Shown here piece by piece: positions 1 through 64,000 of a stretch of DNA of 64,000 nucleotides. The notes below the pieces were generated by a model. The model was not told the DNA's origin. It made no database searches and was given only the letters and a program-made list of their open reading frames with translations. Origin of the DNA: Patescibacteria group bacterium (lineage in GTDB: Bacteria > Patescibacteriota > Minisyncoccia > Phycocordibacterales > Phycocordibacteraceae); NCBI GenBank assembly GCA_040390125.1, contig JAZJYZ010000001.1:506396-570395 (forward strand), written 5' to 3'. The translations under genes and the position numbers were made by a program. Each line of letters opens with the position of its first letter. Positions within the stretch are counted from its first letter, which is position 1.

Positions 1-371
1 TTGCACCCGCGGTCTCTGAAATTGCTCTGGCACGTACTCTTGCAAACACCGGCCAGGTTTCTTTTGAAGGCAACCTTCAAATTGAAAATCCTAACGACCT
101 TCACGTAGCCGTTAATGCCCCTGACGCTCTAGGTACGGAAACACCCATTGAGCTCAATATATCTGGAACGGCAAAACTAGTGGCGGTGTTTGATATTGAG
201 CAACTTGCAAAAGACCTTGCGGGTAAAGATAAAGCGGATATAAAGACCGTGCTTCCAAACTACGCCGCTATCTCGAATATAGACGTAAAAATATACCCAT
301 TCTGGAGAGGAGGCCTTCCTGACGACCCTGCCAAGCTCAAAATTACCTCAAACAGCTCGTCCACAAACTAA
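1..371 (+). CDS. C-terminal fragment of an unidentified protein (ORF open to window edge)
   Basis: Frame 3 is open from position 3 to stop at 369-371; no recognisable motif; upstream of infA where secY/adk/map usually lie but sequence matches none I recognise. Confidence 0.35.
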   Translation, partial: APAVSEIALARTLANTGQVSFEGNLQIENPNDLHVAVNAPDALGTETPIELNISGTAKLVAVFDIEQLAKDLAGKDKADIKTVLPNYAAISNIDVKIYPFWRGGLPDDPAKLKITSNSSSTN

Positions 372-448
372 TCTTAGGGATCTTCTTGACGGCTCATACT
401 GATTTCTGGTACTATAGCTAAGTCCAACTCAGATTCCGATTCGCTCAA

Positions 449-664
449 ATGGTACGCACGAAAGACACAGAGGAGAGACTTGGTACTGTTACTGAGTCAC
501 TTCCCAATGCTCTATTTCGAGTAACCCTGGAAAGCGGAGAAGAGATGCTTGCATATCTTGCAGGTAAGATGCGGCTCCATCGCATTCGCGTGCTGGTGGG
601 AGACCGTGTTTCGCTCGTTCTGGATCCTTACGGCGGACGTGCACGAATAGTGCGACGTTTATAA
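449..664 (+). CDS. infA: translation initiation factor IF-1
   Basis: 71 aa, S1-like OB fold signature ...[50 protein letters not shown]...; conserved position before rpmJ-rpsM. Confidence 0.9.
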
Positions 665-673
665 TTTACACAC

Positions 674-790
674 ATGAAAGTTCTCGCATCGGTAAAGAAG
701 CAACAGGCAGGCGATATTCTCGTTCGCCGTCGTGGTCGCTTGTACCGAATCAACAAGAGAAACCCTCGTCGTAAAGCTCGCCAAGGTTAA
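674..790 (+). CDS. rpmJ: 50S ribosomal protein L36, zinc-independent (C-minus) form
   Basis: 38 aa [38 protein letters not shown]; L36 length/ends (MKV..SVK, ..RQG) but lacks the Cys/His zinc ligands, resembling the ykgO-type paralog; below 60-aa ORF-track cutoff. Confidence 0.8.
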
Positions 791-841
791 GCATTTCTGA
801 CTATTTTCTACACTCTACCTACTAAACTATTCTAATTAATT

Positions 842-1222
842 ATGCGTGTCGCTGGCATTACCATCCCTGATAACAAACATCTCTCAATCGCCCTCACTGC
901 GGTGTATGGGGTTGGACGGGTGAGAGCAATGACTATCCTTACGCAAGTAGGTGTTCCAGGTACGGTAGTTGCAAAAGATCTTTCTCCCGAGAAAGAGCAA
1001 GAGATACGAGTGCTCATTGAATCATTTACCATCGAAGGCGATTTACGCCGAGAGATTGGAGGCAATGTAAAAAGATTGAAAGATATTAAAGCGTTCCGTG
1101 GACTTCGCCACATGAAAAGCCTTCCAGCACGTGGACAACGCACCAAGACTAATTCACGCACAGTGCGAGGTAACGTGAGAAAGACCATGGGTTCAGGTCG
1201 TCGTAAGCTAGAAAAAACATAA
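842..1222 (+). CDS. rpsM: 30S ribosomal protein S13
   Basis: MRVAGITIPDNKHLSIALTAVYGVG... typical S13 N-terminus; operon context. Confidence 0.95.
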   Translation: MRVAGITIPDNKHLSIALTAVYGVGRVRAMTILTQVGVPGTVVAKDLSPEKEQEIRVLIESFTIEGDLRREIGGNVKRLKDIKAFRGLRHMKSLPARGQRTKTNSRTVRGNVRKTMGSGRRKLEKT

Positions 1223-1228
1223 AACAAC

Positions 1229-1663
1229 ATGGGTAAACGTCGCATATTAAAAAAGCAAGGCAGCGGAGTCGATTCTGGAAAACGGGATCGAGCTCTTTCA
1301 AAGATCTCAAAGAGACATATTGAGAAAGCTGTTTTGCATATCGAATCTACCTTCAATAACACACGGGTAAGCCTTACCGACCAAGCTGGCGGGATGCTCA
1401 TGTGGTCGTCTTCAGGCTCTATGGGATTTACCGGCAATCGTAAATCAACACCTTTCGCTGCAGCAAAGGTAGGTGAAGTTATTGGTGAAAAGTCTGCAAC
1501 TATTGGCGTTAAAGAGGTAGAAGTGTTCATTAAGGGAGTCGGTTCTGGCCGTGAATCAGCACTTCGTGCGTTTGCCGGTAAAGGTATTCAAATTCTTGCT
1601 ATTCACGACGTGACCCCAGTTCCTCATAACGGTCCACAGCCTTGTAAGCCCCGCAGAGTGTAG
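1229..1663 (+). CDS. rpsK: 30S ribosomal protein S11
   Basis: ...HIESTFNNTRVSLTDQAGGMLMWSSSGSMGFTGNRKSTPFAAAKVGE... S11 signature; follows rpsM. Confidence 0.95.
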   Translation: MGKRRILKKQGSGVDSGKRDRALSKISKRHIEKAVLHIESTFNNTRVSLTDQAGGMLMWSSSGSMGFTGNRKSTPFAAAKVGEVIGEKSATIGVKEVEVFIKGVGSGRESALRAFAGKGIQILAIHDVTPVPHNGPQPCKPRRV

Positions 1664-1700
1664 TTTTTCATAATTCCTAAATTTATAACTCAAAATCTAT

Positions 1701-2309
1701 ATGATACTCGGACCTAGATACAAAATCTGTAAACGCCTCGGCTCTTCCATCTTTGAGAAGTGTCAAACTCAGGCTTTTGCGCTTTCCAAACAACGTTCGG
1801 ACGCAAACAAGAAAAAAGGACGCAGAAATGTTTCTGACTATAATCGTCAGCTCATTGAGAAGCAGAAACTTCGACTCTTGTACGGTTTGACTGAAAAGCA
1901 GTTTTCTACGTACGTTGAAAAAGCTCTTGAAAGTAAGGCTAATCCTCAATCAACACTTTTCAGCTTCCTCGAAAGCAGACTTGATTCAATTGTGTATCGT
2001 ATGGGTCTTGCTTCAACACACCGCATGGCACGCCAAATGGTTTCCCACGGGCACATATGCGTGAATGGCACGCGTGTCACCATTCCTTCCTACCGTGTTT
2101 CTCCTGGCGACGCAATCACTGTGCGGGTTGGTAGCAGGGAGAGTGGTTTGTTTCAGACATTGGCTGACAAGTTGAAAGAAGCTCGCACGCCTTCGTGGAT
2201 TTCTTTTGACGTCGGTACTTTGGAAGGCAAACTTCAAACAGCTCCAGTGTTTTCTGACCAAGATACGGCTGTCGACATCGGTGCCGTCTTCGAATATTAC
2301 ACACGTTAA
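1701..2309 (+). CDS. rpsD: 30S ribosomal protein S4
   Basis: S4 N-terminal region and S4 RNA-binding domain (...[48 protein letters not shown]...). Confidence 0.9.
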
Positions 2310-2337
2310 TAATTAGCCGATAACTATTCTTTTTCAT

Positions 2338-3285
2338 ATGGATTACTCCATCACATTGCCATCAAAGCCTCGCATCGTTTCTGAAGAAGGAACTACCGGT
2401 ATCTACGAAATTGACGGTTTGTACCCTGGTTACGGACACACGCTCGGTAACAGCCTCCGTCGCATCATCCTTTCTTCCGTCCCTGGTGCTGCAATCACAT
2501 CGGTCAAAATTGAGGGTGCATCGCATGAATTTTCAACCATGGCTGGCATCAAAGAGGATACTATCGGCGTTATCTTGAACCTTAAAAAAGTTCGTATACG
2601 TATTTTTGACAATCAACCACACACACTTTCTTTGAACGCAAAGGGAGTAAAAACATTGACCGCAAAAGACATTACCGTTCCTGGACAGGTGGAAATATTG
2701 AATCCTGACCAACACATTGCTGAACTCACTGATAAAGGCGCACAGTTTGAAGCAGAATTGATGGTAGACACAGGTCTTGGCTATGTTCCAAAAGAGATCA
2801 TCCAGAAAGACCGAGTGGACATAGGTATGATTGCACTCGATGCAATATTCACACCAATTCGTCGCGTAAACTACGAAGTAGAAAACATGCGTGTCGGCGA
2901 CAGAACTGATTTCAACCGCCTTCGCATTGTTATCGAAACCGACGGCACTCTGACACCAAGAGAGGCACTCGAGCGTTCCGTTTCGACTATGATTCAGCAA
3001 TTGAAGGCAGTCGTTGGTTTCAAGGAGGACGCCCCAGAACCGTCTGATGCCGAATCAGTCGCAATGGGAGATGAGGCGAGGGAAGATGTTATGAAGACAC
3101 GCATTGATTCACTGGAGCTTTCAACGAGAACTGCAAATGCACTCACGGGTGCTGGCATCCGCACTCTTGGAGGCTTAGCTCGTAAGACACCTGAAGATAT
3201 TCTTGCACTCGAAGGCATTGGAGAAAAAGCAGTTGAAGAAATAAAAGAAGCACTCTCACACTTCGGTATCTCTTTGAAATCATAA
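2338..3285 (+). CDS. rpoA: DNA-directed RNA polymerase subunit alpha
   Basis: 315 aa; N-terminal dimerisation domain (...[30 protein letters not shown]...) and C-terminal alphaCTD (...[22 protein letters not shown]...). Confidence 0.95.
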   Translation: [315 protein letters not shown]

Positions 3286-3287
3286 GT

Positions 3288-3641
3288 ATGAATCACGGCA
3301 AAAAAGGACGGACTTTTGGAAGGAAACGTGATGTACGTAAAGCCTTCATCAACTCGCTTGCAGAGGCGCTTATACTACGTGAACGCATTGTTACCACCGA
3401 AGCACGTGCAAAAGAAATTCGTCCGTACGTAGAGAGCATGGTTACCAAAGCCAAAAGCGGAACAGTAAGCACACGCAGGAACCTTATTGCAACACTGTCT
3501 GGTCGTGAGAAAGTAGCAAAGAAGTTGATGGAAGTATTGGCCCCTCGTTTCAAAGATAGAAAGGGAGGCTATACTCGCATCACCAAAGTAGTTAAAAAAA
3601 GCTCAGACGGAAGAAAGAGCGCTCTCATTGAATTTGTATGA
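3288..3641 (+). CDS. rplQ: 50S ribosomal protein L17
   Basis: MNHGKKGRTFGRKRDVRKAFINSLAEALILRERIVTTEARAKEIRPYVE... L17 signature; follows rpoA. Confidence 0.9.
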   Translation: MNHGKKGRTFGRKRDVRKAFINSLAEALILRERIVTTEARAKEIRPYVESMVTKAKSGTVSTRRNLIATLSGREKVAKKLMEVLAPRFKDRKGGYTRITKVVKKSSDGRKSALIEFV

Positions 3642-3994
3642 ACAAGCCAACAGAACACACAATAGACGCAAAGGGGAAGAAGATGGGTCGCGTGGCTAGC
3701 CAGGCTGCACACATTCTTATGGGTAAGCACTCAACTGCATTTGCGAGACACCTCGCACCTGAATTAACAGTGAAAATCATCAATGCTTCTAAGCTTTCAA
3801 TTTCAGAGAAGCATCTTCAAAATAATACCTATGCACGTTTCTCTGGCTACCAAGGAGGACTCAAGTTCGACACACTTGAAGCAGTGATTGCACGTCATGG
3901 ATACAAAGAAGCGGTAAAGCGTGCAATAAAGGGTATGATACCGGCTACAAAGCTTCGTCCGGGTATGCTTAAGAGGCTAGTGATTAGCGACTAG
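3638..3994 (+). CDS. rplM: 50S ribosomal protein L13
   Basis: ...IDAKGKKMGRVASQAAHILMGKH... L13 signature; overlaps rplQ stop (ATGA). Confidence 0.9.
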   Translation: MNKPTEHTIDAKGKKMGRVASQAAHILMGKHSTAFARHLAPELTVKIINASKLSISEKHLQNNTYARFSGYQGGLKFDTLEAVIARHGYKEAVKRAIKGMIPATKLRPGMLKRLVISD

Positions 3995-4024
3995 CGTTTA
4001 GCGTTCAGGAAAACAATAAAAAAT

Positions 4025-4414
4025 ATGGCAACAAAATATATTGAAACGATAGGAAGAAGAAAAACGGCATCTGCACGTGTTCGACTAACTGAAAACAGCA
4101 AACAAAATGTTTCTGCAAACGGTAAAACGTTGGAAGAGTATTTCCGCACCCCAGAATTAGTGCGTATTTCTGTTGCACCACTTTCACATCATGAAAAGAA
4201 ATTTTCTATCACGGCGGTACTTCGTGGCGGTGGCATTGCAGGACAAGCAGTAGCACTTTCCCACGGTATTGCTCGTGCAATAGTTGAGTTTGATGCAACG
4301 TCTCGAACACCTTTGAAGAAACTAGGACTTTTGAAGCGTGACCCTCGTGCTAAGGAACGTAAAAAACCAGGTCTCAAGAAAGCTCGCAAAGCAGCTCAAT
4401 GGAGCAAACGCTAA
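4025..4414 (+). CDS. rpsI: 30S ribosomal protein S9
   Basis: ...ETIGRRKTASARVRL...GGGIAGQAVALSHGIARA...RDPRAKERKKPGLKKARKAAQWSKR; canonical rplM-rpsI pair. Confidence 0.95.
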   Translation: MATKYIETIGRRKTASARVRLTENSKQNVSANGKTLEEYFRTPELVRISVAPLSHHEKKFSITAVLRGGGIAGQAVALSHGIARAIVEFDATSRTPLKKLGLLKRDPRAKERKKPGLKKARKAAQWSKR

Positions 4415-4657
4415 GCAGTTAGCGTTTGCTCCGGTTCAGCTTGCCTCCTTAGGCAAACGCTGAAACGTCCGTTGCCGAAACTTGTGAGGCAGGGCGTAGG
4501 AGGGCGAAGCGATAGAACAAAACTGCTTTTGTTTTTCTATGCACTTCGACAAGCGGAACGATGTTTCGACTTTTGGTCGAAACCGTGAGCTGGGCTCGCA
4601 AGTACTTAGTAACTTGTGAGGCAAAGGCTAACTGCTTAGCGTTTGCTCCGGTTCAGC
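4409..4657. repeat. Two copies of a 22-nt direct repeat (TTAGCGTTTGCTCCGGTTCAGC at 4419-4440 and 4636-4657), each abutting a 13-bp-stem palindrome (GAGCAAACGCTAA-loop-TTAGCGTTTGCTC) that spans the rpsI stop; internal 8-bp-stem hairpin at 4562-4586
   Basis: Read directly; loop of the palindrome is inverted between the two copies (GCAG vs CTGC); lies at the left junction of the putative island. Confidence 0.7.
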
Positions 4658-4759
4658 CCTGCAAAAAACAAAAAACCGAGAACTAACACCTGAAAGCTAA
4701 TTCACGCTTTCTCCACAGTTGTAATTTTGTATTTTCTGGAGTCCTAGCATAATGAAGTT

Positions 4760-7700
4760 ATGAAATATAGGGGACCTTCAAGCCCCGTTCGTATTAGTCT
4801 TTCAACAAGACTCCTTTCGAAAACACCAGCATTCATGTTGGCGTTTTTTATTTTTTTTGGAGTGCTCGTAGCACAAAATATATATGCCTTCGGAACCGGA
4901 GAGCCAACGGTATTTAATCCTAATGTGTTTGGTTTTGAATCATCGAATTTAAAAGTGGAGGGACCAACAGGTGCCCTCACTGAGCGAATCCCTATCGCTA
5001 TTCCTCCAGGGCGAAATGGGTTGCAGCCCGATATTACTCTCGAATACAACAGTCAGCGCACCGAAGACAGTATTGTCGGATACGGCTGGAGCTTATCGAT
5101 TCCCTATATCCAACGCATGAATAAGGCGGGTTCGCAGGATTTGTATTCTGCAGATGCCGTATTCAGCTCCTCTATGGATGGGGAGTTGGTTCAAGTTTCG
5201 ACCACGACAGTAACTCATCGTGCACGGGTGGATACGGGTGCTTCTAACTCCTATTCTTTCTCTGGAAACACGTGGACTGTCTATGACAAGAAAGGCACTC
5301 GCTATACGTTCGGGATGGACGATGCATCTCGTCAGTACGATTCTGCAACCACCTCAGCCAGAACCTACACATGGATGCTCAGCGAAATTCGGGACACGAA
5401 CGATAATACGGTCGTATTCCATTACACCAGAGATGGCAATCAGCTCTATCCGAGCCAGATAAATTACACCGGTTCTGCTGCAGTAGAAGGCCCGCTTGCG
5501 GTGACTTTTGCAACCAGCACGAGGCCTGATGTGCGGGAAAGCTACAAAACAGGCTTTAAGGTAACAACGAACTATCGGATTTCGGAGATAGATACACTCA
5601 TCGCCTCAAGCACGGTGGGGAAGTACCTCCTTTCATACGGCACGGGTAGTAACGGCGTACGCTCCCTTCTCACTAGTATTCAGCAGCAGGGATACGATGA
5701 AAATAATACGCTCTCATCGCTTCCAGCAATGACATTCGCATACGCAAGCTCCTCTTCTATGTTCTATACGCTGAGTAGCGGAGGTGACATCCTGCTTAAT
5801 TCGCAGGTGGAAATTCCATCAGACGTAAACGGTAATGGAAAGAACGATATAACAGGATTTTATTACAATCACAATAACTCTACGGTAGGTGCTGACTTAT
5901 ATATCGATCAGTCAACGACAGTCACCGGTATAACTCCACCTGACTATTGGGGTAGAAAGTCAGGTGCTAATCTCGTGCCGGAAGAGCGAGGTACAAGATA
6001 TTTAGATGTGAACGGAGACGGTAAGGCGGACGTTGTGAAAGGACTCGAAGATAATTACAATGCAACCACTACAAGAAGTCTGTATGTGAATAGTTACGCC
6101 ACCTCAACCGATGCATACAGTTGGACAGCATCAACAACATACACGGGCACAATTCCTTTGTTTGGGTATTCAAGTACGTACCTCACTTTGACATCTGGTC
6201 TCTTTGGCGAAATAAACGGCGATGGTCTACCTGATTATGTTATGGCACTGCCCGGATACACTGGCACGGAAACGTATCTCGGAAACGGCTCTACATGGAA
6301 TGCGACAACCACCACATTTGCTCCGATCTATAACATGCCCACCACGGCACCCACGGAAAATGCCTCACAGTTAATAGATATGAACGGCGATGGACTCGAT
6401 GATTGGGTTTATTCTATAGGCTCCAACACGTACGCACGTCTCAATAATGGAACTGGATGGAATGGCTCGGCAAGCAGTCAGTGGACTATCGCGACCTCAA
6501 CGCTCTATCAAACATCAGTTGGTGGGAGCACTGTCTACTACGATCGTGGAATTCGATTTATGGATATGAACGGTGACGGTTTACCTGACTTTGTTCGCTC
6601 ATACTATATGCCAACACATACTGCGTGTACTGGTGTTGCCCAAGGAGAAGTTGCAACAGTAAAGCAAGTATTGCTCAACACCGGAAATGGGTGGGCAACA
6701 TCCACTGCGTATACTCTTCCAGAATATATTGTGTATGGAGTTGTTGACTCCTCAAGTCCGTGTAATTTCACAGGTGTTTTTTCACACAGAGAATACAGTA
6801 ACTGGATAGGTAATGGGCAAATGAAGCAGGATGTGATGACTCGTAGCACATCTGCGAAAGGTGCTGAGAAAAGTATTATTTACACCCCCTCTACTCAATT
6901 AGGAACAAACCCTGAATTACCCGCCTCGCTTCTGGTCGTGACTGAAATGGGGGAAAGTGATGGTTTTGGTAACACTGCCACCACTTCATATCAATACTCT
7001 GGCGGAAAAGTTTACCTTGCAAACGGAATCCGCGATCGCAAATTTGCCGGTTTTGCTCTGTCGACCAGCACCTCACCGGATTCTGTTGCAGTAACATACT
7101 TCAGTCAAGGAACGGGACTTAATACGACGTTGGGCGAGCAAACGAATGGGTATGCACAGATTAATCGTCCTTTCAGAAAGGATCTCTTTGATCTTTCTAA
7201 TGTACTTAAAAAACACACCTATTACCGTTGGGATTCAAGTACGATTGCGAGTAGCACGTTCGTGGGACTTGGGCGCGAACTCATCCTTGATTATGCAACT
7301 GACGGCAGCACCCATCGTGATAAGGGAACTGATTTTCTCTATGCATCAACAACTAACGACCTTCTTCGGACTATAGAGTACGGGGAAGTGAGTGGCTCCT
7401 CGGACGGCACATTTTCAGACATTGGCACTGACAAACGCACCACGCTCTTTACGTATACTGCCTCGACCTCAGTCAATATGAGCGTACCTCGGAGCAAAAC
7501 TCTCTCTGATTACAGCAACGCCACGACGACCGATGAACGTTACTATTACGATACTCTTTCATTTGGGAACGTCACGAAAGGGAATAAGACCACAAGTGAA
7601 AAGTTGAAGTCGGGCATTACATACGTCAGTAGCCAAAATGCTTATAACAGCTATGGTCTTCCTACGTCTGCAACGGATCCTCGGGGCAAAGTGACTACGT

Positions 7701-10700
7701 ATAACTATGATTCCAAGAATCTCTATATTGCGACGTCCACCAACCCACTTTCGCAAACCACCCAGTTCTACTACGACTACTCGCTAGGCAAGCCAAAGCA
7801 AACTATAGACCCAAATGGACGCATCTTTGAAACAACATACGATGGAGTTGATCGGCCGCTGGCGGAAAAACAGCCGAATATTTCGAACCCAACTTCTTTA
7901 GTAAACAAGAAAACCTACGCATATACTGACACCATTGGTTCACGCAAAATTATTGAAACAAATTATCTCGATGGTTCGACTGATTTCACTTTTCACACCT
8001 ATCTCGATGGCCTCAACCGCCCCATACAAACAAGAAAAGAAGCTGAAACAGCCGACCAGTTCTCGGTCAAGGATTTTGTATACAACAACGCAGGACTTCT
8101 TAAAAAAGAATCTCTACCATATTTCTCGGGAGGTTCTTCCAAAACATCTGCTTCAGCAACTGACGCATTGTATTCAAGATACACATACGATGCTTTGAAA
8201 CGCCCTTTAACTATCGCCAATGCTGTCGGCACTACCACGAATACCTATGGTGCATGGATAGCAACTACGACCGATGCTCTCGGAAATGCTCGTGGTCTCG
8301 CCTATGACGCATTCGGCCGATTGGTGCAGGTGACGCTTCCTGATACGGGCAACGTAACCGCATACACGTATGACACTGTTGGCAATCTGTCATCCATCAC
8401 CGATGCGAATGCGAATGTCCGCAACTTTACCTATGACGCTCTTGGTCGGCGACTTACTGCGGAAGATGTACATGCCGGAGGAGACGGAACATACGGCACA
8501 TGGAGCTATGTCTATGACGCTTCGGGCAATCTTGCTTCGACCACCGATCCGAAAAGTCAGCAGGTGGATTATATGTACGATGACATCAATCGTCTCCTTA
8601 CCGAAAACTATACCGGCCAAGGTGGCACGGAAGTCTCCTATGCGTACGACTCTTGCACGGAAGGCATTGGACGCCTATGCATCGCAACCTCAACAGATGC
8701 CATATCTTCGTTTACCTATAACGCACTCGGTTTAACCGCAAGTGAATCGAAAAACATTGCTTCGACTGTATATCTCACTTCTTATGCGTATGATCGCCAG
8801 AGCAACATCACTGGCATCGTCTATCCTGATAATTCGGAAGTTGAATACTCATACAATACGGCGGGTTTGCTCGAAAGTGTCGCACAAAAAGAAAGTGGCG
8901 ATTCCTTCCTGAATCTCATATCAGATTTTGATTATACTCCAACTGAAAAAGTCACTTTCAAGGCGTTTGCAAATGGGATTCAGAGTACATATGACTATGA
9001 TGCAAACACTTTATACCGACTCGCCAACATCTACACTTCCGCTTCTTCAACTGAAGGTGGGGGAGGAATGGGATTTGGTGGAAGCTTCTGGAGCAATATT
9101 GCTCGTGCCGTAGAAAATTTCCCGTTTGCCCTCCGAGGCAAGCTTGCATTTGCAGAGGAGCTTTCAGAAATACCGGCAATACTCGAAACTGAATTGAACC
9201 TTGAAAATCCCAGTTCTTCAGAAACTCCTGAAGAACCAGTTTTGCCTGAAGTGGCAGAGCTTGCGGTTCCTGAAGAATCAATTCTGTCCGAACCAATAGA
9301 AGAAGAAAATGCTCCGCTCACGCCTCCTGTTGTTGAAATGTTTGAATCGACTTCAACGGAATCGATGATTGAATCAGAAACTGAAGAAGTGCCGGCGGTA
9401 ATCCAGGAAGTAGAGGGAGAAGTATTGGTGGAAGATGAAGCGTCTCCGAAAACTGAAGTTGAGAAAGACCTACCTTTTGAAACGATTAGAGCGGCTGTGG
9501 AAGGGAGGTCCGCTTCCGAACGAGCTAGCATTAAAGGTCAAGAAGTTGCAAAGATTTCTTCCATCCCTCGAACACCTCGAAAAGGGTATGACATCGAAAT
9601 AGTTTCAATGGAACCCATCGATGGTGGTATTCAGGTGTTTGTAAGAGCTTGGAAGAATTGCAAACTGCTTTGCAATTCTTCCGATCCTGCCATGCAGGAA
9701 GAATCCCTGTCGGAGACAGATTCTAGGAGGGACGATGACATGCAGATAGGATTCGGTCTCGACGGCTCCGTAGACATGGAGCGTTTCCGCATCTTCAATC
9801 CACCGATTCTTGTTGAAGACGAAAAGGGCGATATCGTTCGAAATTGGGAAGATCCTGATAGTAAAAAATTGGAAGAACACCGGTTTCGTGAAGATCCAAA
9901 AGAAGCCCTCCTTCAAGTAATCGAGCAGAATCTTTCCATTATGAAAAATATCCATACTGACGGCAAGATTATTCCAGAAAAACGAGGTAATACGACTGAC
10001 ACCTATTATCCAGATGCAAATCCTGAAAGCACGTCAACCGATGGATTTACCGACGACGATAACAACTGGAACTATCACCGGAGTTGGGCACAGGTGCATG
10101 ACGGGGACGGTACGCAGGGGCGACAATCTGCTAATGCCACAAGCGAATATCTCTCTGTGCTGGCCGACAAGGGCAATGATGGAGGGCTATACTATCACAT
10201 GCGACGTACTCACATTTTGTTTGACACAAGTGCCATTGGAAGCGGAGACATTGTGTCGAGTGCAACTCTGTCCATCTACGGCGTATCCAAATCCGATGGT
10301 CAAAGCGATAGCCTATACGTAACCGATACCAATCCGGCCAGCACTACGGAGATTGTTGCAACCGACATGGACAATGTCACCATCCACGGCGCAACCGCAT
10401 ATGCTACACCAATAACTGTTGCAAGTTTCTCAACGAGCGGATATAACAACTTCTCGTTGAATTCAAATGGACTTGCTGCCGTCAATAAAATAGGGATTAG
10501 CAAGTTCTCACTGAGACTCGGACTTGATTTCAACGAAACCTCTTCTCATGATTCCCCGCCCGGAAGTGCAGATAATTACCTCTCAATGTACGCTTCAGAC
10601 CAGTCCGGCACTGCAAACGATCCGAAACTTGTTGTCGAGCATACCGCCGCCCCCAACTCGACCTCCACCCCTCCGACCAATCTTCTCGCTGAAGGACAGA

Positions 10701-12496
10701 CTAATCCACCGAACATTACCGACCCGACGCCTGAGTTCTCTGCGATCTATAACGATCCTGATGCTACCGACTCAGCAATGAACTATAAAATTCAAGTTGC
10801 TACGTCCTCTTCGTTCACAAGCCTCAAATGGGACTCAGGCAAAACCGCCCTCGGTGTCCCTACGGCCCAAGGCTCTCGCATCGCTGACATTTCATACGCC
10901 GGCTCCGCTCTCGCATCCTCCACCACCTACTACTGGCGCATAAAATTCTGGGACGTGGCTGATGCAGAAGGTGAGTGGAGTACCGCAACTTCCACTTTCG
11001 CCCTCGCCTCAAGCTATACACCACCCCCTGCTCAGACAGGAGGTATCCAGAACATTTCTTTCACCTACGACGCTGTTGGTAATATCACACTTCTTACAGA
11101 ATCCGCCACTTCAACTGGCCTCTATCGAAGCGTCACCTACACGTATGACACCCTATATCGCTTAACGAACGCTAGTACGACCGTTGCCTCATCAACTCCA
11201 TACTCTCGTTCATACACATACAGCAAGCTTGGCAATATGCTTTCGTCCGACCTCGGTGCGTATGCATATGCGGGCACAGGATACGCCAACTCCCATGCAG
11301 TGACGTCGATAGGAAACGGCATTGCCACTACTACCTATGGATATGACAACAATGGGAACCTCATCACTTCCGGCTCAAACACCTACGCGTGGGACTACAG
11401 GAACCACCTCACCTCCACAACAGTTGGCGGTATCGTTACCTCCTTCGGATATGATCACACGGCTAATAGAATGTTTAAATCCACAAACTTCGCCACCACC
11501 ACAACCCCCAATAAGTACTACACCACCACCTCAGCCACAACCACCAAAAACATATTCACTCCCGGTGGAGAGTTGATTGCCACAATCATCGGTACAGGCG
11601 CAAACGCAACGACCACGTACGTACATACAGATTGGTTAGGGGGGACGAACGTAGTCACGAATGAAGATTCAGACACTGTTGAAGTTGAAGATCCATATCC
11701 GTATGGGGCATCGAGAATAAGCGAGACGTATGGCGTGTCGAAAAACCAACGACAATTTGCTGGAACCGAGAGGGATAGTGAAGTGAATTTGGACTACATG
11801 ATTAATCGTTTTTACGATCCGTCCCGAGGACAATTTATCTCGGAAGATCCTACATTTTGGAGACGACAGAATCTCGAAAATCCACAGAGTTTTAATTCTT
11901 ATTCGTATGCGGAAGGGAATCCTATAAATAAAAAAGATCCTGAGGGACTTGAAGCATATGGAGTCGGTATAACTATAGGAGCTGAGGGTGGGCTTGGAGT
12001 TTTTGCAGGTTTCACATTTAGTGCAGGGCTTAGTTATGTACACAATCCAGATACTGACCAACGTTGGTTTGCGGCACCAGTTAGCTTTGGTAGTACAGCA
12101 GGAATATTTGGATCTAGTGTCAGTTATCCGAAATCTGATATATCGCCAACAGTAATGGGGGCATATGCCGGAGCTGGTTTAAATGTAAATTACTCGCCCA
12201 ATGCAAAAACACCGAATGATATCCGTGGTGTTCAAACCAGCTTAAATTTCAATATTCCCGCCGCTTCGGTTTCTATACAAGGTGGGCAAACAAATTCCCC
12301 GACAATATCAGGCGGGCTAGGAGTCAAAGGAGTTGGATCTGGAAGTATGTATTCTGTGCAAACTTGGGCACCAGCTGTAAGTTTTAGTACAATCAAGACT
12401 GTTACAAGCAGTATGGTAGGCTCATTGCAGACAGCTATTAATCAACTTCAACAAAAAACAAACACGACCAGTAATCAGAGTAAGAAAAAACCATGA
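4760..12496 (+). CDS. Giant (2578 aa) surface/secreted polymorphic toxin: N-terminal signal/TM anchor, SpvB/TcB-like N-domain, FG-GAP/VCBS-like Ca-binding beta-propeller repeats, RHS/YD-repeat shell interrupted by an acidic low-complexity + FN3-like insertion, RHS core ending DPEGL, C-terminal Gly-rich toxin tip
   Basis: Motifs: ...PIAIPPGRNGLQPDITLEYNSQ...GYGWSL (SpvB/TcB-N); DVNGDGKADVV, EINGDGLPDYV, DMNGDGLDDWV, MDMNGDGLPDFV (FG-GAP-like); many YxYDxxGNL YD repeats; core ...RQFAGTERDSEVNLDYMINRFYDPSRGQFISEDP...NPINKKDPEGL; single uninterrupted ORF. Confidence 0.85.
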   Translation: MKYRGPSSPVRISLSTRLLSKTPAFMLAFFIFFGVLVAQNIYAFGTGEPTVFNPNVFGFESSNLKVEGPTGALTERIPIAIPPGRNGLQPDITLEYNSQRTEDSIVGYGWSLSIPYIQRMNKAGSQDLYSADAVFSSSMDGELVQVSTTTVTHRARVDTGASNSYSFSGNTWTVYDKKGTRYTFGMDDASRQYDSATTSARTYTWMLSEIRDTNDNTVVFHYTRDGNQLYPSQINYTGSAAVEGPLAVTFATSTRPDVRESYKTGFKVTTNYRISEIDTLIASSTVGKYLLSYGTGSNGVRSLLTSIQQQGYDENNTLSSLPAMTFAYASSSSMFYTLSSGGDILLNSQVEIPSDVNGNGKNDITGFYYNHNNSTVGADLYIDQSTTVTGITPPDYWGRKSGANLVPEERGTRYLDVNGDGKADVVKGLEDNYNATTTRSLYVNSYATSTDAYSWTASTTYTGTIPLFGYSSTYLTLTSGLFGEINGDGLPDYVMALPGYTGTETYLGNGSTWNATTTTFAPIYNMPTTAPTENASQLIDMNGDGLDDWVYSIGSNTYARLNNGTGWNGSASSQWTIATSTLYQTSVGGSTVYYDRGIRFMDMNGDGLPDFVRSYYMPTHTACTGVAQGEVATVKQVLLNTGNGWATSTAYTLPEYIVYGVVDSSSPCNFTGVFSHREYSNWIGNGQMKQDVMTRSTSAKGAEKSIIYTPSTQLGTNPELPASLLVVTEMGESDGFGNTATTSYQYSGGKVYLANGIRDRKFAGFALSTSTSPDSVAVTYFSQGTGLNTTLGEQTNGYAQINRPFRKDLFDLSNVLKKHTYYRWDSSTIASSTFVGLGRELILDYATDGSTHRDKGTDFLYASTTNDLLRTIEYGEVSGSSDGTFSDIGTDKRTTLFTYTASTSVNMSVPRSKTLSDYSNATTTDERYYYDTLSFGNVTKGNKTTSEKLKSGITYVSSQNAYNSYGLPTSATDPRGKVTTYNYDSKNLYIATSTNPLSQTTQFYYDYSLGKPKQTIDPNGRIFETTYDGVDRPLAEKQPNISNPTSLVNKKTYAYTDTIGSRKIIETNYLDGSTDFTFHTYLDGLNRPIQTRKEAETADQFSVKDFVYNNAGLLKKESLPYFSGGSSKTSASATDALYSRYTYDALKRPLTIANAVGTTTNTYGAWIATTTDALGNARGLAYDAFGRLVQVTLPDTGNVTAYTYDTVGNLSSITDANANVRNFTYDALGRRLTAEDVHAGGDGTYGTWSYVYDASGNLASTTDPKSQQVDYMYDDINRLLTENYTGQGGTEVSYAYDSCTEGIGRLCIATSTDAISSFTYNALGLTASESKNIASTVYLTSYAYDRQSNITGIVYPDNSEVEYSYNTAGLLESVAQKESGDSFLNLISDFDYTPTEKVTFKAFANGIQSTYDYDANTLYRLANIYTSASSTEGGGGMGFGGSFWSNIARAVENFPFALRGKLAFAEELSEIPAILETELNLENPSSSETPEEPVLPEVAELAVPEESILSEPIEEENAPLTPPVVEMFESTSTESMIESETEEVPAVIQEVEGEVLVEDEASPKTEVEKDLPFETIRAAVEGRSASERASIKGQEVAKISSIPRTPRKGYDIEIVSMEPIDGGIQVFVRAWKNCKLLCNSSDPAMQEESLSETDSRRDDDMQIGFGLDGSVDMERFRIFNPPILVEDEKGDIVRNWEDPDSKKLEEHRFREDPKEALLQVIEQNLSIMKNIHTDGKIIPEKRGNTTDTYYPDANPESTSTDGFTDDDNNWNYHRSWAQVHDGDGTQGRQSANATSEYLSVLADKGNDGGLYYHMRRTHILFDTSAIGSGDIVSSATLSIYGVSKSDGQSDSLYVTDTNPASTTEIVATDMDNVTIHGATAYATPITVASFSTSGYNNFSLNSNGLAAVNKIGISKFSLRLGLDFNETSSHDSPPGSADNYLSMYASDQSGTANDPKLVVEHTAAPNSTSTPPTNLLAEGQTNPPNITDPTPEFSAIYNDPDATDSAMNYKIQVATSSSFTSLKWDSGKTALGVPTAQGSRIADISYAGSALASSTTYYWRIKFWDVADAEGEWSTATSTFALASSYTPPPAQTGGIQNISFTYDAVGNITLLTESATSTGLYRSVTYTYDTLYRLTNASTTVASSTPYSRSYTYSKLGNMLSSDLGAYAYAGTGYANSHAVTSIGNGIATTTYGYDNNGNLITSGSNTYAWDYRNHLTSTTVGGIVTSFGYDHTANRMFKSTNFATTTTPNKYYTTTSATTTKNIFTPGGELIATIIGTGANATTTYVHTDWLGGTNVVTNEDSDTVEVEDPYPYGASRISETYGVSKNQRQFAGTERDSEVNLDYMINRFYDPSRGQFISEDPTFWRRQNLENPQSFNSYSYAEGNPINKKDPEGLEAYGVGITIGAEGGLGVFAGFTFSAGLSYVHNPDTDQRWFAAPVSFGSTAGIFGSSVSYPKSDISPTVMGAYAGAGLNVNYSPNAKTPNDIRGVQTSLNFNIPAASVSIQGGQTNSPTISGGLGVKGVGSGSMYSVQTWAPAVSFSTIKTVTSSMVGSLQTAINQLQQKTNTTSNQSKKKP

Positions 12497-12497
12497 T

Positions 12498-13016
12498 ATG
12501 AAAAACCTATATAAGCGATTGTTTGATTATAGTGAGAATATTCAATTTGAATGCGTTGTTTCCATGGAAGAGGCATTAAAGCGATTAGCAGAAAAACTAC
12601 AAAAGCAGAGTGTCTTTATATTTTTAACTTCTACCGTATCGCATCCGTCGCTTATGGGGCAAATAACAAAAAATTCAGTTAAATTGCACAGAGTCGTTCC
12701 TTTTCTGGGCAATATTTATAAGCCAATTTTTTACGGAAGATTTAATAACAAAAATGGAAAAATTGTATTAGAAGGAATGTTTACAATGAGTCCCATCGCC
12801 AAGATCTCAACCCTCCTTTTCTTAACAATCTTTGTGGCTATTGAAATAATTATGCTTCCAGTAGGATTTGCTCAAGCTGATCCATCTGCAATATTATTAC
12901 TATTTGCGATTCCTATTATTGCCTTTCTTCCAGTCTGTTTCCTATTTCTTGGTAGGCGTTTAGCTAGGAATGACATGGAATGGATTTCAAATCACATCAA
13001 ATCAACACTAGCCTGA
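12498..13016 (+). CDS. Candidate cognate immunity protein (C-terminal 2-TM membrane protein)
   Basis: Starts 2 nt after toxin stop; hydrophobic helices ...ISTLLFLTIFVAIEIIMLPVGF... and ...ILLLFAIPIIAFLPVCFLFLG...; position immediately 3' of RHS tip. Confidence 0.5.
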   Translation: MKNLYKRLFDYSENIQFECVVSMEEALKRLAEKLQKQSVFIFLTSTVSHPSLMGQITKNSVKLHRVVPFLGNIYKPIFYGRFNNKNGKIVLEGMFTMSPIAKISTLLFLTIFVAIEIIMLPVGFAQADPSAILLLFAIPIIAFLPVCFLFLGRRLARNDMEWISNHIKSTLA

Positions 13017-13046
13017 AATAGTGTTCTTCTCTAACTACAATTAATC

Positions 13047-13442
13047 ATGAACTTCGGTGACGTAAAAACTATACTTGAATCTCTCACCGAGTTGGTTAAA
13101 AAAACTGCTACTCTCGATCTGCAAGAAAAGATTGTGAATTTGCGTGAGTACATTATTTCTATTAAGGACGAAAATATTACATTGAAAGAAGAGAATCAGG
13201 CTCTTAAACTCGAACTTTCTACAGAGCATGATTTTTTTCTTAAGAACGGTTTGTATTGGAGGGAGGGCGATCAAGTGCCATTTTGTCAAAAATGCTTGGA
13301 TGGTTCCAAAAAACGCATTCATCTCCAACCTTGGAATACCACCGGAGGATGGAAGTGTTTTGAATGTACTAGCTATTACAACCCTCAGCGTGGTGCGGAT
13401 GTTCATGTCTTCAGACCGAATAGACAAAATCCTGCTCGTTAG
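13047..13442 (+). CDS. Hypothetical protein with coiled-coil N-terminus and C-terminal CxxC...CxxC zinc-ribbon-like motif
   Basis: ...PFCQKCLDGSKKRIHLQPWNTTGGWKCFECTSYY...; no family recognised. Confidence 0.4.
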   Translation: MNFGDVKTILESLTELVKKTATLDLQEKIVNLREYIISIKDENITLKEENQALKLELSTEHDFFLKNGLYWREGDQVPFCQKCLDGSKKRIHLQPWNTTGGWKCFECTSYYNPQRGADVHVFRPNRQNPAR

Positions 13443-13525
13443 ATGAGTATTTCTTTTCATAGACACCGTCAGTATCGCCACAATCGGGTAAGTCCAGTTA
13501 ATTCAGCGAAGACTTTTGGTAACTC

Positions 13526-14932
13526 ATGAAATCAGTGAAAATCCTTCGCCGTGTGCGAGTTACCGTAAAACCCCACACTTTCTCACTGGATCCAATGTGG
13601 TCTGCTTTCCTCCAGTACAAGGGGAGAGTGGTCGAAAGCCCACAAAGGAACGCCACAAATCTCTTAAGCCCGTACTGGCCGCCCAACAGGGAGAGTGCAT
13701 TCTTGTTCCCAGAATATGGAGAGGGTGTCGATGCAGTTCCTACTACTACCTATGGATATGACCAAAGCGGCAATTTGACGAGTGCAAACTCAAATCTCTA
13801 TGGCTGGGATTTTAAGAACCGAATGGCATCAACTACGGTTGGCGGCATCGTTACCACATTTGGATACGACCACGGGATCGAGCGGGTTTTCAAGAGTACG
13901 AATTTCGCAACTACAACGTATCCTTCGAAATATTATTCCGCTACTAGTGCAACGACCACCAAGTATGTATTTGCTGGAGATGAGCTGATTGCGACCATTA
14001 CCACTTCTGGAGCGACATCAACAAAACAATATATTCATAATGACCATCTCGGAGGAACGAACGTCGTGACGGATGAAGACTCTAACACAGTGCAGGCTCT
14101 GGATTACTATCCGTATGGCAGTGAGAGGATAGACCAAAACTACGGGGGTTCTCCGTCTCAAAAAACTTACATCGGACTTTATTCAGATTCGGAAACAGAT
14201 CTTCTGTATGCCAAAGCGCGATATCTTGAACCTTCACGCGGGCAGTTCATAAGTCAGGATCCGGTTTTTTGGGAAATCGGGTTAACTCAAGACGGGCGAA
14301 ACGCTCTGATTAATCCACAGGCAGCCAATTCGTATTCGTACGCAGAAGACAATCCAATCACAAAGAAAGATCCAGACGGTAGATGCGCAGGTCCGTTTAT
14401 AGCAGCTGCGCCGGTATGTCTCGGCGTAGCATATGGAATAATAGAAACTGCGGCCACTAATCCTGATGCAACTTTCGGTCAGTATGTAGTTGGTGCAGTT
14501 AGTGGAGGTATCCAAGGTGGATTGCTCGAAGCAAGAATAGTTGGAGGGGCAATATTAGGATTTGGTTCCTCGTTAGCTCAAGATTATGTTGGTGGTCAGT
14601 CACTAAACTTCCAAAGGGCTTTCGTTGCTGCAGGTTCCAATGCAGTTGGAGCTGGCACTATTAAATCCGCTGTTAGTGGGGTTACAAATGTAGCCGCACA
14701 AGCAGGAGGTACGCTTTCTTTAAACGCTGGTTCTAGAGCTGTTGCTTCTGGGATTTCTGGAGGATATCAAACAGTTACTAACGTAAGCGCACAACGATCT
14801 TTTGCACCAGTAATTTCGCAACCTTCGAATTCTAATGCTTCAAAATCCACCTCGCCCTCATCGAGTGGAGGTGGGTTTGTTGGGCAAGTAGTGAATTCAA
14901 TTAAAAGTTTCGTATCTAGCATATTCAAATGA
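13526..14932 (+). CDS. Orphan RHS C-terminal cassette (RHS core fragment ending DPDGR + alternative Gly-rich toxin tip)
   Basis: ~65% aa similarity to aa ~2190-2390 of the giant RHS protein (TTTYGYDxxGNL...STTVGGIVT.FGYDH...KSTNFATTT...DHLGGTNVVTDEDSNTV...YYPYGSERI...SRGQFISQDP...NSYSYAEDNPITKKDPDGR) followed by unrelated Gly-zipper-like C-terminus; N-terminal 70 aa of ORF have no homology so the annotated ATG may not be used. Confidence 0.7.
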   Translation: MKSVKILRRVRVTVKPHTFSLDPMWSAFLQYKGRVVESPQRNATNLLSPYWPPNRESAFLFPEYGEGVDAVPTTTYGYDQSGNLTSANSNLYGWDFKNRMASTTVGGIVTTFGYDHGIERVFKSTNFATTTYPSKYYSATSATTTKYVFAGDELIATITTSGATSTKQYIHNDHLGGTNVVTDEDSNTVQALDYYPYGSERIDQNYGGSPSQKTYIGLYSDSETDLLYAKARYLEPSRGQFISQDPVFWEIGLTQDGRNALINPQAANSYSYAEDNPITKKDPDGRCAGPFIAAAPVCLGVAYGIIETAATNPDATFGQYVVGAVSGGIQGGLLEARIVGGAILGFGSSLAQDYVGGQSLNFQRAFVAAGSNAVGAGTIKSAVSGVTNVAAQAGGTLSLNAGSRAVASGISGGYQTVTNVSAQRSFAPVISQPSNSNASKSTSPSSSGGGFVGQVVNSIKSFVSSIFK

Positions 14933-15387
14933 AATATAAACCTAGATTAATTTGGAGTGGATCCATTGCAAGTGGACTCTTATTAATAATCTTGCTGGCT
15001 CTTAATGGCTTTCTTAGTAATCCGCTTTTATGGACAGATAAATTCGCCCTCTTACCCTTTGTTTTACTAATATTTATGGGTCTACACGTTCTTTTTGGAA
15101 TGTATGTTTTCTTTGATGAATCAAAATTATGCCGCGTGGATTTCTTTATATGGAGGAGTTGCATCGCTATCGCGGATATCCAAAGTGTTGTATACCAATC
15201 CTCCTTAATCTTTGGAGGACCAAATAAAACCGTTTCTGTTTTTGATGCAAAAGGGAAGAAGGTATTTATGGAGAGCATGCCTTTTGGCAAAGAAATGCAG
15301 AAGGATTTAATCGATAAACTTATACGCCTCAACCCCTCTATTAGATTGAATGAAGATGCCGAGGCACTTCTTCGTGAAAATAAATGA
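14929..15387 (+). CDS. Candidate immunity protein for orphan RHS tip (multi-TM membrane protein)
   Basis: ATGA overlap with orphan toxin stop; TM helices ...IASGLLLIILLALNGFL... and ...ALLPFVLLIFMGLHVLFGMYVFF... Confidence 0.5.
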   Translation: MKYKPRLIWSGSIASGLLLIILLALNGFLSNPLLWTDKFALLPFVLLIFMGLHVLFGMYVFFDESKLCRVDFFIWRSCIAIADIQSVVYQSSLIFGGPNKTVSVFDAKGKKVFMESMPFGKEMQKDLIDKLIRLNPSIRLNEDAEALLRENK

Positions 15388-15630
15388 TTCATACACACCG
15401 ACGATACCGCCACGGCAGTACAAATCCAGCTCAAATCTTGCAGATTGTTGGTAAGTCACTCTGTATCTCATCAGGTTGCTTTACAAGGAAGCTGGGCATT
15501 GTAGAGTTTGTTTACTATGGCAGATAACATAGACCTAAAAAGGACATCCAGCTTTACTTTAGAGGCAACAGATATAGTCATTCGCGAAGAAAATGGGGTC
15601 AGCCACCATTTTCAGTGATACGATACCTCC

Positions 15631-16308
15631 ATGCCTCGCATCCAGCGTACCGACATTGGTAATCATGTCTATCATGTTTTAAACCGTGCCAACGCACGAG
15701 CACAGATTTTCGACTCCAAAGAGGACTACCTTCTCTTCGAGAGCATTCTAGAAGAGGCAGTAGAGAAGTTTGATATGCGTCTTCTTGCCTATTGCCTCAT
15801 GCCTAACCATTGGCATTTCGTGCTCTATCCCCGAGCCGATGGTGACCTCGCCGCCTTCATGGGTTGGCTCACCAATACACATACCAGACGGTGGCATGTA
15901 GCCAAGAAAACCATCGGTCACGGACATCTCTACCAAGGACGATATAAATCATTTCTCTGTCAGACTGATTCGCACTTCTTGACTCTAGTGAGATACGTTG
16001 AGAGGAATGCCAAAAAAGCAAACCTCGTGCGGCGGGCGGAAAATTGGAAGTGGTCCAGTGTGTGGAGAAGAGAGGAGGGAACACTAGAACAAAAGAAAAT
16101 CCTTACGGAATGGCCGGTATCAATGCCACCACACTATCTTGCTCTACTCAATGAACCGCAAACTAAAGCAGAAGAAGATGCTCTGGAGCGGTCAATTGCA
16201 AAAAATATACCATTCGGGAGTGAGAAATGGCGTGATGTTATTATTAAAAAGCATGGTCTTGAACAAACACTCCACTCGGTCGGAAGACCTCGAAAGAATG
16301 GTGGCTGA
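15631..16308 (+). CDS. REP-associated tyrosine transposase / IS200-IS605-like Y1 HUH transposase (TnpA_REP family)
   Basis: ...HVYHVLNRANARAQIF...LLAYCLMPNHWHFVLYP... (HUH motif H-W-H + hydrophobic) and downstream Tyr-containing region ...RYVERNAKKANL...; 225 aa. Confidence 0.75.
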   Translation: MPRIQRTDIGNHVYHVLNRANARAQIFDSKEDYLLFESILEEAVEKFDMRLLAYCLMPNHWHFVLYPRADGDLAAFMGWLTNTHTRRWHVAKKTIGHGHLYQGRYKSFLCQTDSHFLTLVRYVERNAKKANLVRRAENWKWSSVWRREEGTLEQKKILTEWPVSMPPHYLALLNEPQTKAEEDALERSIAKNIPFGSEKWRDVIIKKHGLEQTLHSVGRPRKNGG

Positions 16309-16516
16309 CCCCATTTCTGACCCCATTTCCCAAGAAAGCTCGCAAAGCAGCTCAATGGAGCAAAAGATAGCTTCGGCATATTTTGGAGAATCTTACGATG
16401 TTGAAGGTGACTTCGCAGAGTTTTCCTCTGTCTGGCATCCCCCTCAACCCTCATTTCCTGAAAAAATTTCCTTCGCACTTCCACTCGCTGAAGTCAGTAG
16501 TAATGCTTGACAAATA

Positions 16517-17005
16517 TTGTATTTAGTGATGATATGTAAAGCCACTATGACTAACTTCGATTCAAGACCTGAGGGAAGATTTATGCCAGCATTTCGTGAA
16601 CCTACTTCACAAGGGCCTGCTCCTGAGCAATTTGTCCCACGAATGGAAACACTAACCAGGAGACCCGAAGGACAGGTACCTTCTATGACAAATGTCAGAA
16701 GGCTTAATTTGCCCCCTGGAGATTTCGGTCCTCAAGGCTATCGTTACGAACCAGCAACTCACTCTAAGCATTACTCCTTACCACGACGGTTAGGGTACTT
16801 GGTTGCTTCAATGATTGGTGCAGCTATGGGGCTTGCAGGTCTTATTGGCGGACCAGCTCTGGCGTATTTTGCTTTAACAACAGCCCCCTTTGTTAGCTTC
16901 ATCTTTGCGGTTCCCGTAGCTGCAGGGCTTGCCCTTGGTGTGTTGGGTGCCGCTCTGTTAGTTGGTACTCGTGATGCATTTAAAGTTGCAGCAGGAAAGG
17001 ATTAG
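16517..17005 (+). CDS. Hypothetical membrane protein (Pro/Gly-rich N-terminus, two C-terminal TM helices)
   Basis: ...LGYLVASMIGAAMGLAGLIGGPALAYFALTTAPFVSFIFAVPVAAGLALGVLGAALLV...; followed by rho-independent terminator. Confidence 0.4.
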   Translation: MYLVMICKATMTNFDSRPEGRFMPAFREPTSQGPAPEQFVPRMETLTRRPEGQVPSMTNVRRLNLPPGDFGPQGYRYEPATHSKHYSLPRRLGYLVASMIGAAMGLAGLIGGPALAYFALTTAPFVSFIFAVPVAAGLALGVLGAALLVGTRDAFKVAAGKD

Positions 17006-17042
17006 ATAAGAATCTTTTTTCTGTACTATCTTATTCCTGAAC

Positions 17043-17071
17043 GCCGTTCACATCACGTGAACGGGTTTTTT
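17043..17071 (+). terminator. Rho-independent terminator (CCGTTCACATCACGTGAACGG + GTTTTTT)
   Basis: Perfect 8-bp stem hairpin followed by T-run directly after 16517..17005. Confidence 0.7.
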
Positions 17072-17441
17072 ACATTGTGTTTTTGGAAATGGCGTCAGCC
17101 ACCATATTTTATGATTAACACCCTCACCATTTCTGCCCCCACTTTCTGAATTGTAGTTAATTATCCTGGGTATACTGAAACCCAGTATGATGTTGGAAAA
17201 TTTAAACAAATTAAAAATTGGAGAGCAATCTCAAATACTTAATTTTCAAAATTCGAAGCCTACCAAAAACGAACTCCATGTATCGTACGGAGGAAGTATT
17301 ACATCAAAAGAGATGTTGCAAATTGAAGGCGGTCTTGCTGTAGGAGTTCTTATGCTCCTCTTTATACATTTTTTAAAAAGAGATTCTCCAAAAAATAAAT
17401 AAATTCATTGACGTTTCCTAAAATTTAGGGCATATTATAAA

Positions 17442-17999
17442 GTGATGAACACTGAAGACGATGTTGTTATTGAGCCAGATGACGAAAGCTTGGAGGGGGA
17501 AGGGGCGTCAGCTACTAAACTTTCAGCTCAAATAAAAAAAATAAAAAGTGAGCTTGAAAAAGCCCTAAAGGAACGTCAAGAGTATTTAGATGGCTGGCAG
17601 AGAGCAAAAGCTGATTACGTAAATATCCGTAAGCGTGCTGAAGATGAACGCCAGGCACTGGTTAAGGGTGCTTCTAGGGGACTTGTTGAGGCACTACTGC
17701 CGGCTCTCGACAGCTTTGATCACGCTATGAGCTCAGTTGAGGGTGGTGGGGCCTGGATAGAGGGTATAAAAAACACGCACAGCCAACTCATGAAGGCACT
17801 CGAAGCAGAAGATGTGAGTGCGTTTGACCCTTTGGGGGAAATTTTTGACCCGAATGTACATGAGCCGGTTGAGACAGTTGCAGTAACAAGTGAGGTAGAG
17901 GATAATACAGTAACTAAAGTCTACCAAAAAGGGTACACCCTTCATGGTACGATTATCCGCCCAGCACGTGTTGCGGTTGGACATTATCAAAATAGTTGA
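17442..17999 (+). CDS. grpE: nucleotide exchange factor GrpE
   Basis: ...YLDGWQRAKADYVNIRKRAEDERQ...; C-terminal beta-domain ...VTKVYQKGYTLHGTIIRPARVAVG; precedes dnaK. Confidence 0.9.
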   Translation: MMNTEDDVVIEPDDESLEGEGASATKLSAQIKKIKSELEKALKERQEYLDGWQRAKADYVNIRKRAEDERQALVKGASRGLVEALLPALDSFDHAMSSVEGGGAWIEGIKNTHSQLMKALEAEDVSAFDPLGEIFDPNVHEPVETVAVTSEVEDNTVTKVYQKGYTLHGTIIRPARVAVGHYQNS

Positions 18000-18110
18000 G
18001 AGTAGAGAGTTGAAAGTAGAGTGTAGGAAATAGTAAATTTAGTTTTATAATCTTCCTTCTTCCTTCTTCCTTCTTCCTTCTTCCTTCTACCCTCTACCTT
18101 CTACTAACTA
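17999..18110. repeat. Word-based inverted repeat (GTAGAG words) with 7-bp tandem repeat (TTCTTCC)x5 plus degenerate units at 18050-18106, upstream of dnaK
   Basis: GAGTAGAGAGTTGAAAGTAGAGTGTAGG ... TCTTCCTTCTTCCTTCTTCCTTCTTCCTTCTTCCTTCTACCCTCTACCTTCTAC. Confidence 0.7.
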
Positions 18111-18125
18111 ATAACTAATACATTC

Positions 18126-20021
18126 ATGGGAAAAATACTTGGAATCGATCTTGGAACTACAAATTCAGCAATGGCTATTGTTGAGGGTGGCGAGCCACGC
18201 ATCATTGAAAATGCGGAAGGAAATCGCACGACACCCTCAGTAGTCGCTATTTCAAAGGCGGGTGAACGTTTAGTGGGGCTTGTGGCAAAACGACAAGCGG
18301 TAACGAACCCTACAAACACTATCTATGGTGTGAAGCGCTTCATGGGTCACAAACTAAGTGACGCAGCTGTTCAGAAGGACGTTGCAACAGCATCCTACAA
18401 GACCAAAGAAGCCTCTGGCGGAGGTGTTTCGGTTGTTTTGGGAGATAAAGAATACCGACCTGAAGAAGTTTCAGCAATGATACTCCAGAAATTGAAAGCA
18501 GATGCTGAGGCAAAACTAGGTGAAACTATTACAGAGGCAATTATTACCGTCCCTGCATATTTTGACGATGCACAACGCCAAGCAACAAAAGATGCAGGGA
18601 AAATTGCGGGTCTTGATGTGAAGCGAATCATTAATGAGCCAACAGCGGCGGCTCTTGCGTATGGCTTTAATAAACGAAAAAATGAACAGATTATCGTTTA
18701 CGATTTTGGTGGCGGAACTTTCGATGTTTCTGTACTTGAGGTGGGTGATGATGTCATTGAGGTTAAGTCAACCGGCGGAGACTCACACATGGGTGGCAGA
18801 GACATCGATCAGAAAATCGTCAAATGGATTGCCGATTCGTACAAAAAAGAAAGTGGTATTGATATCACTAAGGACTCGCTTGCTTTGCAACGCCTTGATG
18901 AAGCGGCAGAGAAGGCAAAACATGAACTTTCCACCACAATGGAAACGGAAATTAACATTCCGTTCATCACTTCTGATGCATCAGGCCCGAAGCATCTTCT
19001 GATGAAGATGAGCCGTGCCTCACTTGAAGAGCTTGCACGCGAATATATTGATCGCTCTATTGAAATCACTAAGCAGGTTTTGGAATCAGCGAAGTTTAAA
19101 ACTACTGATATTCAAGAAATTATTCTCGTTGGAGGGCAGACCCGCATGCCTGCTATTCAGGAGGCTGTTAAGAATGTCTTCGGTAAAGAGCCTAATCGCA
19201 CCATTAACCCTGATGAAGTGGTTGCTCTCGGTGCTGCCATTCAGGCTGGAATTATGCAGGGCGATGTGAAGGATGTACTTCTCCTTGATGTTATTCCGCT
19301 TTCCCTCGGTATTGAAACAATGGGTGGCGTTGCGACGAAGCTCATTGAAAAAAACACCACAATTCCTGCAACTCGTTCGCAAACATTCTCAACTGCCGCA
19401 GACAATCAAACATCGGTAGAAATTCACGTGGTTCAGGGAGAGCGTGCTATGACGAGTGACAATAAATCATTGGGACGCTTTATTCTTGATGGTATTCCGC
19501 CAGCTCCACGAGGACTTCCGCAGGTGGAGGTGTCGTTTGATGTAGATGCAAACGGAATCCTCAAGGTAACCGCAAAAGATAAAGCAACTAATAAAGAGCA
19601 ATCTATTCGCATTGAGGCACGTTCAGGTCTTACAGACGCTGATATAGAGAAGATGAAAAAAGATGCCGATCTTAATGCCGACACCGATAAGAAATCAAAA
19701 GAGCTTGTTGAAACTAGAAATCTTGCAGACCAAATGATTTACACTGCTGAAAAAGCACTCCAAGAGCACGGTGCAAAAATTCCTGACGACGTGAAGCAGG
19801 GAGTAACGGGTGCTGTCGCAAAAGTGAAAGAAGTAAAAGAAACGGGCGACATAACAGGTATTCAAGGAGCTACACAGGCACTCTCAACTGAGATGCAGAA
19901 AATCGGACAGTACATGGCTGAACAGCCAAGTGGACAGAGTACAGCGAACAGTGAACAGGGAGGAGAGGAACAGAAACCTCCGGAAGAAACTCCGGGACAG
20001 GGACCAGTGACAGATGTGTAA
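18126..20021 (+). CDS. dnaK: molecular chaperone DnaK (Hsp70)
   Basis: [18 protein letters not shown]...; ...[13 protein letters not shown]...; ...[13 protein letters not shown]...; 631 aa. Confidence 0.97.
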
Positions 20022-20029
20022 ATAAAGAA

Positions 20030-20113
20030 GGTTCTAGGGACTAGCTTCTAGCTTCTAGCTTTTAGGTTTAACTTCAGAAAAACTAGCACCTAGCACCTAG
20101 AAGCTAGAACCTG
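20030..20113. repeat. Intergenic inverted repeat built from CTAGCTTCTAGC / GCACCTAGCACCTAGAAGCTAGAACC words between dnaK and dnaJ
   Basis: GGTTCTAGGGACTAGCTTCTAGCTTCTAGC...GCACCTAGCACCTAGAAGCTAGAACC. Confidence 0.7.
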
Positions 20114-20126
20114 TAAACTAACCCCT

Positions 20127-21206
20127 ATGGCTTCAAAAGATTACTACCAACTTCTCGGAATCGATAAAAAAGCCTCAAAAGAGGATATAAAGAAGGCGTT
20201 CCGTAAACTTGCGCACCAGTATCATCCGGATAAAAAAGGAGGCGACGAAGCGAAGTTCAAAGAGGTGAGTGAAGCGTACAGTGTGCTTTCTGATGACAAA
20301 AAGCGTTCAGAATACGATTCTTACGGCCGAGTATTTTCGGGAGGTGGATCTCAAGGGCCTCAAGGAGGCGGGTTCGAGGGTTTTGATTTCTCACAGTTCC
20401 AGGGTGGTGCTGATTTTGATGTTGACTTGAACGACATCTTTGGTGGATTTTCTGACATCTTTGGTGGTGGCCGGGGTAGGCAAGCTAGAGGTAGAGATAT
20501 TTCTGTTGATCTAGAACTCTCATTCAAAGAATCAGTGTTCGGACTTACACGCAGAATGCTTATCACTAAAGACAGTACATGTTCTTCGTGCACAGGCTCG
20601 GGTGCAGAACCTGGAACAAAAACAAAAACATGCCCAACCTGTAACGGCAAAGGCCAAGTGGTGGAGTCTAGGCGCTCTCCCTTTGGTACTTTTTCTGTCT
20701 CTACCGCATGTGCTACGTGTAATGGCAGACGTGTTGTTCCTGAAAAACCCTGCACTACCTGCAAAGGTTCCGGCGTAGAACGTCGTCAAGAAGAAATTAC
20801 CGTTGTTATTCCACCAGGCCTTGATAATGGACAAGTTATTCGCTTGGCAGGTTTTGGAGAAGCAATTTCTGGTGGTGCCACTGGAGATCTCTACGTAAAA
20901 GTACATGTACGTGCCGATCAAAAGTTTAGAAAAGAAGGATATAACCTTGTCACTGATCTTTCTGTAAAAATTTCTGACGCATTGATGGGCTCTGAATATC
21001 AGCTTGAAACTCTGGATGGCACGGTGAGTTTGAAAGTTCCACCACTTTCTTCTACTGATGAAATTCTTCGCATGAAAGGGAAAGGGGTACCTACGGAGCG
21101 TGGAAAGCGAGGCGATCTTCTTATACGTGTTCGTGTCGAGATGCCCCAGAAGCTATCCAAAGAAGCAAAAGAACTCCTTCTCAAGTTGAAACAAGAGGGA
21201 ATATAA
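20127..21206 (+). CDS. dnaJ: molecular chaperone DnaJ (Hsp40)
   Basis: J-domain ...[33 protein letters not shown]...; Gly/Phe region; four CxxCxGxG zinc-finger repeats ([32 protein letters not shown]). Confidence 0.95.
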
Positions 21207-21207
21207 A

Positions 21208-21288
21208 GAAGCTGCCAGCTTCCAGCTGTCAGGTTCCAGCTTTTAGAGGTTAAAGCTGAAAGCTAGCAGCTGGAAGCTGAAACCTGAT
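21208..21288. repeat. AGCTG/CAGCT-word inverted repeat (family member) after dnaJ
   Basis: GAAGCTGCCAGCTTCCAGCTGTCAGGTTCCAGCTTTTAGAGGTTAAAGCTGAAAGCTAGCAGCTGGAAGCTGAAACCTGA. Confidence 0.75.
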
Positions 21289-21312
21289 TTCGGTGTGGTA
21301 TGATTTTCCCGT

Positions 21313-21819
21313 ATGGATATACTTACGGATTTGGACATAGGAGGGAATTTTCATAAAGCTCTAGATTTTCTTGTGGGCTTTGGTAGTGACTTTTTTGCCT
21401 TTATAGTGCTGGCAGGTCTGGTTGCGGTTTTTGCATTTTATTTTGGACGTAATCGTTTGATGCCTCTCATTGCCGCTTTGTATGCGGCTGTTCCTTTATA
21501 CCTATTTTTTCCATTTCAAACTCCACTTCTCCAAGACCCGTACATAGCGATAGCCCTCTATCTACTCTTCGTCTTTCTTGCTCTGGTGGCTTTTTCGGGT
21601 CTCTCATTTTTTATGGCAAGTGCTCCAAGGTCATTGCTCCGAGTTGGTGCCACTTCTATTTTGGTTGCAGGGGCACTACTCGCAATAGGCATCCATGTTC
21701 TTCCTCTTGAACAAATTTATACACTAACCGCTCCAACAAAAGCTCTTTTTGCTTCAAACCAGGCCTTCTTTTGGTGGTTAGTAGCTCCATTAGCTGGGCT
21801 CTTTTTCTTAGAGCGATAA
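21313..21819 (+). CDS. Hypothetical polytopic membrane protein (4-5 TM), first gene of the 21.3-27.2 kb cluster
   Basis: Hydrophobic segments throughout; 9-nt gap to next gene. Confidence 0.5.
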   Translation: MDILTDLDIGGNFHKALDFLVGFGSDFFAFIVLAGLVAVFAFYFGRNRLMPLIAALYAAVPLYLFFPFQTPLLQDPYIAIALYLLFVFLALVAFSGLSFFMASAPRSLLRVGATSILVAGALLAIGIHVLPLEQIYTLTAPTKALFASNQAFFWWLVAPLAGLFFLER

Positions 21820-21828
21820 TAACCATTT

Positions 21829-23412
21829 ATGTCTCAAACAAAAAAACAAAAAGAGAATATTTTAATACTTGACGGTAACAACCTAACACCTGAGGCTGTG
21901 CATGCCGTAGCACATAACCAAGAGATTTCTGTAGCTCCATCGCCGGACGCCATGAAGCGTGTACGGGAAAGCAACGCCTTTCTTAAGGGAGAAGTTGGGA
22001 AAAAAGTTATTTACGGGATTACCACAGGCTTTGGGCCAATGGCTTCTCACATCATTGGGAAAAATCAGCTCGTAGAACTGCAATACAATCTCATTCGGAG
22101 TCACGCCGTGGGAGCAGGGGATCCTATACCGCAAGCTTTCGTTGTCGCTGCGATGGTAGACAGGGCAAATACTTTTCTCAAAGGATATTCAGGTGTTTCA
22201 GAGGGTGTAATCGAGCAGATCATAGGCTTCATCAATCACCGCATCATCCCCATCGTCCCTGAACACGGAGCAGTGGGCACGAGCGGGGATTTGGTACAAC
22301 TCGCACATATTGCATTAGCACTCATTGGAGAAGGGGAAGTGTTCTATAAGGGCGTGCGTATGTCGTCGAGCGTCGCTTTGAAAAAAGTAAAAATGAAAGC
22401 ACTCAAGCTCGGACCCAAAGAAGGTCTCGCACTCATCAACGGCACTTCCGTGATGACGGGTATCGCTGCACTTCTCATCGTCGAAGCAAGGCATCTTGTT
22501 GACCTTGCCACTCGCTCAGGTGCTATCGCTTTGGAGCTCGTAAATGGTCTGAATGACGCCTTCTCGGATATGCTCCACTCTGTGCGTCCACACAAAGGAC
22601 AGAGAGAAATTGCGAAACGCCTCCGAGAACTCCTCAAGGATTCTGAACTCATGACCGACCGAAAGATGCTCCAGTCGAAAGTGAACGTCATCGATAACGT
22701 CTATGTCACGCCCGAGAGCATACAAGAGGTGTATTCGTTCCGGTGCATACCACAGATACTCGGACCCATACTCGATATATCAGAAAAGGTATACGGAGAA
22801 GTGTCCGTCGAGCTCAATTCAGTAACTGACAACCCAATAATTGACCTCAAGGAGAAGATATTCCTCCATGGTGGCAACTTCCACGGAGACTATATCGCAA
22901 CTGCGGTAGATCAAATGAAGATAGGTATCGTAAAGATGACCATCCTCTCGGAGAGACGTGTGAATTTTTTCCTAAATAGAAACGTTAATCAAACATTCCC
23001 ACCGTTTTTGAACCTAGCCCAGCCCGGCCTCACGCTTGCACTCCAGGGACTCCAATTTGTAGCAACTTCGACGACAGCTCAGAGCCAATCACTCGCATAC
23101 CCGCACTCACTTCATTCGATATCCACGAACGCAGACAACCAAGACGTCGTTTCCATGGGCACCGATGCGGCACTTTTAGCGTATAAAACCATAGAAAACG
23201 CCTACATAGTGCTTGCGATAGAGCTCATCACGCTCGCACAAGCTGTAGACTTGATACACGCCGCAGAGAAGCTCTCTCCCGAATCGAAAGAGCTCTACAA
23301 GTTCATTCGTTCTCACTTTGCCGTGGTACAAGAAGACCGCTCGTTCACAACAGAATTGAATGTCCTCAAGGAAAAGATTCAAAAAGGCAAAGGTTTCGAG
23401 GCTTCGAAATAG
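21829..23412 (+). CDS. MIO-dependent aromatic amino acid ammonia-lyase / aminomutase family (HAL/PAL/TAL/PAM-like)
   Basis: ...YGITTGFGPMAS...RSHAVGAGDPIP...; MIO-forming triad region ...GAVGTSGDLVQLAHIA... (Thr-Ser-Gly variant of Ala-Ser-Gly); 527 aa typical length. Confidence 0.8.
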   Translation: MSQTKKQKENILILDGNNLTPEAVHAVAHNQEISVAPSPDAMKRVRESNAFLKGEVGKKVIYGITTGFGPMASHIIGKNQLVELQYNLIRSHAVGAGDPIPQAFVVAAMVDRANTFLKGYSGVSEGVIEQIIGFINHRIIPIVPEHGAVGTSGDLVQLAHIALALIGEGEVFYKGVRMSSSVALKKVKMKALKLGPKEGLALINGTSVMTGIAALLIVEARHLVDLATRSGAIALELVNGLNDAFSDMLHSVRPHKGQREIAKRLRELLKDSELMTDRKMLQSKVNVIDNVYVTPESIQEVYSFRCIPQILGPILDISEKVYGEVSVELNSVTDNPIIDLKEKIFLHGGNFHGDYIATAVDQMKIGIVKMTILSERRVNFFLNRNVNQTFPPFLNLAQPGLTLALQGLQFVATSTTAQSQSLAYPHSLHSISTNADNQDVVSMGTDAALLAYKTIENAYIVLAIELITLAQAVDLIHAAEKLSPESKELYKFIRSHFAVVQEDRSFTTELNVLKEKIQKGKGFEASK

Positions 23413-23414
23413 CT

Positions 23415-24968
23415 ATGTCCCGATCGGTACAACGAATCACTACAACGAAGAGTGCCACAGGTATCGTTACAGATATTTTTGGTAAAGGTCTCACTAAAGA
23501 TTCTCTTAGACGCCTCACGCACGAGAAGTCAGAAGAGTGGTGGGTGAAGGAAGGGGAGAAGCGCGCTCTGGCTCTTTTCCACGAAGCTGCAAAGCGAGTC
23601 CCTGCATATGCGTCGTTCCTCAAGAAAAAAGGGGTCAAAGCTTCTGCGGTCCGCAGCATGACCGATTTCTCACAGGTTCCCGAAACTGACAAGAAAAACT
23701 ATATAACCAGATATCCTTTGGAGGATCGCTGTTGGGACGGGACACTCAAAGGAAGCACGTTAGTTGCTATGAGCTCGGGCACGACAGGTTCCCCGACTCT
23801 CTGGCCACGGGGGATGGAACAAGAAGCAGAGGCTGCCCTGGTCCACGAACATCTCTTCCTTGATTTGTATGAAGTAAAAAGATATAGAACGTTGGCAATT
23901 ATTGCATTCCCTATGGGGGTGTACGTGTCCGGCATCGCAACTACGCTCCCATCGTTTCTCACGGCATGCAAACATCCAAACCTTACCTTACTGACAGCGG
24001 GGAATAACCGCGATAGCATTTTGAAGACTCTAACTCAGCTCCAGAAGGATTTCGATCAGGTCATTCTCATCGGTCATCCTTTCTTCATCAAAGACGTGAT
24101 AGAGACGGGGAAAAAACACGGGATCCGGTGGGGAAAGACAAAGCTCCGAACGATGTTTTGCAGTGAGGGGTTCAGTGAAGAATGGCGAGACTACATTTCT
24201 TCGCTCGTGCTGAAATCAGCATCGCATAGAGATTTCTTCAACACCTATGGATCTTCGGAGCTACTTTTGATGGCCTATGAATCTCCTGAAACGGTGCTCT
24301 TACGGCGTGCAAGCGAGAAAGACAGCGAGCTCCGAAACAAACTTTTCTCAAAGCCAGTGACCCCGTTTCTTTTTCAATACAACCCGAGCCTTCGCTATAT
24401 CGAGAGCAATTCAAAAGGGGAACTTCTCTTTACCGCACGAAGCGGCGTGCCTCTAGTGCGTTTTAACTTACATGATTCAGGCGAACTCATATCGCACTCT
24501 TTCGTGAATGGAGCTCTTAAAGAAACAGGAATATCTCTTACAGGAGAGATACGGAAAGCTGGCTGGAAGAGATGGAACCTTCCCTTCGTGGCACTCTACG
24601 GACGGAGCGATCATGCACTAGTTTTTTATGCGGCGAACATATATCCAGAGCACATACATGGTGCACTTAATCACGCACCTTTTCTGAAGAAGATAACCGG
24701 TAAATTCAGTATGGAGAAGAACTATACGCCCTCTATGGATCAGAGGCTCACTGTCCATATAGAACTGCAAGAGAAAGAGTCTGGTACTGCTTCCTTGTGC
24801 TCCGAATTGAGAAAAAACATCGTTCAAAATTTAGAAGCAGTAAATATGGAATACCTCTTCCTCCGTAATAATCTTGAGAAAGACTTGGTGCCTGAAGTCG
24901 TCCTTCATCCGTATCAAGATGACACCTATTTCAAACAAGGAATCAAACCACGTTATATTATCAAGTAG
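23415..24968 (+). CDS. Adenylate-forming enzyme of the phenylacetate-CoA ligase (PaaK)/coenzyme F390 synthetase/CapK family
   Basis: ...KNYITRYPLEDRCWDGTLKGSTLVAMSSGTTGSPTLWP... (AMP-binding SSGTTG-PT motif of PaaK family); 3-nt gap from lyase gene. Confidence 0.7.
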   Translation: MSRSVQRITTTKSATGIVTDIFGKGLTKDSLRRLTHEKSEEWWVKEGEKRALALFHEAAKRVPAYASFLKKKGVKASAVRSMTDFSQVPETDKKNYITRYPLEDRCWDGTLKGSTLVAMSSGTTGSPTLWPRGMEQEAEAALVHEHLFLDLYEVKRYRTLAIIAFPMGVYVSGIATTLPSFLTACKHPNLTLLTAGNNRDSILKTLTQLQKDFDQVILIGHPFFIKDVIETGKKHGIRWGKTKLRTMFCSEGFSEEWRDYISSLVLKSASHRDFFNTYGSSELLLMAYESPETVLLRRASEKDSELRNKLFSKPVTPFLFQYNPSLRYIESNSKGELLFTARSGVPLVRFNLHDSGELISHSFVNGALKETGISLTGEIRKAGWKRWNLPFVALYGRSDHALVFYAANIYPEHIHGALNHAPFLKKITGKFSMEKNYTPSMDQRLTVHIELQEKESGTASLCSELRKNIVQNLEAVNMEYLFLRNNLEKDLVPEVVLHPYQDDTYFKQGIKPRYIIK

Positions 24969-24973
24969 CATCC

Positions 24974-27217
24974 ATGGAACCAGAATTGAATCTAAAGCCT
25001 ACCCCTAAACGTGCGTCCAAGCCGGTGTTCTTTGACCTGTCCGAAAGTAGTAACCGCACTGCCCTGCAAGAGCTTTTTGCCGCAGGAGACATTATTCATG
25101 TGATTGACGAATATGAATCACAGCTCAAAGAGCTTTTTACGATCAGTAATCCTTCTTTGGCACAATCTTCAGAATTGCCAGCATCTTTTTCTACATATTT
25201 TCAATCTCTCTCAAAAGTTAAACCTCCTTCAGAGCAGGGCACATGGGTTTACTTCCCTTGGCTTTCAATGATTTCTCACATTCTTAGTGACGCTGAATTT
25301 CAGAAAGTAAGAACGGCAAGGAACAAAAACCTAATAACAGAAGAAGAGCAGAAAAAGCTATATGCAACCCGTGTTGCTATTGCGGGTCTTTCTGTGGGAA
25401 ACAGTGTGGCACTTGCTATCGTTCTTCAAGGAGGAGCTCGGCGGATAAAGCTTGCTGACCATGACACTCTAGAGCTTTCCAATTTGAACCGCATTCGTGC
25501 CGGAGTCGAATCGCTGGGGTTAACGAAAGTGGAAATTACCGCCCGTCAGATATATCTTCTTGATCCTTACGCTGAAGTAGAACTCTTCCTCGAGGGTATT
25601 ACCGAAGAAAACATCGAATTATTTTTCAATGACGTGGATATCGTTATAGATGAGATAGATAGCTTACCAATGAAGTACCGTATACGCGAAGAAGCGAAGA
25701 AGCGAAATCTTCCGGTTCTGATGGCAGCCGACAATGCTGATTCTGGAATTATTGATATTGAGCGATATGACCTCGACCCTTCGACCACATTCTTTAATGG
25801 ACGTATTCGAGAAACAAGGCAGGAAATACTGCATCTGGATAAAAAAGAAACCGGTGCTCTGATCGCTGACTTTGTGGGCTTAGAAAATCATAGCGAAAAG
25901 ATGTTGGGTTCACTGTCGGCGTTGATAGGGTCGACCTTAGTCTCTTGGCCACAGCTTGGTAGCACTGCTCTTATGAACGGCTCAGCGCTGGCGTATGTGG
26001 TTCGGCAGATCGCACGCGGAGTGCCACTCCCAAGCGGTCGCACTAAGATTCCGCTAGATAATCTATTTCATATTGGAGAAGGTGATGCAGATTCTCCCAC
26101 AGCTTTGGAGAAAGCACCCGATGCTACCTGGGGAGATGAGTTAGATTTCATACTGGAGGCCGGTCGGTTTGCTCCTTCGGCTGATAATACGCAACCGTGG
26201 AGGGTTGTCATAACAGATAATAAAACATTTTACCTCCACCACGTACCACAGCGAGATATGACCCCTTACGACAATGGTCAAAGAACTTCTTATATGAGTC
26301 ATGGTGCTTTCATAGAGAATGTCCGTATAGCAGCTGCAAAGTTAGGAAAATCGATTCAGTACGCACTTGAAGAGCCAACAGCACTGAATGATTACTGCGT
26401 CGCCCGGCTTACAATACAAGATAAAAAAGACGCCTTGAATGCGAGAGATGCTGAGCTGTATGGTGCCGTATTTTCCAGAGCCACAAACAGGAAAACATAC
26501 CGGAAAGAACCACTCTCAGACATTACTAATCAACGGATCATGCTCGCACAAAAAGAGATAGGGTGGGGAGAAGTTCGCATTATCGATTGCCCGAACCGTG
26601 AAATCGCACGGGCTGCAGCACTTTCAGGGCAGATTATGTTTCAAAATCCGGATGTCCATGAAGGGCTCTTCGCTCATATTCGATGGACACCCAAAGAAGC
26701 GCGTGATACTCAGGACGGGTTCCTTATAGATACCTTCGAGCTTCCATTCCCTGCGAAACTCATCTTTAAGCTCGCCCAATCTGCGGAGCGTTTGGAGTTC
26801 TTGAACCGATCCATAAAGCTAGCGGAAACTATCCCTACAGGGATGCAGGATCTCTACGAGCATTCAGGTTCATATATCGCTTTAGTCTCCGAACATAAAA
26901 CTTTTGAAGACTATGTAATGTTAGGTAGACTCATGGAGCGCATCTGGCTTACGGCTACTTTGGAAGGAGTCGCCCTCCAGCCTATCGGTGCGATGTGTTT
27001 CTTCAAAGACATGCTGGATGCAAAGACGACTCAGGCTCTTTCCAAGGAAGATATTCTTCTTACGGAAAAAGCACATGCCGTTTTTGAAAAAGAGTTTGAT
27101 CTCAAGGGCAAACATCTTCTTTTTCTATTTCGGGCAGGCTACGGCCCTAAACCATCGGCACGTACTGAAAGACTCTCTCTTTCACGCATCGTAAAAATTT
27201 CAGGAATCGAGGAATAA
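24974..27217 (+). CDS. Fusion protein: N-terminal E1-like/ThiF-MoeB adenylyltransferase fold + C-terminal FMN nitroreductase-like (SagB/McbC-type dehydrogenase-like) domain
   Basis: ThiF Rossmann: ...RVAIAGLSVGNSVALAIVLQGGARRIKLADHDTLELSNLNRI...; nitroreductase: ...FAPSADNTQPWRVVITDNKTFYLH...; architecture as in Rv1355c/MoeY-like and E1-SagB fusions. Confidence 0.75.
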   Translation: MEPELNLKPTPKRASKPVFFDLSESSNRTALQELFAAGDIIHVIDEYESQLKELFTISNPSLAQSSELPASFSTYFQSLSKVKPPSEQGTWVYFPWLSMISHILSDAEFQKVRTARNKNLITEEEQKKLYATRVAIAGLSVGNSVALAIVLQGGARRIKLADHDTLELSNLNRIRAGVESLGLTKVEITARQIYLLDPYAEVELFLEGITEENIELFFNDVDIVIDEIDSLPMKYRIREEAKKRNLPVLMAADNADSGIIDIERYDLDPSTTFFNGRIRETRQEILHLDKKETGALIADFVGLENHSEKMLGSLSALIGSTLVSWPQLGSTALMNGSALAYVVRQIARGVPLPSGRTKIPLDNLFHIGEGDADSPTALEKAPDATWGDELDFILEAGRFAPSADNTQPWRVVITDNKTFYLHHVPQRDMTPYDNGQRTSYMSHGAFIENVRIAAAKLGKSIQYALEEPTALNDYCVARLTIQDKKDALNARDAELYGAVFSRATNRKTYRKEPLSDITNQRIMLAQKEIGWGEVRIIDCPNREIARAAALSGQIMFQNPDVHEGLFAHIRWTPKEARDTQDGFLIDTFELPFPAKLIFKLAQSAERLEFLNRSIKLAETIPTGMQDLYEHSGSYIALVSEHKTFEDYVMLGRLMERIWLTATLEGVALQPIGAMCFFKDMLDAKTTQALSKEDILLTEKAHAVFEKEFDLKGKHLLFLFRAGYGPKPSARTERLSLSRIVKISGIEE

Positions 27218-27240
27218 GGTGCTACACTTTTTATGCAGGT

Positions 27241-28899
27241 ATGGGTCTTGATTTTTTAAATGTTGATCTGTTGGCGCTGGGCATAAGCATCGCAGCAATA
27301 GGTATTCTGGGTTTCGTAGTGTTCCTTCAAAACCCAAAAAGTGCGACTCATTTCGCCTTTCTTTTTACAGCCGTGATGACCGCCTGCTACGGCGTAGCCA
27401 ACTATGTAAATTACCAAGTCTCTGATCCTGTAGCGATATTATGGTTAATACGCATAGTTATTTTTTTTGCAGTATGGCATGCATTTTCTTTTTTCCATCT
27501 TTTTTTCGTCTTTCCAGAAATACGAGTACGCTATCCGGTATGGTATCGGCTCGCCCTTATCCCGGCAGTCACTGCAGTTTCAATCCTAACACTTACACCC
27601 TTTGTTTTTACAAAACTTTCTAAAATCGGTGGTATCGGCGAAGTTTCAACGCCCGAAATAGGGATAGCTGCCCCAGTCTTCTTTGCTACGATTGCATTTC
27701 TTATATTAGCCGGTATCTATCTTTTATTAAAAAGAACTTTCCGAACAAACCCCCAAGAGCGTAAGCGTTTTATATACGTGCTTATCGGGAGCGTCCTGTC
27801 TTTTGGGCTTTTGCTGATTTTGAATCTAATTTTTCCCATACTCTTTAATTCCGTCGTCTTTGTTCCGTTTGCAGGGCTCACCTTTTTGCCCTTCATCTTC
27901 TTCACTGGTTATGCAGTCATTCGATATAAACTTTTGGATGTAAAAGTGTTGAGTACGGAAATCGTTGCTTTGGCACTTTCTATTGTTGCTTTTGTGCAAA
28001 TTATCTTTGCCCAAACTTTGCTCGAAAAAGTATTCACCTCTGGAGTATTCCTTCTCGTTTTACTTTTCAGCTTTATGCTTATAAAAGGAGTAACTAATGA
28101 AGTAAAGCAACGTGAAGAAATTGAACATCTTGCCGATAACCTGAGAGTCGCTAACGACAAACTTAAAGAACTCGACAGACTTAAATCACAATTTCTCTCC
28201 ATGGCTTCGCATGACCTTCGTGCACCCTTAACTATCATTCGTAACTTTATTTCACTGCTTTTGGATGGCTCTTACGGGGTTTTGGCACCGGCAGGAAAGG
28301 AAGGTTTACAGCAAGTTTTTGATAGGGCAACAGACATGGCGAAATCAGTGGAAACCTATCTTGACGTGTCACGCATAGAGCAGGGAAGAATGAAGTATGA
28401 CTTTATTGATATTGAGCTCTTGCCATTAGTCAAAAATGCAGTCACTGCATTTACGCCGAACGCTGAAAAAAAAGGTTTGAAACTCACCGCTACGTATGAC
28501 AGTGCACTTGAGGGAGCCAAAGCAAAAATAGATGTATCAAAAATGAACGAAGTGTTGAATAACTTGCTCGACAACACCATCAAGTACACACCGACAGGCA
28601 CAATGAATTTAAGTCTAAAAAGAATAGGTGATGCTTCATCGGGTCCGAAGGGACCATCAGTGGTTCGCCTTACTCTGAAAGACACAGGAGTGGGTATGAG
28701 TGCAGATACATTGAAAAACCTTTTTCAACTCTTCAGGCCGGGTGAAGATTCTAAGCGTATAAATCCTGCTTCAACGGGCGTAGGACTCTTTGTCACTAAA
28801 GCCCACGTAGAGGCACATAAAGGAAAAGTTTGGGCTGAATCTGAAGGGGTAGGGAAGGGCTCCACGTTCATTATGGAGCTTCCTCTTTTGACGGCTTAA
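27241..28899 (+). CDS. Sensor histidine kinase (multi-TM sensor + HisKA + HATPase_c), no adjacent response regulator
   Basis: ~6 N-terminal TM helices; H-box ...LKSQFLSMASHDLRAPLT...; N/G boxes ...LLDNTIKYTPTGT..., ...DTGVGMSAD..., ...GVGLFVTKAHVEAHKGKVWAESEGVGKGSTF... Confidence 0.85.
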   Translation: MGLDFLNVDLLALGISIAAIGILGFVVFLQNPKSATHFAFLFTAVMTACYGVANYVNYQVSDPVAILWLIRIVIFFAVWHAFSFFHLFFVFPEIRVRYPVWYRLALIPAVTAVSILTLTPFVFTKLSKIGGIGEVSTPEIGIAAPVFFATIAFLILAGIYLLLKRTFRTNPQERKRFIYVLIGSVLSFGLLLILNLIFPILFNSVVFVPFAGLTFLPFIFFTGYAVIRYKLLDVKVLSTEIVALALSIVAFVQIIFAQTLLEKVFTSGVFLLVLLFSFMLIKGVTNEVKQREEIEHLADNLRVANDKLKELDRLKSQFLSMASHDLRAPLTIIRNFISLLLDGSYGVLAPAGKEGLQQVFDRATDMAKSVETYLDVSRIEQGRMKYDFIDIELLPLVKNAVTAFTPNAEKKGLKLTATYDSALEGAKAKIDVSKMNEVLNNLLDNTIKYTPTGTMNLSLKRIGDASSGPKGPSVVRLTLKDTGVGMSADTLKNLFQLFRPGEDSKRINPASTGVGLFVTKAHVEAHKGKVWAESEGVGKGSTFIMELPLLTA

Positions 28900-29686
28900 C
28901 TGACGATTTCTCGATATTTAGTCGCTTAGCCTCTTCGAAGGCGAGATCGAATATCTTTTTCATTGCATCTGCAATAGTTGGACTGTCAATATGGATTGAA
29001 ATGAGTTCATCGTGCAACATAAAACCGACAGTGTTATCGAAAACTGCAAAGTCAGACATGAAGTGCCATTTCTCAGGTGAAATAAGTTGTGCATCATCAA
29101 TATGAGTTACATTTTTCCTTAGATAGTCCGCCTGTTCGGTATAAGGATGAATCCCATGCATTGCGATACCTAACTCCATGCGCCGTTTTACATACGAAGG
29201 AAGATACTCCGGAAGTGTATTTTGAATCTTGTCAGTTGACGAAACAATTCGAATGACCTTCTCCTTCATTTCGAGAGTTTCTTCGAAAGAATTCACAAAA
29301 CCCGCCTTTCCTTCAAAGATACGAACATGGGGTCGTTTCTTATTGCCTCCATAGAGTAATTTAAGGTCAGGAAGTAAATGTTCAATTGATTTCTGAATCT
29401 GTAGTTTTTCATTAGCGGTCTGTTGAGCGATCCGAGCGAGTTGTTCTGGCGGTACAACAACATATTTTTTAATTTTTTCTCCACCGGAAATACTAGTAAG
29501 CCCACGTGCTTGCAAAGATTCAAGGACAACATAGGTAGAACTGCGATTTAGTTCGGCTTTATCAGCAACTTCATGTGCAGTTGCAACTTCAAGCTCTAAG
29601 AGAGCAAGGTATGCCCTCGCCTCTTTTTCTGAGAGTCCAAAATTGACCAATTCTTCTGTAAACATGTTGTTGGTAGTGGTAAACAC
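28871..29686 (-). CDS. TrmB-family transcriptional regulator
   Basis: N-terminal wHTH ...LVNFGLSEKEARAYLALLELEVATAHEVADKAELNRSSTYVVLESLQARGL...; 271 aa with C-terminal effector-like domain. Confidence 0.75.
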   Translation of the reverse strand: MFTTTNNMFTEELVNFGLSEKEARAYLALLELEVATAHEVADKAELNRSSTYVVLESLQARGLTSISGGEKIKKYVVVPPEQLARIAQQTANEKLQIQKSIEHLLPDLKLLYGGNKKRPHVRIFEGKAGFVNSFEETLEMKEKVIRIVSSTDKIQNTLPEYLPSYVKRRMELGIAMHGIHPYTEQADYLRKNVTHIDDAQLISPEKWHFMSDFAVFDNTVGFMLHDELISIHIDSPTIADAMKKIFDLAFEEAKRLNIEKSSVKPSKEEAP

Positions 29687-29711
29687 TTAATTTTCCATTA
29701 TGGATTCTTCT

Positions 29712-29736
29712 GGTCTCTGTTGTCAATGACTAACAA
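29712..29736. promoter_or_regulatory. Perfect 8-bp-arm inverted repeat TCTGTTGT-N9-ACAACAGA upstream of the TrmB-family gene (candidate operator)
   Basis: Read directly, 26-50 nt upstream of the minus-strand start at 29686. Confidence 0.35.
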
Positions 29737-30143
29737 CAGATTACCAAAACACGCCTGTACAGTAGGCCTGCCTCGATAAGGTTTTAAAAGAAGATTTGAC
29801 ATAATTCTTTTATTGTTTTTTTATACCTGTCCATACTTCACAACACTTTTTAACATTTTAAAGTGATTTTGCATGCGGAGGGTTGATTCAAAGAATCGTC
29901 TCAAGTCGACAACTGTGAAGCTTTTGATATTTAACAAAAATTTTAAAACGTACGACATTCAATGCGTTGCAGAAAAGGAGATTGATGCAATTACAGGAAA
30001 AATAAAAACCGAAGGACTTCAGTGCGACCACGTTGTAGATGAACAGGAAATAGATAAAAAAATGAAAACTACCGGCTACTCCCGTGCCAAATATTATTAG
30101 AACGATTCCAAAGGTAAACATTTGAAGTGTAATTAATTCTTAT

Positions 30144-31394
30144 TTGCTAATGGTCAATGTAAAAATTATGTCAAGATTCCAATCTTCGGCAAAGAAATTG
30201 TCAAATTTATTAATGAACAGGCAACTAGCCTGCGATCAAGTGAGTTTTTTTGTTGACGGTAAAGTGTTTGAAGAGCTATCACCTCTCGATGTGGCGAAGC
30301 ATAACTGTTTACACCTGATTAATCTTTTATCAAAATTCGATACAGCCACCCTTGAGAAGTCTTCACAGAAAATTCTGCAAATAGAAGTTGTGCCGGATTT
30401 GCTCGTGTATGCATTGCAATTAGCTCATGTTTTTAATCACGATCCCATAGAAAATTTGCTAAAAGAACACGGCATAGTCATTGATGAAACAATCCAACTA
30501 ACTAACCTAAACGAATTAAGGGATAAAATTTTAGAAAGTAAAAAGACCACATTGAAAGTTGAGAGTATTCAAAAGACAGTTATTCAGGCTGCATCATACC
30601 TTGCTAGAATTTGTGACAAGAATGACCACGGGACTATTATGTCAACAAATGAAGTTTCAACCAACGTTACTGTTCCATTGTTAATGGCCTCAATAGAGCT
30701 TTCAGATTTGCTTAAGGTAGATTTATATACTGCCTATAAAGAACGCATAGAACAGATTGTGGCAAAGTATGGTAATGTGCGGAATTTGTTAGATAAAAGA
30801 GCCAATTCATTTGAATGGTGTGGGCCAGCTAAATTACCTAGAGAAGACGGTGAGTGGAAACTTTACGGATTCAAAGACATAATTTTTGGAAAAACTGTTG
30901 AAGGGGTAGCGTTAGTTTTGGGGGAAGTAGAGAAGCAAGAGAATGTTTTAATAAGACTACATTCTCAATGTATTACAAGTGAAGTGTTTCGATCGTTAAA
31001 ATGCGACTGCAAAGACCAGTTGGATACAGCGGTCGAGTTAATAGTTGAAAAAGGACAGGGTGTGATCGTGTATGTACTTGAGGAGGGGCGGGGTATTGGA
31101 ATATATAACAAGGTGGCAGCGTATGCAGAACAAGATACCGGAAAGGACACCATTGAGGCCAATATATCGATTGGGCAACCTGTGGAGGGTAGAACTTTTA
31201 AACTTGAAGGAAAAATCCTACGACACTTAAACCCAAAATCCATTATATTAATAACCAATAATCCAGATAAAATTAAAGCTATGGAAAAGATTGGTGTGGC
31301 AATAAAAAAAATATTTGAGACACGGACACCTAGTGGTCCTCATAGTAGGGGATATATTCATACAAAAAGGGAAAAGTTTGGTCACGGGATCTAA
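30144..31394 (+). CDS. GTP cyclohydrolase II (RibA)-like catalytic domain (aa ~235-416) fused to an uncharacterised ~235-aa N-terminal domain
   Basis: ...IRLHSQCITSEVFRSLKCDCKDQLDTAVELIVEKGQGVIVYVLEEGRGIGIYNKVAAYAEQDTGKDTIEAN...EGRTF...ILITNNPDKIKAMEKIGV... aligns with RibA ...[23 protein letters not shown]...[38 protein letters not shown]...ERDF...LLTNNPKKVEIL...; zinc Cys triad, Tyr105- and Arg128-equivalents present. Confidence 0.75.
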   Translation: MLMVNVKIMSRFQSSAKKLSNLLMNRQLACDQVSFFVDGKVFEELSPLDVAKHNCLHLINLLSKFDTATLEKSSQKILQIEVVPDLLVYALQLAHVFNHDPIENLLKEHGIVIDETIQLTNLNELRDKILESKKTTLKVESIQKTVIQAASYLARICDKNDHGTIMSTNEVSTNVTVPLLMASIELSDLLKVDLYTAYKERIEQIVAKYGNVRNLLDKRANSFEWCGPAKLPREDGEWKLYGFKDIIFGKTVEGVALVLGEVEKQENVLIRLHSQCITSEVFRSLKCDCKDQLDTAVELIVEKGQGVIVYVLEEGRGIGIYNKVAAYAEQDTGKDTIEANISIGQPVEGRTFKLEGKILRHLNPKSIILITNNPDKIKAMEKIGVAIKKIFETRTPSGPHSRGYIHTKREKFGHGI

Positions 31395-31646
31395 CTTCCT
31401 GATATATATAAGATTGAAATAGGATCAGCTCTGTTCCGTAGAAAAAATTTCTTTGTACGGATCTATGGCCGATAGGTGTATGCATGAAGAAAGAAGTCAT
31501 TTCGATCCTTGCTAAAACTATTGACAATCGTAATCTGGAGCATTATGTATGTGATATTTTGTTGAATCTGAGAGTTTTTTAAAGATTGTGCAATGTAACA
31601 CAACTCAATTTATTTCATTTTAAATCGGAGCAGGTAAGACTATGGC

Positions 31647-33689
31647 TCATAGCTTTCTAATGACACCTTTCCCAGCATCCACTTCCACCATATCACCATT
31701 CTTAAGAATTTTAGTTGCTATATTTGTGCCGACAATACAAGGTTTTTTTAATTCACGAGCAGTAATCGCAGCGTGGGATAAAAGTCCCCCAGAATCAGTA
31801 ACAAAAGCAGCAGCTTTTTGCATGAGTGGCAGAAAATCTGGACGTGTCATACCGGTTACCAGTATCTCACCATCCGCAAAGTCGGTCTCGTTTGGATCAA
31901 GGACCACCCTAACGTGACCGCGCACCACCCCTTTGAAAACAGAAAGTCCCTTGAGTTCAGAACCATTATCATCCTGACTGAGAAGTCTCTGTAAGAGTTG
32001 GAAACGCTCGCCTGTAAGAAATTTACTCTCTCCGTTTTCATTAAATAAAATTGCTACACCATTAATGCGCTCTCTTAGAATCTCTTTATTGGGACGTACT
32101 CCTTTTTCAAGTGCATCTATGTCGTTACTTGCTAACACAAAAACCTCTTCTTCAGTAAGTTCAGGAAAAAAATGTGAGGCAATTTTTCTAAAAAGGTAGT
32201 CTGCTTCTGGATACACTCCTTCCAAGTAAGCACGAACTTTACTGAAAGTATCCAAATACTTTTCTATGATTTTAGAAGGCAAAAAATCTGCCGCCCTTTT
32301 CAAGGTGAAATTTGCTGGCACGTGTGCGTATATGGCATTCGCGACCGCACGGTAATCTTCAATGGAATAGTTTTTTTTCTTTTTCAAATCAGTAAATAAT
32401 GAAAGCGCAGCATCGGTGCGCTCATACAATTCTTGGCACCAATGTTCCACTATATTTTCGTCCTCTATGATTCGTTCAGCATATGTTCTACATATAGTGT
32501 TCATTTCGTTTGCGGGAACGAAATTTGAACTAACATTTTTATCACACACCACAATATGGTGTGTGAATTTCATGCCTGAATATTTTGACAATTCTTTTGT
32601 ATACATTCTTCCGTAGAGCGATGGAAATAAGAGGCTCATATTGGTATTTGACCAATTTTGAGTCCATATTTTTTGTTCAAATAGGTCTTGAAGTTGCAAA
32701 TCCCGATTATCACTTACCTTAATAATGGACTCTGATGTATCAAGTGTCGTTATTGGGCGACTTTGGGTTATGAAAAATTTCTCATTTTCTAAAGCCCATT
32801 CAATATCAACTGGAAATGCATAATGTTTTTCTATACCGAGAACGATTTCTGAAAGTTCTAGAATCTGAGTATCGGAAAGTTTTTGTTTTTTTGTTTTTTC
32901 AAGAGCGTTAACCCACTGATTCCCACTTTTCCCCCCATCCACACGAATAAGTGAACGGGTTTGTTCTGATATATTTTTGTCAAGAATTGCTTTCGGCTCT
33001 TTCGTGACCACATAAGAATCAGGTGTAATTTTTCCCGAAACTATAGCTTCACCCAAACCGAAACCTGCCTCAATAATCATCTGATTCCTATCCTCTGTCA
33101 CTGGATGCACAGAAAACGCAATGCCGGAAACTTCGCTCTGTACCATTTTCTGAATCACAACAGCAACGGAAATCTTTGAAGTGTGCAATCCTTTTTGAAA
33201 GCGGTAGAAAATAGCACGTGGAGTAAAAAGCGATGCCCAACATCGGCGTATATTATCAAGTAGTGCCTCCTCTGTAGTATTCAGAAACGTGTCGAGCTGT
33301 CCTGCCCATGCGGCGGATGCGCTGTCTTCGGCAGTTGCTGACGAGCGCACTGCGACAAATTCTGCATCAAGCTTTTTAAAGCTTTTCTCAATCTCTCTAG
33401 CAATATCTTCCGGTATTTCTTTTGCAAGAATGAGCGTCTGTATCTGTTCAGAGGCACGTTCTACTGTTTCCATATTTTCAACCTGAACGGTCTTGAGGAT
33501 AGCACTTATTTCAATATTGAGATCCACAACCTCAATGAAATGCTCAAAAGCGGAAGCGAGAATTACAAAACCCGACGGGACCGAAATCCCTGCCTGAGTC
33601 ATTTCCCCAAGCGATGCTCCCTTTCCTCCAGCTACGGAAGTGTCGTTTTTAGAAATTTGCGAGAATAATTTTATCCATTTCATTATCAA
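31647..33689 (-). CDS. PEP-utilising enzyme family dikinase with rifampin-phosphotransferase-like domain order (N-terminal PPDK-type ATP-grasp, central domain, C-terminal mobile phosphohistidine domain; no PEP-binding TIM barrel)
   Basis: N-term ...DTSVAGGKGASLGEMTQAGISVPSGFVI...; extreme C-term ...GEILVTGMTRPDFLPLMQKAAAFVTDSGGLLSHAAITARELKKPCIVGT... (His domain ends the protein). Confidence 0.8.
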   Translation of the reverse strand: MIMKWIKLFSQISKNDTSVAGGKGASLGEMTQAGISVPSGFVILASAFEHFIEVVDLNIEISAILKTVQVENMETVERASEQIQTLILAKEIPEDIAREIEKSFKKLDAEFVAVRSSATAEDSASAAWAGQLDTFLNTTEEALLDNIRRCWASLFTPRAIFYRFQKGLHTSKISVAVVIQKMVQSEVSGIAFSVHPVTEDRNQMIIEAGFGLGEAIVSGKITPDSYVVTKEPKAILDKNISEQTRSLIRVDGGKSGNQWVNALEKTKKQKLSDTQILELSEIVLGIEKHYAFPVDIEWALENEKFFITQSRPITTLDTSESIIKVSDNRDLQLQDLFEQKIWTQNWSNTNMSLLFPSLYGRMYTKELSKYSGMKFTHHIVVCDKNVSSNFVPANEMNTICRTYAERIIEDENIVEHWCQELYERTDAALSLFTDLKKKKNYSIEDYRAVANAIYAHVPANFTLKRAADFLPSKIIEKYLDTFSKVRAYLEGVYPEADYLFRKIASHFFPELTEEEVFVLASNDIDALEKGVRPNKEILRERINGVAILFNENGESKFLTGERFQLLQRLLSQDDNGSELKGLSVFKGVVRGHVRVVLDPNETDFADGEILVTGMTRPDFLPLMQKAAAFVTDSGGLLSHAAITARELKKPCIVGTNIATKILKNGDMVEVDAGKGVIRKL

Positions 33690-33749
33690 AACAATACCAT
33701 TTTTAGATCTAATGTGAAAAACGATGCCACTTAAGTTCAGTAGTTAGAT

Positions 33750-34151
33750 GTGCCAATCCTGTTTCAATATGCCCATGAGACTCTTCGTCACCAAAGTAGT
33801 CAAAATTTATATTTTAAAGTCGATATCCCACGGGGTATACTGCACTATATGGATACACTCGTGCATGCAGATATTTTCTTTTTTATTACTGCGATTGCAG
33901 TGCTATTGGGTACGGGAACATTCCTTGTTGCCTCATGGTACGTAATTCAGATTCTGCGTGATGTACGTGAAATATCAACGAAAGCAAAAAATGCGGCAGG
34001 GAAACTCGAGATTGATTTTGAAACACTCAGGGCAGACATGAAGCGAAAGGGTGATAAGGTTGGCGTTATTGCTGATACGTTTTTAGCATTTATTGCAAGT
34101 TGGGTTCCTCATCCTAGAAAAAAGAAAACCGAAAAAGCTGATGTGCTATAA
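33750..34151 (+). CDS. Hypothetical small membrane protein
   Basis: One TM segment ...FFFITAIAVLLGTGTFLVASWYVIQIL...; weak. Confidence 0.35.
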   Translation: MPILFQYAHETLRHQSSQNLYFKVDIPRGILHYMDTLVHADIFFFITAIAVLLGTGTFLVASWYVIQILRDVREISTKAKNAAGKLEIDFETLRADMKRKGDKVGVIADTFLAFIASWVPHPRKKKTEKADVL

Positions 34152-34187
34152 TAAAGGTTGGATTAAATAAAACTAATAAAAAACAGT

Positions 34188-34592
34188 ATGGACAAGAAAG
34201 GTAATTTGGGTATGAAGGTAGGTATTGCAGCAGGAGTAACGGCAGCTGTAGCGGCTGCAGCAGGAGCGTATTGGCTTTACGGTGCTAAACATTCAGCAAA
34301 ACACCGCCAGATGGCGAAGAGCTGGATGCTTAAAGCTCGTGCAGACGTTATGGATGCAGTCGAGAAGATAGGCGAAATCGACCGAGCAGCATACGTTCGT
34401 GTAGTTGATGAAGTCATGAAGCGTTACGCAGGAGTGAAAGGCTCTACATCCGCCGAAGTAGCAAAGGTGGTTGCTGAATTAAAGAATTCATGGAAGCACA
34501 TGCAAAAGGCAGGAAAAAAAGTTGCCAAAAAAACTGTGAGCAAAAAACGCTCTCCGGTCAAAAAAGCAATAAGAAAAGCAAAATCTGCATAG
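34188..34592 (+). CDS. Hypothetical protein with N-terminal TM/Ala-rich segment and Lys-rich C-terminus
   Basis: ...MKVGIAAGVTAAVAAAAGAYWLYG...; followed by canonical terminator. Confidence 0.5.
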   Translation: MDKKGNLGMKVGIAAGVTAAVAAAAGAYWLYGAKHSAKHRQMAKSWMLKARADVMDAVEKIGEIDRAAYVRVVDEVMKRYAGVKGSTSAEVAKVVAELKNSWKHMQKAGKKVAKKTVSKKRSPVKKAIRKAKSA

Positions 34593-34606
34593 TAGTTTCC
34601 TCCAAA

Positions 34607-34640
34607 CAAAAAGCCCCCGCTTGGGGGCTTTTTGTTTGGA
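34607..34640 (+). terminator. Rho-independent terminator (AAAAAGCCCCCGCTTGGGGGCTTTTTGTTTGG)
   Basis: GC-rich 7-bp stem + T-run immediately after 34188..34592. Confidence 0.8.
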
Positions 34641-34748
34641 AATTCAGTCATCAAGATAATCCACAAAGCTCCATACAGCACCTTGACCGTTTTGTTGCTT
34701 TAAGGTACAGTGATATTGACTTTTGAATAAAATTCAATATAAATTTTT

Positions 34749-35147
34749 ATGGCGTTTTTTACTGAATCAGTAGGATTGAGAAAGCCAAAATCCGCTCTTG
34801 CGGGAGGGTTAGCTTTTCTTGTGGCACTTGCTGCACCTATAACTGCAACAGCAGGGGAGAGAAAACCCGCCTCTTCTTCACGGGCAGTAGATTCAGATCC
34901 AGTACTATTCGCAGCAAGAGAAAGACAATGGGAAGAAGAGGCAAGGATGAGGGCAGAGGAGGAGGCGGCAGGACCAGAAGGGAGTCCAGGACGGATTGCA
35001 TTCGATAAAAGGCGAAAAGCCGAGCGGTGTCTAGAAAGTCAAAAAATAATCAAAAAAAACGGGAAGGTTGGCTTAATGACAGGGCAAGGCTTAGATGCTA
35101 ACTGTCCACCAGATGTTGCGAAAAGAGTTCGTGATGCATACAGATAA
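34749..35147 (+). CDS. Hypothetical secreted protein (signal peptide, Glu/Arg-rich)
   Basis: ...LAGGLAFLVALAAPITATAGE...; no family recognised. Confidence 0.35.
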   Translation: MAFFTESVGLRKPKSALAGGLAFLVALAAPITATAGERKPASSSRAVDSDPVLFAARERQWEEEARMRAEEEAAGPEGSPGRIAFDKRRKAERCLESQKIIKKNGKVGLMTGQGLDANCPPDVAKRVRDAYR

Positions 35148-35738
35148 TCATAGATTTGTATCTCCCTCAAACTTCACTGCTCCTGGGCACCCTGGAAAAC
35201 CTAAACTGACTCCGCCGTAATAATCGTTTACACCTTTAGGGATAATCACTTCGGCAATCAGTGTACACAATTCTTTATTTGATATTCCTAGGCGACTCAT
35301 TAAATCATCACTGGCTTTGCGACGGATTTCACCAATAGGTTCTTTCAGAATAGAAACAAGAAACGATTTATCGTTGGGGAAAAAGAAAATTTGATATTCT
35401 GCATCCTGAGTAGTAGTGTCGCTTCCTCTTGGATATCCTGTGTAGAAATAGTCAGTTGATGTGGCAATGTCGGTTCCTTTGGTGAAGTCTAAAACAAATA
35501 AACTTCCTGCAACAGTAGCCACTTCAAGGCTAGAAGAAGAAATCCCCCCATGCACATTCGTCGTTGCGGTCGGCGAGATTGGTCCTCCATTTGAGAAAGG
35601 AAAGAGATCTTCTCTAGAAGTATTCGTACTTAGGGTACCTGTGTTAGAAGATATAAATAAATAAATAGAAAGTGCTCCAAGTCCCAGAATGAGGACGAGG
35701 CCGGCAACTGCAACAATTAGAATGTTCCGTGAATACAT
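35148..35738 (-). CDS. Hypothetical membrane-anchored/secreted protein, second gene of minus-strand operon with 35746..36756
   Basis: N-terminal TM ...ILIVAVAGLVLILGLGALSIYLFI...; Thr/Ser-rich linker; 8-nt gap from upstream gene. Confidence 0.5.
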   Translation of the reverse strand: MYSRNILIVAVAGLVLILGLGALSIYLFISSNTGTLSTNTSREDLFPFSNGGPISPTATTNVHGGISSSSLEVATVAGSLFVLDFTKGTDIATSTDYFYTGYPRGSDTTTQDAEYQIFFFPNDKSFLVSILKEPIGEIRRKASDDLMSRLGISNKELCTLIAEVIIPKGVNDYYGGVSLGFPGCPGAVKFEGDTNL

Positions 35739-35745
35739 AGATTTT

Positions 35746-36756
35746 TTAGTTCAGGTTGCACTTAATTACATCTGTTTTCCAGGCTTGATAATGACCATAT
35801 TGAAGACTATCTCCCTTTTCAAACGTATTTTTGGCTGTATGGAGATTACAACTCACGTCTGTAGCTGCAGTAACGCATTGATTGTAGAGTGTTTGGTTTA
35901 CAATAGGCTTACCCCAGCCGGCACCCGCACTGATTTTTGTGGGTCGCCCATTAATTATCATGGTCCGTGTCTCAGCAGGATTTGCAGGAGAACCAAATGC
36001 CTTCGGACAATTTAATACTCGACCATCGGGACATGAAACTTGGTGTGCGGTGAGATTTATTTGGAAAAGCCCATACGAAAAAGGTTTTTTTGTATACCAT
36101 CCTATATCCCCACCTGCTTGGGGATTTCCGGAACTTTCAACACGACAGATTATAGACATATTTGTGGCGTTAGGTGCACCAAAATATCCTGCAAGATTTT
36201 CTGGAGAACAGGGACCACTTTTAATAATAGAACACTGCCCTCCGGAGGCGACGTATGTTCCTGCTTTCTTAAGCCATTCTTCTAATGTCTCCCCCTGAGG
36301 TATCACAGGAACATCAGCGAAACCTGCAGAAACTGGGTTGGCAATGCATGAAATCTTAGTCCATTCAGAGAGTCCTTTGCCGGTTAACACCGAAAACAGT
36401 ATGTTCACCAGAAGCCACGATAGAAGGACTAACAATAACCCTACAAACACGTTAGTGAAGACTCCATGGGCTTTTTTAATTTGTCCTTCACTACTTGCGG
36501 CACTGACATACATGATGCCTGCGTAGGCAAACATCAGGGTGGCGACAATCACTGAAAACGCAACACCGAAGTTGATGACGTTGTTGGCTAACTCCAACAG
36601 ATCACAGGCACGGCAAAAGGGACCTTCACACTCCGGAACCAAGCCACCTCCACCGCCACTCAACAGATTTGCTGGATTCTGCTCTACCGCAGCGAAGGTT
36701 GCGAGAGGGGTGAAAATCAAAAGCAAGCTGAGAATAATAACCAGCTTTTTATTCAT
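35746..36756 (-). CDS. Secreted/membrane protein: signal peptide + VirB2/TrbC-pilin-like two-helix hydrophobic hairpin + C-terminal lytic transglycosylase (SLT/lysozyme-like) domain
   Basis: SP MNKKLVIILSLLLIFTPLATFA; hairpin ...NFGVAFSVIVATLMFAYAGIMYV...FTNVFVGLLLVLLSWLLVNILFSVL...; SLT motifs ...ICRVESSGNPQA...(~25 aa)...YGLFQIN... Confidence 0.6.
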   Translation of the reverse strand: MNKKLVIILSLLLIFTPLATFAAVEQNPANLLSGGGGGLVPECEGPFCRACDLLELANNVINFGVAFSVIVATLMFAYAGIMYVSAASSEGQIKKAHGVFTNVFVGLLLVLLSWLLVNILFSVLTGKGLSEWTKISCIANPVSAGFADVPVIPQGETLEEWLKKAGTYVASGGQCSIIKSGPCSPENLAGYFGAPNATNMSIICRVESSGNPQAGGDIGWYTKKPFSYGLFQINLTAHQVSCPDGRVLNCPKAFGSPANPAETRTMIINGRPTKISAGAGWGKPIVNQTLYNQCVTAATDVSCNLHTAKNTFEKGDSLQYGHYQAWKTDVIKCNLN

Positions 36757-36848
36757 ATCTTCTTCACAGAGAACAGTATATCTGCAAAAGTGGACCAGCC
36801 TTTAGATAGGAGGGTCTAATGATGTGTTTTCTGGTATTATTGGCAGAT

Positions 36849-36893
36849 GCTAGAAACCAGCTTTCAGCTTTCAGCTTTCAGGTGTCAGCTTAA
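36849..36893. repeat. CAGCTTTCAGCTTTCAGCTTTCAGGTGTCAGCTT word repeat (family member, single arm) in the 5' region of the 35746..36756 operon / upstream of trpS
   Basis: Read directly. Confidence 0.7.
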
Positions 36894-36905
36894 ATATCTA
36901 TAATA

Positions 36906-37847
36906 ATGAGCAAGAAACGCCTTTTAACGGGACTTCAACCATCAGGAGCTCTTCACATTGGGAACTATTTTGGTGCACTCAAACCTTTTTTTGATATATA
37001 TGAAGAGTACGATAGCTCGCTCATGATTGTGGACTATCACGCCCTCACGTCCCTCAAAAATCCAACTGAACTCAATAGAAACATACTTGATGTTGCAAAA
37101 GACTACCTTGCTGTTGGAATCGATCCTTCGAAAGCAACTATTTTCAAACAATCAGATGTGCCGGAGCACACGGAACTTGCCTGGATATTTGACTGCCTTG
37201 TGACTGTCCCATTTCTTATGCAGGGACATGCGTATAAAGATAAGGTAGCAAAAGGTCTTGAGGCGAATGCAGGCCTCTTTACTTACCCTATGCTTATGGC
37301 CGCCGACATTCTTTTGTATGACACTGAAATAGTGCCGGTGGGAGAAGATCAACGCCAACACATCGAATACACACGCGAAGCTGCAAATAAATTCAACATC
37401 GCATTTGGGGAAACATTTAAAGAACCTAAGGAGCAGATTCTTAAAGGTGTTGGTGTAGTGCCTGGTATTGATGGCACTAAAATGTCAAAAAGCTATGGCA
37501 ATGTCATACCGCTCTTCGGTTCAAAGGATGAAATAACAAAAGCAGTCATGGGTATCGTCACTGATTCCGGAGGAGATCGACCACAAAACGTATACGCCAT
37601 TCACTCTCTCTTTAAAACTGAAGTGGAACTTGCACCATTGTATGAAGCTAACAAAAAGAATTACAAAGCTCTCAAAGAAGCTTTAATTGCTGATATCGAA
37701 ACTGTCATCGGTCCAATGCGTACAAAACGAGAATCACTATCGGACGAGGAAGTGAAGCGTGTCATCAAAGAAGGGGGTGAGAAGGCTCGTACGCTTGCAA
37801 GTGCAAAGATGGCTGAAGTACGCAAGAAAGTAGGAGTCACTTTATAG
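36906..37847 (+). CDS. trpS: tryptophanyl-tRNA synthetase
   Basis: Class I HIGH-type motif ...QPSGALHIGNYFGAL... and KMSKS (...GTKMSKSYGN...); 313 aa. Confidence 0.9.
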   Translation: MSKKRLLTGLQPSGALHIGNYFGALKPFFDIYEEYDSSLMIVDYHALTSLKNPTELNRNILDVAKDYLAVGIDPSKATIFKQSDVPEHTELAWIFDCLVTVPFLMQGHAYKDKVAKGLEANAGLFTYPMLMAADILLYDTEIVPVGEDQRQHIEYTREAANKFNIAFGETFKEPKEQILKGVGVVPGIDGTKMSKSYGNVIPLFGSKDEITKAVMGIVTDSGGDRPQNVYAIHSLFKTEVELAPLYEANKKNYKALKEALIADIETVIGPMRTKRESLSDEEVKRVIKEGGEKARTLASAKMAEVRKKVGVTL

Positions 37848-37896
37848 CAGGTTTTAGGTTACAGGTAATAGGTTATAGTTTTAAAATTCAAACATC

Positions 37897-39249
37897 ATGG
37901 AAAGAATATTAATAAAAGAATTACCAGAGCATATTGGAAAGGAAGTATTTATCCAAGGATGGGTTGATGTACGCCGTGATCAGGGCAAGATGATCTTCTT
38001 CGATTTTCGTGACCGCTCTGGAAAGGTGCAGGGAGTAGTGTTGCCTGCAAGTTCTGCACTCGAAACTGCAAAAACACTCCGCCATGAGTATGTGGTTGAG
38101 GTAACTGCAAAAGTAAATGCACGTCCTACAAAAAATATAAACGAGAAAGTGCAAAACGGCACCATTGAACTTGAAGTGCTTGCAATCAACGTTTTGGCTG
38201 AGGCCGAAGCCTTGCCGTTTGATATGTCTGAGTCAGGATATAACCTCGACCTCACCACCGAGCTTGACCACCGTGCACTCACGCTTCGCCACTCACGTAA
38301 TCAAGCAATTTTCAAAATTCAGGCAGTCATTATTGACTCGTTCCGCGAATACATGAAGTCGCAAGATTTTCTTGAGTTTCAGGCGCCTTCCATTACTCCT
38401 GCTACCGCTGAAGGTGGGGCAGAGGTCTTTGAGGTTCAATATTTTGGTAAAAAAGCCTATCTCTCGCAGTCACCTCAGCTCTACAAGCAAATTGTAATGA
38501 CAGCGTTCGAGCGTGTCTTTTCCGTTAACAAGATATTCCGTGCAGAACCATCTGCCACCACTCGCCACCTCACAGAAGTTGTCTCGCTTGACGCAGAGTG
38601 GGCATTCATCAAGTCCTGGGAAGACATACGTGACATGTCTGAAAACACGGTGCGTTATATTTTAAAGCAATTGGGAGAGCGTTGTGCACATGAGCTTGAA
38701 TACCTCAAGGCAGAACTGCCAGTACTCATCGAACACACACCAACCATAACCTTAACGGAGGCACAGAATAAAATTTTTGCATTCAACGGACGAGACGTGC
38801 GTGGTGATAAAGATTTGAATGCAGAAGATGAACGAATTCTTTGCGAGATTGTTAAAGGCGAAACAGGCTCTGACTTCGTGTACGTGTATGGCTACCCAAC
38901 AAAACAAAAACCTTTTTATGTATACCCGAACCCTGAAAACCCTGAGTTCAATGAAGGGGTAGACCTACTCTGCCGTGGGCGAGAGTGGCTTTCTGGAGGA
39001 CGCCGTATCAATGACTACGCACAGCTTATGAAGCATGTGAAAGAGTGGGGAATGGACCCAGAAAAAATCAGTATGTTCCTTGAAGCGTTCCGCTACGGCG
39101 TACCACCCGAAGGAGGTTTTGCCTTTGGTGTTGAGCGAATGACCATGCAAATTCTAGGTCTTGAAAACATTCGTGAAGCAACTATGTTTCCTCGAGACAT
39201 GCACCGTATCGACTCCTCCTTAAACCAAACAGACTCCACTTCGAACTAG
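37897..39249 (+). CDS. Class IIb aminoacyl-tRNA synthetase, archaeal/eukaryal-type AspRS (or AsnRS)
   Basis: N-terminal OB anticodon-binding domain ...VFIQGWVDVRRDQGKMIFFDFRDRSGKVQ...; class II motifs ...FRAEPSATTRHLTEV...; ...GGFAFGVERM...; 450 aa. Confidence 0.85.
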   Translation: MERILIKELPEHIGKEVFIQGWVDVRRDQGKMIFFDFRDRSGKVQGVVLPASSALETAKTLRHEYVVEVTAKVNARPTKNINEKVQNGTIELEVLAINVLAEAEALPFDMSESGYNLDLTTELDHRALTLRHSRNQAIFKIQAVIIDSFREYMKSQDFLEFQAPSITPATAEGGAEVFEVQYFGKKAYLSQSPQLYKQIVMTAFERVFSVNKIFRAEPSATTRHLTEVVSLDAEWAFIKSWEDIRDMSENTVRYILKQLGERCAHELEYLKAELPVLIEHTPTITLTEAQNKIFAFNGRDVRGDKDLNAEDERILCEIVKGETGSDFVYVYGYPTKQKPFYVYPNPENPEFNEGVDLLCRGREWLSGGRRINDYAQLMKHVKEWGMDPEKISMFLEAFRYGVPPEGGFAFGVERMTMQILGLENIREATMFPRDMHRIDSSLNQTDSTSN

Positions 39250-39315
39250 ACTAAGGCGTTACTCTTTCCCCAAAGACACTTTAGAGGGGTGGTGATTTTT
39301 GGTAGAGTGTTAGGT

Positions 39316-39333
39316 GATATGATATATCATATC
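39316..39333. promoter_or_regulatory. Exact 18-bp palindrome GATATGATATATCATATC, 37-54 nt upstream of the TrpR-like gene (candidate operator)
   Basis: Read directly; two one-mismatch copies recur at the gene's 3' end. Confidence 0.5.
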
Positions 39334-39369
39334 GGATATTACGGGTGGTAACTCGTTACATACAAAAGT

Positions 39370-39792
39370 ATGAAAGTACAGGCAAAAAATTTGAATGACA
39401 CAGATAGAATAAAAATTCTTGACGCACTGTACACGTCTGCTGGTTCCCTCAAGGGGCGTGACGCCATGAAAGCTTTTCTTAAGGACCTCCTAACTGAAAG
39501 TGAACGCATTATGCTGGGGAGACGCATACTCATCGCTCAAGGTCTACTTGAAGGGAAAAGCAGTAGGACGATTTCAGAAGAGATGGGGGTTGGTTTAGAC
39601 ACCGTAGGAAAGGTAGAGCGATGGCTTCAAGATCAGATGCCTGGATATGAAAAAGCAATTACAGGAATGAATCGTGCTTTCGATCAACGGTTAAAGCAAG
39701 CTGAGTCAAAAAAGAATTGGAAAAACTTAAAACGGAAATACCCACTTCATTTTCTTCTTTTCAATATTGCTGACAAACTAAAAAACAAGTGA
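39370..39792 (+). CDS. TrpR-like/YerC-YecD family HTH protein
   Basis: ...LLTESERIMLGRRILIAQGLLEGKSSRTISEEMGVGLDTVGKVERWL... (Trp-repressor-like fold signature); adjacent to trpS. Confidence 0.65.
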   Translation: MKVQAKNLNDTDRIKILDALYTSAGSLKGRDAMKAFLKDLLTESERIMLGRRILIAQGLLEGKSSRTISEEMGVGLDTVGKVERWLQDQMPGYEKAITGMNRAFDQRLKQAESKKNWKNLKRKYPLHFLLFNIADKLKNK

Positions 39793-39832
39793 TTTGATAT
39801 ATCATATCACTGATATGATATATCAAATCACT
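39788..39832. promoter_or_regulatory. 45-bp near-perfect palindrome (AGTGATTTGATATATCATATCACTGATATGATATATCAAATCACT) overlapping the TrpR-like stop codon; two tandem variants of the 18-bp motif; may also act as bidirectional terminator hairpin
   Basis: Read directly; only the central nucleotide breaks symmetry. Confidence 0.5.
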
Positions 39833-39871
39833 CGTTAAAAGTAAGGGGGGATACTAATAAAGCGGGGAGGA

Positions 39872-40774
39872 TTAAGGCAGTTCAGGTTTAAGAGAATTTT
39901 CTGCCTTTTTTAAATGTGTCCACATTTTGAAAAGATCGGGCACTCTATTTTCAGACATTCTTTTCCCTGCGTTTGGGGTGTATTGAATATGCCATGGCTC
40001 AACTAAAACCCCATCGCCACCAGTAGTGGACTGCAAGTATGTACGGTTTGGAAAGAAAGGCAACCAAAAACCAAAAGAAGGAGCATGCTTCAAAAGCCAA
40101 TCAAATTCCATTGTTTCTTCGAATCCGATATCTCTACCGTCCGCTCGCTTTGTTTTTCCGTATGAATCACCAATATTGTTTATATCAAAAGCACAGTGTT
40201 CATAATTAGCGTGCTGAGACGTTCCTGGTAGAGCAACGCTTTGCAGTGTTTTACGAATGCCTCTTTCTAAAATAGTGCGTGCGAATATGCCGATTTGGTA
40301 ATAAGGAGACCTGTAGGCAGACTGTAAAATAAGCCCTGGTCTTTTATATGCTCCAACATCCCAATATTTCTCCAAATCTGCATCATATGCATTTTGCATT
40401 TTCGTAAGACTAGGAAGAATATGTTTCGGTACATATTTAGGGAGAGGGCGACGTGTTTTTCCATCTGCACCACGATACGGGGCATCTATAATCTCAAAGT
40501 CTTTAGGAGGATGAACGTCACCAAAATCACGTAGCCCCGTGAGTGCGAGTATACGATTAAAGACTGTATCAACGGCTGAGTTTTCCCGTTGGAGACGTTT
40601 CATGTCGTTTCTATTAGCTAAGGACATATATACGCCTTCGTCCATTTTTGCTTTGATATGTGACGACGCCTCTGCAATGATTCCATCTTTCTCATCGCTC
40701 TCAAACAGAGCAATAATCCTTTCTGTTTTTGGTCTCCGTATCTCCGATTTCAAGACGTTTTTTGATTCGTTCAC
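39872..40774 (-). CDS. LAS-family zinc D-Ala-D-Ala carboxypeptidase (VanY/M15B-like)
   Basis: ...LPGTSQHANYEHCAFDIN... (SxH...D metal site) and C-terminal ...EPWHIQY... (ExWH) motif. Confidence 0.65.
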   Translation of the reverse strand: MNESKNVLKSEIRRPKTERIIALFESDEKDGIIAEASSHIKAKMDEGVYMSLANRNDMKRLQRENSAVDTVFNRILALTGLRDFGDVHPPKDFEIIDAPYRGADGKTRRPLPKYVPKHILPSLTKMQNAYDADLEKYWDVGAYKRPGLILQSAYRSPYYQIGIFARTILERGIRKTLQSVALPGTSQHANYEHCAFDINNIGDSYGKTKRADGRDIGFEETMEFDWLLKHAPSFGFWLPFFPNRTYLQSTTGGDGVLVEPWHIQYTPNAGKRMSENRVPDLFKMWTHLKKAENSLKPELP

Positions 40775-40858
40775 TCAATACATACGCTACCTCAGCGTGT
40801 TTGGTTTCAAACTGAAATCGGTTCTAACCTCCGTGAGATAGGAGAGAGGGGAGCGCAA

Positions 40859-42250
40859 CTAGGCGGTTTCAATGAGGCGAACCAGAAGACGAACAGGGGT
40901 GCCGGTGGCACCTTTTGCGAGCATATCGTCAGGAATAGACTCCATACGTGGAGCAATATCAATGTGTGCCCATTGAGGAAGATTTTCAGCAAATTGTGCT
41001 AAGAATGTACCACCGTTTATAGTTCCACCCCCTGGTTTGCCAATGGTAGCGTTTGCAAGGTCAGCGTGAATACCTCGCACTTCTGCTTCATATTCCTTCC
41101 AAAGGGGAAGTGGCCAGACGTATTCTCCGGATTTTTCTCCTAGGTCACGAAGTAAGGTTTCCAAATGTGGCGTACGGGTCATTATTGCTGAGGCACGTTT
41201 ACCAAGAGCCACCAGAGCAGCACCGGTCAGGGTTGCCACATCAATCACCAGACGAGGTTTGTAACGCTCTGAATACGTGAGTGCATCACCAAGAATAAGC
41301 CTGCCTTCAGCGTCGGTATTAAAAATTTCAACGGTTTTACCATTCATCGCACGAAGTATGTCGCCAGGGCGGTATGCAGAACCTGAAACTGCATTTTCAA
41401 CGGCAGGAACAAGAGCTATTACATTTTTCTTAAGCTTCATTTTTGCGACGATGGCAACAGTAGCTATCACCGCAGCTCCACCCGCCATGTCATGATTCAT
41501 GCCCATCAACGCATCGGAAGGCTTCAGGTTGATTCCTCCTGTATCAAACGTAATTCCTTTACCTACAAGAACTATTGGTTTTTCTTTGCTTGTTTTTCCA
41601 GCTCCCCAATACTCAACAATAATAAACTTAGGTTCTTCTACGGAGCCTTTGGCTACTCCCAAAATAAGACCCATCTTGAGCTTCTTTATTTCGCCGAGAG
41701 GCAACACGGTGACCGTTGCGGATGTGCCTTTTAGTTGACGCTTAGCGTCGCTCGCAAGAATAGTAGGAGTCATGTCGCCCCCGGGAGTATTTGCCAAGTC
41801 ACGACAATAATTTATTTCTCCTCCGATAATTTGCCCCTCTTTAAATCCACGCTTGGCATCTGCGTTTGCACCTCGTATAAAAATTGTTTTTACGCTGGCA
41901 AAACCTTCTTTTGGTGGAGTTTTATATGTACGAAACTCGTAGTTAGCCATTTCAAAATTTTCCGCCAGAATACGCCCAAGTTCGTAGTCAGAAATGTCTT
42001 TAGTGCCTCCAAATTGGAAGTCAGTAAAAGAAACAGCAAGAGTGTTAAATCTGTGTTCGTTAGCGGTTCGTACAACCTTGCGTGCGATGGTTACGAGTTT
42101 TCTCCGTGTTACTTCGTCGGCTTTGCCGACACCAATCTTAAGCACTGAGATACCTTTTCCGTCTTCGACTACTTTTGTTATTTCGCCTGCGACCAGGTCA
42201 ACAGACACAGCACCTTTAGGATCAGTGAATTCTATTTTCATATGCCCCAT
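40859..42250 (-). CDS. pepA: leucyl aminopeptidase (M17)
   Basis: M17 signature ...NTDAEGRLILGDALTY...; ...GKGITFDTGG...; 463 aa. Confidence 0.9.
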   Translation of the reverse strand: MGHMKIEFTDPKGAVSVDLVAGEITKVVEDGKGISVLKIGVGKADEVTRRKLVTIARKVVRTANEHRFNTLAVSFTDFQFGGTKDISDYELGRILAENFEMANYEFRTYKTPPKEGFASVKTIFIRGANADAKRGFKEGQIIGGEINYCRDLANTPGGDMTPTILASDAKRQLKGTSATVTVLPLGEIKKLKMGLILGVAKGSVEEPKFIIVEYWGAGKTSKEKPIVLVGKGITFDTGGINLKPSDALMGMNHDMAGGAAVIATVAIVAKMKLKKNVIALVPAVENAVSGSAYRPGDILRAMNGKTVEIFNTDAEGRLILGDALTYSERYKPRLVIDVATLTGAALVALGKRASAIMTRTPHLETLLRDLGEKSGEYVWPLPLWKEYEAEVRGIHADLANATIGKPGGGTINGGTFLAQFAENLPQWAHIDIAPRMESIPDDMLAKGATGTPVRLLVRLIETA

Positions 42251-42450
42251 TCTATCTCAAAATACAAAAACACGCTTAGGAACGATCAATTTCCTACTAC
42301 AACAAAAAAACCTATTTTGCGTAACGACAACTCGGATGGTGCCCGACCTCGAATTCACATACAGGACATCTTTTTGTTGCCATTTCAGTTGCTGTTATTC
42401 GCTCTTTTGACATGTTTTCTAAAATATTAATTTTGAATAATTTCGACCTC

Positions 42451-42479
42451 CAAAAAAGACCCCTCCGGAGAGGGGTCTT
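42451..42479 (-). terminator. Hairpin AAGACCCCTCTCCGGAGGGGTCTT followed by TTTTTTGG on the minus strand (rho-independent terminator-like) with no annotated minus-strand gene ending here
   Basis: Read directly (plus-strand CCAAAAAAGACCCCTCCGGAGAGGGGTCTT). Confidence 0.5.
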
Positions 42480-42696
42480 AGGTTCTGGCTTTGTTAGTTT
42501 GTCGCACTACGCCATTCCGAAGACCCCTCTTGTAGAAAGAAGGTGGACGACGAGAATGCCTGGTGATGTGCATCGTTGCGACATGTTCTTAGTCTCTCAC
42601 TATCAGGGTATTTGTCAAGAATGGGTGTGGAATTCTGGCTAAAGATAGGCGTACTAATGAGAAAGATAAAATTTCCCCCATGATATAGTTACTCTC

Positions 42697-43422
42697 GTGG
42701 AAAACTCTTTCAGCATTAAAACACCGCAGTTTGAGGGTCCTTTGGAGCTACTGTTGAACCTAATCGAGGAGCGCAAGCTCCTGATTTCTGATATTTCACT
42801 TTCACAAGTCGCCGATGATTTCTTGGGGTACATCCAAAAGCAAGTCGCATTTCCTATAGGGCAGGCAGCTCATTTCATACTTGTGGGTGCAACGCTCCTG
42901 CTTCTAAAATCTCGTTCTCTTCTGCCAGTTTTGTCTCTCACCAAAGAAGAAGAGGGAGACGTAAAAGATCTCGAGCTCCGTCTTGCCCTCTACCAAGTAT
43001 TTCGAAATGCGGCTCGAGGCATAAGCACGTTACGCTCACGAATGTTTTTCGGTCAAGGCTCTCGCATAGTGGATCCAATTTTTACTCCCTCAAAAGATTT
43101 ATCACTCGATGCAGTACAAGAAGCAGTGAGACGTGCACTTCTTAGTGCACCCCAGGAAACAAAGCGAGACGAAGTAGCAGTGAAATCTGTTATATCTCTT
43201 GAGGACATGATCGACAGACTATCCGGGAGGATTGAAAAAGCAATACAAATGACATTTCGTGATTTTGCAGGCACACACACAGCGGACAAACGAGAAGTAG
43301 TGGTTGGTTTTCTTGCAATGCTAGAACTTTTCAAACGAGGGTTACTTTTGGTTGAGCAAGAGCAAACCTTTGGTGAAATTGCGATTGCATATAATGGTGT
43401 TGCAAAAACTCCTCGATTTTAA
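42697..43422 (+). CDS. scpA: segregation and condensation protein A
   Basis: ...FEGPLELLLNLIEERKLLISDISLSQVADDFLGYI... ScpA N-terminus. Confidence 0.85.
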   Translation: MENSFSIKTPQFEGPLELLLNLIEERKLLISDISLSQVADDFLGYIQKQVAFPIGQAAHFILVGATLLLLKSRSLLPVLSLTKEEEGDVKDLELRLALYQVFRNAARGISTLRSRMFFGQGSRIVDPIFTPSKDLSLDAVQEAVRRALLSAPQETKRDEVAVKSVISLEDMIDRLSGRIEKAIQMTFRDFAGTHTADKREVVVGFLAMLELFKRGLLLVEQEQTFGEIAIAYNGVAKTPRF

Positions 43423-43430
43423 TATCAGAT

Positions 43431-44015
43431 ATGCCACAAAAAACTGCAATTGAAATAGAAATTGAGTCAGCCTTATTTTTCCGAGGCGGTGCCATAACCG
43501 TAAAAGAACTTGCAGTGCAAATGGGTCTTTCAAAGGAGGAGTTAGAAAACGGTATCACGAGCCTCACTATGTCTCTCGAGGGCAGAGGTATACGGGTAGT
43601 ACGTGAAGGAGAAACCGTTGCTCTGGCAACTGCACCAGAAACACATGAGCTTATTGAAAAAATGCGTCGAGAGGAACTAGAGGGCCCTCTAGGAAAGGCA
43701 GGGCTCGAAACCATTAGCATCATCATCTTTCGTGGTCCAGTTTCTCGTTCCGACGTTGAATATATACGTGGTGTGAATTGTTCTTCAATACTCCGTTCAC
43801 TTCTCATCCGAGGATTAATAGAGCGTGTTGAAAATCCGAACGATAAACGAAGCTTTTTGTATCGTGCCACGCCAGAATTACCCGCCTACCTTGGTGTGGG
43901 CTCGCTTGCTGAAATTCCAGGCTATACAGAAACCCGTGCGAACATCGACACAGTGTTCAGCGCACGTGATGCAGTAACTAGTTTGGAAGAAGAAACTCCT
44001 ACAGAAAATTCATGA
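43431..44015 (+). CDS. scpB: segregation and condensation protein B
   Basis: ...IESALFFRGGAITVKELAVQMGLSKEELENGITSL... tandem wHTH; follows scpA. Confidence 0.85.
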   Translation: MPQKTAIEIEIESALFFRGGAITVKELAVQMGLSKEELENGITSLTMSLEGRGIRVVREGETVALATAPETHELIEKMRREELEGPLGKAGLETISIIIFRGPVSRSDVEYIRGVNCSSILRSLLIRGLIERVENPNDKRSFLYRATPELPAYLGVGSLAEIPGYTETRANIDTVFSARDAVTSLEEETPTENS

Positions 44016-44947
44016 ATGCAAACACTCGCCTCAATATACTTTCAGTTGTCATCGTACTTGTGTGCGGGGCAATCGTCGTCTCGGCGTGGCCATTAATTTT
44101 TCAAGAGCCTCAGTCTGCTCGTGTATCTGCGTCGGTCTTTTGTGCCAATCTTTCACCACAGCTCTCCTTAACGGGACGGGCAGCGTATGCCGAGGATATG
44201 ACGACTGGAAAAGTGCTTTACGGGAAAAACGCCGACGTACAACTTCCATTAGCGTCTTTAACCAAACTCATGACAGTACTCACGGCCTCTGACACGCTTG
44301 GGAGCAACGACATAGTTGTCATTTCGGAAGAGTCTCTCAGCCCAGAGGGGGACTCAGGTTTAACTCAAGGTGAGCGTTGGCATGTTAAAGATTTAATAGA
44401 TTTCACTCTACTCACTTCCTCGAACGACGGTGCGCATGCACTTGCTGTTGCAACACAGGCGAAAACCAAAGGCACCCCAGAAGTATTCATACAACGAATG
44501 AATGAGAAAGCTTTCTCACTCGGAATGGTGCAAACATATTTTGCGGATGACACTGGTCTTGATATCTCGGAAAATACTGCAGGTGCATATGGCTCGGCAA
44601 GAGATATAGGAAAACTATTTTCTTATGTCGCACGCACGCACCCTAATCTCATCGAGGCAACTACCGCTCCGTCGGGCACTTTTTTGTCCCTCGACAACAT
44701 AGCCCATAAGGGGAAAAACACGAGTAGCGTAATTACGGCTCTCTCTGGTGCAATAGGCTCGAAAACCGGATTTACTGATATTGCTGGAGGAAATCTTGCG
44801 GTAATTTTTGAACCATTGCCCGGACGAGCGGTAGTGGCAGTAATTTTAGGTTCAACGAGAGATGGAAGAGATACCGACATGGTAACTCTCGCAAACGCTC
44901 TAAAAATAAGCCTGAAACGGGATATACTCTGCACAAGCGATATTTAG
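44012..44947 (+). CDS. serine-type D-Ala-D-Ala carboxypeptidase (S11, PBP5/DacA-like)
   Basis: SxxK ...LASLTKLMT...; SxN ...LTSSNDGAHAL...; KTG ...GSKTGFTDIAG...; N-terminal TM anchor. Confidence 0.8.
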   Translation: MNANTRLNILSVVIVLVCGAIVVSAWPLIFQEPQSARVSASVFCANLSPQLSLTGRAAYAEDMTTGKVLYGKNADVQLPLASLTKLMTVLTASDTLGSNDIVVISEESLSPEGDSGLTQGERWHVKDLIDFTLLTSSNDGAHALAVATQAKTKGTPEVFIQRMNEKAFSLGMVQTYFADDTGLDISENTAGAYGSARDIGKLFSYVARTHPNLIEATTAPSGTFLSLDNIAHKGKNTSSVITALSGAIGSKTGFTDIAGGNLAVIFEPLPGRAVVAVILGSTRDGRDTDMVTLANALKISLKRDILCTSDI

Positions 44948-45025
44948 AAAGTAGAGGGTAGAATGTAGAATATTGCATACACAAAAAATTATGAATTTTT
45001 CTACCCTCTACCCACTACGCTCTAC
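44947..45025. repeat. Inverted repeat of GTAGAGGGTAGAA / TTCTACCCTCTAC words between dacA-like and mraY
   Basis: GAAAGTAGAGGGTAGAATGTAGAA...TTTTCTACCCTCTACCCACTACGCTCTAC. Confidence 0.7.
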
Positions 45026-45038
45026 TATCTAATTCACA

Positions 45039-46103
45039 ATGATCATCGATCTTCTAAAAGTTTTTGCCCCATCCATATTCGCTTTTTGGATAGGTATAGC
45101 TATTGCACCGATTCTTACACACTACCTTTTTAAATATCGTATATGGAAAAAAAAGTCTGGCAAAAAAGCTCTTGATGGAAAGGTAGCCGTTGAGTTCGGT
45201 AAGCTCCATGGAGAAAACGAAACGAAAACACCTCGCATGGGAGGCATTTTGGTGTGGGCATCCGTTATCCTCACAATAGCTTTGGTGTGGATTCTTCAAT
45301 ACATATTTCCTAACTCCGCTACAACAAAACTTTCATTCCTTTCTCGATCACAAACATGGATACCTTTCACTACACTTATTCTTGGTGCTTTAGTTGGTCT
45401 CGTTAATGATATTCTTGATGTAGTTGACCGTCACGGTGAAAAGGGGATTCCACTCCGTATTCGGCTAGTTTTCGTGGCAGGCCTTTCTTTCTGTATTGGG
45501 TGGTGGTTTTACGCAAAACTTGGTGTAACGGCTATCAGTATGCCCTTCGGAGACCCACTCTATATAGGATGGCTCGTCATACCCTTGTTTATGCTCGTTT
45601 CTTTATTTCTCTATGCTTCAGGGGTCATCGATGGCATTGATGGGTTGTCGGGTGCTGTCTTTGCTTCTATATTTTCGGCATACGCATTCATTGCTTTTCA
45701 CCAAAATCAAATAGACCTCGCAGCTTTCTGCGCAACCGTTGTGGGTGCTCTTCTAGCATTCTTGTGGTTCAACGTACCTCCTGCCAGATTTTGGATGACC
45801 GAAACGGGCACAATGGGGCTCACTCTTACCGTTGGTGCTATAGCATTTATGACCGATACACTCGGGGAAGGGAAAGGTCTTTCTGCTCTGCCAATTATTG
45901 CGTTTCTTCTCGTCATTACTGTATTCTCAAATATCATCCAAGTACTTTCAAAAAAAATATTTAAGAAAAAAGTATTTAAAATTGCTCCTCTTCACCACCA
46001 CTTCGAAGCTATTGGGTGGCCTGGGTACAAGGTAACTATGCGCTATTGGATTCTTTCTATAATCCTCGCTATTCTTGGGGTTTCACTTGCACTTATTCCC
46101 TAA
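45039..46103 (+). CDS. mraY: phospho-N-acetylmuramoyl-pentapeptide transferase
   Basis: ...KTPRMGGILVW...; ...NDILDVVD...; ...IDGIDGLSG...; 10 TM; followed by ftsW-murG. Confidence 0.85.
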   Translation: MIIDLLKVFAPSIFAFWIGIAIAPILTHYLFKYRIWKKKSGKKALDGKVAVEFGKLHGENETKTPRMGGILVWASVILTIALVWILQYIFPNSATTKLSFLSRSQTWIPFTTLILGALVGLVNDILDVVDRHGEKGIPLRIRLVFVAGLSFCIGWWFYAKLGVTAISMPFGDPLYIGWLVIPLFMLVSLFLYASGVIDGIDGLSGAVFASIFSAYAFIAFHQNQIDLAAFCATVVGALLAFLWFNVPPARFWMTETGTMGLTLTVGAIAFMTDTLGEGKGLSALPIIAFLLVITVFSNIIQVLSKKIFKKKVFKIAPLHHHFEAIGWPGYKVTMRYWILSIILAILGVSLALIP

Positions 46104-46106
46104 TCT

Positions 46107-47213
46107 ATGGCGGGGCACACACGCAAGTCTCCTGACAGAATACTTCTTATAACCCTACTTGTGCTCGTAGTAAGTGGGCTTTTTATATTTCTCTCTGCGT
46201 CACTTGGGCTACTCGCATACGACGGAGCCCAGTTTTCAAACGTCGCACGAAGTCAAATTGTTTTAGGGCTTGGCGGGGGACTTATAGCATTCTTTTTTTG
46301 TATGGCGGTTCCATACCGTGTATGGCGTCGCTTCTCTCTGTACATATTCGGAGTGTCTATTGTGCTCACCTTACTCGTGTTTGTGCCTCACTTAGGCCTC
46401 GAATTAAATGGTGCACGCAGATGGATTAAGCTCGGGCCACTTACAGTACAAACTTCAGAGTTTTTAAAAATTGGCTACATTCTCTACCTTGCCACATGGT
46501 TTTCAATGGCAAAATCAAAAATAAATACGTTAACTCATGGACTTATACCTTTTGTTATTATCACTGCTATAACTGCCGGAGCGCTTCTTTTACAACCAGA
46601 CACAGATACATTCATTGTTATTGCAGTTGCAGGTGGTGCCATGTTCATGGCAGCGGGAGCACGATTTCGAGATTTAGCGCTTTTGGTAGTAGCGGGCATT
46701 TTAGGTCTTGCAGTACTTGTTTTTTTCCGACCCTACCTCGCTGACAGAGTCACTACGTTCTTGAATCCGAGTAGCGACCCTCGAGGTTCAAGCTACCAGG
46801 TGCAACAATCGTTACTTGCAGTGGGGGCAGGGGAGATGTTTGGGCGTGGCTTTGGTCAGAGTATCCAAAAATTTGGCAAACTTCCTGAACCCATTTCTGA
46901 CTCAATATTTTCCGTGTTCGCAGAAGAATTTGGCTTTGTTGGGGGGTTGGCACTGTTACTAGTCTATATAACATTTGCCCTACGGGGACTCTGGGTTGCC
47001 GCTCGTGCGCCAGACTTGTTTGGAGGATTAGTCGCTGTGGGCATCGTTGTATTAATTACTTCGCAGTGTTTCCTTAACATTGGTGCCATGCTTGCACTCG
47101 TTCCTCTTTCGGGGTTGCCATTAGTATTCGTGTCTCATGGAGGTACGGCACTTTTAACGGCTTTAGGTGCTGCAGGTATCTTGATGTCAGTTTCCCGTTC
47201 AATTAAGAGCTAG
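46107..47213 (+). CDS. ftsW: SEDS-family peptidoglycan polymerase FtsW/RodA
   Basis: ...PSEFLKIGYILYLA...; ...SDSIFSVFAEEFGFVGGLALLLVY...; position between mraY and murG. Confidence 0.85.
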   Translation: MAGHTRKSPDRILLITLLVLVVSGLFIFLSASLGLLAYDGAQFSNVARSQIVLGLGGGLIAFFFCMAVPYRVWRRFSLYIFGVSIVLTLLVFVPHLGLELNGARRWIKLGPLTVQTSEFLKIGYILYLATWFSMAKSKINTLTHGLIPFVIITAITAGALLLQPDTDTFIVIAVAGGAMFMAAGARFRDLALLVVAGILGLAVLVFFRPYLADRVTTFLNPSSDPRGSSYQVQQSLLAVGAGEMFGRGFGQSIQKFGKLPEPISDSIFSVFAEEFGFVGGLALLLVYITFALRGLWVAARAPDLFGGLVAVGIVVLITSQCFLNIGAMLALVPLSGLPLVFVSHGGTALLTALGAAGILMSVSRSIKS

Positions 47214-47218
47214 GTGAT

Positions 47219-47312
47219 GGAAAGTAGAGAGTGGAGAGTGGGTTATAGGAAATAGTTAGGAGGGGATGAAGGATGTGAGGTTCTACCCACTACTCTCCAA
47301 TCTCTAACTACT
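47219..47312. repeat. Inverted repeat of GTAGAGAGTGGAGAGTGGGT / ACCCACTACTCTCCA words between ftsW and murG
   Basis: Read directly. Confidence 0.65.
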
Positions 47313-47340
47313 AGTTTCTAAACACTCTTAGACTTATACT

Positions 47341-48486
47341 TTGGATATGAAAATCGTTTTGACAGGAGGAGGTACAGGAGGGCATTTTTACCCAGTTATA
47401 GCAGTTGCTGAAGCCCTACAGGATATTGCAAAAGAGAAAAAATTGATTGACCCCGAGCTCTACTTCTTCGGGCCAGCTGCGTTTGATGAGCGAGCATTGT
47501 ATGAAAATGGCATCACGTTTGTAAAAACTCCGGCAGGAAAAATACGACGGTATTTTTCTATTCTCAATTTCTTTGATTTTTTTAAAACTGGATGGGGAAT
47601 ACTCGAGACGTGCCTTACGTTGTATAAAATTTTCCCTGACGTTGTTTTCTCAAAAGGAGGTTACGGAAGTGTGCCTACATTGATAGCGGCGAAAATTTTA
47701 CGTATTCCCGTCATCGCACATGACTCTGACGCAGTGCCTGGGCGTGCAACCATGCTTGCTGCACCCTTCGCAAAAAAAATTGGCATCTCATATGAAGAAG
47801 CCTACGAATATTTTCCTGAAAAAATACGAGCAAAAGTAGCACTTGTGGGAAATCCAGTGCGCAGAGAACTTCGAGATCCTGCTCGCGAAGGAGCACAAGA
47901 GTTTTTGGAACTTGAGCACAACGTCCCTGTATTACTTTTCCTTGGTGGCTCCCTTGGCGCAGAAAAACTCAATAATACTATTCTTGAAGCCTTGCCGGGA
48001 CTCATCGATCGCTATCAGGTAATACATCAAGCAGGACAAATTCATATCAAATCAGTCGCAGAAACAGCGCAAGTTATTTTAGGAAAAAATGAGAGGCGTT
48101 ACAGATATAAACCATACGGCTACTTATCGTCACTCGCACTCAAAATGTCTGCGGGAGCGGCTGATTTAGTCATAACACGCGCAGGTTCAGGCTCTATTGC
48201 AGAAGTTGCATCGTGGAAGAAGGCCTCCATTCTTATTCCTATTCCGGAAGAGGTAAGTCGAGATCAACGCTCAAATGCATTTGCCTATGCACGCTCAGGT
48301 GCTGCGATTGTTATGGAACAGGCAAATCTTACTCCACACCTATTACTTTCAGAGATAGATAGACTGTTTACCAATCCAAAAGTTCGAAACGATATGGCAG
48401 AAGCTGCGGGTAAGTTTGCCAAAAGTGATTCAGCAAAAACAATAGCGCAAATGGTCATAGACACGGCTCTGGAGCATGAAAGCTAG
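47341..48486 (+). CDS. murG: UDP-GlcNAc:lipid I GlcNAc transferase MurG
   Basis: MDMKIVLTGGGTGGHFYPVIAVAEAL... G-loop; GT28 C-terminal domain. Confidence 0.9.
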   Translation: MDMKIVLTGGGTGGHFYPVIAVAEALQDIAKEKKLIDPELYFFGPAAFDERALYENGITFVKTPAGKIRRYFSILNFFDFFKTGWGILETCLTLYKIFPDVVFSKGGYGSVPTLIAAKILRIPVIAHDSDAVPGRATMLAAPFAKKIGISYEEAYEYFPEKIRAKVALVGNPVRRELRDPAREGAQEFLELEHNVPVLLFLGGSLGAEKLNNTILEALPGLIDRYQVIHQAGQIHIKSVAETAQVILGKNERRYRYKPYGYLSSLALKMSAGAADLVITRAGSGSIAEVASWKKASILIPIPEEVSRDQRSNAFAYARSGAAIVMEQANLTPHLLLSEIDRLFTNPKVRNDMAEAAGKFAKSDSAKTIAQMVIDTALEHES

Positions 48487-48590
48487 CTTTCAGCTGTCAG
48501 CTTCCAGGTTTCAGCTTTAATACCACATCAAAATTAATAAAGCTGGCATTTAAAAGCTGGAAGCTGTAACCTGACAGCTGGAAGTTCTAA
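48481..48590. repeat. AGCTG/CAGCT-word inverted repeat (family member) between murG and gltX
   Basis: AGCTAGCTTTCAGCTGTCAGCTTCCAGGTTTCAGCTTTAA...AAAGCTGGCATTTAAAAGCTGGAAGCTGTAACCTGACAGCTGGAAG. Confidence 0.75.
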
Positions 48591-48592
48591 AT

Positions 48593-50038
48593 ATGAATGT
48601 AGTAACTCGATTTGCCCCTAGTCCAACCGGCTTTATGCATATTGGCAGTGTTCGCACCGCACTTTTTGCATATCTGTTTGCTAAAAAAAATAATGGCACC
48701 CTGATACTCCGTATTGAAGATACTGATCAGGCTCGTGAAGTTGAAGGCTCAATACAGCACATTCAGGATTCACTTTCTTGGCTTGGTATTGATTGGCAGT
48801 ACGGACCTGAAAAGCCAGGGCCTTTTGGTTCCTGCATCCAGTCAGAGCGAATGGACTCTTACAGAGAGTTTGCAAAAAAACTCATGGACGCTGGGCATGC
48901 GTACCCTGACCCCTATACACCTGAACAAATTACTGCTTTCAGAGAAACTGCAAAATTAGAAAAACGACCATTTCTTTTTCGAGATCATCGTCCGGAAACA
49001 TTTGATGCGTGGGATGGCAAAGCTCCACTGCGGTTTAAGGTTCCTGAAATAAAGAGATACAAATGGAATGATGCGGTGCGTGGTGAACTTGAAGCAGGGG
49101 AGGAAGCACTGGACGATTTTATTCTAATGAAAGGCGATGGCTACCCGACGTACAACTTTGCACACATTGTTGACGACCATCTGATGGGTGTGACTCATAT
49201 TTTCCGGGCGGATGAATTTATTTCATCAACTCCAAGATTTTTGAGCCTCTATGATGCCTTGGGAGTTACGCCACCAATCTTTGTTACCTTACCCCCAATA
49301 CTTCGTGACGACCGCACCAAAAAACTAGGGAAACGTGATGGTGCAAAAGACGTCCTCGAATACAGAACAGAAGGCTATCTACCAGAAGCGATTGTTAACT
49401 ACCTTGCACTCATCGGCTGGAACCCAGGAACCGATGAAGAGGTTTTTTCGCAAGAAGATTTAGTGGAAAGATTCAGTATCGATCAGATTCAGAAAAGCGG
49501 GGGTGCATTCGATGAGACAAAACTAAAATGGTTCAATCGTGAGCACATTTTGAGGCTTACTCCTGAAAAATTCCTGCATTATGCTTCAGGATTTCTTTCT
49601 GCAAAAACAAAAGCTGATCTGAAAAAAAAGAATCTATTCGAGAAACTCGTACCCCTAATGCGTGAACGGATTCAGACGTTTGCAGAATTGAAAGACATGG
49701 ACGAGGCGGGGGAGTTTGCTTTCTATGCCGAAACTCCTGTGTACCCCGTGGGAGGCCTACTCTCAAAAGACGAACCTGACAAAGCAAAAACCGCAACACG
49801 CCTTCGTTATGTTGCTTCAGCATTAAGTGCTTTGAACGAAAGTGAGTGGCATGAGCAGAAAATAAAAGAAACCATCTGGCCATACGCTGAAGAGAAGGGG
49901 AGGGGAGCCGTCTTGTGGCCGTTCCGTTTCGCCCTTTCAGGTAGAAGTAAGTCCCCTGACCCGTTCATTATTGCGTCAATAATAGGAAAAAAAGAAACTC
50001 TCGCACGCATTGAAGATGCCGCCCGCAATCTCGGATAA
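48593..50038 (+). CDS. gltX: glutamyl-tRNA synthetase
   Basis: MNVVTRFAPSPTGFMHIGSVRTALFAYLFAK... (HIGH region) ...; KMSKS-equivalent ...KLGKRDG... Confidence 0.9.
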   Translation: MNVVTRFAPSPTGFMHIGSVRTALFAYLFAKKNNGTLILRIEDTDQAREVEGSIQHIQDSLSWLGIDWQYGPEKPGPFGSCIQSERMDSYREFAKKLMDAGHAYPDPYTPEQITAFRETAKLEKRPFLFRDHRPETFDAWDGKAPLRFKVPEIKRYKWNDAVRGELEAGEEALDDFILMKGDGYPTYNFAHIVDDHLMGVTHIFRADEFISSTPRFLSLYDALGVTPPIFVTLPPILRDDRTKKLGKRDGAKDVLEYRTEGYLPEAIVNYLALIGWNPGTDEEVFSQEDLVERFSIDQIQKSGGAFDETKLKWFNREHILRLTPEKFLHYASGFLSAKTKADLKKKNLFEKLVPLMRERIQTFAELKDMDEAGEFAFYAETPVYPVGGLLSKDEPDKAKTATRLRYVASALSALNESEWHEQKIKETIWPYAEEKGRGAVLWPFRFALSGRSKSPDPFIIASIIGKKETLARIEDAARNLG

Positions 50039-50040
50039 CA

Positions 50041-51414
50041 ATGAAATTAAAAAGTGTCTCTCCAAAGAAGTTTTCCGCATCATTGTTAGTTGTTTCTTTT
50101 GGAATGTTCTTAAGCCTGTCAGGGCTTATCCTCTTTGAATTGACGCCTACGGTCGCATGGGGAGAAACAGCGGAAGAAATTCAAATCAAGATAGCTGAAC
50201 AGAATGCAAAAATTGCTGCACTTGAAAAAGAAATTGCCGAGTACGAAAGCACTCTCTACACAATAGGTGGTGAAAAAACAACCCTGCAAGGAGAAATAAA
50301 CCGTATTGATGTCTCCCGCAAGAAGATCACAGCGACCGTCTCAGTTACGGAGAATAAGATCACCGCAGCGAATCTTTCATTAAAGAACCTCGGCGGAGCT
50401 ATCGAAGATAAAGGCAAACGCATCGAGAATTCAACCGAGACTATTCGTCAGTCGCTTCGCAACCTCTATCAGATAGGTGACACAACGATAGTCGAACAAC
50501 TCTTAGCTGCAGACGAGATACTGGAGGCATGGCAGGAGGTGGATAGGATAGGGCAGTTGGGGATCGCTTTGAGAAAGGAGATCGTTGAGCTTCAGACCAC
50601 CAAAGAATCGCTTACGGTCGACTACAGCACTACAGAAAAAGAGAAAGCCAAACTCGTGTCACTAAAAAAACAGCTCTCCGACCAGAAGATACTTTTGGAT
50701 CAAAACCGAAAAGAACAAGAGACGCTTCTTGCACAAACCAAGAACAAAGAATCCACGTTCCAAAAACTACTTGCTGAAAAACAAGCCGCAAAAGCACAGT
50801 TCGAAAAGCAATTGAATGATTACGAAGCTAGTTTGAAATATACCCTCGATCCGAACTCTATACCGAAAGCAGGCAGTGGTGTCCTATCGTTTCCAATTGA
50901 CCCTGCATTCATGAACCGATGTAAAAGTCGCTCTGGAACCTTTGGCAACATCTACTGCCTTACTCAATACTTCGGAAATACCGATTTTGCTCAAAGCGGA
51001 GCCTATAACGGCAAAGGGCACAACGGTGTCGATTTTGGGACACCAGAAGGCACTCGCATTGTTTCGGCGCTTGGAGGTACGGTGGTAGACACAGGAAACA
51101 CTGATTTGTATAAAGGTTGTTACTCCTATGGGAAATGGGTGTTTGTGCGTCATGAAAACGGTCTTTCAACCATCTATGCACACCTTTCTGTTATAAGTGT
51201 CGTGAAAGGTCAAAGTGTCAGCACGGGAAGCCTTTTGGGCTATAGCGGGAAAACAGGTTATGCGACAGGCCCACACCTTCACTTTGGCGTATATGTCTCG
51301 AGCGCAGCTAAAGTTATCAGACTTGGAGACGTTAAATCTATAACCAAATGCGGGTCTGCTTATATGCCCGTTGCTCCTACAGAGGCATATTTGAATCCGA
51401 TGAAATACCTTTAA
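50041..51414 (+). CDS. M23 family metallopeptidase with N-terminal coiled-coil (EnvC/LytM-like)
   Basis: Signal/TM; long coiled coil; C-term ...GKGHNGVDFGTPEGTRIVSALGGTVV...YGKWVFVRHENGLSTIYAHLS... Confidence 0.8.
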   Translation: MKLKSVSPKKFSASLLVVSFGMFLSLSGLILFELTPTVAWGETAEEIQIKIAEQNAKIAALEKEIAEYESTLYTIGGEKTTLQGEINRIDVSRKKITATVSVTENKITAANLSLKNLGGAIEDKGKRIENSTETIRQSLRNLYQIGDTTIVEQLLAADEILEAWQEVDRIGQLGIALRKEIVELQTTKESLTVDYSTTEKEKAKLVSLKKQLSDQKILLDQNRKEQETLLAQTKNKESTFQKLLAEKQAAKAQFEKQLNDYEASLKYTLDPNSIPKAGSGVLSFPIDPAFMNRCKSRSGTFGNIYCLTQYFGNTDFAQSGAYNGKGHNGVDFGTPEGTRIVSALGGTVVDTGNTDLYKGCYSYGKWVFVRHENGLSTIYAHLSVISVVKGQSVSTGSLLGYSGKTGYATGPHLHFGVYVSSAAKVIRLGDVKSITKCGSAYMPVAPTEAYLNPMKYL

Positions 51415-51415
51415 C

Positions 51416-51512
51416 TAGGGGTTAGTGTTTAGGGTCTAGTGGTTAGGCGATGCCTCATCGGATCCGAAGGGGTCATTAGGGAAAACCTAAACCCTGTACA
51501 CTAAACACTGTT
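51416..51512. repeat. Structured intergenic region with TAGTGTTTAGGG / TAGTGGTTAGG word inverted repeats upstream of the DUF378 gene; related copy (opposite orientation) at 53731-53764
   Basis: CTAGGGGTTAGTGTTTAGGGTCTAGTGGTTAGG...CCTAAACCCTGTACACTAAACAC; 53731 CCTATCCCCTAAACGCTAACCACTAAACCCTAGC. Confidence 0.55.
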
Positions 51513-51625
51513 CACTTTGCTGTTTAATAAACAATCCACACCAAATACTTCGGAAGTCCGGAAAGATGTAATTCGGGTGTTCAATGTATATGTCGATCTT
51601 TATTATGTAGAAGTTTTAATTAATA

Positions 51626-51660
51626 AGCTAACAGCTAGAAGCTGAAAGCTATAAGCTAAT
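51626..51660. repeat. AGCTAACAGCTAGAAGCTGAAAGCTATAAGCTAAT word repeat (family member, single arm)
   Basis: Read directly. Confidence 0.6.
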
Positions 51661-51664
51661 TTTT

Positions 51665-51907
51665 ATGAAATATTTGCATATGCTTGCGTTCCTACTCCTT
51701 GTAGTAGGTGGCCTTAACTGGGGTCTTGTGGGCCTTGGTGGTTTTATGGGTGGCGACTGGAATGTCGTCAACATGATTCTCGGTAGCTGGCCACAAGTGG
51801 AGTGGGCTGTATACGTCCTCGTAGGTCTCTCAGCAGTCTGGCTTGTGCTCACTCACAAGAAGGAGTGCATGATGTGCGTGGCAGGCTCTGCTGGCCCAAT
51901 GGCATAA
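51665..51907 (+). CDS. DUF378 family small membrane protein
   Basis: ...LLVVGGLNWGLVGLGGFMGGDWNVV... characteristic GLNWGL motif; 80 aa. Confidence 0.7.
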   Translation: MKYLHMLAFLLLVVGGLNWGLVGLGGFMGGDWNVVNMILGSWPQVEWAVYVLVGLSAVWLVLTHKKECMMCVAGSAGPMA

Positions 51908-52108
51908 ATTCAATACCATTAGGTATTTTAAAAACCCTCCAAGCTGGAGGGTTTTTAAATGATTTGACATACCAGTAGGGGAGATGTATAAATTTCTATA
52001 TGAGCGAAATTGGCAAAAGAGAAACACCTTGCACTCACCCTATTTTATCTAGCACAATTTACGGCTACGATTTACTTAGAGGACGCACTTTACGTGAATG
52101 TCTAATTT

Positions 52109-52384
52109 GTGGCGATAGCTTTTCGACACCCTCCCCATGGATTAAATCAAGCATACTTCCACATCCTTAGCTCCCCATATATACTTCGTAAAAGCCTAAA
52201 AGAAAAAAGAGACATGACTCAAGGAAGTAGCTCACGGCCGGAAAAAATAGGAAAACACTCTAAGCCTTATTATGCTCGTAGTAAAGGCTTCCATAAATAT
52301 GGGGAAAGGTATATTCCAAAAGAAATAAAACAACGGATTGATAAAGATATACGTGCATTACGTGTACCAACTACAGAGAAGTAA
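52109..52384 (+). CDS. Hypothetical small basic protein (possibly shorter, from internal Met)
   Basis: ORF only; basic C-terminal half; no family recognised. Confidence 0.25.
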   Translation: MAIAFRHPPHGLNQAYFHILSSPYILRKSLKEKRDMTQGSSSRPEKIGKHSKPYYARSKGFHKYGERYIPKEIKQRIDKDIRALRVPTTEK

Positions 52385-52742
52385 ATTCCCATGGTTGGCA
52401 AAATAGGGGAGTGCGACTCCCCCGATATCAAGTTCTTTTTTTGAAGCCTTTCTTCTACTTAAATATTTCAATGTATCGGAAGAAGAAAGAGATGTAGATA
52501 TCTCTTTGCTTGTGTCACGTTGGCGTGCGTTATAGATGGGTTAGAAGCTGATTAGCCCTCTAAGGAAAGCTTTCGAACCACTGCCCGGGATTCTCTCTAT
52601 GGATACTTCGTAAAAGATATATTGTGCGAAGTACTCCTAATCCTATTCCCTCTAGCAAAGGTCAGTTAAGAAAAGGATTTAATCTTCATCGTCCTCTCGA
52701 GCGAGTCTCCTTTCGTCTCGTTCATTTGCTTCGTGACGACGA

Positions 52743-53093
52743 TCAGTCATAAGAGTAAAGTCGTATCTTATTAAGATTCTTGAAATGGAAAATTCTATCA
52801 CCAATAAGAAATGTACGATAATTTAATTGACGAAACACACCACTAAAAACACCAACAACTCCAAAGGGTCTTACTTCGATCTCGACATTATCTCCATCTT
52901 TTACTTCTGCCTCTTCAACTTTTCTGTACCCTACCGCCTCAGCTTTATGACGACCCTTATTACGCCGAGTCTTCCATATCCGCCATTCGGTATCCACCGG
53001 TTCTGGGCCAAATCGTAGTGTTGTTGGAATTTCAGTCACAGACAACATATTGACACGATAAGAAGAATATGTCAAATACGATACTGCCTGCAC
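52743..53093 (-). CDS. Hypothetical protein
   Basis: ORF only. Confidence 0.3.
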   Translation of the reverse strand: MQAVSYLTYSSYRVNMLSVTEIPTTLRFGPEPVDTEWRIWKTRRNKGRHKAEAVGYRKVEEAEVKDGDNVEIEVRPFGVVGVFSGVFRQLNYRTFLIGDRIFHFKNLNKIRLYSYD

Positions 53094-53767
53094 CCTAAAT
53101 ACCCTTAAGAAAAACGACGACCACGTGCCTTGCTAGCGCAAGAAGGAAAATGATAACCCCAAACGCCACCGCAGTATTCGTTTTTGCAGGTAAAAGATTT
53201 CATTTCTCTTTTCACTGCTGGATGAGCAAGAGAGTCCCTAGGTATTGGGTTTTTATAGGCATCTAAATAACGCATGAATTTTAAGTTATTTATTTTGGTT
53301 TTCTTGGCTTTCCTCTTCGTTTTCCTCTTTTTCTTGGTTTTACCCCAAACATTTCTTGAAGAAGAATCGGTGCAGTTTCTTGCATCTGCTTCAAAACTGC
53401 AGCTCTTTGGTGTCGATTCCCGTCAGCACCAGACCTCTTTAGACGCTCCGGTCTACTATCGCTCCCGTGTGGCATAACGAGCACAATAACACCTTACTTT
53501 GATATGTCAATTAATAACGGGAGTTACGGACAGAATAGACTTTACGATTTTGGCTATTCGTGAGAACATTAAGAATGATAGAAAACGATTTAAGCCATTG
53601 GCTGAACTTGGCATTCTTTACGATTGTCATCCTTGCTTTCTTGAAAGACAGCAATAGCTGATTTGAATTGGAAAATCACTCCCCTTCTTACTTTACTTCT
53701 ATTTTTTTGCTAATGATCCCTCCGAAATCGCCTATCCCCTAAACGCTAACCACTAAACCCTAGCTAT

Positions 53768-54055
53768 ATGTCTCAAGAATTTGATTTCAATTCTGTTCCT
53801 TCAAAGCTGTTCATCGATACCGTGAACGTAAGGGTCATCAATGGGCTTCTGCACCTTGCTCTTCAATCCGGACAAACAACTTCATGCTTCCTACTCCCCC
53901 TCCCTGCTGCAAAAATGATAGCCAAGGCGATAACCAAGCAAGTAGAAGAAATAGAAGAGAAAAACAACATAAAATTTGACGACCGCCTTCCCAACGAGCC
54001 AATGCTGAGTCCCTGGACTTCAAAAAACGAAGGGGGTGCTCCGGAGCAAAAGTAG
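53768..54055 (+). CDS. Hypothetical protein
   Basis: ORF only. Confidence 0.3.
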   Translation: MSQEFDFNSVPSKLFIDTVNVRVINGLLHLALQSGQTTSCFLLPLPAAKMIAKAITKQVEEIEEKNNIKFDDRLPNEPMLSPWTSKNEGGAPEQK

Positions 54056-54150
54056 AGGTAAAATTTACAATTTTCAATTACCAACCATTTCGGTATACTT
54101 GAAACATTACAACCTGTCAGCTCATTTTTACTCTATAAGAAAAGTGATTT

Positions 54151-54558
54151 ATGAATAACGACAAAAAAGCTTCTGTATTTATTCTTCTTGGGCGAGTTGC
54201 ACTGTCAGCGCTATTTATAATCTTTGGATTTCTAAAGATCGGCACCTTTGCGGGCATGGTGGCGTTTGCAACTTCTGCTGGTGTTCCCTTCCCCGAGCTC
54301 GCAATAACCCTCGCCATTGTAATTGAGCTTTTAGCTGGACTCATGGTGCTTGTGGGCTACCAAACAAAGTGGGCAGCGCTTGCCATAGCCCTCTTCCTTA
54401 TTCCTGTTACCTATTACTTCCACAGAAACTTTGCAGATCAGGTGAATCTAACTATGTTCTGGAAGAACATCTCAATCTTGGGCGGTATGCTCGTTCTTGC
54501 CGCCCACGGTGCAGGCAGGTACAGTATTGACGGCTACCTTGCGAAAAAGAGTTCGTAG
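54151..54558 (+). CDS. DoxX family membrane protein
   Basis: 4 TM pattern ...VALSALFIIFGFLKIG...AITLAIVIELLAGLMVLVGYQTKWAALAIALFLIPVTYYFH... Confidence 0.7.
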   Translation: MNNDKKASVFILLGRVALSALFIIFGFLKIGTFAGMVAFATSAGVPFPELAITLAIVIELLAGLMVLVGYQTKWAALAIALFLIPVTYYFHRNFADQVNLTMFWKNISILGGMLVLAAHGAGRYSIDGYLAKKSS

Positions 54559-54894
54559 AATAAAAGAGGAAGTTTGCTCGGATATAAAAAACTCCCTATA
54601 CAGGGAGTTTTGATATAAGGCTTTTGTTTTAAAATTATTTTATTCTTCTGACAGGAAAGAATGTTTGACGTAAAAGTTCATAGGCGCTCATAGGCCTTTG
54701 TCTAGGAGGTGTATTTTCTGAAGGCGGAACACCGGCCCGTTCGTCTGGTTTGGTTTTACGCTCAACAACTGGATAACCTGACTTAAGTTCTTCCGCCGAC
54801 CTCCCCGCCCATACCATAATTACTATATAGATTAGCTTTTACAAAGCAAAGTGTAACTAAGAGGATTCAGAAAAGCAATGGAGCTGTTTTGAAT

Positions 54895-55293
54895 TTACTT
54901 CACCGCCAAGTGTCCCCAGCAAGCCTTGGATGACTTCCATGGCCTGGTGCCTTGTTTCTCGTACAAATGCTTTGCATACGCAAGGTTACCGTCAAGACTA
55001 TAGATATTGATATTGAGCTCCTCAGCCTCCCCTTCGTGATACTGGGTATTGATTTGCATCACCCCGATATCGTCAGAGTTAACAACCCCACGGAGAATTT
55101 CTCCGTCCTCATCGATATGACGCAGTCTCGACTCGCACCAAGCGATATCGGCCAAAATAGGCGTATCGGCATAGTACTTCTCCACATACTCCTTCAACGT
55201 CTCTACGTTTGGAGCCTGCACTTCCTTGGTGGAGGTGGCTGCTGGCGTAGACATAGCAACGCTCGCTAGCAATAGCATTATTGGTAACAACAT
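54895..55293 (-). CDS. Small secreted lysozyme-like/lytic transglycosylase-domain protein
   Basis: Signal peptide; ...ADIAWCESRLRH...(~25 aa)...IGVMQINTQYH... (catalytic Glu-Ser + GxMQI motif). Confidence 0.55.
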   Translation of the reverse strand: MLLPIMLLLASVAMSTPAATSTKEVQAPNVETLKEYVEKYYADTPILADIAWCESRLRHIDEDGEILRGVVNSDDIGVMQINTQYHEGEAEELNINIYSLDGNLAYAKHLYEKQGTRPWKSSKACWGHLAVK

Positions 55294-55550
55294 ATGAATC
55301 TAATGATTTTTTTGGCTTTTAGCCTTTAGAGATGCAAGAAGATTGCGGGGGTTCCCCTTCGTAACAATCGTGCTTGGGGTACTAAAAAAGCCGGCCCGAA
55401 AGCCGACTACTTCAATACGTTAGCACTCGCATCATTTCGTGTCAAGCCTTGCGGAACCAAAAAAGACCTTTATATGGCTCAATGAAGCCGTATAAATGCT
55501 CATGAGGAAATCATGGTTTTTGCGTGTTTTTGAGGTTTTAAGTTTTTTTT

Positions 55551-55587
55551 CCACTAACCCCTATTCCCTATAACCTATAACCTATCT
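55551..55587. repeat. TAACCTATAACCTAT word repeat; reverse-complement relative of 37847-37878 (GGTTTTAGGTTACAGGTAATAGGTTATAG)
   Basis: Read directly. Confidence 0.55.
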
Positions 55588-56313
55588 TCAACACTTGACC
55601 AGGTTCAAAACAGCCTCATGAGCCTCCTCGGGGCTATCTACGACATGGAAAAGAGCCAAATCTTCCTTATTGATGGTTTTGTACTTTGCCAAAAGGTGAT
55701 CTTTAAAGAAGGTAACTAGAGGTGTCCAGTACTCTCTATTGTAAAGAATTATCGGAATCCGCTTGATTTTATTGGTCTGAACTAAGGTCAAAATCTCGAA
55801 TAGCTCGTCCATGGTTCCAAAACCACCTGGGAAGTAAATATACACTTCGGAGGCGAAAGAGAGCATCACTTTTCGGGTAAAGAAGTAGTTGAAGAGGGCT
55901 GTATCAGTAAGGTAGGGGTTAACATGCTGTTCGTGTGCGAGCTTGATGTTAAGACCTACAGACTGCCCCCCTGCTTCAAATGCCCCCTTACTCGCAGACT
56001 CCATGATGCCCCCTGCGCCTCCAGTAATTACCACGAACCCTGATTTAGCGAGCTTTTCAGCAAGAAGTCTTGCGTCCTCATATACCTTAGGCTCCATTTG
56101 AGAGCGAGCAGAACCAAAAAAAGTTGCAGCGAGGCGATACTTACGAAGCATAGAGAAACCATCAATCAGCTCACCCATGATTCTGAAGATACGCCACGAC
56201 TCCATGTCTTTGGTGTGGTCGGTTTTTTCAGGATCGCACACACGCAAATCCCCCTCCATGCGATGCTCGCCAGGCGGATTTACGATGTTGTATTTTCTTT
56301 GTGGTTCAGACAT
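55588..56313 (-). CDS. LOG family protein (TIGR00730; cytokinin riboside 5'-monophosphate phosphoribohydrolase-like Rossmann protein)
   Basis: ...VVITGGAGGIMESASKGAFEAGG... and ...IYFPGGFGTMDELFEILTLVQT... (PGGxGTxxE motif). Confidence 0.8.
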   Translation of the reverse strand: MSEPQRKYNIVNPPGEHRMEGDLRVCDPEKTDHTKDMESWRIFRIMGELIDGFSMLRKYRLAATFFGSARSQMEPKVYEDARLLAEKLAKSGFVVITGGAGGIMESASKGAFEAGGQSVGLNIKLAHEQHVNPYLTDTALFNYFFTRKVMLSFASEVYIYFPGGFGTMDELFEILTLVQTNKIKRIPIILYNREYWTPLVTFFKDHLLAKYKTINKEDLALFHVVDSPEEAHEAVLNLVKC

Positions 56314-56340
56314 ATGGGAAAGTGTAACATCTTGAACTAC

Positions 56341-56376
56341 TAGCTTACAGCTTTCAGCTTTCAGCTTTCAGCTTTT
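56341..56376. repeat. TAGCTTACAGCTTTCAGCTTTCAGCTTTCAGCTTTT word repeat (family member)
   Basis: Read directly. Confidence 0.7.
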
Positions 56377-56391
56377 GTGGAAGAAGAAAAA

Positions 56392-56991
56392 CTATTCGGA
56401 TAGCCAAGGGATGGGGTGGGTGGAAAATCCTGGAAGAAGAGGTTTATTGTAAAGGAGGCGGGAAGCTACCTCCGCATGCGATAGGGCACCGGTGAGAGCA
56501 TTATGAGGCTTTGGTTCTTCGGGGATGCCCACATACTTGAGGGCAGCATCCAAGGTGAGCTTAGTGTGATGTTTCTCCTCGTCAAATGGAGGCGTAATGT
56601 CTCGCTCAACCATGTGCATATAGGCAAGGCTGTGCGTATCGATAGTCCGATGGGCGAAAGGAAAATTGATACCTCCTCTCTCGCACGCTGCAATCAAGAA
56701 GTCTCTATCGAAAGAAGGATTCTGCCCTACAAAGGTTCTGTCGTGTACTTCTGCCGTCCAGACTATGAATTCCTGCACTAATTCTAATTCGCTTTTCTTT
56801 GAGGAATCTGTAGCCTCTGCGTTTGAAAAGCCATTCACCGCAAGTGCTTCTTCGTTTATATGTGCCCCCTCCCATACCCTACATTCGCCATAAAAACGCT
56901 TTGACGGCGTTTCTGTATCAACCGCACCAATCGATAGGATTGAATTCTTATGAGGTTCGGTTCCTGAGCATTCAATATCGAGAGCAATCAT
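56392..56991 (-). CDS. DEDDh 3'-5' exonuclease (DnaQ/RNase T-like)
   Basis: Exo I ...MIALDIECSGTEP...; Exo III ...HNALTGALSHAEVASRL... Confidence 0.75.
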   Translation of the reverse strand: MIALDIECSGTEPHKNSILSIGAVDTETPSKRFYGECRVWEGAHINEEALAVNGFSNAEATDSSKKSELELVQEFIVWTAEVHDRTFVGQNPSFDRDFLIAACERGGINFPFAHRTIDTHSLAYMHMVERDITPPFDEEKHHTKLTLDAALKYVGIPEEPKPHNALTGALSHAEVASRLLYNKPLLPGFSTHPIPWLSE

Positions 56992-57077
56992 TTGAGTAAG
57001 TTTACCGTCTAACGAGCCGAGGGGAAAGAGGACTTATGTTCTTTCCCGAGCGAGAGCTGACGGAAAAACATCCTAGG

Positions 57078-57157
57078 TTTTACAGCTTTCAGCTGTCAGG
57101 TGCCAGCTTTTTTCTGAATTCAAAGCTGAAAGCCGGAAGCTGAAAGCTAACAGCTAA
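57078..57157. repeat. AGCTG/CAGCT-word inverted repeat containing the conserved core CAGCTTTTTTCTGAATTCAAAGCTGAAAGCCG (shared with 59017-59050)
   Basis: TTTTACAGCTTTCAGCTGTCAGGTGCCAGCTTTTTTCTGAATTCAAAGCTGAAAGCCGGAAGCTGAAAGCTAACAGCTAA. Confidence 0.75.
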
Positions 57158-57158
57158 T

Positions 57159-57575
57159 TCAGAGTCCATTACACCGCCCGGCATGGTAGCCCGCAGATTC
57201 GGCAGAGGCTCTGGTATTGAAATAAACTCTGTTCGCTACTGGAATTTTTATCGCTAGCGGGCACCATGGAAAGAAATACGTACTGCCAGTCTTGGACGCT
57301 ACATATGTGCCCGCAAGACTAGGTGGAGGGGGCAGTGAATCTGATCCTTCTGAAAATGACGAAACCTCGCCAATCCCAATGGCACCGAGGAGAGCTGAAG
57401 CACTTTGCCCATTTGGATACAGCACCTTAAATTCACCCTTTCCTCCGTAAAAAACCGATAATCTACCGAGCCCAAAAGCAAACAAAGCAACCAATATAAT
57501 CACCAGAACCACGAGTATGTTCTCCCGTAAGCGCCTCCAAACCACCTTGATTTTATTAGTGAAATCACGAAACAT
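57159..57575 (-). CDS. Hypothetical membrane-anchored protein
   Basis: N-terminal TM ...ILVVLVIILVALFAFGLG...; no family recognised. Confidence 0.4.
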   Translation of the reverse strand: MFRDFTNKIKVVWRRLRENILVVLVIILVALFAFGLGRLSVFYGGKGEFKVLYPNGQSASALLGAIGIGEVSSFSEGSDSLPPPPSLAGTYVASKTGSTYFFPWCPLAIKIPVANRVYFNTRASAESAGYHAGRCNGL

Positions 57576-57762
57576 AGTGAGTAGATTTCAGTTATACCCC
57601 GTTAAATCTGGCTCAAAGCCAGCCAGCTTGAAATTTTCCGTGAAAACAGTTATATTCTAACGTATCGGGTACGCAATGAGCAGTTTCTATACACCAAAGT
57701 CCAAGCTGGATTTAACAGGGTGTAAGAATTTCTAAGCTCGATACTCGCTAACAAATTCTAAC

Positions 57763-58035
57763 ATGGCAACAAAAAAAGCAGCCGGCTCAGCAAAAAACCT
57801 AACAGATTCAAATCCTCAATACTTGGGCGTTAAGCTCTATGCAGGTCAGAAAACTAAGAAAGGTTCAATCATCATCCGTCAGCGTGGTACTAAATTCATG
57901 GCAGGAAAAAACGTGGAAGTTGGTAAAGATCACACCCTCTATGCGGTTGAAGAAGGTACCGTTTCTTTCCGTGTTGCTCGAAAGACTCGTTTCGACGGAT
58001 CCACCGTCAAGCGAAATGTCGTTGACGTGAAGTAA
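57763..58035 (+). CDS. rpmA: 50S ribosomal protein L27
   Basis: ...[49 protein letters not shown]... L27 signature. Confidence 0.9.
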
Positions 58036-58037
58036 AC

Positions 58038-58244
58038 ATGCCTTCGAATACGGAACGGTTTAAAGAAGGTGCCCGTGTCCTTTGGGGGAAAGATAACGCA
58101 ACAGTGGTCAAAGTTACTCGAGGTGGAAAGAAAGCGGAGAGTTTGAAATTTGAAAAAGGAGGAGGTGTAACAAGTTTGAGCGGACTTGATGTAAGATACC
58201 GAACAAATGAACCACCCGTTTTCTTTGGGAGGGGAGATATTTGA
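58038..58244 (+). CDS. Hypothetical small protein co-oriented directly after rpmA
   Basis: 2-nt gap after rpmA; ORF only. Confidence 0.35.
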   Translation: MPSNTERFKEGARVLWGKDNATVVKVTRGGKKAESLKFEKGGGVTSLSGLDVRYRTNEPPVFFGRGDI

Positions 58245-58262
58245 AACTAAACCTTCATAAAT

Positions 58263-58520
58263 ATGGCAGGAGAAAGAAGCTCGTCCACAAGAGCTAACAG
58301 TCGTTTTCGTGAAATTGATGCAAGGCGGGTTGTGCCAGGAATGACTGCGAGATTGAAAGAACCGACGAAAACACTGAAAGCCGGCCCCTACTTAATTTTA
58401 GACATTACCCCTGTCGGGAGAGTGAAAATTCGAAGAACTGAAGGTAAGAAGGGTACAGCAACACTGTCTCCACTGCATCCAGATGTAGTTTTCCAAATAC
58501 CTAGGCAGGTACTGAAATAA
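58263..58520 (+). CDS. Hypothetical small basic protein
   Basis: ORF only; operon position. Confidence 0.35.
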   Translation: MAGERSSSTRANSRFREIDARRVVPGMTARLKEPTKTLKAGPYLILDITPVGRVKIRRTEGKKGTATLSPLHPDVVFQIPRQVLK

Positions 58521-58950
58521 CCACCGTCACTTCAGCACGAAAACCTTGAAGGGTAACAGTAGCTCGGTGCTCTCCGAGCTTTTTTATTGGACCACCCACA
58601 ATGACAAGTGAGTCTTCAGGTACCGAGATTTTCAATTCCTTCAACATTGCTTGGGCGACTTGTTTCGCATGAATAGATTCAAAGAGAGTCCCTTTTTCAT
58701 TTGCCTTCGCTTGAATACTAATTGTTTTTCCATCAATCTCTGCGAGTGCTTTTTTCGCTAGAATAGCGTCCATAGCAATCTTAGCTTTTGCTCCTTGGGT
58801 TTGTTTTTCAAATTTCTTTATATTTTCCGCAGTTGCAGGCAATGCCAACTTCTTTGGAATCAAGACATTCTGGGCATACCCATCAGCAACGGTCACGAGA
58901 GTGCCTCGTTGGCCTACTTTCTTAACGTCAGTGAGCAATATTAACTTCAT
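58501..58950 (-). CDS. rplI: 50S ribosomal protein L9
   Basis: MKLILLTDVKKVGQRGTLVTVADGYAQNVLIPKKLALPAT... L9 N-domain. Confidence 0.9.
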   Translation of the reverse strand: MKLILLTDVKKVGQRGTLVTVADGYAQNVLIPKKLALPATAENIKKFEKQTQGAKAKIAMDAILAKKALAEIDGKTISIQAKANEKGTLFESIHAKQVAQAMLKELKISVPEDSLVIVGGPIKKLGEHRATVTLQGFRAEVTVVISVPA

Positions 58951-58952
58951 AT

Positions 58953-59071
58953 AAAAGCTGTCAGGTTCCAGCTTATAGCTTTCAGCTTTAAATGCAAATT
59001 AAAAAAACCGATGCCTAGAGCTTTTTCTGAATTCAAAGCTGAAAGCCGAAACCTGGCAGCTGGCAGCTACT
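58953..59071. repeat. AGCTG/CAGCT-word inverted repeat (family member) with conserved TTCTGAATTCAAAGCTGAAAGCCG core
   Basis: AAAAGCTGTCAGGTTCCAGCTTATAGCTTTCAGCTTTAAATGC...AGAGCTTTTTCTGAATTCAAAGCTGAAAGCCGAAACCTGGCAGCTGGCAGCTAC. Confidence 0.75.
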
Positions 59072-60281
59072 TCCCTGTCACCAGGAAAGTGGCTGCCCTT
59101 TCAAGCTGGGGGTCACGCTTTGCCTCCACATCCTCTTTCGTTATAGCTACTTCCACATCCGGCACTATGCCGGCATGTGAAATAGAGATGCCGTTTGGAG
59201 TGAGCCATCTTGCGATAGTAATCTTTAGGGAGGTCTCAGACGTTACATCAAAGAGTTGCTGCACAGAGCCTTTACCAAATGACTTTTCCCCAATAAGGGT
59301 GGCTTTGCCGTGATCACGGAGTGCACCTGCAAGAATTTCTGATGCGGAAGCAGAACCGCTATCGATAAGCACTGCTAATTTAAGTTTGTCAGAAAACACA
59401 TCGTAGCCACGGCTTCTGCTCACATTTGCCGGTTGCTTTGAACCAAAATCTTCACTCACAATCACCTTCCCTACCGGCAAAAACCAGCTCGCAATATCAA
59501 CGGCAACCCCTAAATAACCACCAGGATTACCCCGAAGATCAATCACCATTTTGTCAGAACCTGAATCGGCAAACTCACGAATAGCTGCACGGAACTTTTC
59601 TGGTGCATTCGCATTAAATGTGAAGAGATGAATAACAAACACGCCATCCGGACGAAGTGTGGTCTTTATGGTTGGCAGATTTATTGTTGCCCGAACTAGG
59701 GTCACTTCAAATGGAGCACTATCGGCACGACCAAGTGTGAGAGTTACTGACGTTCCAATTTCTCCACGAATGGCACTCACTGCATCATCAACAGATATCC
59801 CAATGGTGTCTTTACCATTAATCTCAAGAATAAGATCTCCACTTCTAATGCCAGCTTTAGATGCAGGGGTTCCTTCAAGTGGCGAGATGACGGTGAGTTC
59901 GCCGTCTTTAAGCCCTAGCTCCATACCTACACCCCCAAAGTCACCCTGTACTTGGCTATCAAAAAGCTTCTTTTCTTTTGGAGGAAAGAAGGTGGTGTAC
60001 GGGTCACCGTATGATGATGCAAGCCCTTCTATCATTCCCCACAACCTATCTTCAGGAACGCTCGCTACAGTTGTGGTTCCTGGTGCAAAATTTTCATCAA
60101 GCAAATCCCACGCTTTATATAAAGGCGCTAAATCGGGTCTGGAATTAGCGACGCTCACTTCCGATGGTGCCTTCCACGGCACCATACCTCCAGCTTCGGT
60201 GCCTACAAAAAACGCCACCACAGCCACTACCACAACTGCTATCATGGCAGTACGAAAACCTATTTTTGAATTGTCTTTCAT
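59067..60281 (-). CDS. ctpA: C-terminal processing (tail-specific) peptidase, S41 family, with PDZ domain
   Basis: ...MVIDLRGNPGGYLGVAVDIASWF...; PDZ ...GIRSGDLILEINGKDT...; N-terminal TM anchor. Confidence 0.85.
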   Translation of the reverse strand: MKDNSKIGFRTAMIAVVVVAVVAFFVGTEAGGMVPWKAPSEVSVANSRPDLAPLYKAWDLLDENFAPGTTTVASVPEDRLWGMIEGLASSYGDPYTTFFPPKEKKLFDSQVQGDFGGVGMELGLKDGELTVISPLEGTPASKAGIRSGDLILEINGKDTIGISVDDAVSAIRGEIGTSVTLTLGRADSAPFEVTLVRATINLPTIKTTLRPDGVFVIHLFTFNANAPEKFRAAIREFADSGSDKMVIDLRGNPGGYLGVAVDIASWFLPVGKVIVSEDFGSKQPANVSRSRGYDVFSDKLKLAVLIDSGSASASEILAGALRDHGKATLIGEKSFGKGSVQQLFDVTSETSLKITIARWLTPNGISISHAGIVPDVEVAITKEDVEAKRDPQLERAATFLVTGK

Positions 60282-60308
60282 TGTTTCCTATTATGCCATA
60301 TCCGAGGG

Positions 60309-60373
60309 GAAGCTTTCAGGTTACAGCTGTCAGCTTTCAGCTTTAACTTCTAAAAGCTGGAAACTGGAAGCTC
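60309..60373. repeat. AGCTG/CAGCT-word inverted repeat (family member)
   Basis: GAAGCTTTCAGGTTACAGCTGTCAGCTTTCAGCTTTAACTTCTAAAAGCTGGAAACTGGAAGCTC. Confidence 0.7.
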
Positions 60374-60458
60374 ACAAAGGGAATGCTCCAATCTTTCAAA
60401 CCTTCTGTTCACTGTACACTATCCACTGTACACTCTTCATCGGTGTATACTGCCGAGG

Positions 60459-61373
60459 ATGATAAACCGCTATGAATACGAAGGGATTATTTGGATAGAT
60501 ATTGAAAATCCTACCGCCGAAGAAATTACAGAAGTCGGACAGGAGTTCAATTTGGGAGCGCTTTTGCGTCAGGAGCTTTTGGCTCCAACAGTAAAAGCCC
60601 GTGTTGATCTCTATCCGGAGGTTGTGTACGCACTCCTTCATTTCCCCGCACGAAGACATACGCACAACAAACGTGAAAGCCAAGAAGTTGATTTCGTCAT
60701 AGGCAAACATTTTGTCATCACGGTTCACTATGAAACCGTTGATGCACTCGTCGATTTTTCGCGCTCATTTGAAGCGGCAATGCTACTCAAACGTAACAGT
60801 GGAAAATTTCATAGCGGACACATTTTGTTTGAACTTGCACAGCGCTTGTATCAAGAAGTGGAATATGAATTGGACTCACTTGAGGATTCCATAGCAACTA
60901 TCGAAACGGCTATTTTTTCAGGACATGAACGTGACATGGTTTTTGCAATCTCTCGAGCGAGCCGTGAACTCATCGACCAGAGACGTACACTCTCCATGCA
61001 CGTTGAGGTCTTGGCATCTCTGGAGCATGCAACTGTCTCTTTGTTTGGAGAACAATTTGCTAACTACCTCCGAGGAGTAACGACATTCCACTACCGAGCA
61101 CACCAGCGAGCACTCGCCATGATGGACACCGTCACCGACCTTCGAAAAACAAATGACTCACTTCTCACTACACGCCAAAATGAGATTACGAAAAACCTCA
61201 CCGTCATGGCATTTATCACCTTCCCGCTTTCGGTAGTGGCTGCGGTGTTTGGCATGAACACAGACAATACTCCGATTGTGAGCTCCCCCTACGGATTTTG
61301 GATGATTGTAGGTGCCATGACTGTTCTCACAATCGCCTTTTTCATCTACTTTAAGATTAAGAAGTGGTTCTAG
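60459..61373 (+). CDS. corA: CorA family Mg2+/Co2+ transporter
   Basis: C-terminal TM pair with ...VFGMNTDNTP... (GMN motif); 304 aa. Confidence 0.85.
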   Translation: MINRYEYEGIIWIDIENPTAEEITEVGQEFNLGALLRQELLAPTVKARVDLYPEVVYALLHFPARRHTHNKRESQEVDFVIGKHFVITVHYETVDALVDFSRSFEAAMLLKRNSGKFHSGHILFELAQRLYQEVEYELDSLEDSIATIETAIFSGHERDMVFAISRASRELIDQRRTLSMHVEVLASLEHATVSLFGEQFANYLRGVTTFHYRAHQRALAMMDTVTDLRKTNDSLLTTRQNEITKNLTVMAFITFPLSVVAAVFGMNTDNTPIVSSPYGFWMIVGAMTVLTIAFFIYFKIKKWF

Positions 61374-61386
61374 AGACCCGGAACGG

Positions 61387-61476
61387 GTCAGGTGCCAGGT
61401 TTCAGCTGTCAGCTTTCAGCTTTAAATTTAGAAATCAAGAATAAGCTGGAACCTGACAGCTGGCAGCTGAAAGCTC
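61387..61476. repeat. AGCTG/CAGCT-word inverted repeat (family member) between corA and dnaB
   Basis: GTCAGGTGCCAGGTTTCAGCTGTCAGCTTTCAGCTTTAAA...TAAGCTGGAACCTGACAGCTGGCAGCTGAAAGCTC. Confidence 0.75.
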
Positions 61477-61557
61477 TGCGAAGTGGATATATCCGTGTAC
61501 AAACCTCCGTATAAGGGGCAATTTTGAAAAGTAAGTAAAAAACACCCCAGTGCTACA

Positions 61558-62946
61558 ATGCCATTTATGGCGAATCCTGGCACACGAATTCCTCCTCAAT
61601 CAACAGACGCTGAACGTGCACTTTTGGGCTCCGTAATGCTCAAGCCCGACGCAATCCACGAAATAACTGATTTCGTTTCTGCCGACTCTTTTTATGTAGA
61701 AAAGCACCGTGTCATTTATCGAGCCTTCACCGATTTAGCGACCGGTGGAAATCCTATTGACCTTCTTTCAACTGCAAACCGACTAAAAGAAACAAACGAT
61801 CTAGAGCGAGCTGGCGGTAACTCATACTTGGCAGAGCTCGTAAGTGCAGTACCCTCTTCTGCAAACCTAAAATACTACGCAGAAATCGTCCAGAAAAAAT
61901 CGATGATGCGCTCTCTCATTTCTGCATCGTCAGACATTGGCGAGATGGGCTATGACGAATCGCAAGACATCGATGAGCTTTTAAATAACGCAGAAAAAAG
62001 AATCTATGAAGTAACCAGCTCCCCTTCTGTTAGAAAATTCGTTGCGATTGGTGATGCCTTGGGAGAGGCGTGGGAGCGTTTTGACAACCTCCACAAGGGT
62101 GACTATCAAATGCGAGGCATCCCCACAGGCTTTGATGCCCTCGACAACATGCTGGCTGGCTTTCAACGCTCTGACTTAATTATTTTAGCCGCTCGTCCTT
62201 CCGCAGGTAAAACTGCCTTTGCCCTCGACATCGCACGACAAACCGCCATCAAGCACGGCACGCCCGTTGGAATTTTTTCACTTGAAATGAGCGCACAGCA
62301 GTTGGTTGACCGTATGCTCGCCGCAGAAGCACGAGTTGACGCTTGGAAGCTTCGCACCGGAAAAATTTCAACTGATGAAGAATTTGAAAGAATCCGTGAC
62401 GCCATGGGTCGACTTTCTAAGGCTCCTATCCATATCGACGACCAGCCGGCAACCAATGTGCTCGGCATGCGATCTGCCGCTCGTCGATTAAAACGAGAAC
62501 ACGGCATTGGACTTCTTGTTGTTGACTACCTTCAGCTCATGAGTCCAACATCAGCACGTTCATCCGACTCAATGGTGCAACAGGTGACAGAAATCTCCCG
62601 CTCCCTAAAAACCCTTGCTCGTGAACTCGATGTTCCAGTGCTTGCTCTCTCCCAGCTTTCGCGTGCCATTGAGCAAAGGCGTGGTCGCCCTCGCCTTTCA
62701 GACCTTCGAGATTCAGGATCTATTGAGCAGGATGCTGACGTGGTTATGTTCATCCACAATGAAGATAGGTATAACGACAACAAAGAAGAGCGTAGCAATG
62801 TAACCGAAATCTTGATTGAAAAGCATCGTAACGGTCGCACCGGCAAAATAGATCTCTTCTTTGATGTAGAGCGTGCCACGTTCTTACCAATCGATAAGTC
62901 AGGCTTCTCTGGCGGTGCGCCAGGCAACGCACAAGACGATTTCTAA
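61558..62946 (+). CDS. dnaB: replicative DNA helicase DnaB
   Basis: N-terminal domain ...PPQSTDAERALLGSVML...; Walker A ...LIILAARPSAGKTAFALDIA...; ...LLVVDYLQLM...; no intein. Confidence 0.95.
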   Translation: MPFMANPGTRIPPQSTDAERALLGSVMLKPDAIHEITDFVSADSFYVEKHRVIYRAFTDLATGGNPIDLLSTANRLKETNDLERAGGNSYLAELVSAVPSSANLKYYAEIVQKKSMMRSLISASSDIGEMGYDESQDIDELLNNAEKRIYEVTSSPSVRKFVAIGDALGEAWERFDNLHKGDYQMRGIPTGFDALDNMLAGFQRSDLIILAARPSAGKTAFALDIARQTAIKHGTPVGIFSLEMSAQQLVDRMLAAEARVDAWKLRTGKISTDEEFERIRDAMGRLSKAPIHIDDQPATNVLGMRSAARRLKREHGIGLLVVDYLQLMSPTSARSSDSMVQQVTEISRSLKTLARELDVPVLALSQLSRAIEQRRGRPRLSDLRDSGSIEQDADVVMFIHNEDRYNDNKEERSNVTEILIEKHRNGRTGKIDLFFDVERATFLPIDKSGFSGGAPGNAQDDF

Positions 62947-62949
62947 TTT

Positions 62950-63023
62950 AAAAAGCTGTCAGGTTTCAGCTGTTAGCTTTCAGCTTTAAATGCAAAAAGC
63001 TGGCACCTGAAAGCTGTAAAACA
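62950..63023. repeat. AGCTG/CAGCT-word inverted repeat (family member) between dnaB and recR
   Basis: AAAAGCTGTCAGGTTTCAGCTGTTAGCTTTCAGCTTTAAATGCAAAAAGCTGGCACCTGAAAGCTGTAAAAC. Confidence 0.75.
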
Positions 63024-63101
63024 GTTTTCCGTCAGCTCTCGCTCGGGGAAGAGAGAATGTCTCTCTTCCCCCTCGGCTCGTTAGACGGTAAGCTAGTTGT
63101 T

Positions 63102-63701
63102 ATGTCCCGAACAACTCACGACCTCATTGAACACATCGCAGAATTTCCTGGCATAGGCCCAAGGCAAGCTCGTCGCATCGTGCAGTTTCTACTTTCAGCC
63201 GGAGCACCGTTTAGGGAAAAACTAGCACAGCTCATTATTGACTCTGGGACGTCCACTTCACCTTGCAACGTGTGTTTCCGTTTTGACGATACTCGTGATT
63301 CAGGCACCTGCTCCATTTGCTCCGATGCTTCACGTGACCACACAAGCCTCATGGTAGTCGAGAAAGACATTGATATAGAAGGCATAGAGGGCTCTGGCGC
63401 ATACAGAGGTACCTATTTCGTTTTAGGAGGCCTTAAGACAATGACGGAACGCAAGAATTCAAGAACACTACGTACCAAAGAACTCCTTTCACATATAGGA
63501 AAGAACGGAACAAAGGAGGTCATCTTTGCACTTTCAACCACTCCCGAGGGTGATTACACCGCCCGTGAGCTCTCAAAAGAAATACAAAAAGCAACTCCAG
63601 ATAAAAAAGTAACCCTGCTTGGGCGAGGTCTTTCAGTGGGCGCTGAAATCGAGTATGCAGATGCAGAGACTCTCCGCAGTGCCCTTCGTAACAGATCTTA
63701 A
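63102..63701 (+). CDS. recR: recombination protein RecR
   Basis: MSRTTHDLIEHIAEFPGIGPRQARRIVQFLL (HhH); C4 zinc finger ...CNVCFRF...CSICSD...; Toprim ...LMVVEKDIDIEGIEG...; ORF-track start 63057 extends upstream, 63102 ATG matches the canonical RecR N-terminus. Confidence 0.85.
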   Translation: MSRTTHDLIEHIAEFPGIGPRQARRIVQFLLSAGAPFREKLAQLIIDSGTSTSPCNVCFRFDDTRDSGTCSICSDASRDHTSLMVVEKDIDIEGIEGSGAYRGTYFVLGGLKTMTERKNSRTLRTKELLSHIGKNGTKEVIFALSTTPEGDYTARELSKEIQKATPDKKVTLLGRGLSVGAEIEYADAETLRSALRNRS

Positions 63702-64000
63702 ATTTTATTTTTTCTTATCAGACCACGACGGTGGTTTCATTGCCCAAGCACGCAGTGCTAAATATCTCTCAGGTAGAGACCCCGATTTCGAACGTCTGTA
63801 GACTGGATGTGGCCTCGCCACTTCCTGAGTCACTTCAACTTTTTTCGAATTCTTCCGTACGCTTTTTGGACCTACATAAGACGGGCCGGCATCAGGAGTT
63901 GCCATACCTAGACCGTCTCAATCTTCACTTTCATGTTGGGCTGTTTGTGCCCTCGCTTTTTGTAGTATCGGCTTTTTGCTTTGTACTTCACCACGACAAC

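What the first reader, a model, noticed from the sequence alone, without database searches (positions are those of the whole stretch)
4375..16364. ~12-kb RHS-toxin island inserted at the 3' end of rpsI, bounded by an exact 34-bp duplication of the rpsI terminus
The last 34 nt of rpsI (CAAGAAAGCTCGCAAAGCAGCTCAATGGAGCAAA, 4375-4408) recur exactly at 16331-16364, out of frame and in non-coding context. The ~11.95 kb between them holds only accessory cargo: a giant RHS toxin with immunity, an orphan RHS tip with immunity, and a Y1 transposase. The conserved ribosomal operon ends at the left copy, and grpE-dnaK-dnaJ resume about 1 kb after the right copy. This is the attL/attR pattern of an element that integrated into a gene's 3' end and rebuilt it. 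The target is unusual, a ribosomal-protein gene rather than a tRNA. No tyrosine or serine integrase is present; the only recombinase is an HUH Y1 transposase right next to the right-hand copy.
Basis: partly seen in the sequence, partly recalled or inferred. Interest (0 to 1): 0.75.

Follow-up and report, generated by a model that had tools for sequence, protein, structure and literature searches.

The report
RHS toxin island in rpsI tail
A roughly 12-kb toxin-gene island really was inserted into the last 40 bases of the ribosomal protein S9 gene of a tiny uncultured (Patescibacteria) bacterium; it brought its own copy of the gene's end, pushed the original end 12 kb downstream, carries no integrase, and starts with a previously undescribed small folded DNA/RNA module also found at gene ends in related bacteria.

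Summary
The 34-nt repeat is exact (4375-4408 / 16331-16364). The right copy continues AGA TAG, synonymous with the left copy's CGC TAA, so it is a displaced rpsI terminus. Four relatives (S9 94%, 94%, 87%, 75%) have rpsI followed within 0.2-1.5 kb by grpE, so 11,956 bp are an insertion. An independent read assembly reproduces the right junction.

It looks like a Campbell-type insertion that rebuilt rpsI, and no integrase is present. Three points need correcting:
- The rpsI 3' end is a documented target (streptococcal IMESag-rpsI).
- The Y1 transposase belongs to a self-contained ~740-bp IS-like unit with its own 20-nt inverted repeats, found in unrelated contexts in other Patescibacteria. The island is not bounded by those repeats.
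- The island is composite. Its RHS gene has its closest homologue in a different context.

The island's left end is a stack of small structured modules. Their first hairpin pairs with the rpsI tail. Homologues lie after rpsI, dnaJ and tRNA genes elsewhere, and one at a tRNA has a perfect 22-nt target duplication. They match no Rfam family. The recombinase is unknown and presumably acts in trans.

The parts
4025..4414 (+). rpsI (ribosomal protein S9), intact; last gene of the rpsM-rpsK-rpsD-rpoA-rplQ-rplM-rpsI block
   Evidence: Pfam Ribosomal_S9 126 bits. 100% identical to P0001 from a 749-kb Patescibacteria contig.
4375..4414 (+). c1: left copy of the rpsI tail (34 nt exact plus CGC TAA), in frame and functional
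4401..4432 (+). H1 palindrome GGAGCAAACGCTAA-GCAG-TTAGCGTTTGCTCC: the rpsI tail including its stop codon pairs with the first bases of the inserted DNA
   Evidence: The arm covaries with synonymous rpsI changes in L001 and L173.
4415..4492 (+). Unit A of the small structured module, non-coding
   Evidence: The 98 nt after the stop are 90-92% identical to the sequence after rpsI in L173 and L001, while rpsI itself is 77% and 75% identical.
4493..4512 (+). c2: relic rpsI-like tail GTAGGAGGGCGAAGCGATAG; it aligns with the true rpsI ends of L089 and L115
   Evidence: Alignments.
4497..4634 (+). Unit B of the small structured module (five helices)
   Evidence: nhmmer and covariance-model hits, 97.7 bits. 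Covariation.
4611..4657 (+). c3: degenerate tail (GAGGCAAAGGCTAA), a second H1-type hairpin and CCGGTTCAGC (start of a third unit). 4636-4657 is an exact 22-nt direct repeat of 4419-4440.
4760..12496 (+). RHS/YD-repeat polymorphic toxin: SpvB and FG-GAP N-terminus, RHS shell, Rhs core, Gly/Ala/Ser-rich C-terminal tip
   Evidence: Pfam and NCBIfam. Sequence. No promoter or terminator consensus between rpsI and its start.
12498..13016 (+). 172-aa hydrophobic protein (judged by eye); presumed immunity protein for the RHS tip
   Evidence: Position and hydrophobic segments. No family hit. Function inferred.
13047..13442 (+). 131-aa ORF with apparent coiled-coil and Cys-pair motifs (by eye); function unknown
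   Evidence: Only sub-threshold Pfam hits.
13526..14932 (+). Orphan RHS C-terminal fragment with its own Rhs core and tip
   Evidence: TIGR03696 53 bits. DNA homology to the RHS core of L171.
14929..15387 (+). 152-aa hydrophobic protein (judged by eye); presumed immunity protein for the orphan tip
   Evidence: Inferred.
15591..16330 (+). Y1 (HUH) transposase unit: inverted repeats 15591-15610 and 16297-16316, ORF 15631-16308, tandem CTGACCCCATTT x2 at 16305-16329. Its right end abuts c4.
   Evidence: Pfam Y1_Tnp 62 bits. NCBIfam RAYT model 59 bits, below its cut-off of 80. Repeats. Same unit elsewhere.
16331..16370 (+). c4: displaced rpsI tail (34 nt exact plus AGA TAG), a non-coding relic
   Evidence: 90% identical to the rpsI end of L083 over 42 nt.
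16517..17005 (+). 162-aa ORF with a hydrophobic C-terminal half (by eye) in the variable rpsI-grpE spacer; relatives have similar small ORFs there
   Evidence: architecture only; no significant DNA homology.
17086..17147 (+). Transposase-less mini copy of the Y1 unit (left repeat plus right-tail motif), outside the island
17442..21206 (+). grpE-dnaK-dnaJ, the conserved right-hand neighbours of rpsI in relatives
   Evidence: Pfam GrpE. Synteny.

Best explanation
An ancestor of this Paceibacteria-type genome had rpsI (ending ...AGC AAA AGA TAG) followed by a short spacer with small membrane-protein ORFs and then grpE-dnaK-dnaJ. Foreign DNA recombined into the last 40 nt of rpsI.

The incoming DNA carried its own rpsI tail (...CGC TAA) inside a palindromic hairpin, so S9 stayed intact. 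The original tail was displaced 11,956 bp downstream as a relic. This is a Campbell-type, att-like insertion into a gene's 3' end.

The part that targets and rebuilds the tail is a small non-coding structured module (units A, B and the start of C at 4415-4657). It contains older relic tails (c2, c3), as expected for repeated insertion or accretion at this site. The RHS toxin and immunity genes, the orphan tip and the Y1 IS-like unit are cargo or later nested additions. The recombinase is not encoded in the island and must act in trans.

Shown:
- the insertion;
- the duplication and its synonymous continuation;
- the structured module and its recurrence at gene ends;
- the independence of the Y1 unit and of the RHS gene.

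Inferred:
- site-specific rather than accidental recombination;
- trans-acting enzyme;
- order of assembly.
For: - Exact 34-nt repeat with synonymous Arg-stop after it.
- Uninterrupted sites in L082, L083, L173, L175, L003, L006 and L027.
- L083 shares the AGA Arg codon with c4.
- c1 and c4 are identical over 34 nt, whereas rpsI of the nearest relatives differs by about 15% in DNA. The two copies therefore share a very recent origin.
- Unit A is 90-92% identical to L173 and L001 against 75-77% for rpsI. This fits lateral spread.
- Covariance model R1 finds the module after rpsI in L089, L102, L115, L175 and L001. It also finds it after dnaJ in L018, and at tRNA-Arg in L125 with a perfect 22-nt duplication running from the T loop to 5 nt past the tRNA end. 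That is the classical tRNA sublocation of tyrosine integrases (own knowledge). A weaker hit (21 bits) lies in a relic tRNA-Asn in L166.
- L016 and L027 have 124- and 175-nt inserts at the rpsI tail flanked by perfect 20- and 15-nt tail duplications.
- The right junction is independently assembled.
- A documented precedent for the rpsI 3' end as an att site exists.
Against: - No integrase, serine recombinase or reverse transcriptase in the island or among the large ORFs of the window.
- No second rpsI-bounded island was found among about 170 rpsI loci, so mobility of the 12 kb as a unit is undemonstrated.
- The relic's 5' edge coincides with the end of the Y1 unit. The 34-nt length may therefore have been set by that unit's insertion rather than by an att core.
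- In L089, L102, L115, L173 and L175 the module has no recognisable full tail duplicate. Many copies may thus be old, vertically kept 3'-UTR structures rather than recent insertions.
- L016 and L027 are not hit by the model, so their relation to it is unproven.
- The sequence right of c4 shows no significant DNA homology to relatives. Its native status rests on synteny only.
Confidence: 0.5

Rival explanations
1. One-off homology-facilitated illegitimate recombination. DNA from a related Paceibacterium that already had rpsI, units A/B and RHS was taken up. It was anchored by homology in the conserved ribosomal operon and joined illegitimately 40 nt before the recipient's rpsI stop. The duplication is then a by-product and no att site or dedicated enzyme exists.
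For: - No recombinase in the island.
- GC content equals the flanks and tetranucleotide deviation is confined to the RHS ORF, so a related donor is plausible.
- Units A/B exist without cargo at rpsI in L173, L001 and L175, which would be the donor-type arrangement.
- Only one such island among about 170 loci.
Against: - With about 15% DNA divergence even to the nearest relatives, 34 consecutive identical bases between donor and recipient tails are unlikely (about 0.85^34 = 0.004) unless the donor was nearly the same strain.
- Independent perfect tail duplications in L016 and L027, and at a tRNA in L125, argue for a recurrent process.
- Relic tails c2 and c3 show repeated events at the same spot.
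Confidence: 0.2
2. In situ growth. Only the small module inserted into the rpsI tail and made the c1/c4 duplication, as in L016, L027 and L125. The RHS cassette and the Y1 unit were inserted later between the module and the relic, so the '12-kb island' was never one element.
For: - Module-only loci with tail duplications exist.
- A nested exact 22-nt repeat (4419-4440 / 4636-4657) shows a second event of the same style inside the first.
- RHS homology to L171 begins exactly at the start codon, and that gene is elsewhere in the genome.
- The Y1 unit is independently mobile.
Against: - The third unit is cut off at 4657, and no matching right part of a module precedes c4. Deletions would have to be added.
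- No mechanism is known for the later RHS insertion.
Confidence: 0.15
3. The Y1 (HUH) transposase moved the whole island by single-strand 'peel and paste' or one-ended transposition.
For: - It is the only recombinase-like gene present.
- Its right end touches c4.
- Ends of this unit vary between strains (L164 versus L165), so it appears active.
Against: - Its 20-nt inverted repeats bracket only the 740-bp unit. None lies at the island's left end.
- The same unit occurs alone in unrelated contexts.
- IS200/IS605-type transposition makes no long target duplication (own knowledge).
- A mini copy lies outside the island.
Confidence: 0.07
4. Assembly artefact: a circular or separate element and an empty chromosomal site were merged through the 34-nt repeat.
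For: The short-k Logan contig breaks inside the repeat. Short-k graphs cannot tell an integrated element from a circle plus an empty site.
Against: - 34 nt is well below read length.
- The source contig is 749 kb.
- The Y1-end/c4 junction is reproduced independently.
- Even as a circle it would be an rpsI-tail-bearing element, which would strengthen the att interpretation.
Confidence: 0.03

Closest known systems
IMESag-rpsI and related streptococcal IMEs/ICEs that integrate at the 3' end of rpsI (PMC5090054, PMC5357655)
   Same: Same target gene and same end. The element sits directly 3' of an intact rpsI and is bounded by att sites.
   Different: Those elements encode their own integrase and mobilisation genes and occur in Firmicutes. 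Here there is no integrase or relaxase, the host is a Patescibacterium, the cargo is an RHS toxin locus, and a structured non-coding module sits at attL.
CIMEs and site-specific accretion of att-flanked elements (described for streptococcal ICE/CIME arrays; own knowledge, not checked in a paper here)
   Same: Tandem att-like relics (c1, c2, c3, c4) separating modules that lack recombination genes. The composite could be mobilised in trans.
   Different: The modules here are only 80-220 nt, have a covarying secondary structure, and their first helix pairs with the target gene's tail. This has not been described for CIMEs.
Integrative elements that replace a gene's 3' end, such as phage 21 and e14 in icd, or tRNA-gene islands using the T-loop sublocation (own knowledge)
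   Same: The element carries a surrogate 3' end with synonymous differences. The original end is left as a relic at the far junction. The L125 copy uses the T loop-to-3'-end block of a tRNA.
   Different: No integrase next to either junction.
RAYT/REP systems and IS200/IS605 Y1 transposases (PMC5581495; ISDra2 TnpA, PDB 2XM3)
   Same: The 225-aa protein has a Y1_Tnp domain and an HWH (HUH-type) motif, and is flanked by inverted hairpin-forming repeats as RAYT genes are.
   Different: - It scores below the NCBIfam RAYT cut-off.
- Homologues are 70-83% identical across Patescibacteria, more conserved than S9, and sit in varied contexts. That is IS-like rather than domesticated behaviour.
- It does not bound the island.
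Rhs polymorphic toxin loci with orphan tip and immunity modules (PMC3482391)
   Same: RHS shell, Rhs core motif, variable C-terminal tip, downstream small immunity-like ORF, and an orphan core-plus-tip fragment with its own immunity-like ORF.
   Different: SpvB/FG-GAP N-terminus with a hydrophobic, signal-like start (by eye) in an organism with no secretion-system gene identified in this window. The locus may be co-transcribed with the ribosomal protein operon.

Membership tests
Integrase-type integrative element (genomic island / IME) | Insertion absent from the same site in relatives | tested here: met
   L082, L083, L173, L175, L003, L006 and L027 have rpsI followed within 0.2-1.5 kb by grpE.
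Integrase-type integrative element (genomic island / IME) | Direct repeats at both junctions that contain the target gene's 3' end, with the gene reconstituted by element DNA | tested here: met
   34-nt exact repeat. CGC TAA on the left versus AGA TAG on the right, both encoding Arg-stop.
Integrase-type integrative element (genomic island / IME) | Tyrosine or serine recombinase gene inside the element | tested here: not met
   Pfam and NCBIfam on all island ORFs found none. Only 203 nt and about 345 nt of the island are unassigned.
Integrase-type integrative element (genomic island / IME) | Excision to a circle, or empty site detectable in the population | not testable with these tools
   Needs read mapping of SRR26324623 and of the MAG's source reads.
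IS200/IS605 or RAYT (Y1 HUH transposase element) | Y1_Tnp domain with HUH and catalytic Tyr motifs | tested here: met
   PF01797 62 bits. HWH and YQGRY in the sequence. Profile hit to ISDra2 TnpA 2XM3, E 0.0065.
IS200/IS605 or RAYT (Y1 HUH transposase element) | Curated RAYT model cut-off (NF047646, 80 bits) | tested here: not met
   59.1 bits.
IS200/IS605 or RAYT (Y1 HUH transposase element) | The element's hairpin repeats bound the mobile segment (here, the 12-kb island) | tested here: not met
   Repeats lie only at 15591, 16297 and 17087. They bound a 740-bp unit.
IS200/IS605 or RAYT (Y1 HUH transposase element) | Many dispersed REP/REPIN copies in the genome | tested here: inconclusive
   Three copies in 64 kb, all local. 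The rest of the genome was not available.
Rhs polymorphic toxin locus | RHS/YD repeats plus Rhs-associated core, followed by a variable tip | tested here: met
   PF05593 96 bits and TIGR03696 58 bits at aa 2313-2397. DPEGL followed by a tip with no family hit.
Rhs polymorphic toxin locus | Cognate immunity gene directly downstream; orphan tip plus immunity module | tested here: inconclusive
   Small hydrophobic ORFs in the expected positions, and an orphan with TIGR03696 53 bits. Immunity function was not tested.
Any Rfam RNA family (for the small structured module) | Match at gathering score | tested here: not met
   No hit in the window at gathering score or at E<=10 for 4300-4800. Only sub-threshold terminator-like hits in L089, L016 and L027.

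The most novel reading that the evidence does not exclude
The small module (units A/B; model R1) may be a new kind of non-autonomous, structure-dependent mobile element of Patescibacteria. It would home to the extreme 3' ends of highly expressed genes (rpsI, dnaJ, tRNAs) and pair its first helix with the target's tail. It would regenerate or duplicate 14-34 nt of that tail, be co-transcribed with the host gene, and be able to nucleate or carry cargo such as this RHS island. Movement would be by a trans-acting, possibly unconventional (ssDNA- or RNA-guided) recombination mechanism.
Probability: 0.3. Interest if true: 0.75.

Novelty: new variant of a known kind. Interest (0 to 1): 0.55.

Why it matters
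Patescibacteria have tiny genomes and few recognised mobile elements, so it is unclear how they acquire large weapons such as RHS toxins. This locus gives a concrete, datable acquisition at an essential ribosomal gene. It shows that the rpsI 3' end, known as an att site in streptococci, is also used in a very distant phylum, here without a resident integrase.

The by-product may matter more. The small module shows covariation in 41 of its 50 modelled base pairs and is absent from Rfam. Its first helix tracks synonymous changes in the upstream gene's last codons, and it recurs at rpsI, dnaJ and tRNA ends. It is either a new 3'-UTR RNA class or the cis-acting part of an undescribed insertion system. 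Covariance model R1 makes it directly searchable.

Tried and rejected
- Rfam, on the whole window at gathering score and permissively on four element regions: no family.
- tRNA/tmRNA scan of the window: none.
- Exact-protein look-ups for S9 and ORF162: not on record.
- Metagenome scan with S9: no relative closer than 63%.
- Scan of viral contigs for the module core: one chance hit in a GC-rich coding region.
- Motif hits in L011 and L005, and a 14-mer repeat in L009, turned out to be coding or chance matches.
- DNA homology of the right flank (16365-16520) to relatives is not above shuffled controls, so I do not claim it.
- Composition: GC is the same as the flanks. Tetranucleotide deviation (z 2-4) is confined to the RHS ORF and is probably due to its repeats, so it is not evidence of foreign origin.
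- Search for a second rpsI-tail copy in about 170 rpsI loci: only this window and L016 have a full second tail; L027's 15-nt repeat is too short for the protein-pattern scan.
- Integrase or RT search among the window's other large ORFs: all housekeeping.
- phmmer of the Y1 protein against PDB: nothing. The profile gives only a weak ISDra2 TnpA hit.
- L016 and L027 inserts are not recovered by model R1 or nhmmer. Their kinship to units A/B rests on short motifs seen by eye and is left open.
- I considered CRISPR-transposon homing spacers, TnpB omega-RNA guides, IS110 bridge RNA, group I/II introns, DGR and integron attC as analogies. None fits the long direct tail duplication together with the adjacent inverted copy and the absence of the cognate protein.

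Full report
**Observation**

The 34-mer at 4375-4408 recurs exactly at 16331-16364. No other match exists with up to three mismatches, and shuffled sequence gave none. rpsI is 4025-4414 (Pfam Ribosomal_S9), so the repeat covers nt -40 to -7 of the gene.

The six bases after the left copy are CGC TAA. Those after the right copy are AGA TAG, which also encode Arg-stop. A random hexamer does this with p about 0.004. The right copy is therefore a whole displaced rpsI tail (KKARKAAQWSKR-stop) with no ORF in front of it.

A Logan assembly of run SRR26324623 (L176) is 100% identical to window 6598-16360 and stops 30 nt into the repeat. The junction between the Y1 unit and the relic is thus reproduced independently.

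**Organism and empty sites**

- The S9 protein is identical to one from a 749-kb Patescibacteria contig.
- Relatives with S9 94% (L082, L083), 87% (L173) and 75% (L175) have rpsI followed by 0.2-1.5 kb of spacer with small ORFs, then grpE-dnaK-dnaJ.
- More distant genomes (L003, L006, L027) show the same order.
- L083 ends its rpsI with AAA AGA TAA, the same Arg codon as the right copy here.
- These 'relatives' still differ by about 15% in rpsI DNA. The perfect 34-nt identity of the two copies therefore means a recent common origin, not ordinary orthology.
- The sequence immediately right of the relic has no significant DNA similarity to relatives. Its native status rests on gene order.

**Cargo**

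- 4760-12496 encodes a 2578-aa protein with a hydrophobic, signal-like N-terminus (by eye), SpvB and FG-GAP regions, RHS repeats, an Rhs core (DPEGL) and a Gly/Ala/Ser-rich tip.
- It is followed by a 172-aa hydrophobic ORF and a 131-aa ORF with apparent coiled-coil and Cys-pair motifs (by eye).
- Next come a 468-aa orphan RHS fragment with its own core and tip, and a 152-aa hydrophobic ORF.
- Immunity roles are inferred from position.
- The closest RHS homologue (64% aa, L171) lies between unrelated housekeeping genes, and DNA homology starts exactly at the start codon.
- Another homologue (L172) lies beside what looks by eye like a tRNA 3' fragment and has a large serine recombinase 4 kb downstream. 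RHS cassettes in this phylum therefore sit at various sites.
- No promoter- or terminator-like site lies between rpsI and the RHS start. Read-through from the ribosomal operon is possible.

**The Y1 transposase**

- The 225-aa ORF (15631-16308) has a Y1_Tnp domain (62 bits). Its best NCBIfam match is the RAYT model, but below that model's cut-off (59 versus 80 bits). A profile matches ISDra2 TnpA only weakly.
- It is bracketed by perfect 20-nt inverted repeats (15591-15610 and 16297-16316) and a 12-nt tandem duplication of the right repeat's half.
- Homologues at 70-83% identity are very common in Patescibacteria, more conserved than S9.
- In L164-L170 the ATGGGGTCAGCC/GGCTGACCCCAT core of these repeats flanks each copy; the full repeats were read in L164, L165 and L166. 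The neighbourhoods are unrelated, for example upstream of mraZ.
- L164 and L165 differ by an extra right-end copy.
- A transposase-less mini copy lies at 17086-17147, outside the island.
- The Y1 gene therefore belongs to a self-contained ~740-bp IS-like unit whose right end happens to abut the relic. The island's left end has no such repeat. This makes the Y1 enzyme an unlikely agent for the island, and it means the relic's 5' edge may have been set by this unit.

**The left end: a structured module**

- The 98 nt after the rpsI stop (unit A) are 90-92% identical to the sequence after rpsI in L173 and L001. The rpsI genes themselves are only 77% and 75% identical.
- The next part (unit B, 4497-4634) is homologous to segments directly after rpsI in L089, L102, L115 and L175, and after dnaJ in L018.
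- A covariance model built from five copies (R1) finds L175 at 95 bits although it was not in the seed. It also finds L001 (33 bits), a copy at the 3' end of tRNA-Arg in L125 (28 bits) and one inside a relic tRNA-Asn in L166 (21 bits).
- On the model-fitted alignment, 90% of cells pair, against 67% in shuffles and about 42% when partners are slid. 41 of 50 pairs show double changes, and 0 of 500 shuffles reach this. The alignment leans toward the model, but the RNAalifold result on a plain MAFFT alignment agrees (33 of 50 pairs).
- Conserved G-U pairs make the structure strand-specific, and the module is always co-oriented with the upstream gene.

**The first helix pairs with the gene tail**

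- The first helix is formed between the last 10-15 nt of the upstream ORF, stop codon included, and the first bases of the module.
- It follows synonymous changes:
  - GGAGCAAACGCTAA/TTAGCGTTTGCTCC here;
  - GGAGTAAACGCTAA/TTAGCGTTTACTCC in L001;
  - GGAGTAAACGATAA/TTATCGTTTACTCC in L173;
  - GATATAAG/CTTATATC at dnaJ in L018.
- Most module-free sites checked (L081, L082, L083, L006) show little or no such pairing; the distant L003 does show some.

**Relic tails and nested repeats**

- Within the window the module contains two degenerate rpsI-like tails. c2 (4493-4512) aligns with the true rpsI ends of L089 and L115. c3 is about 4611-4631.
- It also contains an exact 22-nt direct repeat (4419-4440 / 4636-4657).
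- In L125 the module is flanked by a perfect 22-nt duplication from the T loop to 5 nt past the tRNA.
- L016 and L027 have 124- and 175-nt inserts at the rpsI tail with perfect 20- and 15-nt duplications. Neither is recovered by R1, so their kinship is open.
- No Rfam family matches any of these regions.

**Mechanism**

The anatomy is that of a Campbell-type insertion into a gene's 3' end with an element-borne surrogate tail. This is known for rpsI in streptococci (IMESag-rpsI, 'always integrated at ... the 3'-end of ... rpsI') and, from general knowledge, for icd and tRNA genes.

What differs:
- No integrase is present.
- The tail-bearing end is a covarying structured module.
- Relic tails are stacked as in site-specific accretion.
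- The cargo and the Y1 unit have independent histories.

I therefore favour (0.5) a trans-catalysed, att-like insertion of a composite whose targeting part is the small module. The alternatives are:
- a single homology-facilitated illegitimate event from a near-identical donor (0.2);
- stepwise growth inside an original small-module insertion (0.15);
- Y1-driven movement (0.07);
- assembly artefact (0.03).

How the module itself moves, and whether it acts as RNA or as single-stranded DNA, is not resolved. The covariation of its first helix could also come from quasipalindrome correction rather than selection.

**Novelty and score**

Gene-end islands, RHS orphan arrays and RAYT-like units are all known, and so is the rpsI target. 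The new aspects are the phylum, the absence of an integrase, and the structured tail-pairing module that recurs at rpsI, dnaJ and tRNA ends. I rate this a new variant of a known kind, interest 0.55. There is a 0.3 chance that the module is a new class of gene-end-homing element (interest 0.75 if true).

Noticed in passing
L166 about 440-1000 (minus strand): A tRNA-Asn locus where an older tRNA copy seems interrupted at the D loop, the anticodon loop and the T loop. The anticodon-loop insert carries a complete replacement tRNA-Asn flanked by a 14-nt inverted extension of its acceptor stem. The T-loop insert is a copy of the small module (R1, 21 bits).
   Followed up: partly
L164 6660-6760 versus L165 925-960: Two assemblies with the same gene neighbourhood (Y1 unit upstream of mraZ) differ by an extra copy of the Y1 unit's right repeat plus CCCCATTTTCC-type half-repeats. 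This suggests ongoing end processing by this transposase.
   Followed up: partly
window 17086-17147: Transposase-less miniature of the Y1 unit (left repeat plus right-tail motif) between ORF162 and a 71-aa small ORF, just after a terminator-like hairpin at about 17040-17072.
   Followed up: yes
L016 10382-10525; L027 10370-10559: Short non-coding inserts (124 and 175 nt) exactly at the rpsI tail in two distant Patescibacteria, flanked by perfect 20- and 15-nt duplications of the tail. They share short motifs by eye (AGGAGAGCA, GTTGAGAACC hairpin) but are not recovered by model R1.
   Followed up: partly
L172 1-60 and 12354-13679: An RHS homologue (57% aa) begins 214 nt after what looks like the 3' part of a tRNA at the contig start. 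A large serine recombinase lies 4 kb downstream. In other Patescibacteria, RHS islands may therefore be integrase-borne.
   Followed up: no
window 18051-18102, 20043-20112, 21205-21290, 36858-36891, 56342-56375, 62954-62985: Intergenic regions carry simple heptamer or 14-mer repeats (TCTTCCT x7, CAGCTTT x5, AGCTTTC x5) and AGCT-rich palindromes after dnaK and dnaJ. This appears to be a genome-wide style of terminator-like low-complexity hairpins.
   Followed up: no
window 12200-12496 and 14400-14932 (protein tips): Both RHS C-terminal tips are Gly/Ala/Ser-rich and hydrophobic, and both downstream ORFs look like multi-pass membrane proteins (by eye). This suggests membrane-active toxins with membrane immunity proteins. 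No family match.
   Followed up: partly
window 4415-4760: No promoter-like or canonical terminator-like site between the rpsI stop and the RHS start. The toxin gene may ride on read-through from the ribosomal protein operon.
   Followed up: partly
window 35746-36756 (minus strand): 336-aa ORF with a weak type IV secretion pilin domain (26.1 bits, just below the 26.6-bit Pfam cut-off) in an otherwise housekeeping stretch.
   Followed up: no
window 51415-55587: About 4 kb with only small ORFs (under 140 aa) and no Rfam or tRNA hit. Content not examined.
   Followed up: no

Follow-up and report, generated by a model that had tools for sequence, protein, structure and literature searches.

In a 64,000-nt window (the whole stretch of DNA analysed), we found an 11.9-kb RHS island in a Patescibacteria-type chromosome, in which a full-length rhs gene comes first, then its immunity gene, then a piece of rhs core truncated at its 5′ end that carries another tip and has an immunity gene of its own. 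In our judgement, the layout of the locus is an ordinary one, found here in a host group that is new for it and with toxin and immunity families that are new. Read as a whole, it is probably an RHS island that holds a stored, diverged orphan cassette, with membrane-acting tips and with borders delimited by an element that we call E1. Bacteria of the Patescibacteria (CPR) are tiny, and a surface-bound life on other cells is assumed for many of them. The means by which they attack hosts or rivals are poorly known, and this locus, together with 79 related loci, bears on them. The features of the island are as follows.

4760..12496, + strand: main rhs gene, 2578 aa, with an N-terminal signal/anchor (aa 18-46), SpvB, FG-GAP, YD repeats, an Ig_Rha78A_N insertion, the RHS-associated core and tip1
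11315..11950, + strand: main-gene core-end segment homologous to the orphan, ending in DPEGL (11936-11950)
11951..12496, + strand: tip1, 181 aa
12498..13016, + strand: imm1, 172 aa, presumed immunity protein for tip1
13047..13442, + strand: orf131, within the main cassette, between imm1 and E1 copy A
13441..13526, + strand: E1 copy A, boundary element with conserved blocks TACCGCCACGG, GTAAGTCCAG and TTGGTAACTC
13526..14932, + strand: orphan rhs ORF, 468 aa, with an E2-derived N-terminus, a 218-aa core fragment and tip2
13527..13729, + strand: E2 "leader", the orphan's 68 N-terminal codons that lack a match to the main gene
13730..14383, + strand: orphan core fragment, 218 aa, with DPDGR at 14369-14383
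14384..14932, + strand: tip2, 182 aa
14929..15387, + strand: imm2, 152 aa, presumed immunity protein for tip2
15382..15458, + strand: E1 copy B, boundary element, beginning at the imm2 stop codon
15591..16316, + strand: IS200/RAYT-like element, with a Y1 transposase gene (15631..16308) between perfect 20-nt inverted repeats
16323..16369, + strand: duplicate of the rpsI 3′ end at 4367-4413 (89% identity), at the right edge of the island

The main gene carries YD/RHS repeats (Pfam RHS_repeat E 1e-27 across 6 stretches; NCBIfam YD_repeat_2x E 3.2e-16), and both core copies scored above the 32.5-bit cut-off of Rhs_assc_core (NCBIfam TIGR03696; E 9.5e-16 in the main gene, E 2.8e-14 in the orphan). 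Both copies also retain the Asp residues of ...(E/Q)DP... and DPxG, which we take to be catalytic for aspartyl autoproteolysis. No PAAR or VgrG domain was found in the main RHS protein and no sign of a T6SS at this locus, and the N-terminal signal/anchor suggests export by the Sec pathway. The product would be a YD-repeat shell protein enclosing tip1, like the solved Rhs/TcC shells. Tip1 would be released through autoproteolysis at DPEGL, and imm1, the adjacent two-TM protein, would shield the producer from it. The product of orf131 combines a coiled coil with a CxxC...CxxC zinc ribbon and matches phrog_1244 (E 2.3e-7), a family of unknown function.

An initial annotation of this DNA had described ORF 13526..14932 as a copy of ~200 aa of the main core at ~65% identity by eye. 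The homology stood: orphan aa 69-286 (nt 13730-14383, 218 aa) align to main-gene aa 2186-2398 (nt 11315-11950) with a BLASTP E of 7e-80, but the identity was lower, at 129 of 211 aa (61%) in a global alignment. Both copies end at the DPxG(L/R) boundaries proposed there, and the ATGA overlap between the orphan and ORF 14929..15387 is real; the main stop and ORF 12498 are separated by 1 nt, where 2 nt had been supposed. RHS genes of Patescibacteria commonly carry orphan arrays. Among the 79 Patescibacteria RHS loci fetched for comparison, with their 110 RHS tips, at least 20 loci had two or more same-strand core ends.

Toxin tips and their membrane-bound partners

As the initial annotation had proposed, a different tip follows the orphan core: tip1 and tip2 are unrelated (hhalign probability 1%). 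Charged residues make up 8.8% of tip1 and 6.6% of tip2, compared to a mean of 24% in 26 other window proteins. Tip1 is Gly/Ser-rich, and a beta-rich structure ending in a helix is predicted for it. For tip2, 45% of which is Gly+Ala+Ser, only helices are predicted, the first of them hydrophobic. Amphipathic periodicity was of the beta type in tip1 (z = 2.3) and helical in tip2 (z = 3.0). Judging by these patterns, tip1 looks like amphipathic beta strands and tip2 like amphipathic helices with a glycine zipper. The zipper suggested earlier is thus present in tip2, where GxxxG (G37/G41) is invariant and the full GxxxGxxxG (adding G45) occurs in 4 of 6 relatives, but not in the predicted beta-rich tip1.

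Searches of Pfam, NCBIfam, PHROG, PADLOC, and PDB sequence families returned no match to either tip and no enzymatic domain, with nothing at E ≤ 10 in Pfam and nothing below E 0.09 among PDB sequences. Likewise, no homology in sequence or fold to characterised pore-forming toxins was detected. AlphaFold models of the tips were of low confidence (pLDDT 42 and 50). Foldseek matches to the low-confidence tip1 model all had E ≥ 0.04, and the best TM scores were to Rhodococcus Vap beta-barrels (TMt 0.46-0.56). Tip relatives are very rare: searches that covered billions of proteins turned up 3-5 for each tip. The tips represent two new families without database annotation, and imm1 and imm2 are likewise new, unannotated immunity families.

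The downstream ORFs described earlier as membrane proteins each have two predicted TM helices, which are C-terminal in imm1, after a soluble N-terminal part, and N-terminal in imm2. The soluble domain spans about 85-95 aa in each. In imm2, this C-terminal domain bears a sub-threshold similarity to bPH_4 (PF06713; E 0.092, 13.3 bits vs. a cut-off of 22.9), the sole family to recur in imm2-like proteins (7 of 21, best E 0.0016). The tip2/imm2 pair was found again in L002 (58%/54% identity) and in L006/L007 (54%/38%), and the tip1/imm1 pair in L003, L004, and L005, where imm1 homologues 37-40% identical lie directly after the tip1 homologues. Because both pairs recur in unrelated metagenome contigs, they behave as toxin-immunity modules, and imm1 and imm2 are presumed to be the cognate immunity proteins of tip1 and tip2. 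More broadly, the imm2-like family was present at 23 of the 79 genome loci, and 33 of the 110 tips had ≤10% charged residues, most of which have a two-TM ORF (140-165 aa) after them. Since about one-third of the tips are low in charge, Gly-rich, and paired with two-TM proteins, the survey suggests that Patescibacteria favour membranes as the target of their RHS toxins.

The proposal that the tips are membrane-active and not nucleases agrees with the lack of any enzymatic domain match, and membrane action itself is plausible. Given their composition, amphipathic periodicity, and membrane-bound partners, the tips most likely insert into or disrupt the target cytoplasmic membrane. However, an immunity protein anchored in the membrane is also what one would expect if a toxin of any kind acted outside the cytoplasm in cells with only one membrane. 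It is possible, if rather unlikely, that the tips are instead small enzymes or ligand-binding toxins whose target is the cell envelope (lipid II, peptidoglycan, or surface layer), with membrane partners that display an extracellular neutralising domain. The soluble domains of imm1 and imm2 would suit this role, and the invariant polar residues of tip2 (Q66, D67, and N133) might be those of an active site and not of a pore. A related large tip superfamily, which is paired with imm2-like proteins, also contains a conserved PG-R-x-P-N...F-(Y/F)-T-G-x-H block. Still, the empty family searches, the extremely low charge content, and the strong amphipathic periodicity argue against this reading.

Constraint and divergence of the orphan

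The orphan reading frame is unbroken over 468 codons. Its first 68 codons have no homology to the main gene, and what follows is a 5′-truncated core end that has neither shell nor export signal; the N-terminus is not hydrophobic. Because it lacks a signal peptide and a shell, the orphan would be unable to deliver tip2 by itself. In a relative-rate test, 13-20 changes were unique to the orphan vs. 19-28 to the main core. The orphan therefore shows no sign of relaxed constraint and appears to have been as constrained in its evolution as the main core. The two window copies are mutual closest relatives within our data set, which is also compatible with an old in-place duplication. However, because the orphan is ~40% diverged from the main core though intact and equally constrained, it looks like a cassette that was either displaced or brought in from an RHS lineage that had diverged, and not like a recent duplicate primed for RecA-mediated swapping. 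As a stored cassette, it could still be of use through imm2, which might guard against neighbours deploying tip2.

Such protection could also be all that selection maintains, with the toxin part of the orphan a relic beside an imm2 that shields against neighbours still using tip2. There are parallels elsewhere, as the tip1-type orphans in L003, L004, and L005 are frameshifted next to intact imm1 homologues, and L006 holds extra toxin-less imm2-like genes. Yet this is an unlikely account of the window, where the orphan remains open, keeps its Rhs_assc_core motifs, and has no excess of unique substitutions; moreover, 106 of the 110 Patescibacteria tips are full length (at least 140 aa).

The intact, stored cassette that we favour might also be expressed. 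The orphan has its own ATG at 13526, with a further ATG within E1 at 13443, and at four loci (the window, L014, L068, and L153) no stop codon interrupts the frame that runs through E2 into the core fragment, so independent translation is possible. E2 itself is conserved upstream of the orphan core fragments in L014 and L068, occurs in L153 too, and might supply the start. No Shine-Dalgarno motif was found upstream of 27 start sites inspected in this genome, so its absence at the orphan is uninformative. A stand-alone gene read from either ATG could act with imm2 inside the producer in a toxin-antitoxin-like manner, for which an orphan Rhs of Salmonella offers a precedent (PMC7043789). We consider this quite improbable, however: E2 mismatches between L153 and L068 are distributed 8/6/9 by codon position, with no third-position bias, the position of the ATG varies between loci, no promoter-like site was found inside E1 or E2, and E1 also occurs with no orphan after it (window copy B and L006).

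The initial annotation had regarded the locus as the classical RHS/CDI arrangement in which homologous recombination swaps tips. The architecture is indeed of this kind, and elsewhere the tips travel with their own two-TM ORFs, but the recombination step fared poorly. The main and orphan core ends are related significantly at the protein level but share only ~58% nucleotide identity over 633 aligned nt, with a longest exact run of 21 nt, far from the near-identical homology that would allow recombination. By contrast, the Salmonella rhs-main and orphan copies, for which recombination was shown experimentally, are 95% identical over 522 bp (PMC3967940). With such low identity and so short an exact run, tip-switching by homologous recombination between the core copies, and hence simple tip-swapping today, is unlikely at the window locus. 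In other Patescibacteria RHS arrays, 11 neighbouring core-end pairs are 90-100% identical over 58-494 nt, whereas of the 37 pairs with detectable nucleotide similarity, none has a lower best-match identity than that of the window. No chimeric contig joining the main core to tip2 was found, and L001, the only other orphan-bearing contig, is arranged identically. An active switching module, in which RecA-dependent recombination would fuse tip2 to the delivery part often enough for selection, is accordingly very doubtful here, even with the classical gene order, the near-identical array pairs that make the mechanism plausible for the class, and the finding of the same tip families in first and later array positions. 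For the RHS field, this is a caution that an orphan arrangement alone does not imply that switching is possible and that nucleotide identity needs checking.

Cassette borders and the IS200/RAYT-like element

In the window, E1 copies bracket the orphan cassette, and the borders of cassettes carry E1 in several further Patescibacteria genomes as well. One might imagine that Patescibacteria RHS tips circulate as bounded cassettes (an E1/E2 leader, the last ~215 aa of the core, a tip, an immunity gene, and E1) that are gained, lost, or activated at E1/E2 borders and not via RecA recombination in the core, with the IS200/RAYT-like element perhaps taking part. We regard this as a long shot; if true, it would amount to an integron-like cassette system for toxin tips.

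The Y1 gene matches Pfam Y1_Tnp (E 6.8e-17), and its H60-W-H62 and Y122 are invariant across 13 homologues. With this HUH motif, the catalytic Tyr, and the perfect 20-nt inverted repeats that flank it, it belongs to the IS200/IS605-type/RAYT elements. At 59 bits vs. a cut-off of 80, it is not a member of the NCBIfam RAYT family at the equivalog level. As a separate observation, an IS200/RAYT-like element often closes these arrays.

Comparison with known systems

Rhs elements of E. coli contain H-rpt (IS-like) elements, in which an IS-like gene for a DDE-type H-repeat protein lies just downstream of the rhs core extension/immunity region. The window likewise has an IS-like gene downstream, but of the Y1 (HUH) IS200/RAYT type with 20-nt terminal inverted repeats.

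Several known toxins resemble the action that we suggest for the tips. The immunity protein Tsi5 of Pseudomonas aeruginosa is located in the membrane. Its partner Tse5 (RhsP1), cited in PMC11630599, is an RHS shell with a non-enzymatic, pore-forming, membrane-depolarising tip, and the window tips may act similarly. However, no sequence similarity between them and Tse5 was detected (no PDB sequence match), and Tse5 is delivered by a T6SS. The CDI ionophore toxins of the CdiA-CT(EC93) family are highly polymorphic glycine-zipper helical toxins of ~150-200 aa, each with a specific integral-membrane CdiI (PMC11630599). Tip2 is predicted to be similarly helical, but these toxins sit on a CdiA scaffold with no homology detected to the window, and tip1 is predicted to be beta-rich. 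In Firmicutes, TelE is a glycine-zipper LXG toxin of the same kind as EsxX. Such LXG toxins are membrane-depolarising tips of single-membrane bacteria with membrane immunity proteins, as we suggest here (EsxX; PMC12744356). Unlike the window tips, they are secreted by a T7SS and carried by an LXG scaffold without an RHS shell, and no homology was detected.

In architecture, the locus is like the orphan cdiA-CT/cdiI and rhs-CT/rhsI modules of Enterobacteria (Poole et al. 2011, PMC3150448), where tandem tip/immunity cassettes lie downstream of a main gene and tips are polymorphic past a conserved peptide boundary. It differs in its boundary motif, DPxG(R/K/L); in Patescibacteria loci, the conserved non-core E1 borders the cassettes. 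The rhs-main/rhs-CT-orphan locus of Salmonella Typhimurium LT2 (Koskiniemi et al. 2014, PMC3967940) has the same gene order as the window: full-length rhs and immunity gene come first, and a core-end fragment truncated at its 5′ end follows, with a different tip and its own immunity gene. Beyond the nucleotide identities given above, which permit recombination there, the window differs from it in its Patescibacteria-type host and in a main protein that, without PAAR or VgrG, carries an N-terminal signal pointing to Sec.

An orphan RHS cassette in a probable chromosomal island

The locus is a real orphan RHS-CT/immunity cassette. It lies in cellular chromosome, within an 11.9-kb block of one giant gene and several small ones located between a ribosomal-protein operon and the grpE-dnaK-dnaJ genes:

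End at 4414: ribosomal-protein/rpoA operon (S13, S11, S4, RpoA, L17, L13, S9)
4760..12496 (+): main rhs gene, 2578 aa, RHS/YD-repeat protein (Pfam, NCBIfam); its toxin tip, tip1, occupies 11951..12496
12498..13016: imm1, the ORF after tip1
13047..13442 (+): orf131
13526..14932 (+): orphan, a 5'-truncated rhs ORF of 468 aa; its tip, tip2, occupies 14384..14932
14929..15387: imm2, the ORF after tip2
Start at 17442: grpE-dnaK-dnaJ

The initial annotation had described the orphan as a copy of the main gene's core, about 65% identical by eye, which ends at an equivalent boundary and is followed by a different tip and an overlapping membrane ORF, and this description was borne out. Protein similarity between the two core regions is significant (E 7e-80): aa 69-286 of the orphan align with aa 2186-2398 of the main protein, with 129 of 211 positions identical (61%) and one 7-aa indel, and both core copies score above the curated TIGR03696 threshold. 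Their boundaries stand opposite each other, at DPDGR in the orphan (nt 14369-14383) and DPEGL in the main gene (nt 11936-11950). Past this point the sequences are unrelated (hhalign probability of 1% between tip1 and tip2), and relatedness of the tips was rejected. The orphan and imm2 overlap by ATGA, and imm2 has two predicted TM helices. A membrane ORF had also been placed 2 nt after the main tip; imm1 does have two predicted TM helices, but it starts 1 nt past the main stop codon. The classical order of genes in such cassettes, as originally claimed, is present.

The orphan is not decaying. Its ORF is intact with the core motifs retained, and a relative-rate test with eight outgroups gave 13-20 unique substitutions in the orphan core vs. 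19-28 in the main core. Among the loci fetched for comparison, the nearest relative of the orphan core is the main core (59% vs. at most 55% for the others), leading us to reject a foreign origin of the orphan core, as stated. Together, the intact ORF, the relative rates, and this nearest relative fit a formerly functional cassette from a related but diverged RHS lineage. It may have been part of a functional RHS in that lineage until fairly recently, and would have been displaced downstream, or imported, when the tip1 cassette came to occupy the expressed slot that it has today.

The main protein combines SpvB, FG-GAP, RHS_repeat (E 1e-27), and Ig_Rha78A_N domains with an RHS-associated core at aa 2313-2397 (Pfam and NCBIfam) and has a hydrophobic N-terminal signal or anchor at aa 18-46; the same databases gave no PAAR or VgrG domain. 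Its YD shell is broken by ~650 aa (aa ~1430-2100; window 9050-11050) comprising an acidic Pro/Glu-rich linker, an unassigned region, and the Ig_Rha78A_N domain (aa 1972-2077), after which YD repeats resume.

The last 47 nt of rpsI are present twice as a direct repeat, at 4367-4413 and 16323-16369 (89% identical), bracketing the entire RHS block. The second copy still reads ...KKARKAAQWSKR* and begins 6 nt past the right 20-nt repeat of a transposase element. This duplication at its edge gives the whole block the appearance of an island that entered at the 3' end of rpsI. No adjacency to rpsI or grpE occurred in the other RHS loci, and the idea of the island as a conserved neighbor of either gene was rejected. 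Separately, the rpsI-rhs intergenic region holds a 29-nt inverted pair (4401-4429 and 4621-4649, 97% complementary) with a palindrome inside each arm. A Shine-Dalgarno-like motif was absent upstream of all 27 starts inspected among ribosomal-protein, chaperone, and RHS-locus genes (e.g., 842, 1229, 4025, 18126), and Shine-Dalgarno-led initiation appears to be unused in this genome. Promoter and terminator matches in 11900-16400 were no commoner than in shuffled sequence.

Toxin tips and their putative immunity partners

We judged the immunity role from synteny with tip homologues in other contigs. Relatives of tip2 are very few among billions of proteins. One contig (L002) carries a tip 58% identical to tip2 with an ATGA overlap to an imm2 homologue (54% identical) in an otherwise different neighborhood, and in L006/L007 a 54%-identical relative sits on a 411-aa orphan, again overlapped by an imm2 homologue. 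For tip1, five relatives were found; in L003, L004, and L005 a tip1 homologue is followed by an imm1 homologue (37-40% identical). Each tip is thus co-inherited with its own partner at various levels of divergence and in various contexts, a pattern seen in toxin-immunity pairs. This synteny is informative and marks imm1 and imm2 as putative immunity proteins of tip1 and tip2, respectively.

More widely, a search with the core end across species-representative genomes yielded 79 loci, nearly all from Patescibacteria/CPR metagenome-assembled genomes, which makes this group the most likely source of the window. HMM iteration placed imm2-like proteins directly after RHS tips in 23 of the 79 loci. 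The sole recurrent Pfam signal in these proteins was a sub-threshold match to bPH_4, a bacterial PH domain (7/21 members, best E 0.0016). In contrast to the intact orphan of the window, the tip1-type orphans of L003, L004, and L005 are frameshifted in the toxin part while their imm1 homologues are intact, which suggests that immunity was kept there after toxin decay. As for orf131, its position between imm1 and the first border element assigns it to the main cassette; in its product a coiled coil precedes a CxxC...CxxC zinc ribbon, and the only match is PHROG 1244, whose function is not annotated (E 2.3e-7).

Neither tip matched a family in Pfam (E <= 10), NCBIfam (E <= 0.01), or PHROGs and PADLOC (E <= 0.1), and no PDB sequence matched below E 0.09. 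Their composition is extreme: charged residues make up 8.8% of tip1 and 6.6% of tip2, compared to a mean of 24% in 26 other window proteins, and Gly, Ala, and Ser together reach 36% and 45%. The hydrophobic periodicity of tip1 is alternating, as in beta strands (z = 2.3 vs. shuffles), and AlphaFold2 models it with some ten strands and a helix at the C-terminus (mean pLDDT 50, pTM 0.49). In tip2 the periodicity is helical (z = 3.0), the first helix is hydrophobic, and the model is all-helical (mean pLDDT 42); GxxxG is invariant among its relatives and extended to GxxxGxxxG in four of six. These pLDDT values are too low for a fold assignment, which we rejected for both models. Foldseek, run with the tip1 model, found no PDB match with E < 0.04, and we take its best TM scores, to the small closed beta-barrels of Rhodococcus Vap proteins, as a hint only.

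Membrane activity, as the initial annotation proposed for both tips, is plausible from the low charge, the amphipathic periodicity, the two-TM partners, and the GxxxG of tip2, but is unproven. The rival view that the tips are enzymatic rather than membrane-inserting is kept alive by the invariant polar residues of tip2 (Q66, D67, and N133). Membrane insertion is the best-supported reading of how the tips may act, and Tse5, the CDI ionophores, and the glycine-zipper LXG toxins offer precedents.

The window tips are of the locally most frequent class, defined by low charge and a two-TM partner: among the 110 tips of our Patescibacteria set, charged residues account for 10% or less in 33, and a two-TM ORF of 140-165 aa comes after most of these. 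This phylum also has a large tip superfamily (L008-L086; examples at L008 1513, L022 6639, L025 6645, L014 6188, and L015 8148) with a CPxC...GAG(A/V)G start and a conserved PG-R-x-P-N...F-(Y/F)-T-G-x-H block. Its two subfamilies match each other with an hhalign probability of 99.6%, and its partners are imm2-like two-TM proteins. We rejected membership of tip2 in this widespread CPxC.../GAGVGAIGG superfamily (hhalign probability of only 23%).

Cassette borders and a recurrent transposase

The 68 N-terminal codons of the orphan that lack homology to the main gene are conserved rather than random sequence. Two elements lie at the cassette borders, followed by a transposase gene:

13441-13526 and 15382-15458: E1, ~80 nt, with conserved blocks TACCGCCACGG, GTAAGTCCAG, and TTGGTAACTC
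13527-13729: E2, a "leader" downstream of the first E1 copy (copy A)
15631..16308: IS200/RAYT-like Y1 transposase gene, in an element spanning 15591-16316

The two E1 copies, 64% identical, begin at the stop codons of orf131 and imm2, so that the orphan-imm2 cassette is bracketed by direct repeats. Using nhmmer, we found further, diverged copies in L153 (967-1051), L006 (2785-2843 and 3447-3487), L014 (9561-9618 and 11394-11458), and L068 (8116-8168), with E-values of 2e-7 to 3e-3 for those that took no part in model building. E1 is thereby found in five different genomes, counting the window. Most of the copies sit immediately behind an immunity gene or ahead of an orphan fragment (L153, two in L006, two in L014). 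E2 recurs in L153 (1052-1199), L014 (9620-9729), and L068 (1823-1936), and in the latter two it abuts the same junction as in the window (...SGEGV.A..TTT(Y/F)GYD). As to whether E2 codes for protein, no stop codon interrupts the frame in any of the four loci, but third-position bias is absent in the closest pair (8/6/9 mismatches by codon position). A structured RNA was rejected for E1 and E2, with a weak RNAalifold consensus (-0.8 and -7.2 kcal/mol) and no Rfam match. Their positions suggest a putative cassette-boundary signal. Conserved elements of this kind are a new and unexpected observation.

The recurrent transposase is also an unexpected part of the locus. In the window, the two arms of a perfect 20-nt inverted repeat flank the gene (15591-15610 and 16297-16316), and a third copy of the repeat lies at 17087-17106. 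In 13/79 RHS loci, a homologue lies just past the last cassette on the same strand. In the reverse test, an RHS core end was nearby in only 5/80 metagenome transposase loci. The association amounts to enrichment rather than a fixed module, and we rejected the idea that RHS arrays must have RAYT as a partner.

Similar elements were seen in other arrangements. In L066, two 757-bp RAYT-like copies (901-1657 and 4244-5000; 99.7% identical), each with terminal inverted repeats, enclose an orphan RHS fragment, a small TM ORF, and an imm2-like gene, an arrangement resembling a composite transposon. In L038 (292-1277) and L093 (141-1120), a RAYT-like gene begins ~57 nt after an RHS core end. In both loci the core match breaks off near position 88 of 120 in the model, a pattern that insertion of the element into the core would leave.

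Likelihood of tip switching

Orphans are frequent in Patescibacteria RHS loci: at least 20 of the 79 hold between two and four core ends on one strand, at spacings of 1.4-3 kb. The best identity of the window core end to external loci in species-representative genomes was only 55-62%, which indicates that the window's own species is missing from these representatives. Switching by homologous recombination requires nucleotide identity, and RecA-dependent exchange should be very inefficient where identity is as low as between the window cores. In an alignment of 633 nt these are ~58% identical, and no exact match exceeds 21 nt. Their best BLASTN segment, 69.7% over 132 nt, ranks lowest in identity of the 37 pairs for which nucleotide similarity could be detected. 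Eleven neighboring core-end pairs in Patescibacteria arrays, by comparison, reach 90-100% over 58-494 nt (e.g., 99.8% over 494 nt in L035 and 92% over 492 nt in L012). A tip2 scan of JGI metagenome contigs returned nothing, neither a full-length RHS with tip2 nor a chimeric junction. Given the low identity and short exact runs, active switching between the window copies appears unlikely, and the tip-switching role originally proposed for the cassette is not supported for this pair.

The two tip families and two immunity families are new. The orphan RHS-CT/immunity architecture itself is well known and is seen here in an under-studied phylum. The window pair differs from that of Salmonella LT2 in the similarity of its cores: the two rhs copies of LT2 share 95% identity over 522 bp (PMC3967940), far above the level found here.

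Follow-up and report, generated by a model that had tools for sequence, protein, structure and literature searches.

Which kind of element fills the spacers between the housekeeping genes of this bacterium, and does it serve its neighbours or merely persist beside them? The window, by which we mean the whole 64,000-nucleotide stretch analysed, belongs to a Paceibacteria/Kaiserbacteria-like member of the CPR with a small genome, and about half of its longer intergenic gaps hold mirrored runs of 7-nt units (Table 1). The left arm of such a run has the form (NNNNYAG)n and the right arm (CTRNNNN)n, in strict 7-nt phase; the unit consensus is K-K-N-Y-A-G, in which AG is invariant and preceded by Y, with G nearly absent at that position, so that one arm shows CT followed by R and the other AG preceded by Y. 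Arms comprise 4-7 imperfect units (typically 4-6, occasionally 10-25), and about half of the arrays are mirrored pairs. At least five word families are represented, YAG being their only common element, and the particular words are secondary to the 7-nt phase and the YAG anchor. Arrays also interrupt the conserved operons grpE-dnaK-dnaJ and rplM-rpsI.

Table 1. Heptamer arrays of the window, with arm type, strand and gene context (z, folding of an arm pair relative to shuffles).
Feature	Position	Strand	Context
Single array, YAG on minus, CTR on top	801..824	-	7 nt from stop of minus-strand ORF 832-1530; sole array in a convergent gap of the window
YAG array, TAGCGTT words	3978..4008	+	overlaps last codons and stop of rplM, rplM-rpsI spacer
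Left (YAG) arm, GTAGAG words	17994..18033	+	begins at grpE stop
Right (CTR) arm	18051..18120	-	(TCTTCCT)x7, then CTACCCT/CTAACTA units; ends 5 nt before dnaK ATG; pair folds no better than shuffles, z +0.26
Left arm, CTAGCTT words	20029..20065	+	7 nt past dnaK stop
Right arm, CTAGCAC/CTAGAAG and further words	20083..20127	-	reaches into dnaJ ATG; final units form -10-like TAAACT
Left arm, CAGCTNN words	21210..21246	+	past dnaJ stop
Right arm, AAAGCTG words	21252..21287	-	pair -40.3 kcal/mol, z -4.4
Single YAG array, (CAGCTTT)n	36844..36893	+	13-17 nt upstream of plus-strand tRNA-synthetase gene, divergent gap; the one clear departure from the polarity rule
Single YAG array, TAGGTTA words	37848..37878	+	begins at stop codon; 49-nt tandem gap
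Left arm, GTAGAGG words	44945..44971	+	TAG stop of the gene is the first unit
Right arm, CTACCCT words	45000..45031	-	7 nt before next ATG; pair z -6.3
Degenerate left arm, GTAGAGA/GTGGAGA/TTATAG	47218..47255	+	past ftsW stop
Right arm, CTACCCA CTACTCT ... CTAACTA	47283..47326	-	before murG; pair folds no better than shuffles, z -0.5
Left arm, CAGCTNN words	48484..48518	+	murG TAG stop is the first unit
Right arm	48553..48584	-	8-12 nt before gltX ATG; pair -44.3 kcal/mol, z -6.3
Left arm, TAGKGKT words	51416..51447	+	1 nt past stop of M23 peptidase gene
Right arm, CTAAACC CTGTACA CTAAACA CTG	51487..51516	-	pair z -2.8
Single CTR array, AAGCTAA/AAGCTGA	51625..51659	-	ends 5-6 nt before ATG at 51665
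Single CTR array, CCTAAAC words	53732..53762	-	ends 5 nt before ATG at 53768
Single array, CCTATAA words	55554..55585	-	3 nt from stop of minus-strand gene 55588-56313; YAG in the sense of that gene
Single (CAGCTTT)n array	56341..56375	+	78-nt gap with a minus-strand gene on either side; CTR when read with the downstream gene
Left arm, CAGCTNN words	57083..57110	+	
Right arm, AAAGCTG words	57122..57157	-	ends 1 nt from stop of minus-strand gene 57159-57575; loop and inner arm of the pair hold a 27-mer identical to 59022-59048
Left arm	58956..58992	+	5 nt from L9 gene start codon (minus strand)
Right arm	59032..59068	-	abuts stop of S41 protease gene; pair -47.8 kcal/mol, z -4.5
Left arm	60311..60344	+	divergent protease/CorA gap, upstream of protease CATAAT box
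Short right arm, AAGCTGG AAACTGG AAGCTC	60349..60373	-	pair z -2.4
Second CTR array, CTGTACA words	60405..60434	-	immediately upstream of CorA TATACT box
Left arm	61389..61423	+	past CorA stop; preceded by small conserved hairpin 61376-61388
Right arm	61443..61475	-	pair z -4.1; a conserved stretch of about 80 nt separates it from dnaB
Left arm	62954..62987	+	7 nt past dnaB stop
Right arm, AAAGCTG GCACCTG AAAGCTG TAA	62995..63019	-	pair z -4.1

The periodicity is far from chance. The window has 49 matches to the pattern YAGN4YAGN4YAGN4YAG, where 100 dinucleotide shuffles give 0.08 +/- 0.31, and the counterpart with an 8-nt period has 0 matches; chains of at least four YAG or CTR triplets at exact 7-nt spacing number 16 and 13, with none in the window at periods 4-6 and 8-11 and only 0-2 for control triplets. 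Tandem Repeats Finder independently returned about 40 rows of period 7 or 14. The original prediction of a dispersed intergenic family with several word sub-families describes something real and strongly non-random that extends beyond the window, and every locus it listed carries what was described, including an identical 27-mer at two loci (at 57109 and 59022, 1-2 nt from the positions first given). Its reading of the loci as inverted repeats applies to the paired ones, but 36849-36893, 51626-51660 and 56341-56376 are single arrays, as are 37847-37878, 53731-53764 and 55551-55587, and further arrays lie outside the range it covered, at 801-824 and 3978-4008.

Arrays obey a strict polarity. 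The YAG strand runs 5' to 3' from the adjoining gene toward the middle of the spacer, so that a spacer reads (NNNNYAG)n - centre - (CTRNNNN)n on either strand, and every gap holding both arms has YAG first and CTR second. Counting opposite-strand neighbours no more than 80 nt apart across the window, clade relatives, other Paceibacteria, metagenome contigs and two sets of phage contigs, 45 are ordered YAG to CTR and 0 the reverse. At CPR loci 31 start-adjacent arrays are CTR in the sense of the gene and 17 stop-adjacent arrays are YAG, with one genuine exception; the distance from stop codon to array is 0-15 nt and from array to start codon 0-20 nt, and in short gaps either arm type may precede the start codon. 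They were predicted to lie often between convergent genes, which is not the case: one of the five convergent gaps in the window has an array (801-824), and in five related genomes together the count is 1 of 16 (Fisher p = 0.002, tested against the other gap types); canonical terminators with a GC stem and T-tract stand in convergent gaps at 34601-34640, 51927-51959 and 54559-54634. Three of nine divergent gaps in the window hold arrays, 36757-36905 and 60282-60458 among them. Read on the CTR strand, 61%, 85% and 92% of arrays have stops in all three frames, compared with 3-19% in shuffles, and start codons occur in arrays at 0.005-0.024 per nt against 3/64 = 0.047, an expectation from uniform composition rather than from shuffling. 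Essentially no SD-like motifs were found upstream of genes at these loci, and about a third of genes, many of those behind arrays included, have a TANNNT box at -12, which implies leaderless mRNAs that would exclude the CUR arm.

The same architecture recurs in unrelated phage contigs, where the YAG arm precedes the CTR arm without exception. In a phage structural operon the majority of gene junctions carry an array, and in one phage contig (L085) most structural genes lack an SD and have a CTR array extending to their ATG. Among other period-7 arrays in phage and metagenome loci 77% carry YAG/CTR versus 37% by chance, and TAACTGA-type phage loci pair YAG to CTR 5:0.

Orthologous spacers of related genomes show turnover. 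Related species have arrays in the same spacers built from different words (the window versus L001, L002 and L014 versus L003), the array at 56341..56375, for example, being kept in L014 and L003 and represented by TAGKGKT words in L002. Although the DNA of L001, L002 and L014 is about 94-96% identical, at least five spacers have a different array or none, the presence/absence polymorphism for which the original prediction had proposed looking. L002 and L014 are 96.3% identical across 9.2 kb and differ by 12 indels, all in array-bearing spacers except one of 63 nt at L002 7012, at the 3' end of the L9 gene; indels between such close relatives are mostly replacements of whole segments rather than exact multiples of 7. 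Nor did the arrays show a gradient in unit homogeneity of the kind that polar growth would produce. Differences or tracts of slippage type do occur: L014 has one unit (CTGGCAC) more than the window in the arm at 62995..63019, (TCTTCCT)x7 stands at 18051-18102, and L117 has 25 x AAAGCTG. In array-free relatives the DnaB-RecR spacer measures 3-12 nt and the protease-CorA spacer 37-42 nt, as opposed to 92-215 nt and 126-177 nt in array-bearing loci, and from these very short orthologous spacers the arrays appear to be a lineage-specific gain.

Heptamer foldback arrays are new for the CPR, but heptamers as such are not new to bacteria. Intergenic GGGAATC repeats of Xanthomonas and GGGGA(C/T)T repeats of Nostoc, including the cyanobacterial STRR first seen in Calothrix, have their repeat strand nearest its 5' neighbouring ORF whatever the orientation of that ORF, form 70-75 convergent inverted pairs per genome in Xanthomonas, keep their position between species while length and sequence vary, and show neither a tie to gene function nor any known role (Rehm et al. 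2015, PMC4692102). The window arrays share the 7-nt tandem units, the strong intergenic bias, the ORF-relative strand rule and the convergent pairs, but they have no single word, no G-quadruplex motifs were found in them, and their CPR host has apparently leaderless, SD-less genes; moreover, the depleted gap class is convergent for window-type arrays and divergent in Xanthomonas, and the Nostoc STRR unit carries its CAG on the strand opposite to that expected from the ORF rule. TAACTGA direct repeats, patchily distributed in marine Beggiatoaceae, cyanobacteria and Bacteroidetes, run in forward orientation to about 1 nt before start codons that have no RBS, contain all-frame stops in the forward direction and, in Beggiatoa, form almost exclusively unpaired direct arrays of one exact word, only one of 170 being an inverted pair (MacGregor 2015, PMC4679880). 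Their unit is of CTR type (CTGATAA), and the words of one locus, L011 (TAACTAA/TAGTTAT), are near-identical to it; unlike them, about half of the window arrays are mirrored pairs of degenerate words and arrays also follow stop codons. The window arrays may well be STRR-like or "long simple sequence repeat"-like heptanucleotide tandem repeats in convergent (foldback) pairs, and are plausibly a variant of these poorly understood repeats of cyanobacteria, Xanthomonas and Beggiatoa. Eukaryotic foldback transposons likewise have long inverted arms of short tandem subrepeats, variable in length, around a variable centre; the likeness is an analogy, and no transposase is associated with the window arrays.

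That the arrays have the dedicated function of punctuating transcription and translation units at the RNA level is unlikely. On that account the G/U-rich YAG arm in the 3' region of the upstream mRNA would pair with the G-poor CUR arm directly before the next start; the resulting hairpin would terminate, stabilise or insulate the upstream transcript, or keep the downstream start hidden until translation of the upstream gene, and the CUR arm alone would be a Shine-Dalgarno-independent, stop-codon-rich landing zone. The polarity is exactly YAG after a stop and CUR before a start, and the distances to stops and starts, the dearth of SD-like motifs (also where arrays adjoin start codons in L085 and Beggiatoa) and the positions within conserved operons all agree with such a role, as does folding: 10 of 13 arm pairs reach z <= -2 at energies between -24 and -48 kcal/mol, which bears out the predicted hairpin capacity in many copies without T-tracts. 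Among same-word pairs the majority can fold (z -2 to -6), yet mixed-family pairs also exist, 3 of the 13 fold no better than shuffles, and foreign arms pair as well as own arms (own-arm hairpins mean -34.2 versus swapped-arm -37.7 kcal/mol, permutation p = 0.97), so that locus-specific co-evolution of arms was not seen. Punctuation is also at odds with the near-empty convergent gaps and the canonical terminators in them, with divergent gaps whose arrays lie upstream of both promoters, with genes whose leaderless mRNAs would lack the CUR arm, with relatives in which spacers of 3-42 nt suffice, and with the freedom of either arm type before starts in short gaps. The suggestion that these are lineage-specific terminator hairpins survives at best in part: like intrinsic (Rho-independent) terminators, arrays place a hairpin after the stop codon in tandem gaps, and most pairs do fold, but they have neither a short GC-rich stem nor a U-tract, and their distribution over convergent and divergent gaps is not that of terminators.

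HutP reads UAG-N4-UAG-N4-UAG, and its (UAG-N4)x3 sites share triplet and spacing with the window arrays by analogy. That the arrays bind a protein, an option the original prediction had raised, and one of 7-nt register on single-stranded RNA or DNA that coats or melts the arms, is nonetheless improbable; a HutP-like ring or a cold-shock-domain/S1-type protein covering about 7 nt per domain would be candidates. An invariant YAG every 7 nt with four variable positions is the signature expected of a periodic-triplet reader, the anchor recurs in unrelated hosts and phages, an arm typically offers 4-6 units, and S1, Csp or CsrA has been proposed for the TAACTGA repeats (MacGregor 2015, PMC4679880). 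However, scans of window ORFs (30 against Pfam, 10 against NCBIfam) turned up no HutP, TRAP or cold-shock-domain family, no protein common to the window and array-rich phage loci was found, cold-shock motifs occur only in array-free loci and one phage locus, and heptamer arrays of a related lineage (L021) use a different anchor, TACGA. Bacterial DnaG primases start primers at CTR (CTG in E. coli, CTA in Firmicutes). We think it very improbable that a replication-level constraint leaves only the observed handedness stable. A fork arriving from either direction would meet CTR on the distal arm of its lagging-strand template, and the foldback would be primed and copied before the hairpin snaps. 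The anchor is exactly CTR/YAG, the polarity is absolute whatever the gene orientation or host, and the dyad symmetry would make the arrangement independent of fork direction, but CTR triplets are frequent everywhere by chance, the L021 arrays have no CTR, and the 7-nt unit is left unexplained. Least credible to us is that the arrays are REP/REPIN elements mobilised by the RAYT-type transposase at 15631-16308. REP/BIME elements resemble them as short, dispersed, extragenic elements in several families per genome, with frequent inverted doublets predicted to fold in ssDNA or mRNA; the arrays are polymorphic in presence, one word family contains GTAG, and the window does encode a Y1 HUH transposase (PF01797) with RAYT-like features, although its match to NF047646 scores 59 bits, under the cut-off of 80. 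That gene is flanked by an inverted 13-mer of its own, GGTCAGCCACCAT (15597, 16298 on the minus strand, and 17093), and, as predicted, the heptamer words are missing beside it and in the RHS gene; its non-coding flanks, having no heptamer arrays, place the family outside the criterion for REPs, REPINs and RAYT transposases (Bertels and Rainey 2011, PMC3116915). Nor does RAYT presence track arrays, the closest homologue (54% identity) lying in an array-free locus (L006) and none being found in array-rich clade loci or phage contigs. REP arms are conserved palindromic 16-35-mers, whereas the window arms are variable tandem heptamers without fixed core or ends, their units varying in order and number, and several unrelated word families accompany a single RAYT. 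A REP/REPIN identity is thereby largely refuted.

On balance we see roughly an even chance that the arrays are self-renewing intergenic filler and not a dedicated regulatory device. Replication slippage, which favours heptamers according to an idea credited to Mrazek 2007 by later papers, would grow and shrink them in 7-nt steps; recombination or gene conversion among arrays would homogenise, swap and replace them, with allelic exchange of entire spacers between strains contributing, and the RAYT-like transposase would play no part in their propagation. Arrays would persist only where they do no damage, in the interval that opens with one gene's stop codon and closes at the -10 box or start codon of its neighbour, and only "translationally inert" words, with few starts and with three-frame stops on the outward-reading CTR strand, would survive. 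In favour of this reading are the phase and polarity, the 7-nt unit differences, the interchangeable arms, the turnover with a 27-mer shared by two loci, the lineage-specific gain, the scarcity of starts and abundance of stops, the folding of most pairs, and the precedents in Xanthomonas, Nostoc and Beggiatoa. The missing homogeneity gradient and the segment-wise indels of close relatives speak against this filler reading. A purely neutral or selfish account alone also leaves unexplained the invariant AG across word families and unrelated hosts, and the 45:0 polarity unless all families have one founder or a conserved machine reads them. Where arms of one word family are co-transcribed they would form a long imperfect hairpin, and a physical effect on transcripts similar to that of REP/BIME is likely; in tandem gaps the hairpin would probably be a 3'-end barrier or insulator ahead of the next, apparently leaderless, gene. 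Arrays have also been retained in the same spacers by species whose genes share only about 76% identity and whose genomes are otherwise compact, and most junctions of a phage structural operon have them; this hints at selection for their presence.

The repeats of the intergenic spacers are organised by a strict 7-nt period, to which the particular words are secondary. Chains of at least four YAG triplets at exact 7-nt spacing occur 16 times in the window and chains of the complementary CTR 13 times; within periods of 4–11 nt, neither triplet forms a chain at any other spacing, and control triplets give 0–2. The pattern YAG-N4-YAG-N4-YAG-N4-YAG has 49 matches in the window against 0.08 expected from dinucleotide-preserving shuffles, and its N5-spaced version has none. 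Tandem Repeats Finder independently returned around 40 rows of period 7 or 14. The content described earlier for individual loci is present, including an identical 27-mer shared by two of them (see table). In a logo anchored on AG, the preceding base is a pyrimidine and the upstream positions are G/T-rich and C-poor (consensus K-K-N-Y-A-G); G precedes AG in 1–4% of units in the window and its closest relatives and in 16% in more distant Paceibacteria loci. The words CAGCTNN, CTAGCTT, GTAGAGG, TAGGTTA and TAGKGKT are variations on a single YAG theme. All but 3 of 31 typed window arrays lie in gaps or overlap a gene end. A four-unit CAG-phased run (CAGAGTA CAGCGAA CAGTGAA CAG) in the 3′ portion of the coding sequence of dnaK is the one clear case within a gene, and could be chance or a remnant. 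A tetranucleotide palindrome with a triloop would suit the AGCT, CTAG and GTAC words but not TAGGGTT, CAGTGGT or TAACTGA, and was rejected as a general cause of the 7-nt unit.

The arrays obey a polarity rule. On the plus strand, every two-armed spacer of the window reads YAG arm, (NNNNYAG)n, then centre, then CTR arm, (CTRNNNN)n. Since this layout is its own reverse complement, it is equivalent to stating that, irrespective of how the neighbouring ORF is oriented, the YAG strand runs 5′ to 3′ away from it. Neighbouring arrays on opposite strands follow the order YAG→CTR in 45 cases and the reverse in 0, across CPR, metagenome and phage contigs alike. In the CPR loci, 31 start-adjacent arrays are CTR-type in the sense of the gene and 17 stop-adjacent arrays are YAG-type (48 conforming); one genuine exception was found, the other apparent ones being single arrays whose gap is so short that they adjoin a stop as well as a start. 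Of the loci described earlier as inverted repeats, six carry a single arm. Read outward towards the flanking gene, the CTR strand contains stops in all three frames in 61% of CPR, 85% of high-GC and 92% of TAACTGA-type arrays, compared with 3–19% of shuffles, and start codons on the two strands number 0.005–0.024 per nt against 3/64 = 0.047, an expectation calculated for uniform composition rather than taken from shuffles. Polar growth, with newer and more uniform units facing the centre, is unsupported: CPR arrays show no homogeneity gradient (2.14 mismatches in outer versus 1.81 in next-to-inner units, Wilcoxon p = 0.17).

Retrieval based on DnaB identifies the window as Paceibacteria/Kaiserbacteria-like CPR. 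Its array-bearing relatives L001, L002 and L014 (97% DnaB amino-acid identity) and L003 (92%) have genes of around 76% DNA identity to the window and are syntenic with its 51–64 kb. The genes flanking arrays are housekeeping genes: grpE-dnaK-dnaJ, rplM-rpsI, a D-Ala-D-Ala carboxypeptidase, a family-4 glycosyltransferase, ftsW, murG, gltX, L9, an S41 protease, corA, dnaB and recR. About half of the window gaps of at least 40 nt contain an array, which starts 0–15 nt past the stop codon (sometimes with the TAG stop as its first unit) and ends 0–20 nt short of the next start codon.

Contrary to the suggestion that arrays often lie between convergent genes, across five related genomes they occupy 1 of 16 convergent, 34 of 66 tandem and 6 of 20 divergent gaps (Fisher p = 0.0013 for convergent versus tandem, p = 0.002 for convergent versus all other gaps; the genomes being related, these counts are not fully independent). 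Canonical hairpins with a GC stem and T-tract are instead found in convergent and some tandem gaps. The arms have 43–50% GC, are mismatched and, as originally noted, have no T-run, and so lack the short GC-rich stem and U-tract of intrinsic terminators; a terminator consensus scan of 44–64 kb gave 29 matches versus 20 ± 4.9 in shuffles, with no significant enrichment. Three of nine divergent gaps in the window also hold an array, two of them clear cases. With convergent gaps nearly array-free and supplied with canonical hairpins, and arrays present in divergent gaps, the terminator reading is largely unsupported, and the arrays cannot simply be this lineage's terminators.

Upstream of window genes, SD-like motifs are essentially absent, and a TANNNT box, in many cases directly preceded by TG, is most frequent at exactly −12 relative to the start codon (12 of 73 genes there, 26 of 73 at −15 to −12); the sigma-70 promoter consensus in 44–64 kb is not above shuffles. 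Together, the lack of SD motifs and the box at −12 suggest that leaderless mRNAs are widespread in this lineage, with promoters between array and start codon. Two start codons call for comment: the longest-ORF start of recR falls inside the ~60-nt palindromic element (see table), with homologue alignments and a TAAGCT box pointing to a later start, and for dnaB the probable start is the second ATG (residue 4), located 7 nt past TGCTACAAT.

Ten of 13 arm pairs form much more stable folds than shuffled sequences do (z −2 to −6, −24 to −48 kcal/mol), and three fold no better. In the relatives, some spacers pair arms from different word families. Within the CAGCT family, left arms fold with their own right arms at a mean of −34.2 kcal/mol versus −37.7 kcal/mol with the right arms of six other loci (permutation p = 0.97). 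Locus-specific co-evolution of arms is thus unsupported and this arm swap gives no sign of selection on individual base pairs; as own right arms confer no pairing advantage over foreign ones, complementarity is a family-level by-product. No Rfam match reaches gathering score in the window; at E ≤ 1, in 55280-57800 only, the sole match is a sub-threshold, miRNA-precursor-like one on a hairpin. No tRNAs were found in the window. Integron attC sites have the order RYYYAAC...GTTRRRY, the reverse of the window's GTTTAGG...CCTAAAC, and no integrase is present, so we rejected this identity.

Array content turns over rapidly at conserved positions. The same spacers are occupied in the window, L001/L002/L014 and L003 by different word families (in the protease-corA gap CAGCTTT, TAGGGTT and TAGGTTA, respectively), so that in these orthologous spacers position is conserved while length and sequence vary. 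The suggested check for presence/absence polymorphism proved positive: L001, L002 and L014 are around 94–96% identical in DNA, yet at least five spacers differ in their arrays, which are swapped for another family, replaced by an unrelated cassette or missing. In 9.2 kb compared between L002 and L014, 11 of 12 indels fall in array-bearing spacers, the twelfth being a 63-nt indel at the 3′ end of the L9 gene (L002 7012). Whether these indels are clean multiples of 7 is uninformative, as most are whole-segment replacements. At two spacers the window and L014 resemble each other more closely than in the surrounding genes, and at one of these spacers they differ by exactly one 7-nt unit. Six array-free relatives (L004-L009) have a DnaB-RecR spacer of 3–12 nt and a protease-CorA spacer of 37–42 nt with two −10 boxes back to back; orthologous spacers this short imply that the arrays are lineage-specific additions rather than ancestral regulatory DNA. 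Across Paceibacteria the distribution is patchy, with any array in the loci of 12 of 80 species; array-rich loci are those of the window's clade and L010, L011 and L028. In one further locus, L021, the heptamer arrays are anchored on TACGA instead, and only L011 has TAACTAA-like words.

The window also encodes a RAYT-like Y1 HUH protein, which matches PF01797 and scores 59 bits against the RAYT model NF047646 (cut-off 80), and the original prediction raised a REP/RAYT system. The hairpin-forming inverted doublets of REPs have a counterpart in the ten pairs with z ≤ −2. The likeness goes little further: array copies have words in common but differ in the order, number and ends of their units, and so have no conserved short palindromic core, and TAG-family arms are not self-palindromic. 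Bertels and Rainey (PMC3116915) describe REPIN repeats as occupying the non-coding DNA adjoining their cognate RAYT. The heptamer words do not do so at this gene, their absence from its flanks being confirmed; it is bracketed by the perfect inverted 13-mer GGTCAGCCACCAT, probably the gene's own REP-like partner. Among the fetched partial loci of 2–21 kb, its best homologue (54% identity) is in array-free L006, with none in L001-L003, L014 or the phage loci. Given an unrelated 13-mer in its flanks and a best homologue in an array-free relative, the link is largely unsupported, and a model in which this enzyme propagates the arrays is almost certainly wrong.

Nor are the arrays confined to the window, occurring also in Paceibacteria relatives and in viral and metagenome loci. 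Scanning viral contigs for (CAGCTTT)x3 gave 29 loci, most with 57–69% G+C; many show the same architecture at gene junctions, in words that include TCAGCNN and CAGTGGT. Searching metagenomes for the mirrored form added nine loci, one with 25 AAAGCTG units. Among other period-7 arrays in phage and metagenome loci, 77% hold YAG/CTR versus 37% by chance. The Beggiatoa word TAACTGA is also of the CTR type, and the 107 loci retrieved with it (mean G+C 39%) include mirrored pairs of equal handedness. The viral contig L085 encodes a tape-measure protein and is therefore a genuine tailed-phage fragment, with only distant tape-measure matches and no host identification; in most of its genes, CTR arrays extend as far as the ATG and no SD is present. 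The unit is GTGGCTG in some of the high-GC phage contigs among L083-L109 from IMG/VR (e.g. consensus CAGCCAC), tandem copies of which spell overlapping E. coli-type Chi sites (GCTGGTGG) that, given array polarity, face outward on both sides; a reading as tandem Chi sites holds only for these (GTGGCTG)n arrays and not for the window.

The arrays belong to a class already described, the intergenic heptamers, on record since 1990 (STRR), to which their occurrence in CPR bacteria, the YAG phase and the polarity rule are additions. A limited literature search found no reports of such arrays in CPR bacteria, of heptamers in Parcubacteria or of the window's words. For Xanthomonas GGGAATC and Nostoc GGGGA(C/T)T, Rehm et al. 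2015 (PMC4692102) give an ORF-relative strand rule and count 70–75 convergent inverted pairs in each Xanthomonas genome; they describe arrays that vary in length at conserved positions, are transcribed from both strands and have no known function. The window arrays share the fixed strand relation to the nearest ORF and the convergent inverted pairs. Their G-quadruplex reading is inapplicable, and such elements are ruled out here, as no motif (G3+N1-7 x4; four G-tracts of at least 3 G) occurs on either strand of the whole window, with at most two GGG runs in TAGGGTT-type arms. MacGregor 2015 (PMC4679880) reported TAACTGA arrays that stop around 1 nt before start codons without an RBS, noted their forward-strand stop codons, and suggested S1, Csp or CsrA binding, or horizontal spread. 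The window's right arms likewise place a stop-rich CTR strand within 0–20 nt of the ATG where SD-like motifs are absent, although TAACTGA itself is not among the window's array words. As cited in both papers, Mrazek 2007 described heptamers as the commonest long simple repeats in bacteria and raised the idea of slippage.

Several other elements share these spacers. An approximately 60-nt near-perfect palindromic element lies, in each copy, between a heptamer array and a TAARCT box around 7 nt upstream of an ATG; present in L014 and absent (an 81-nt indel) at the equivalent site of 96%-identical L002, it resembles a small cassette, either mobile or promoter-proximal. A conserved, apparently structured element of around 190 nt ends exactly at the rpmA start codon; related copies in L002 precede recR and another gene, replacing heptamer arrays, and it has no Rfam match. 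A 42-nt perfect palindrome occurs at several spacers of L002 and L014, twice centrally between YAG and CTR arms, and not in the window. It is reminiscent of the small dispersed repeats that are reportedly nested in cyanobacterial heptamer arrays, a description attributed to Elhai et al. in 2008. Directly after the corA stop, a small stem-loop keeps its pairing through differing sequences in four species; this compensatory change suggests a functional RNA hairpin distinct from the arrays. An intergenic region of around 250 nt, conserved in four species and including a terminator-like hairpin on the minus strand, may be a small RNA gene, with no Rfam match even at E ≤ 1. Finally, a 26-nt near-perfect palindrome immediately follows a Trp-repressor-family gene, with a related motif also upstream of that gene, and may be an operator.

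Coordinates of arrays and other features in the window and in related loci (L001, L002, L003, L014)
Feature	Window	Relatives	Details
RAYT-like ORF	15631-16308
13-mer GGTCAGCCACCAT, bracketing copies	15597-15609; 16298-16310 (-)		inside small hairpin (AATGG...CCATT)
13-mer GGTCAGCCACCAT, third copy	17093-17105		0.8 kb downstream of RAYT-like gene
RAYT-like gene flanks free of heptamer words	15435-15630; 16309-16516
Arm pairs folding no better than shuffles	17994-18120; 47216-47326	L014 9812-9912
CAG-phased run in dnaK	19935-19958
Canonical GC-stem, T-tract hairpins	34601-34640; 51927-51959; 54559-54634
Single-arm loci	36849; 37847; 51626; 53731; 55551; 56341
Polarity exception	36844-36893
Divergent gap	36757-36905		single array; clear case
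Divergent gap	60282-60458		mirrored pair and further CTR array; clear case
Divergent gap of 674 nt	53732-53762 (array)		single CTR array, 5 nt before start codon
TANNNT-type boxes, examples	20113-20118; 21299-21304; 60443-60448; 61549-61557
Shared 27-mer	57109; 59022
Hairpin with sub-threshold Rfam match	57079-57153
recR, longest-ORF ATG	63057
recR, TAAGCT box	63089-63094
recR, start indicated by homologues and box	63102
~60-nt palindromic element	57005-57063 (-); 63029-63088 (+)	L014 ~7277-7394	CCGTCAGCTCTCGCTCGGGGAAGAGA...TCTCTTCCCC.TCGGCTCGTTAGACGG
~190-nt element	57576-57762	L002 6494-6681, 11381-11595, 15091-15233; L014 6309-6496	CCCTGTTAAATC...GATTTAACAGGG stem
42-nt palindrome		L002 5855-6088, 7398-7565, 13051-13269; L014 5671-5903, 7270-7555, 13316-13609	CTGTATAGTATAATTTAACGATCGTTAAATTATACTATACAG; T-rich tail
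corA stem-loop	61376-61388	L001 1623-1633; L014 9812-9824; L003 6816-6826	ACCCGGAACGGGT, GGCACAAAGTGCC, ACGCAAAGCGT, GCGCGAAGCGC
~250-nt conserved region	55294-55550	L002 4117-4400; L014 3934-4220; L003 1443-1716	includes GGGGTACTAAAAAAGCCGGCCCGAAAGCCGAC
26-nt palindrome, candidate operator	39784-39836		AACAAGTGATTTGATATATCATATCA / TGATATGATATATCAAATCACTCGTT
Trp-repressor-family gene	39370-39792

To the account we prefer, that these are STRR-like heptamer arrays generated by slippage and recombination and surviving as inert filler, we give about an even chance. Arrays would arise and resize through 7-nt slippage, would be shuffled and replaced by inter-array recombination and allelic exchange of spacers, and would survive solely as filler that is inert to translation, lying between a stop codon and the promoter or start that follows; same-family pairs would form hairpins incidentally, and these may act in a REP/BIME-like manner on upstream transcripts. 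Interchangeable arms, pairs that do not fold, rapid turnover, lineage-specific gain and the missing RAYT link all fit this account. Slippage and recombination alone leave unexplained why an invariant AG, a 7-nt unit and a 45:0 handedness recur across unrelated hosts, which keeps alternatives alive. A dedicated RNA-level role is rather unlikely. That a periodic single-strand-binding protein reads the arrays is distinctly improbable. The arrays have HutP-type spacing (NAG triplets 4 nt apart); no cognate ring-shaped RNA-binding protein of that type is found among the window ORFs scanned (64 kb), no candidate is common to the window and the array-rich phage loci, and a cold-shock-domain motif search was uninformative as to such a protein. 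DnaG primase starts at CTR, the triplet of the right arms; a replication or primase constraint is very unlikely.

A broader proposal is that YAG/CTR-phased foldback heptamers form one pan-bacterial and phage class, which would owe its triplet, register and handedness either to a conserved machine or to a non-autonomous element that spreads horizontally without a known transposase. Such a class would span CPR bacteria, phage contigs of both high and low GC, and the TAACTGA and STRR types of repeat in Beggiatoa and cyanobacteria; we regard this reading, together with that span, as speculative and unlikely. Such a machine could be DnaG primase or a protein that reads single strands of nucleic acid 7 nt at a time.

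Fillers of 100 nt separating housekeeping genes are not what one would expect of a streamlined CPR genome. What is conserved in them is a phase-locked YAG triplet and not a word, with a handedness rule free of exceptions in all 45 pairs from CPR bacteria and two unrelated phage-contig sets. As hotspots of structural difference between around 95% identical genomes, the arrays are likely to break assemblies, mislead start-codon calls (as at recR) and mimic hairpin RNAs in scans. The YAG phase, polarity and three-frame stops make it testable why the unit is 7 nt, why it sits at gene ends and what role it has. If the pan-bacterial class is real, the arrays would have a function, punctuating gene boundaries where translation does without Shine-Dalgarno sequences.
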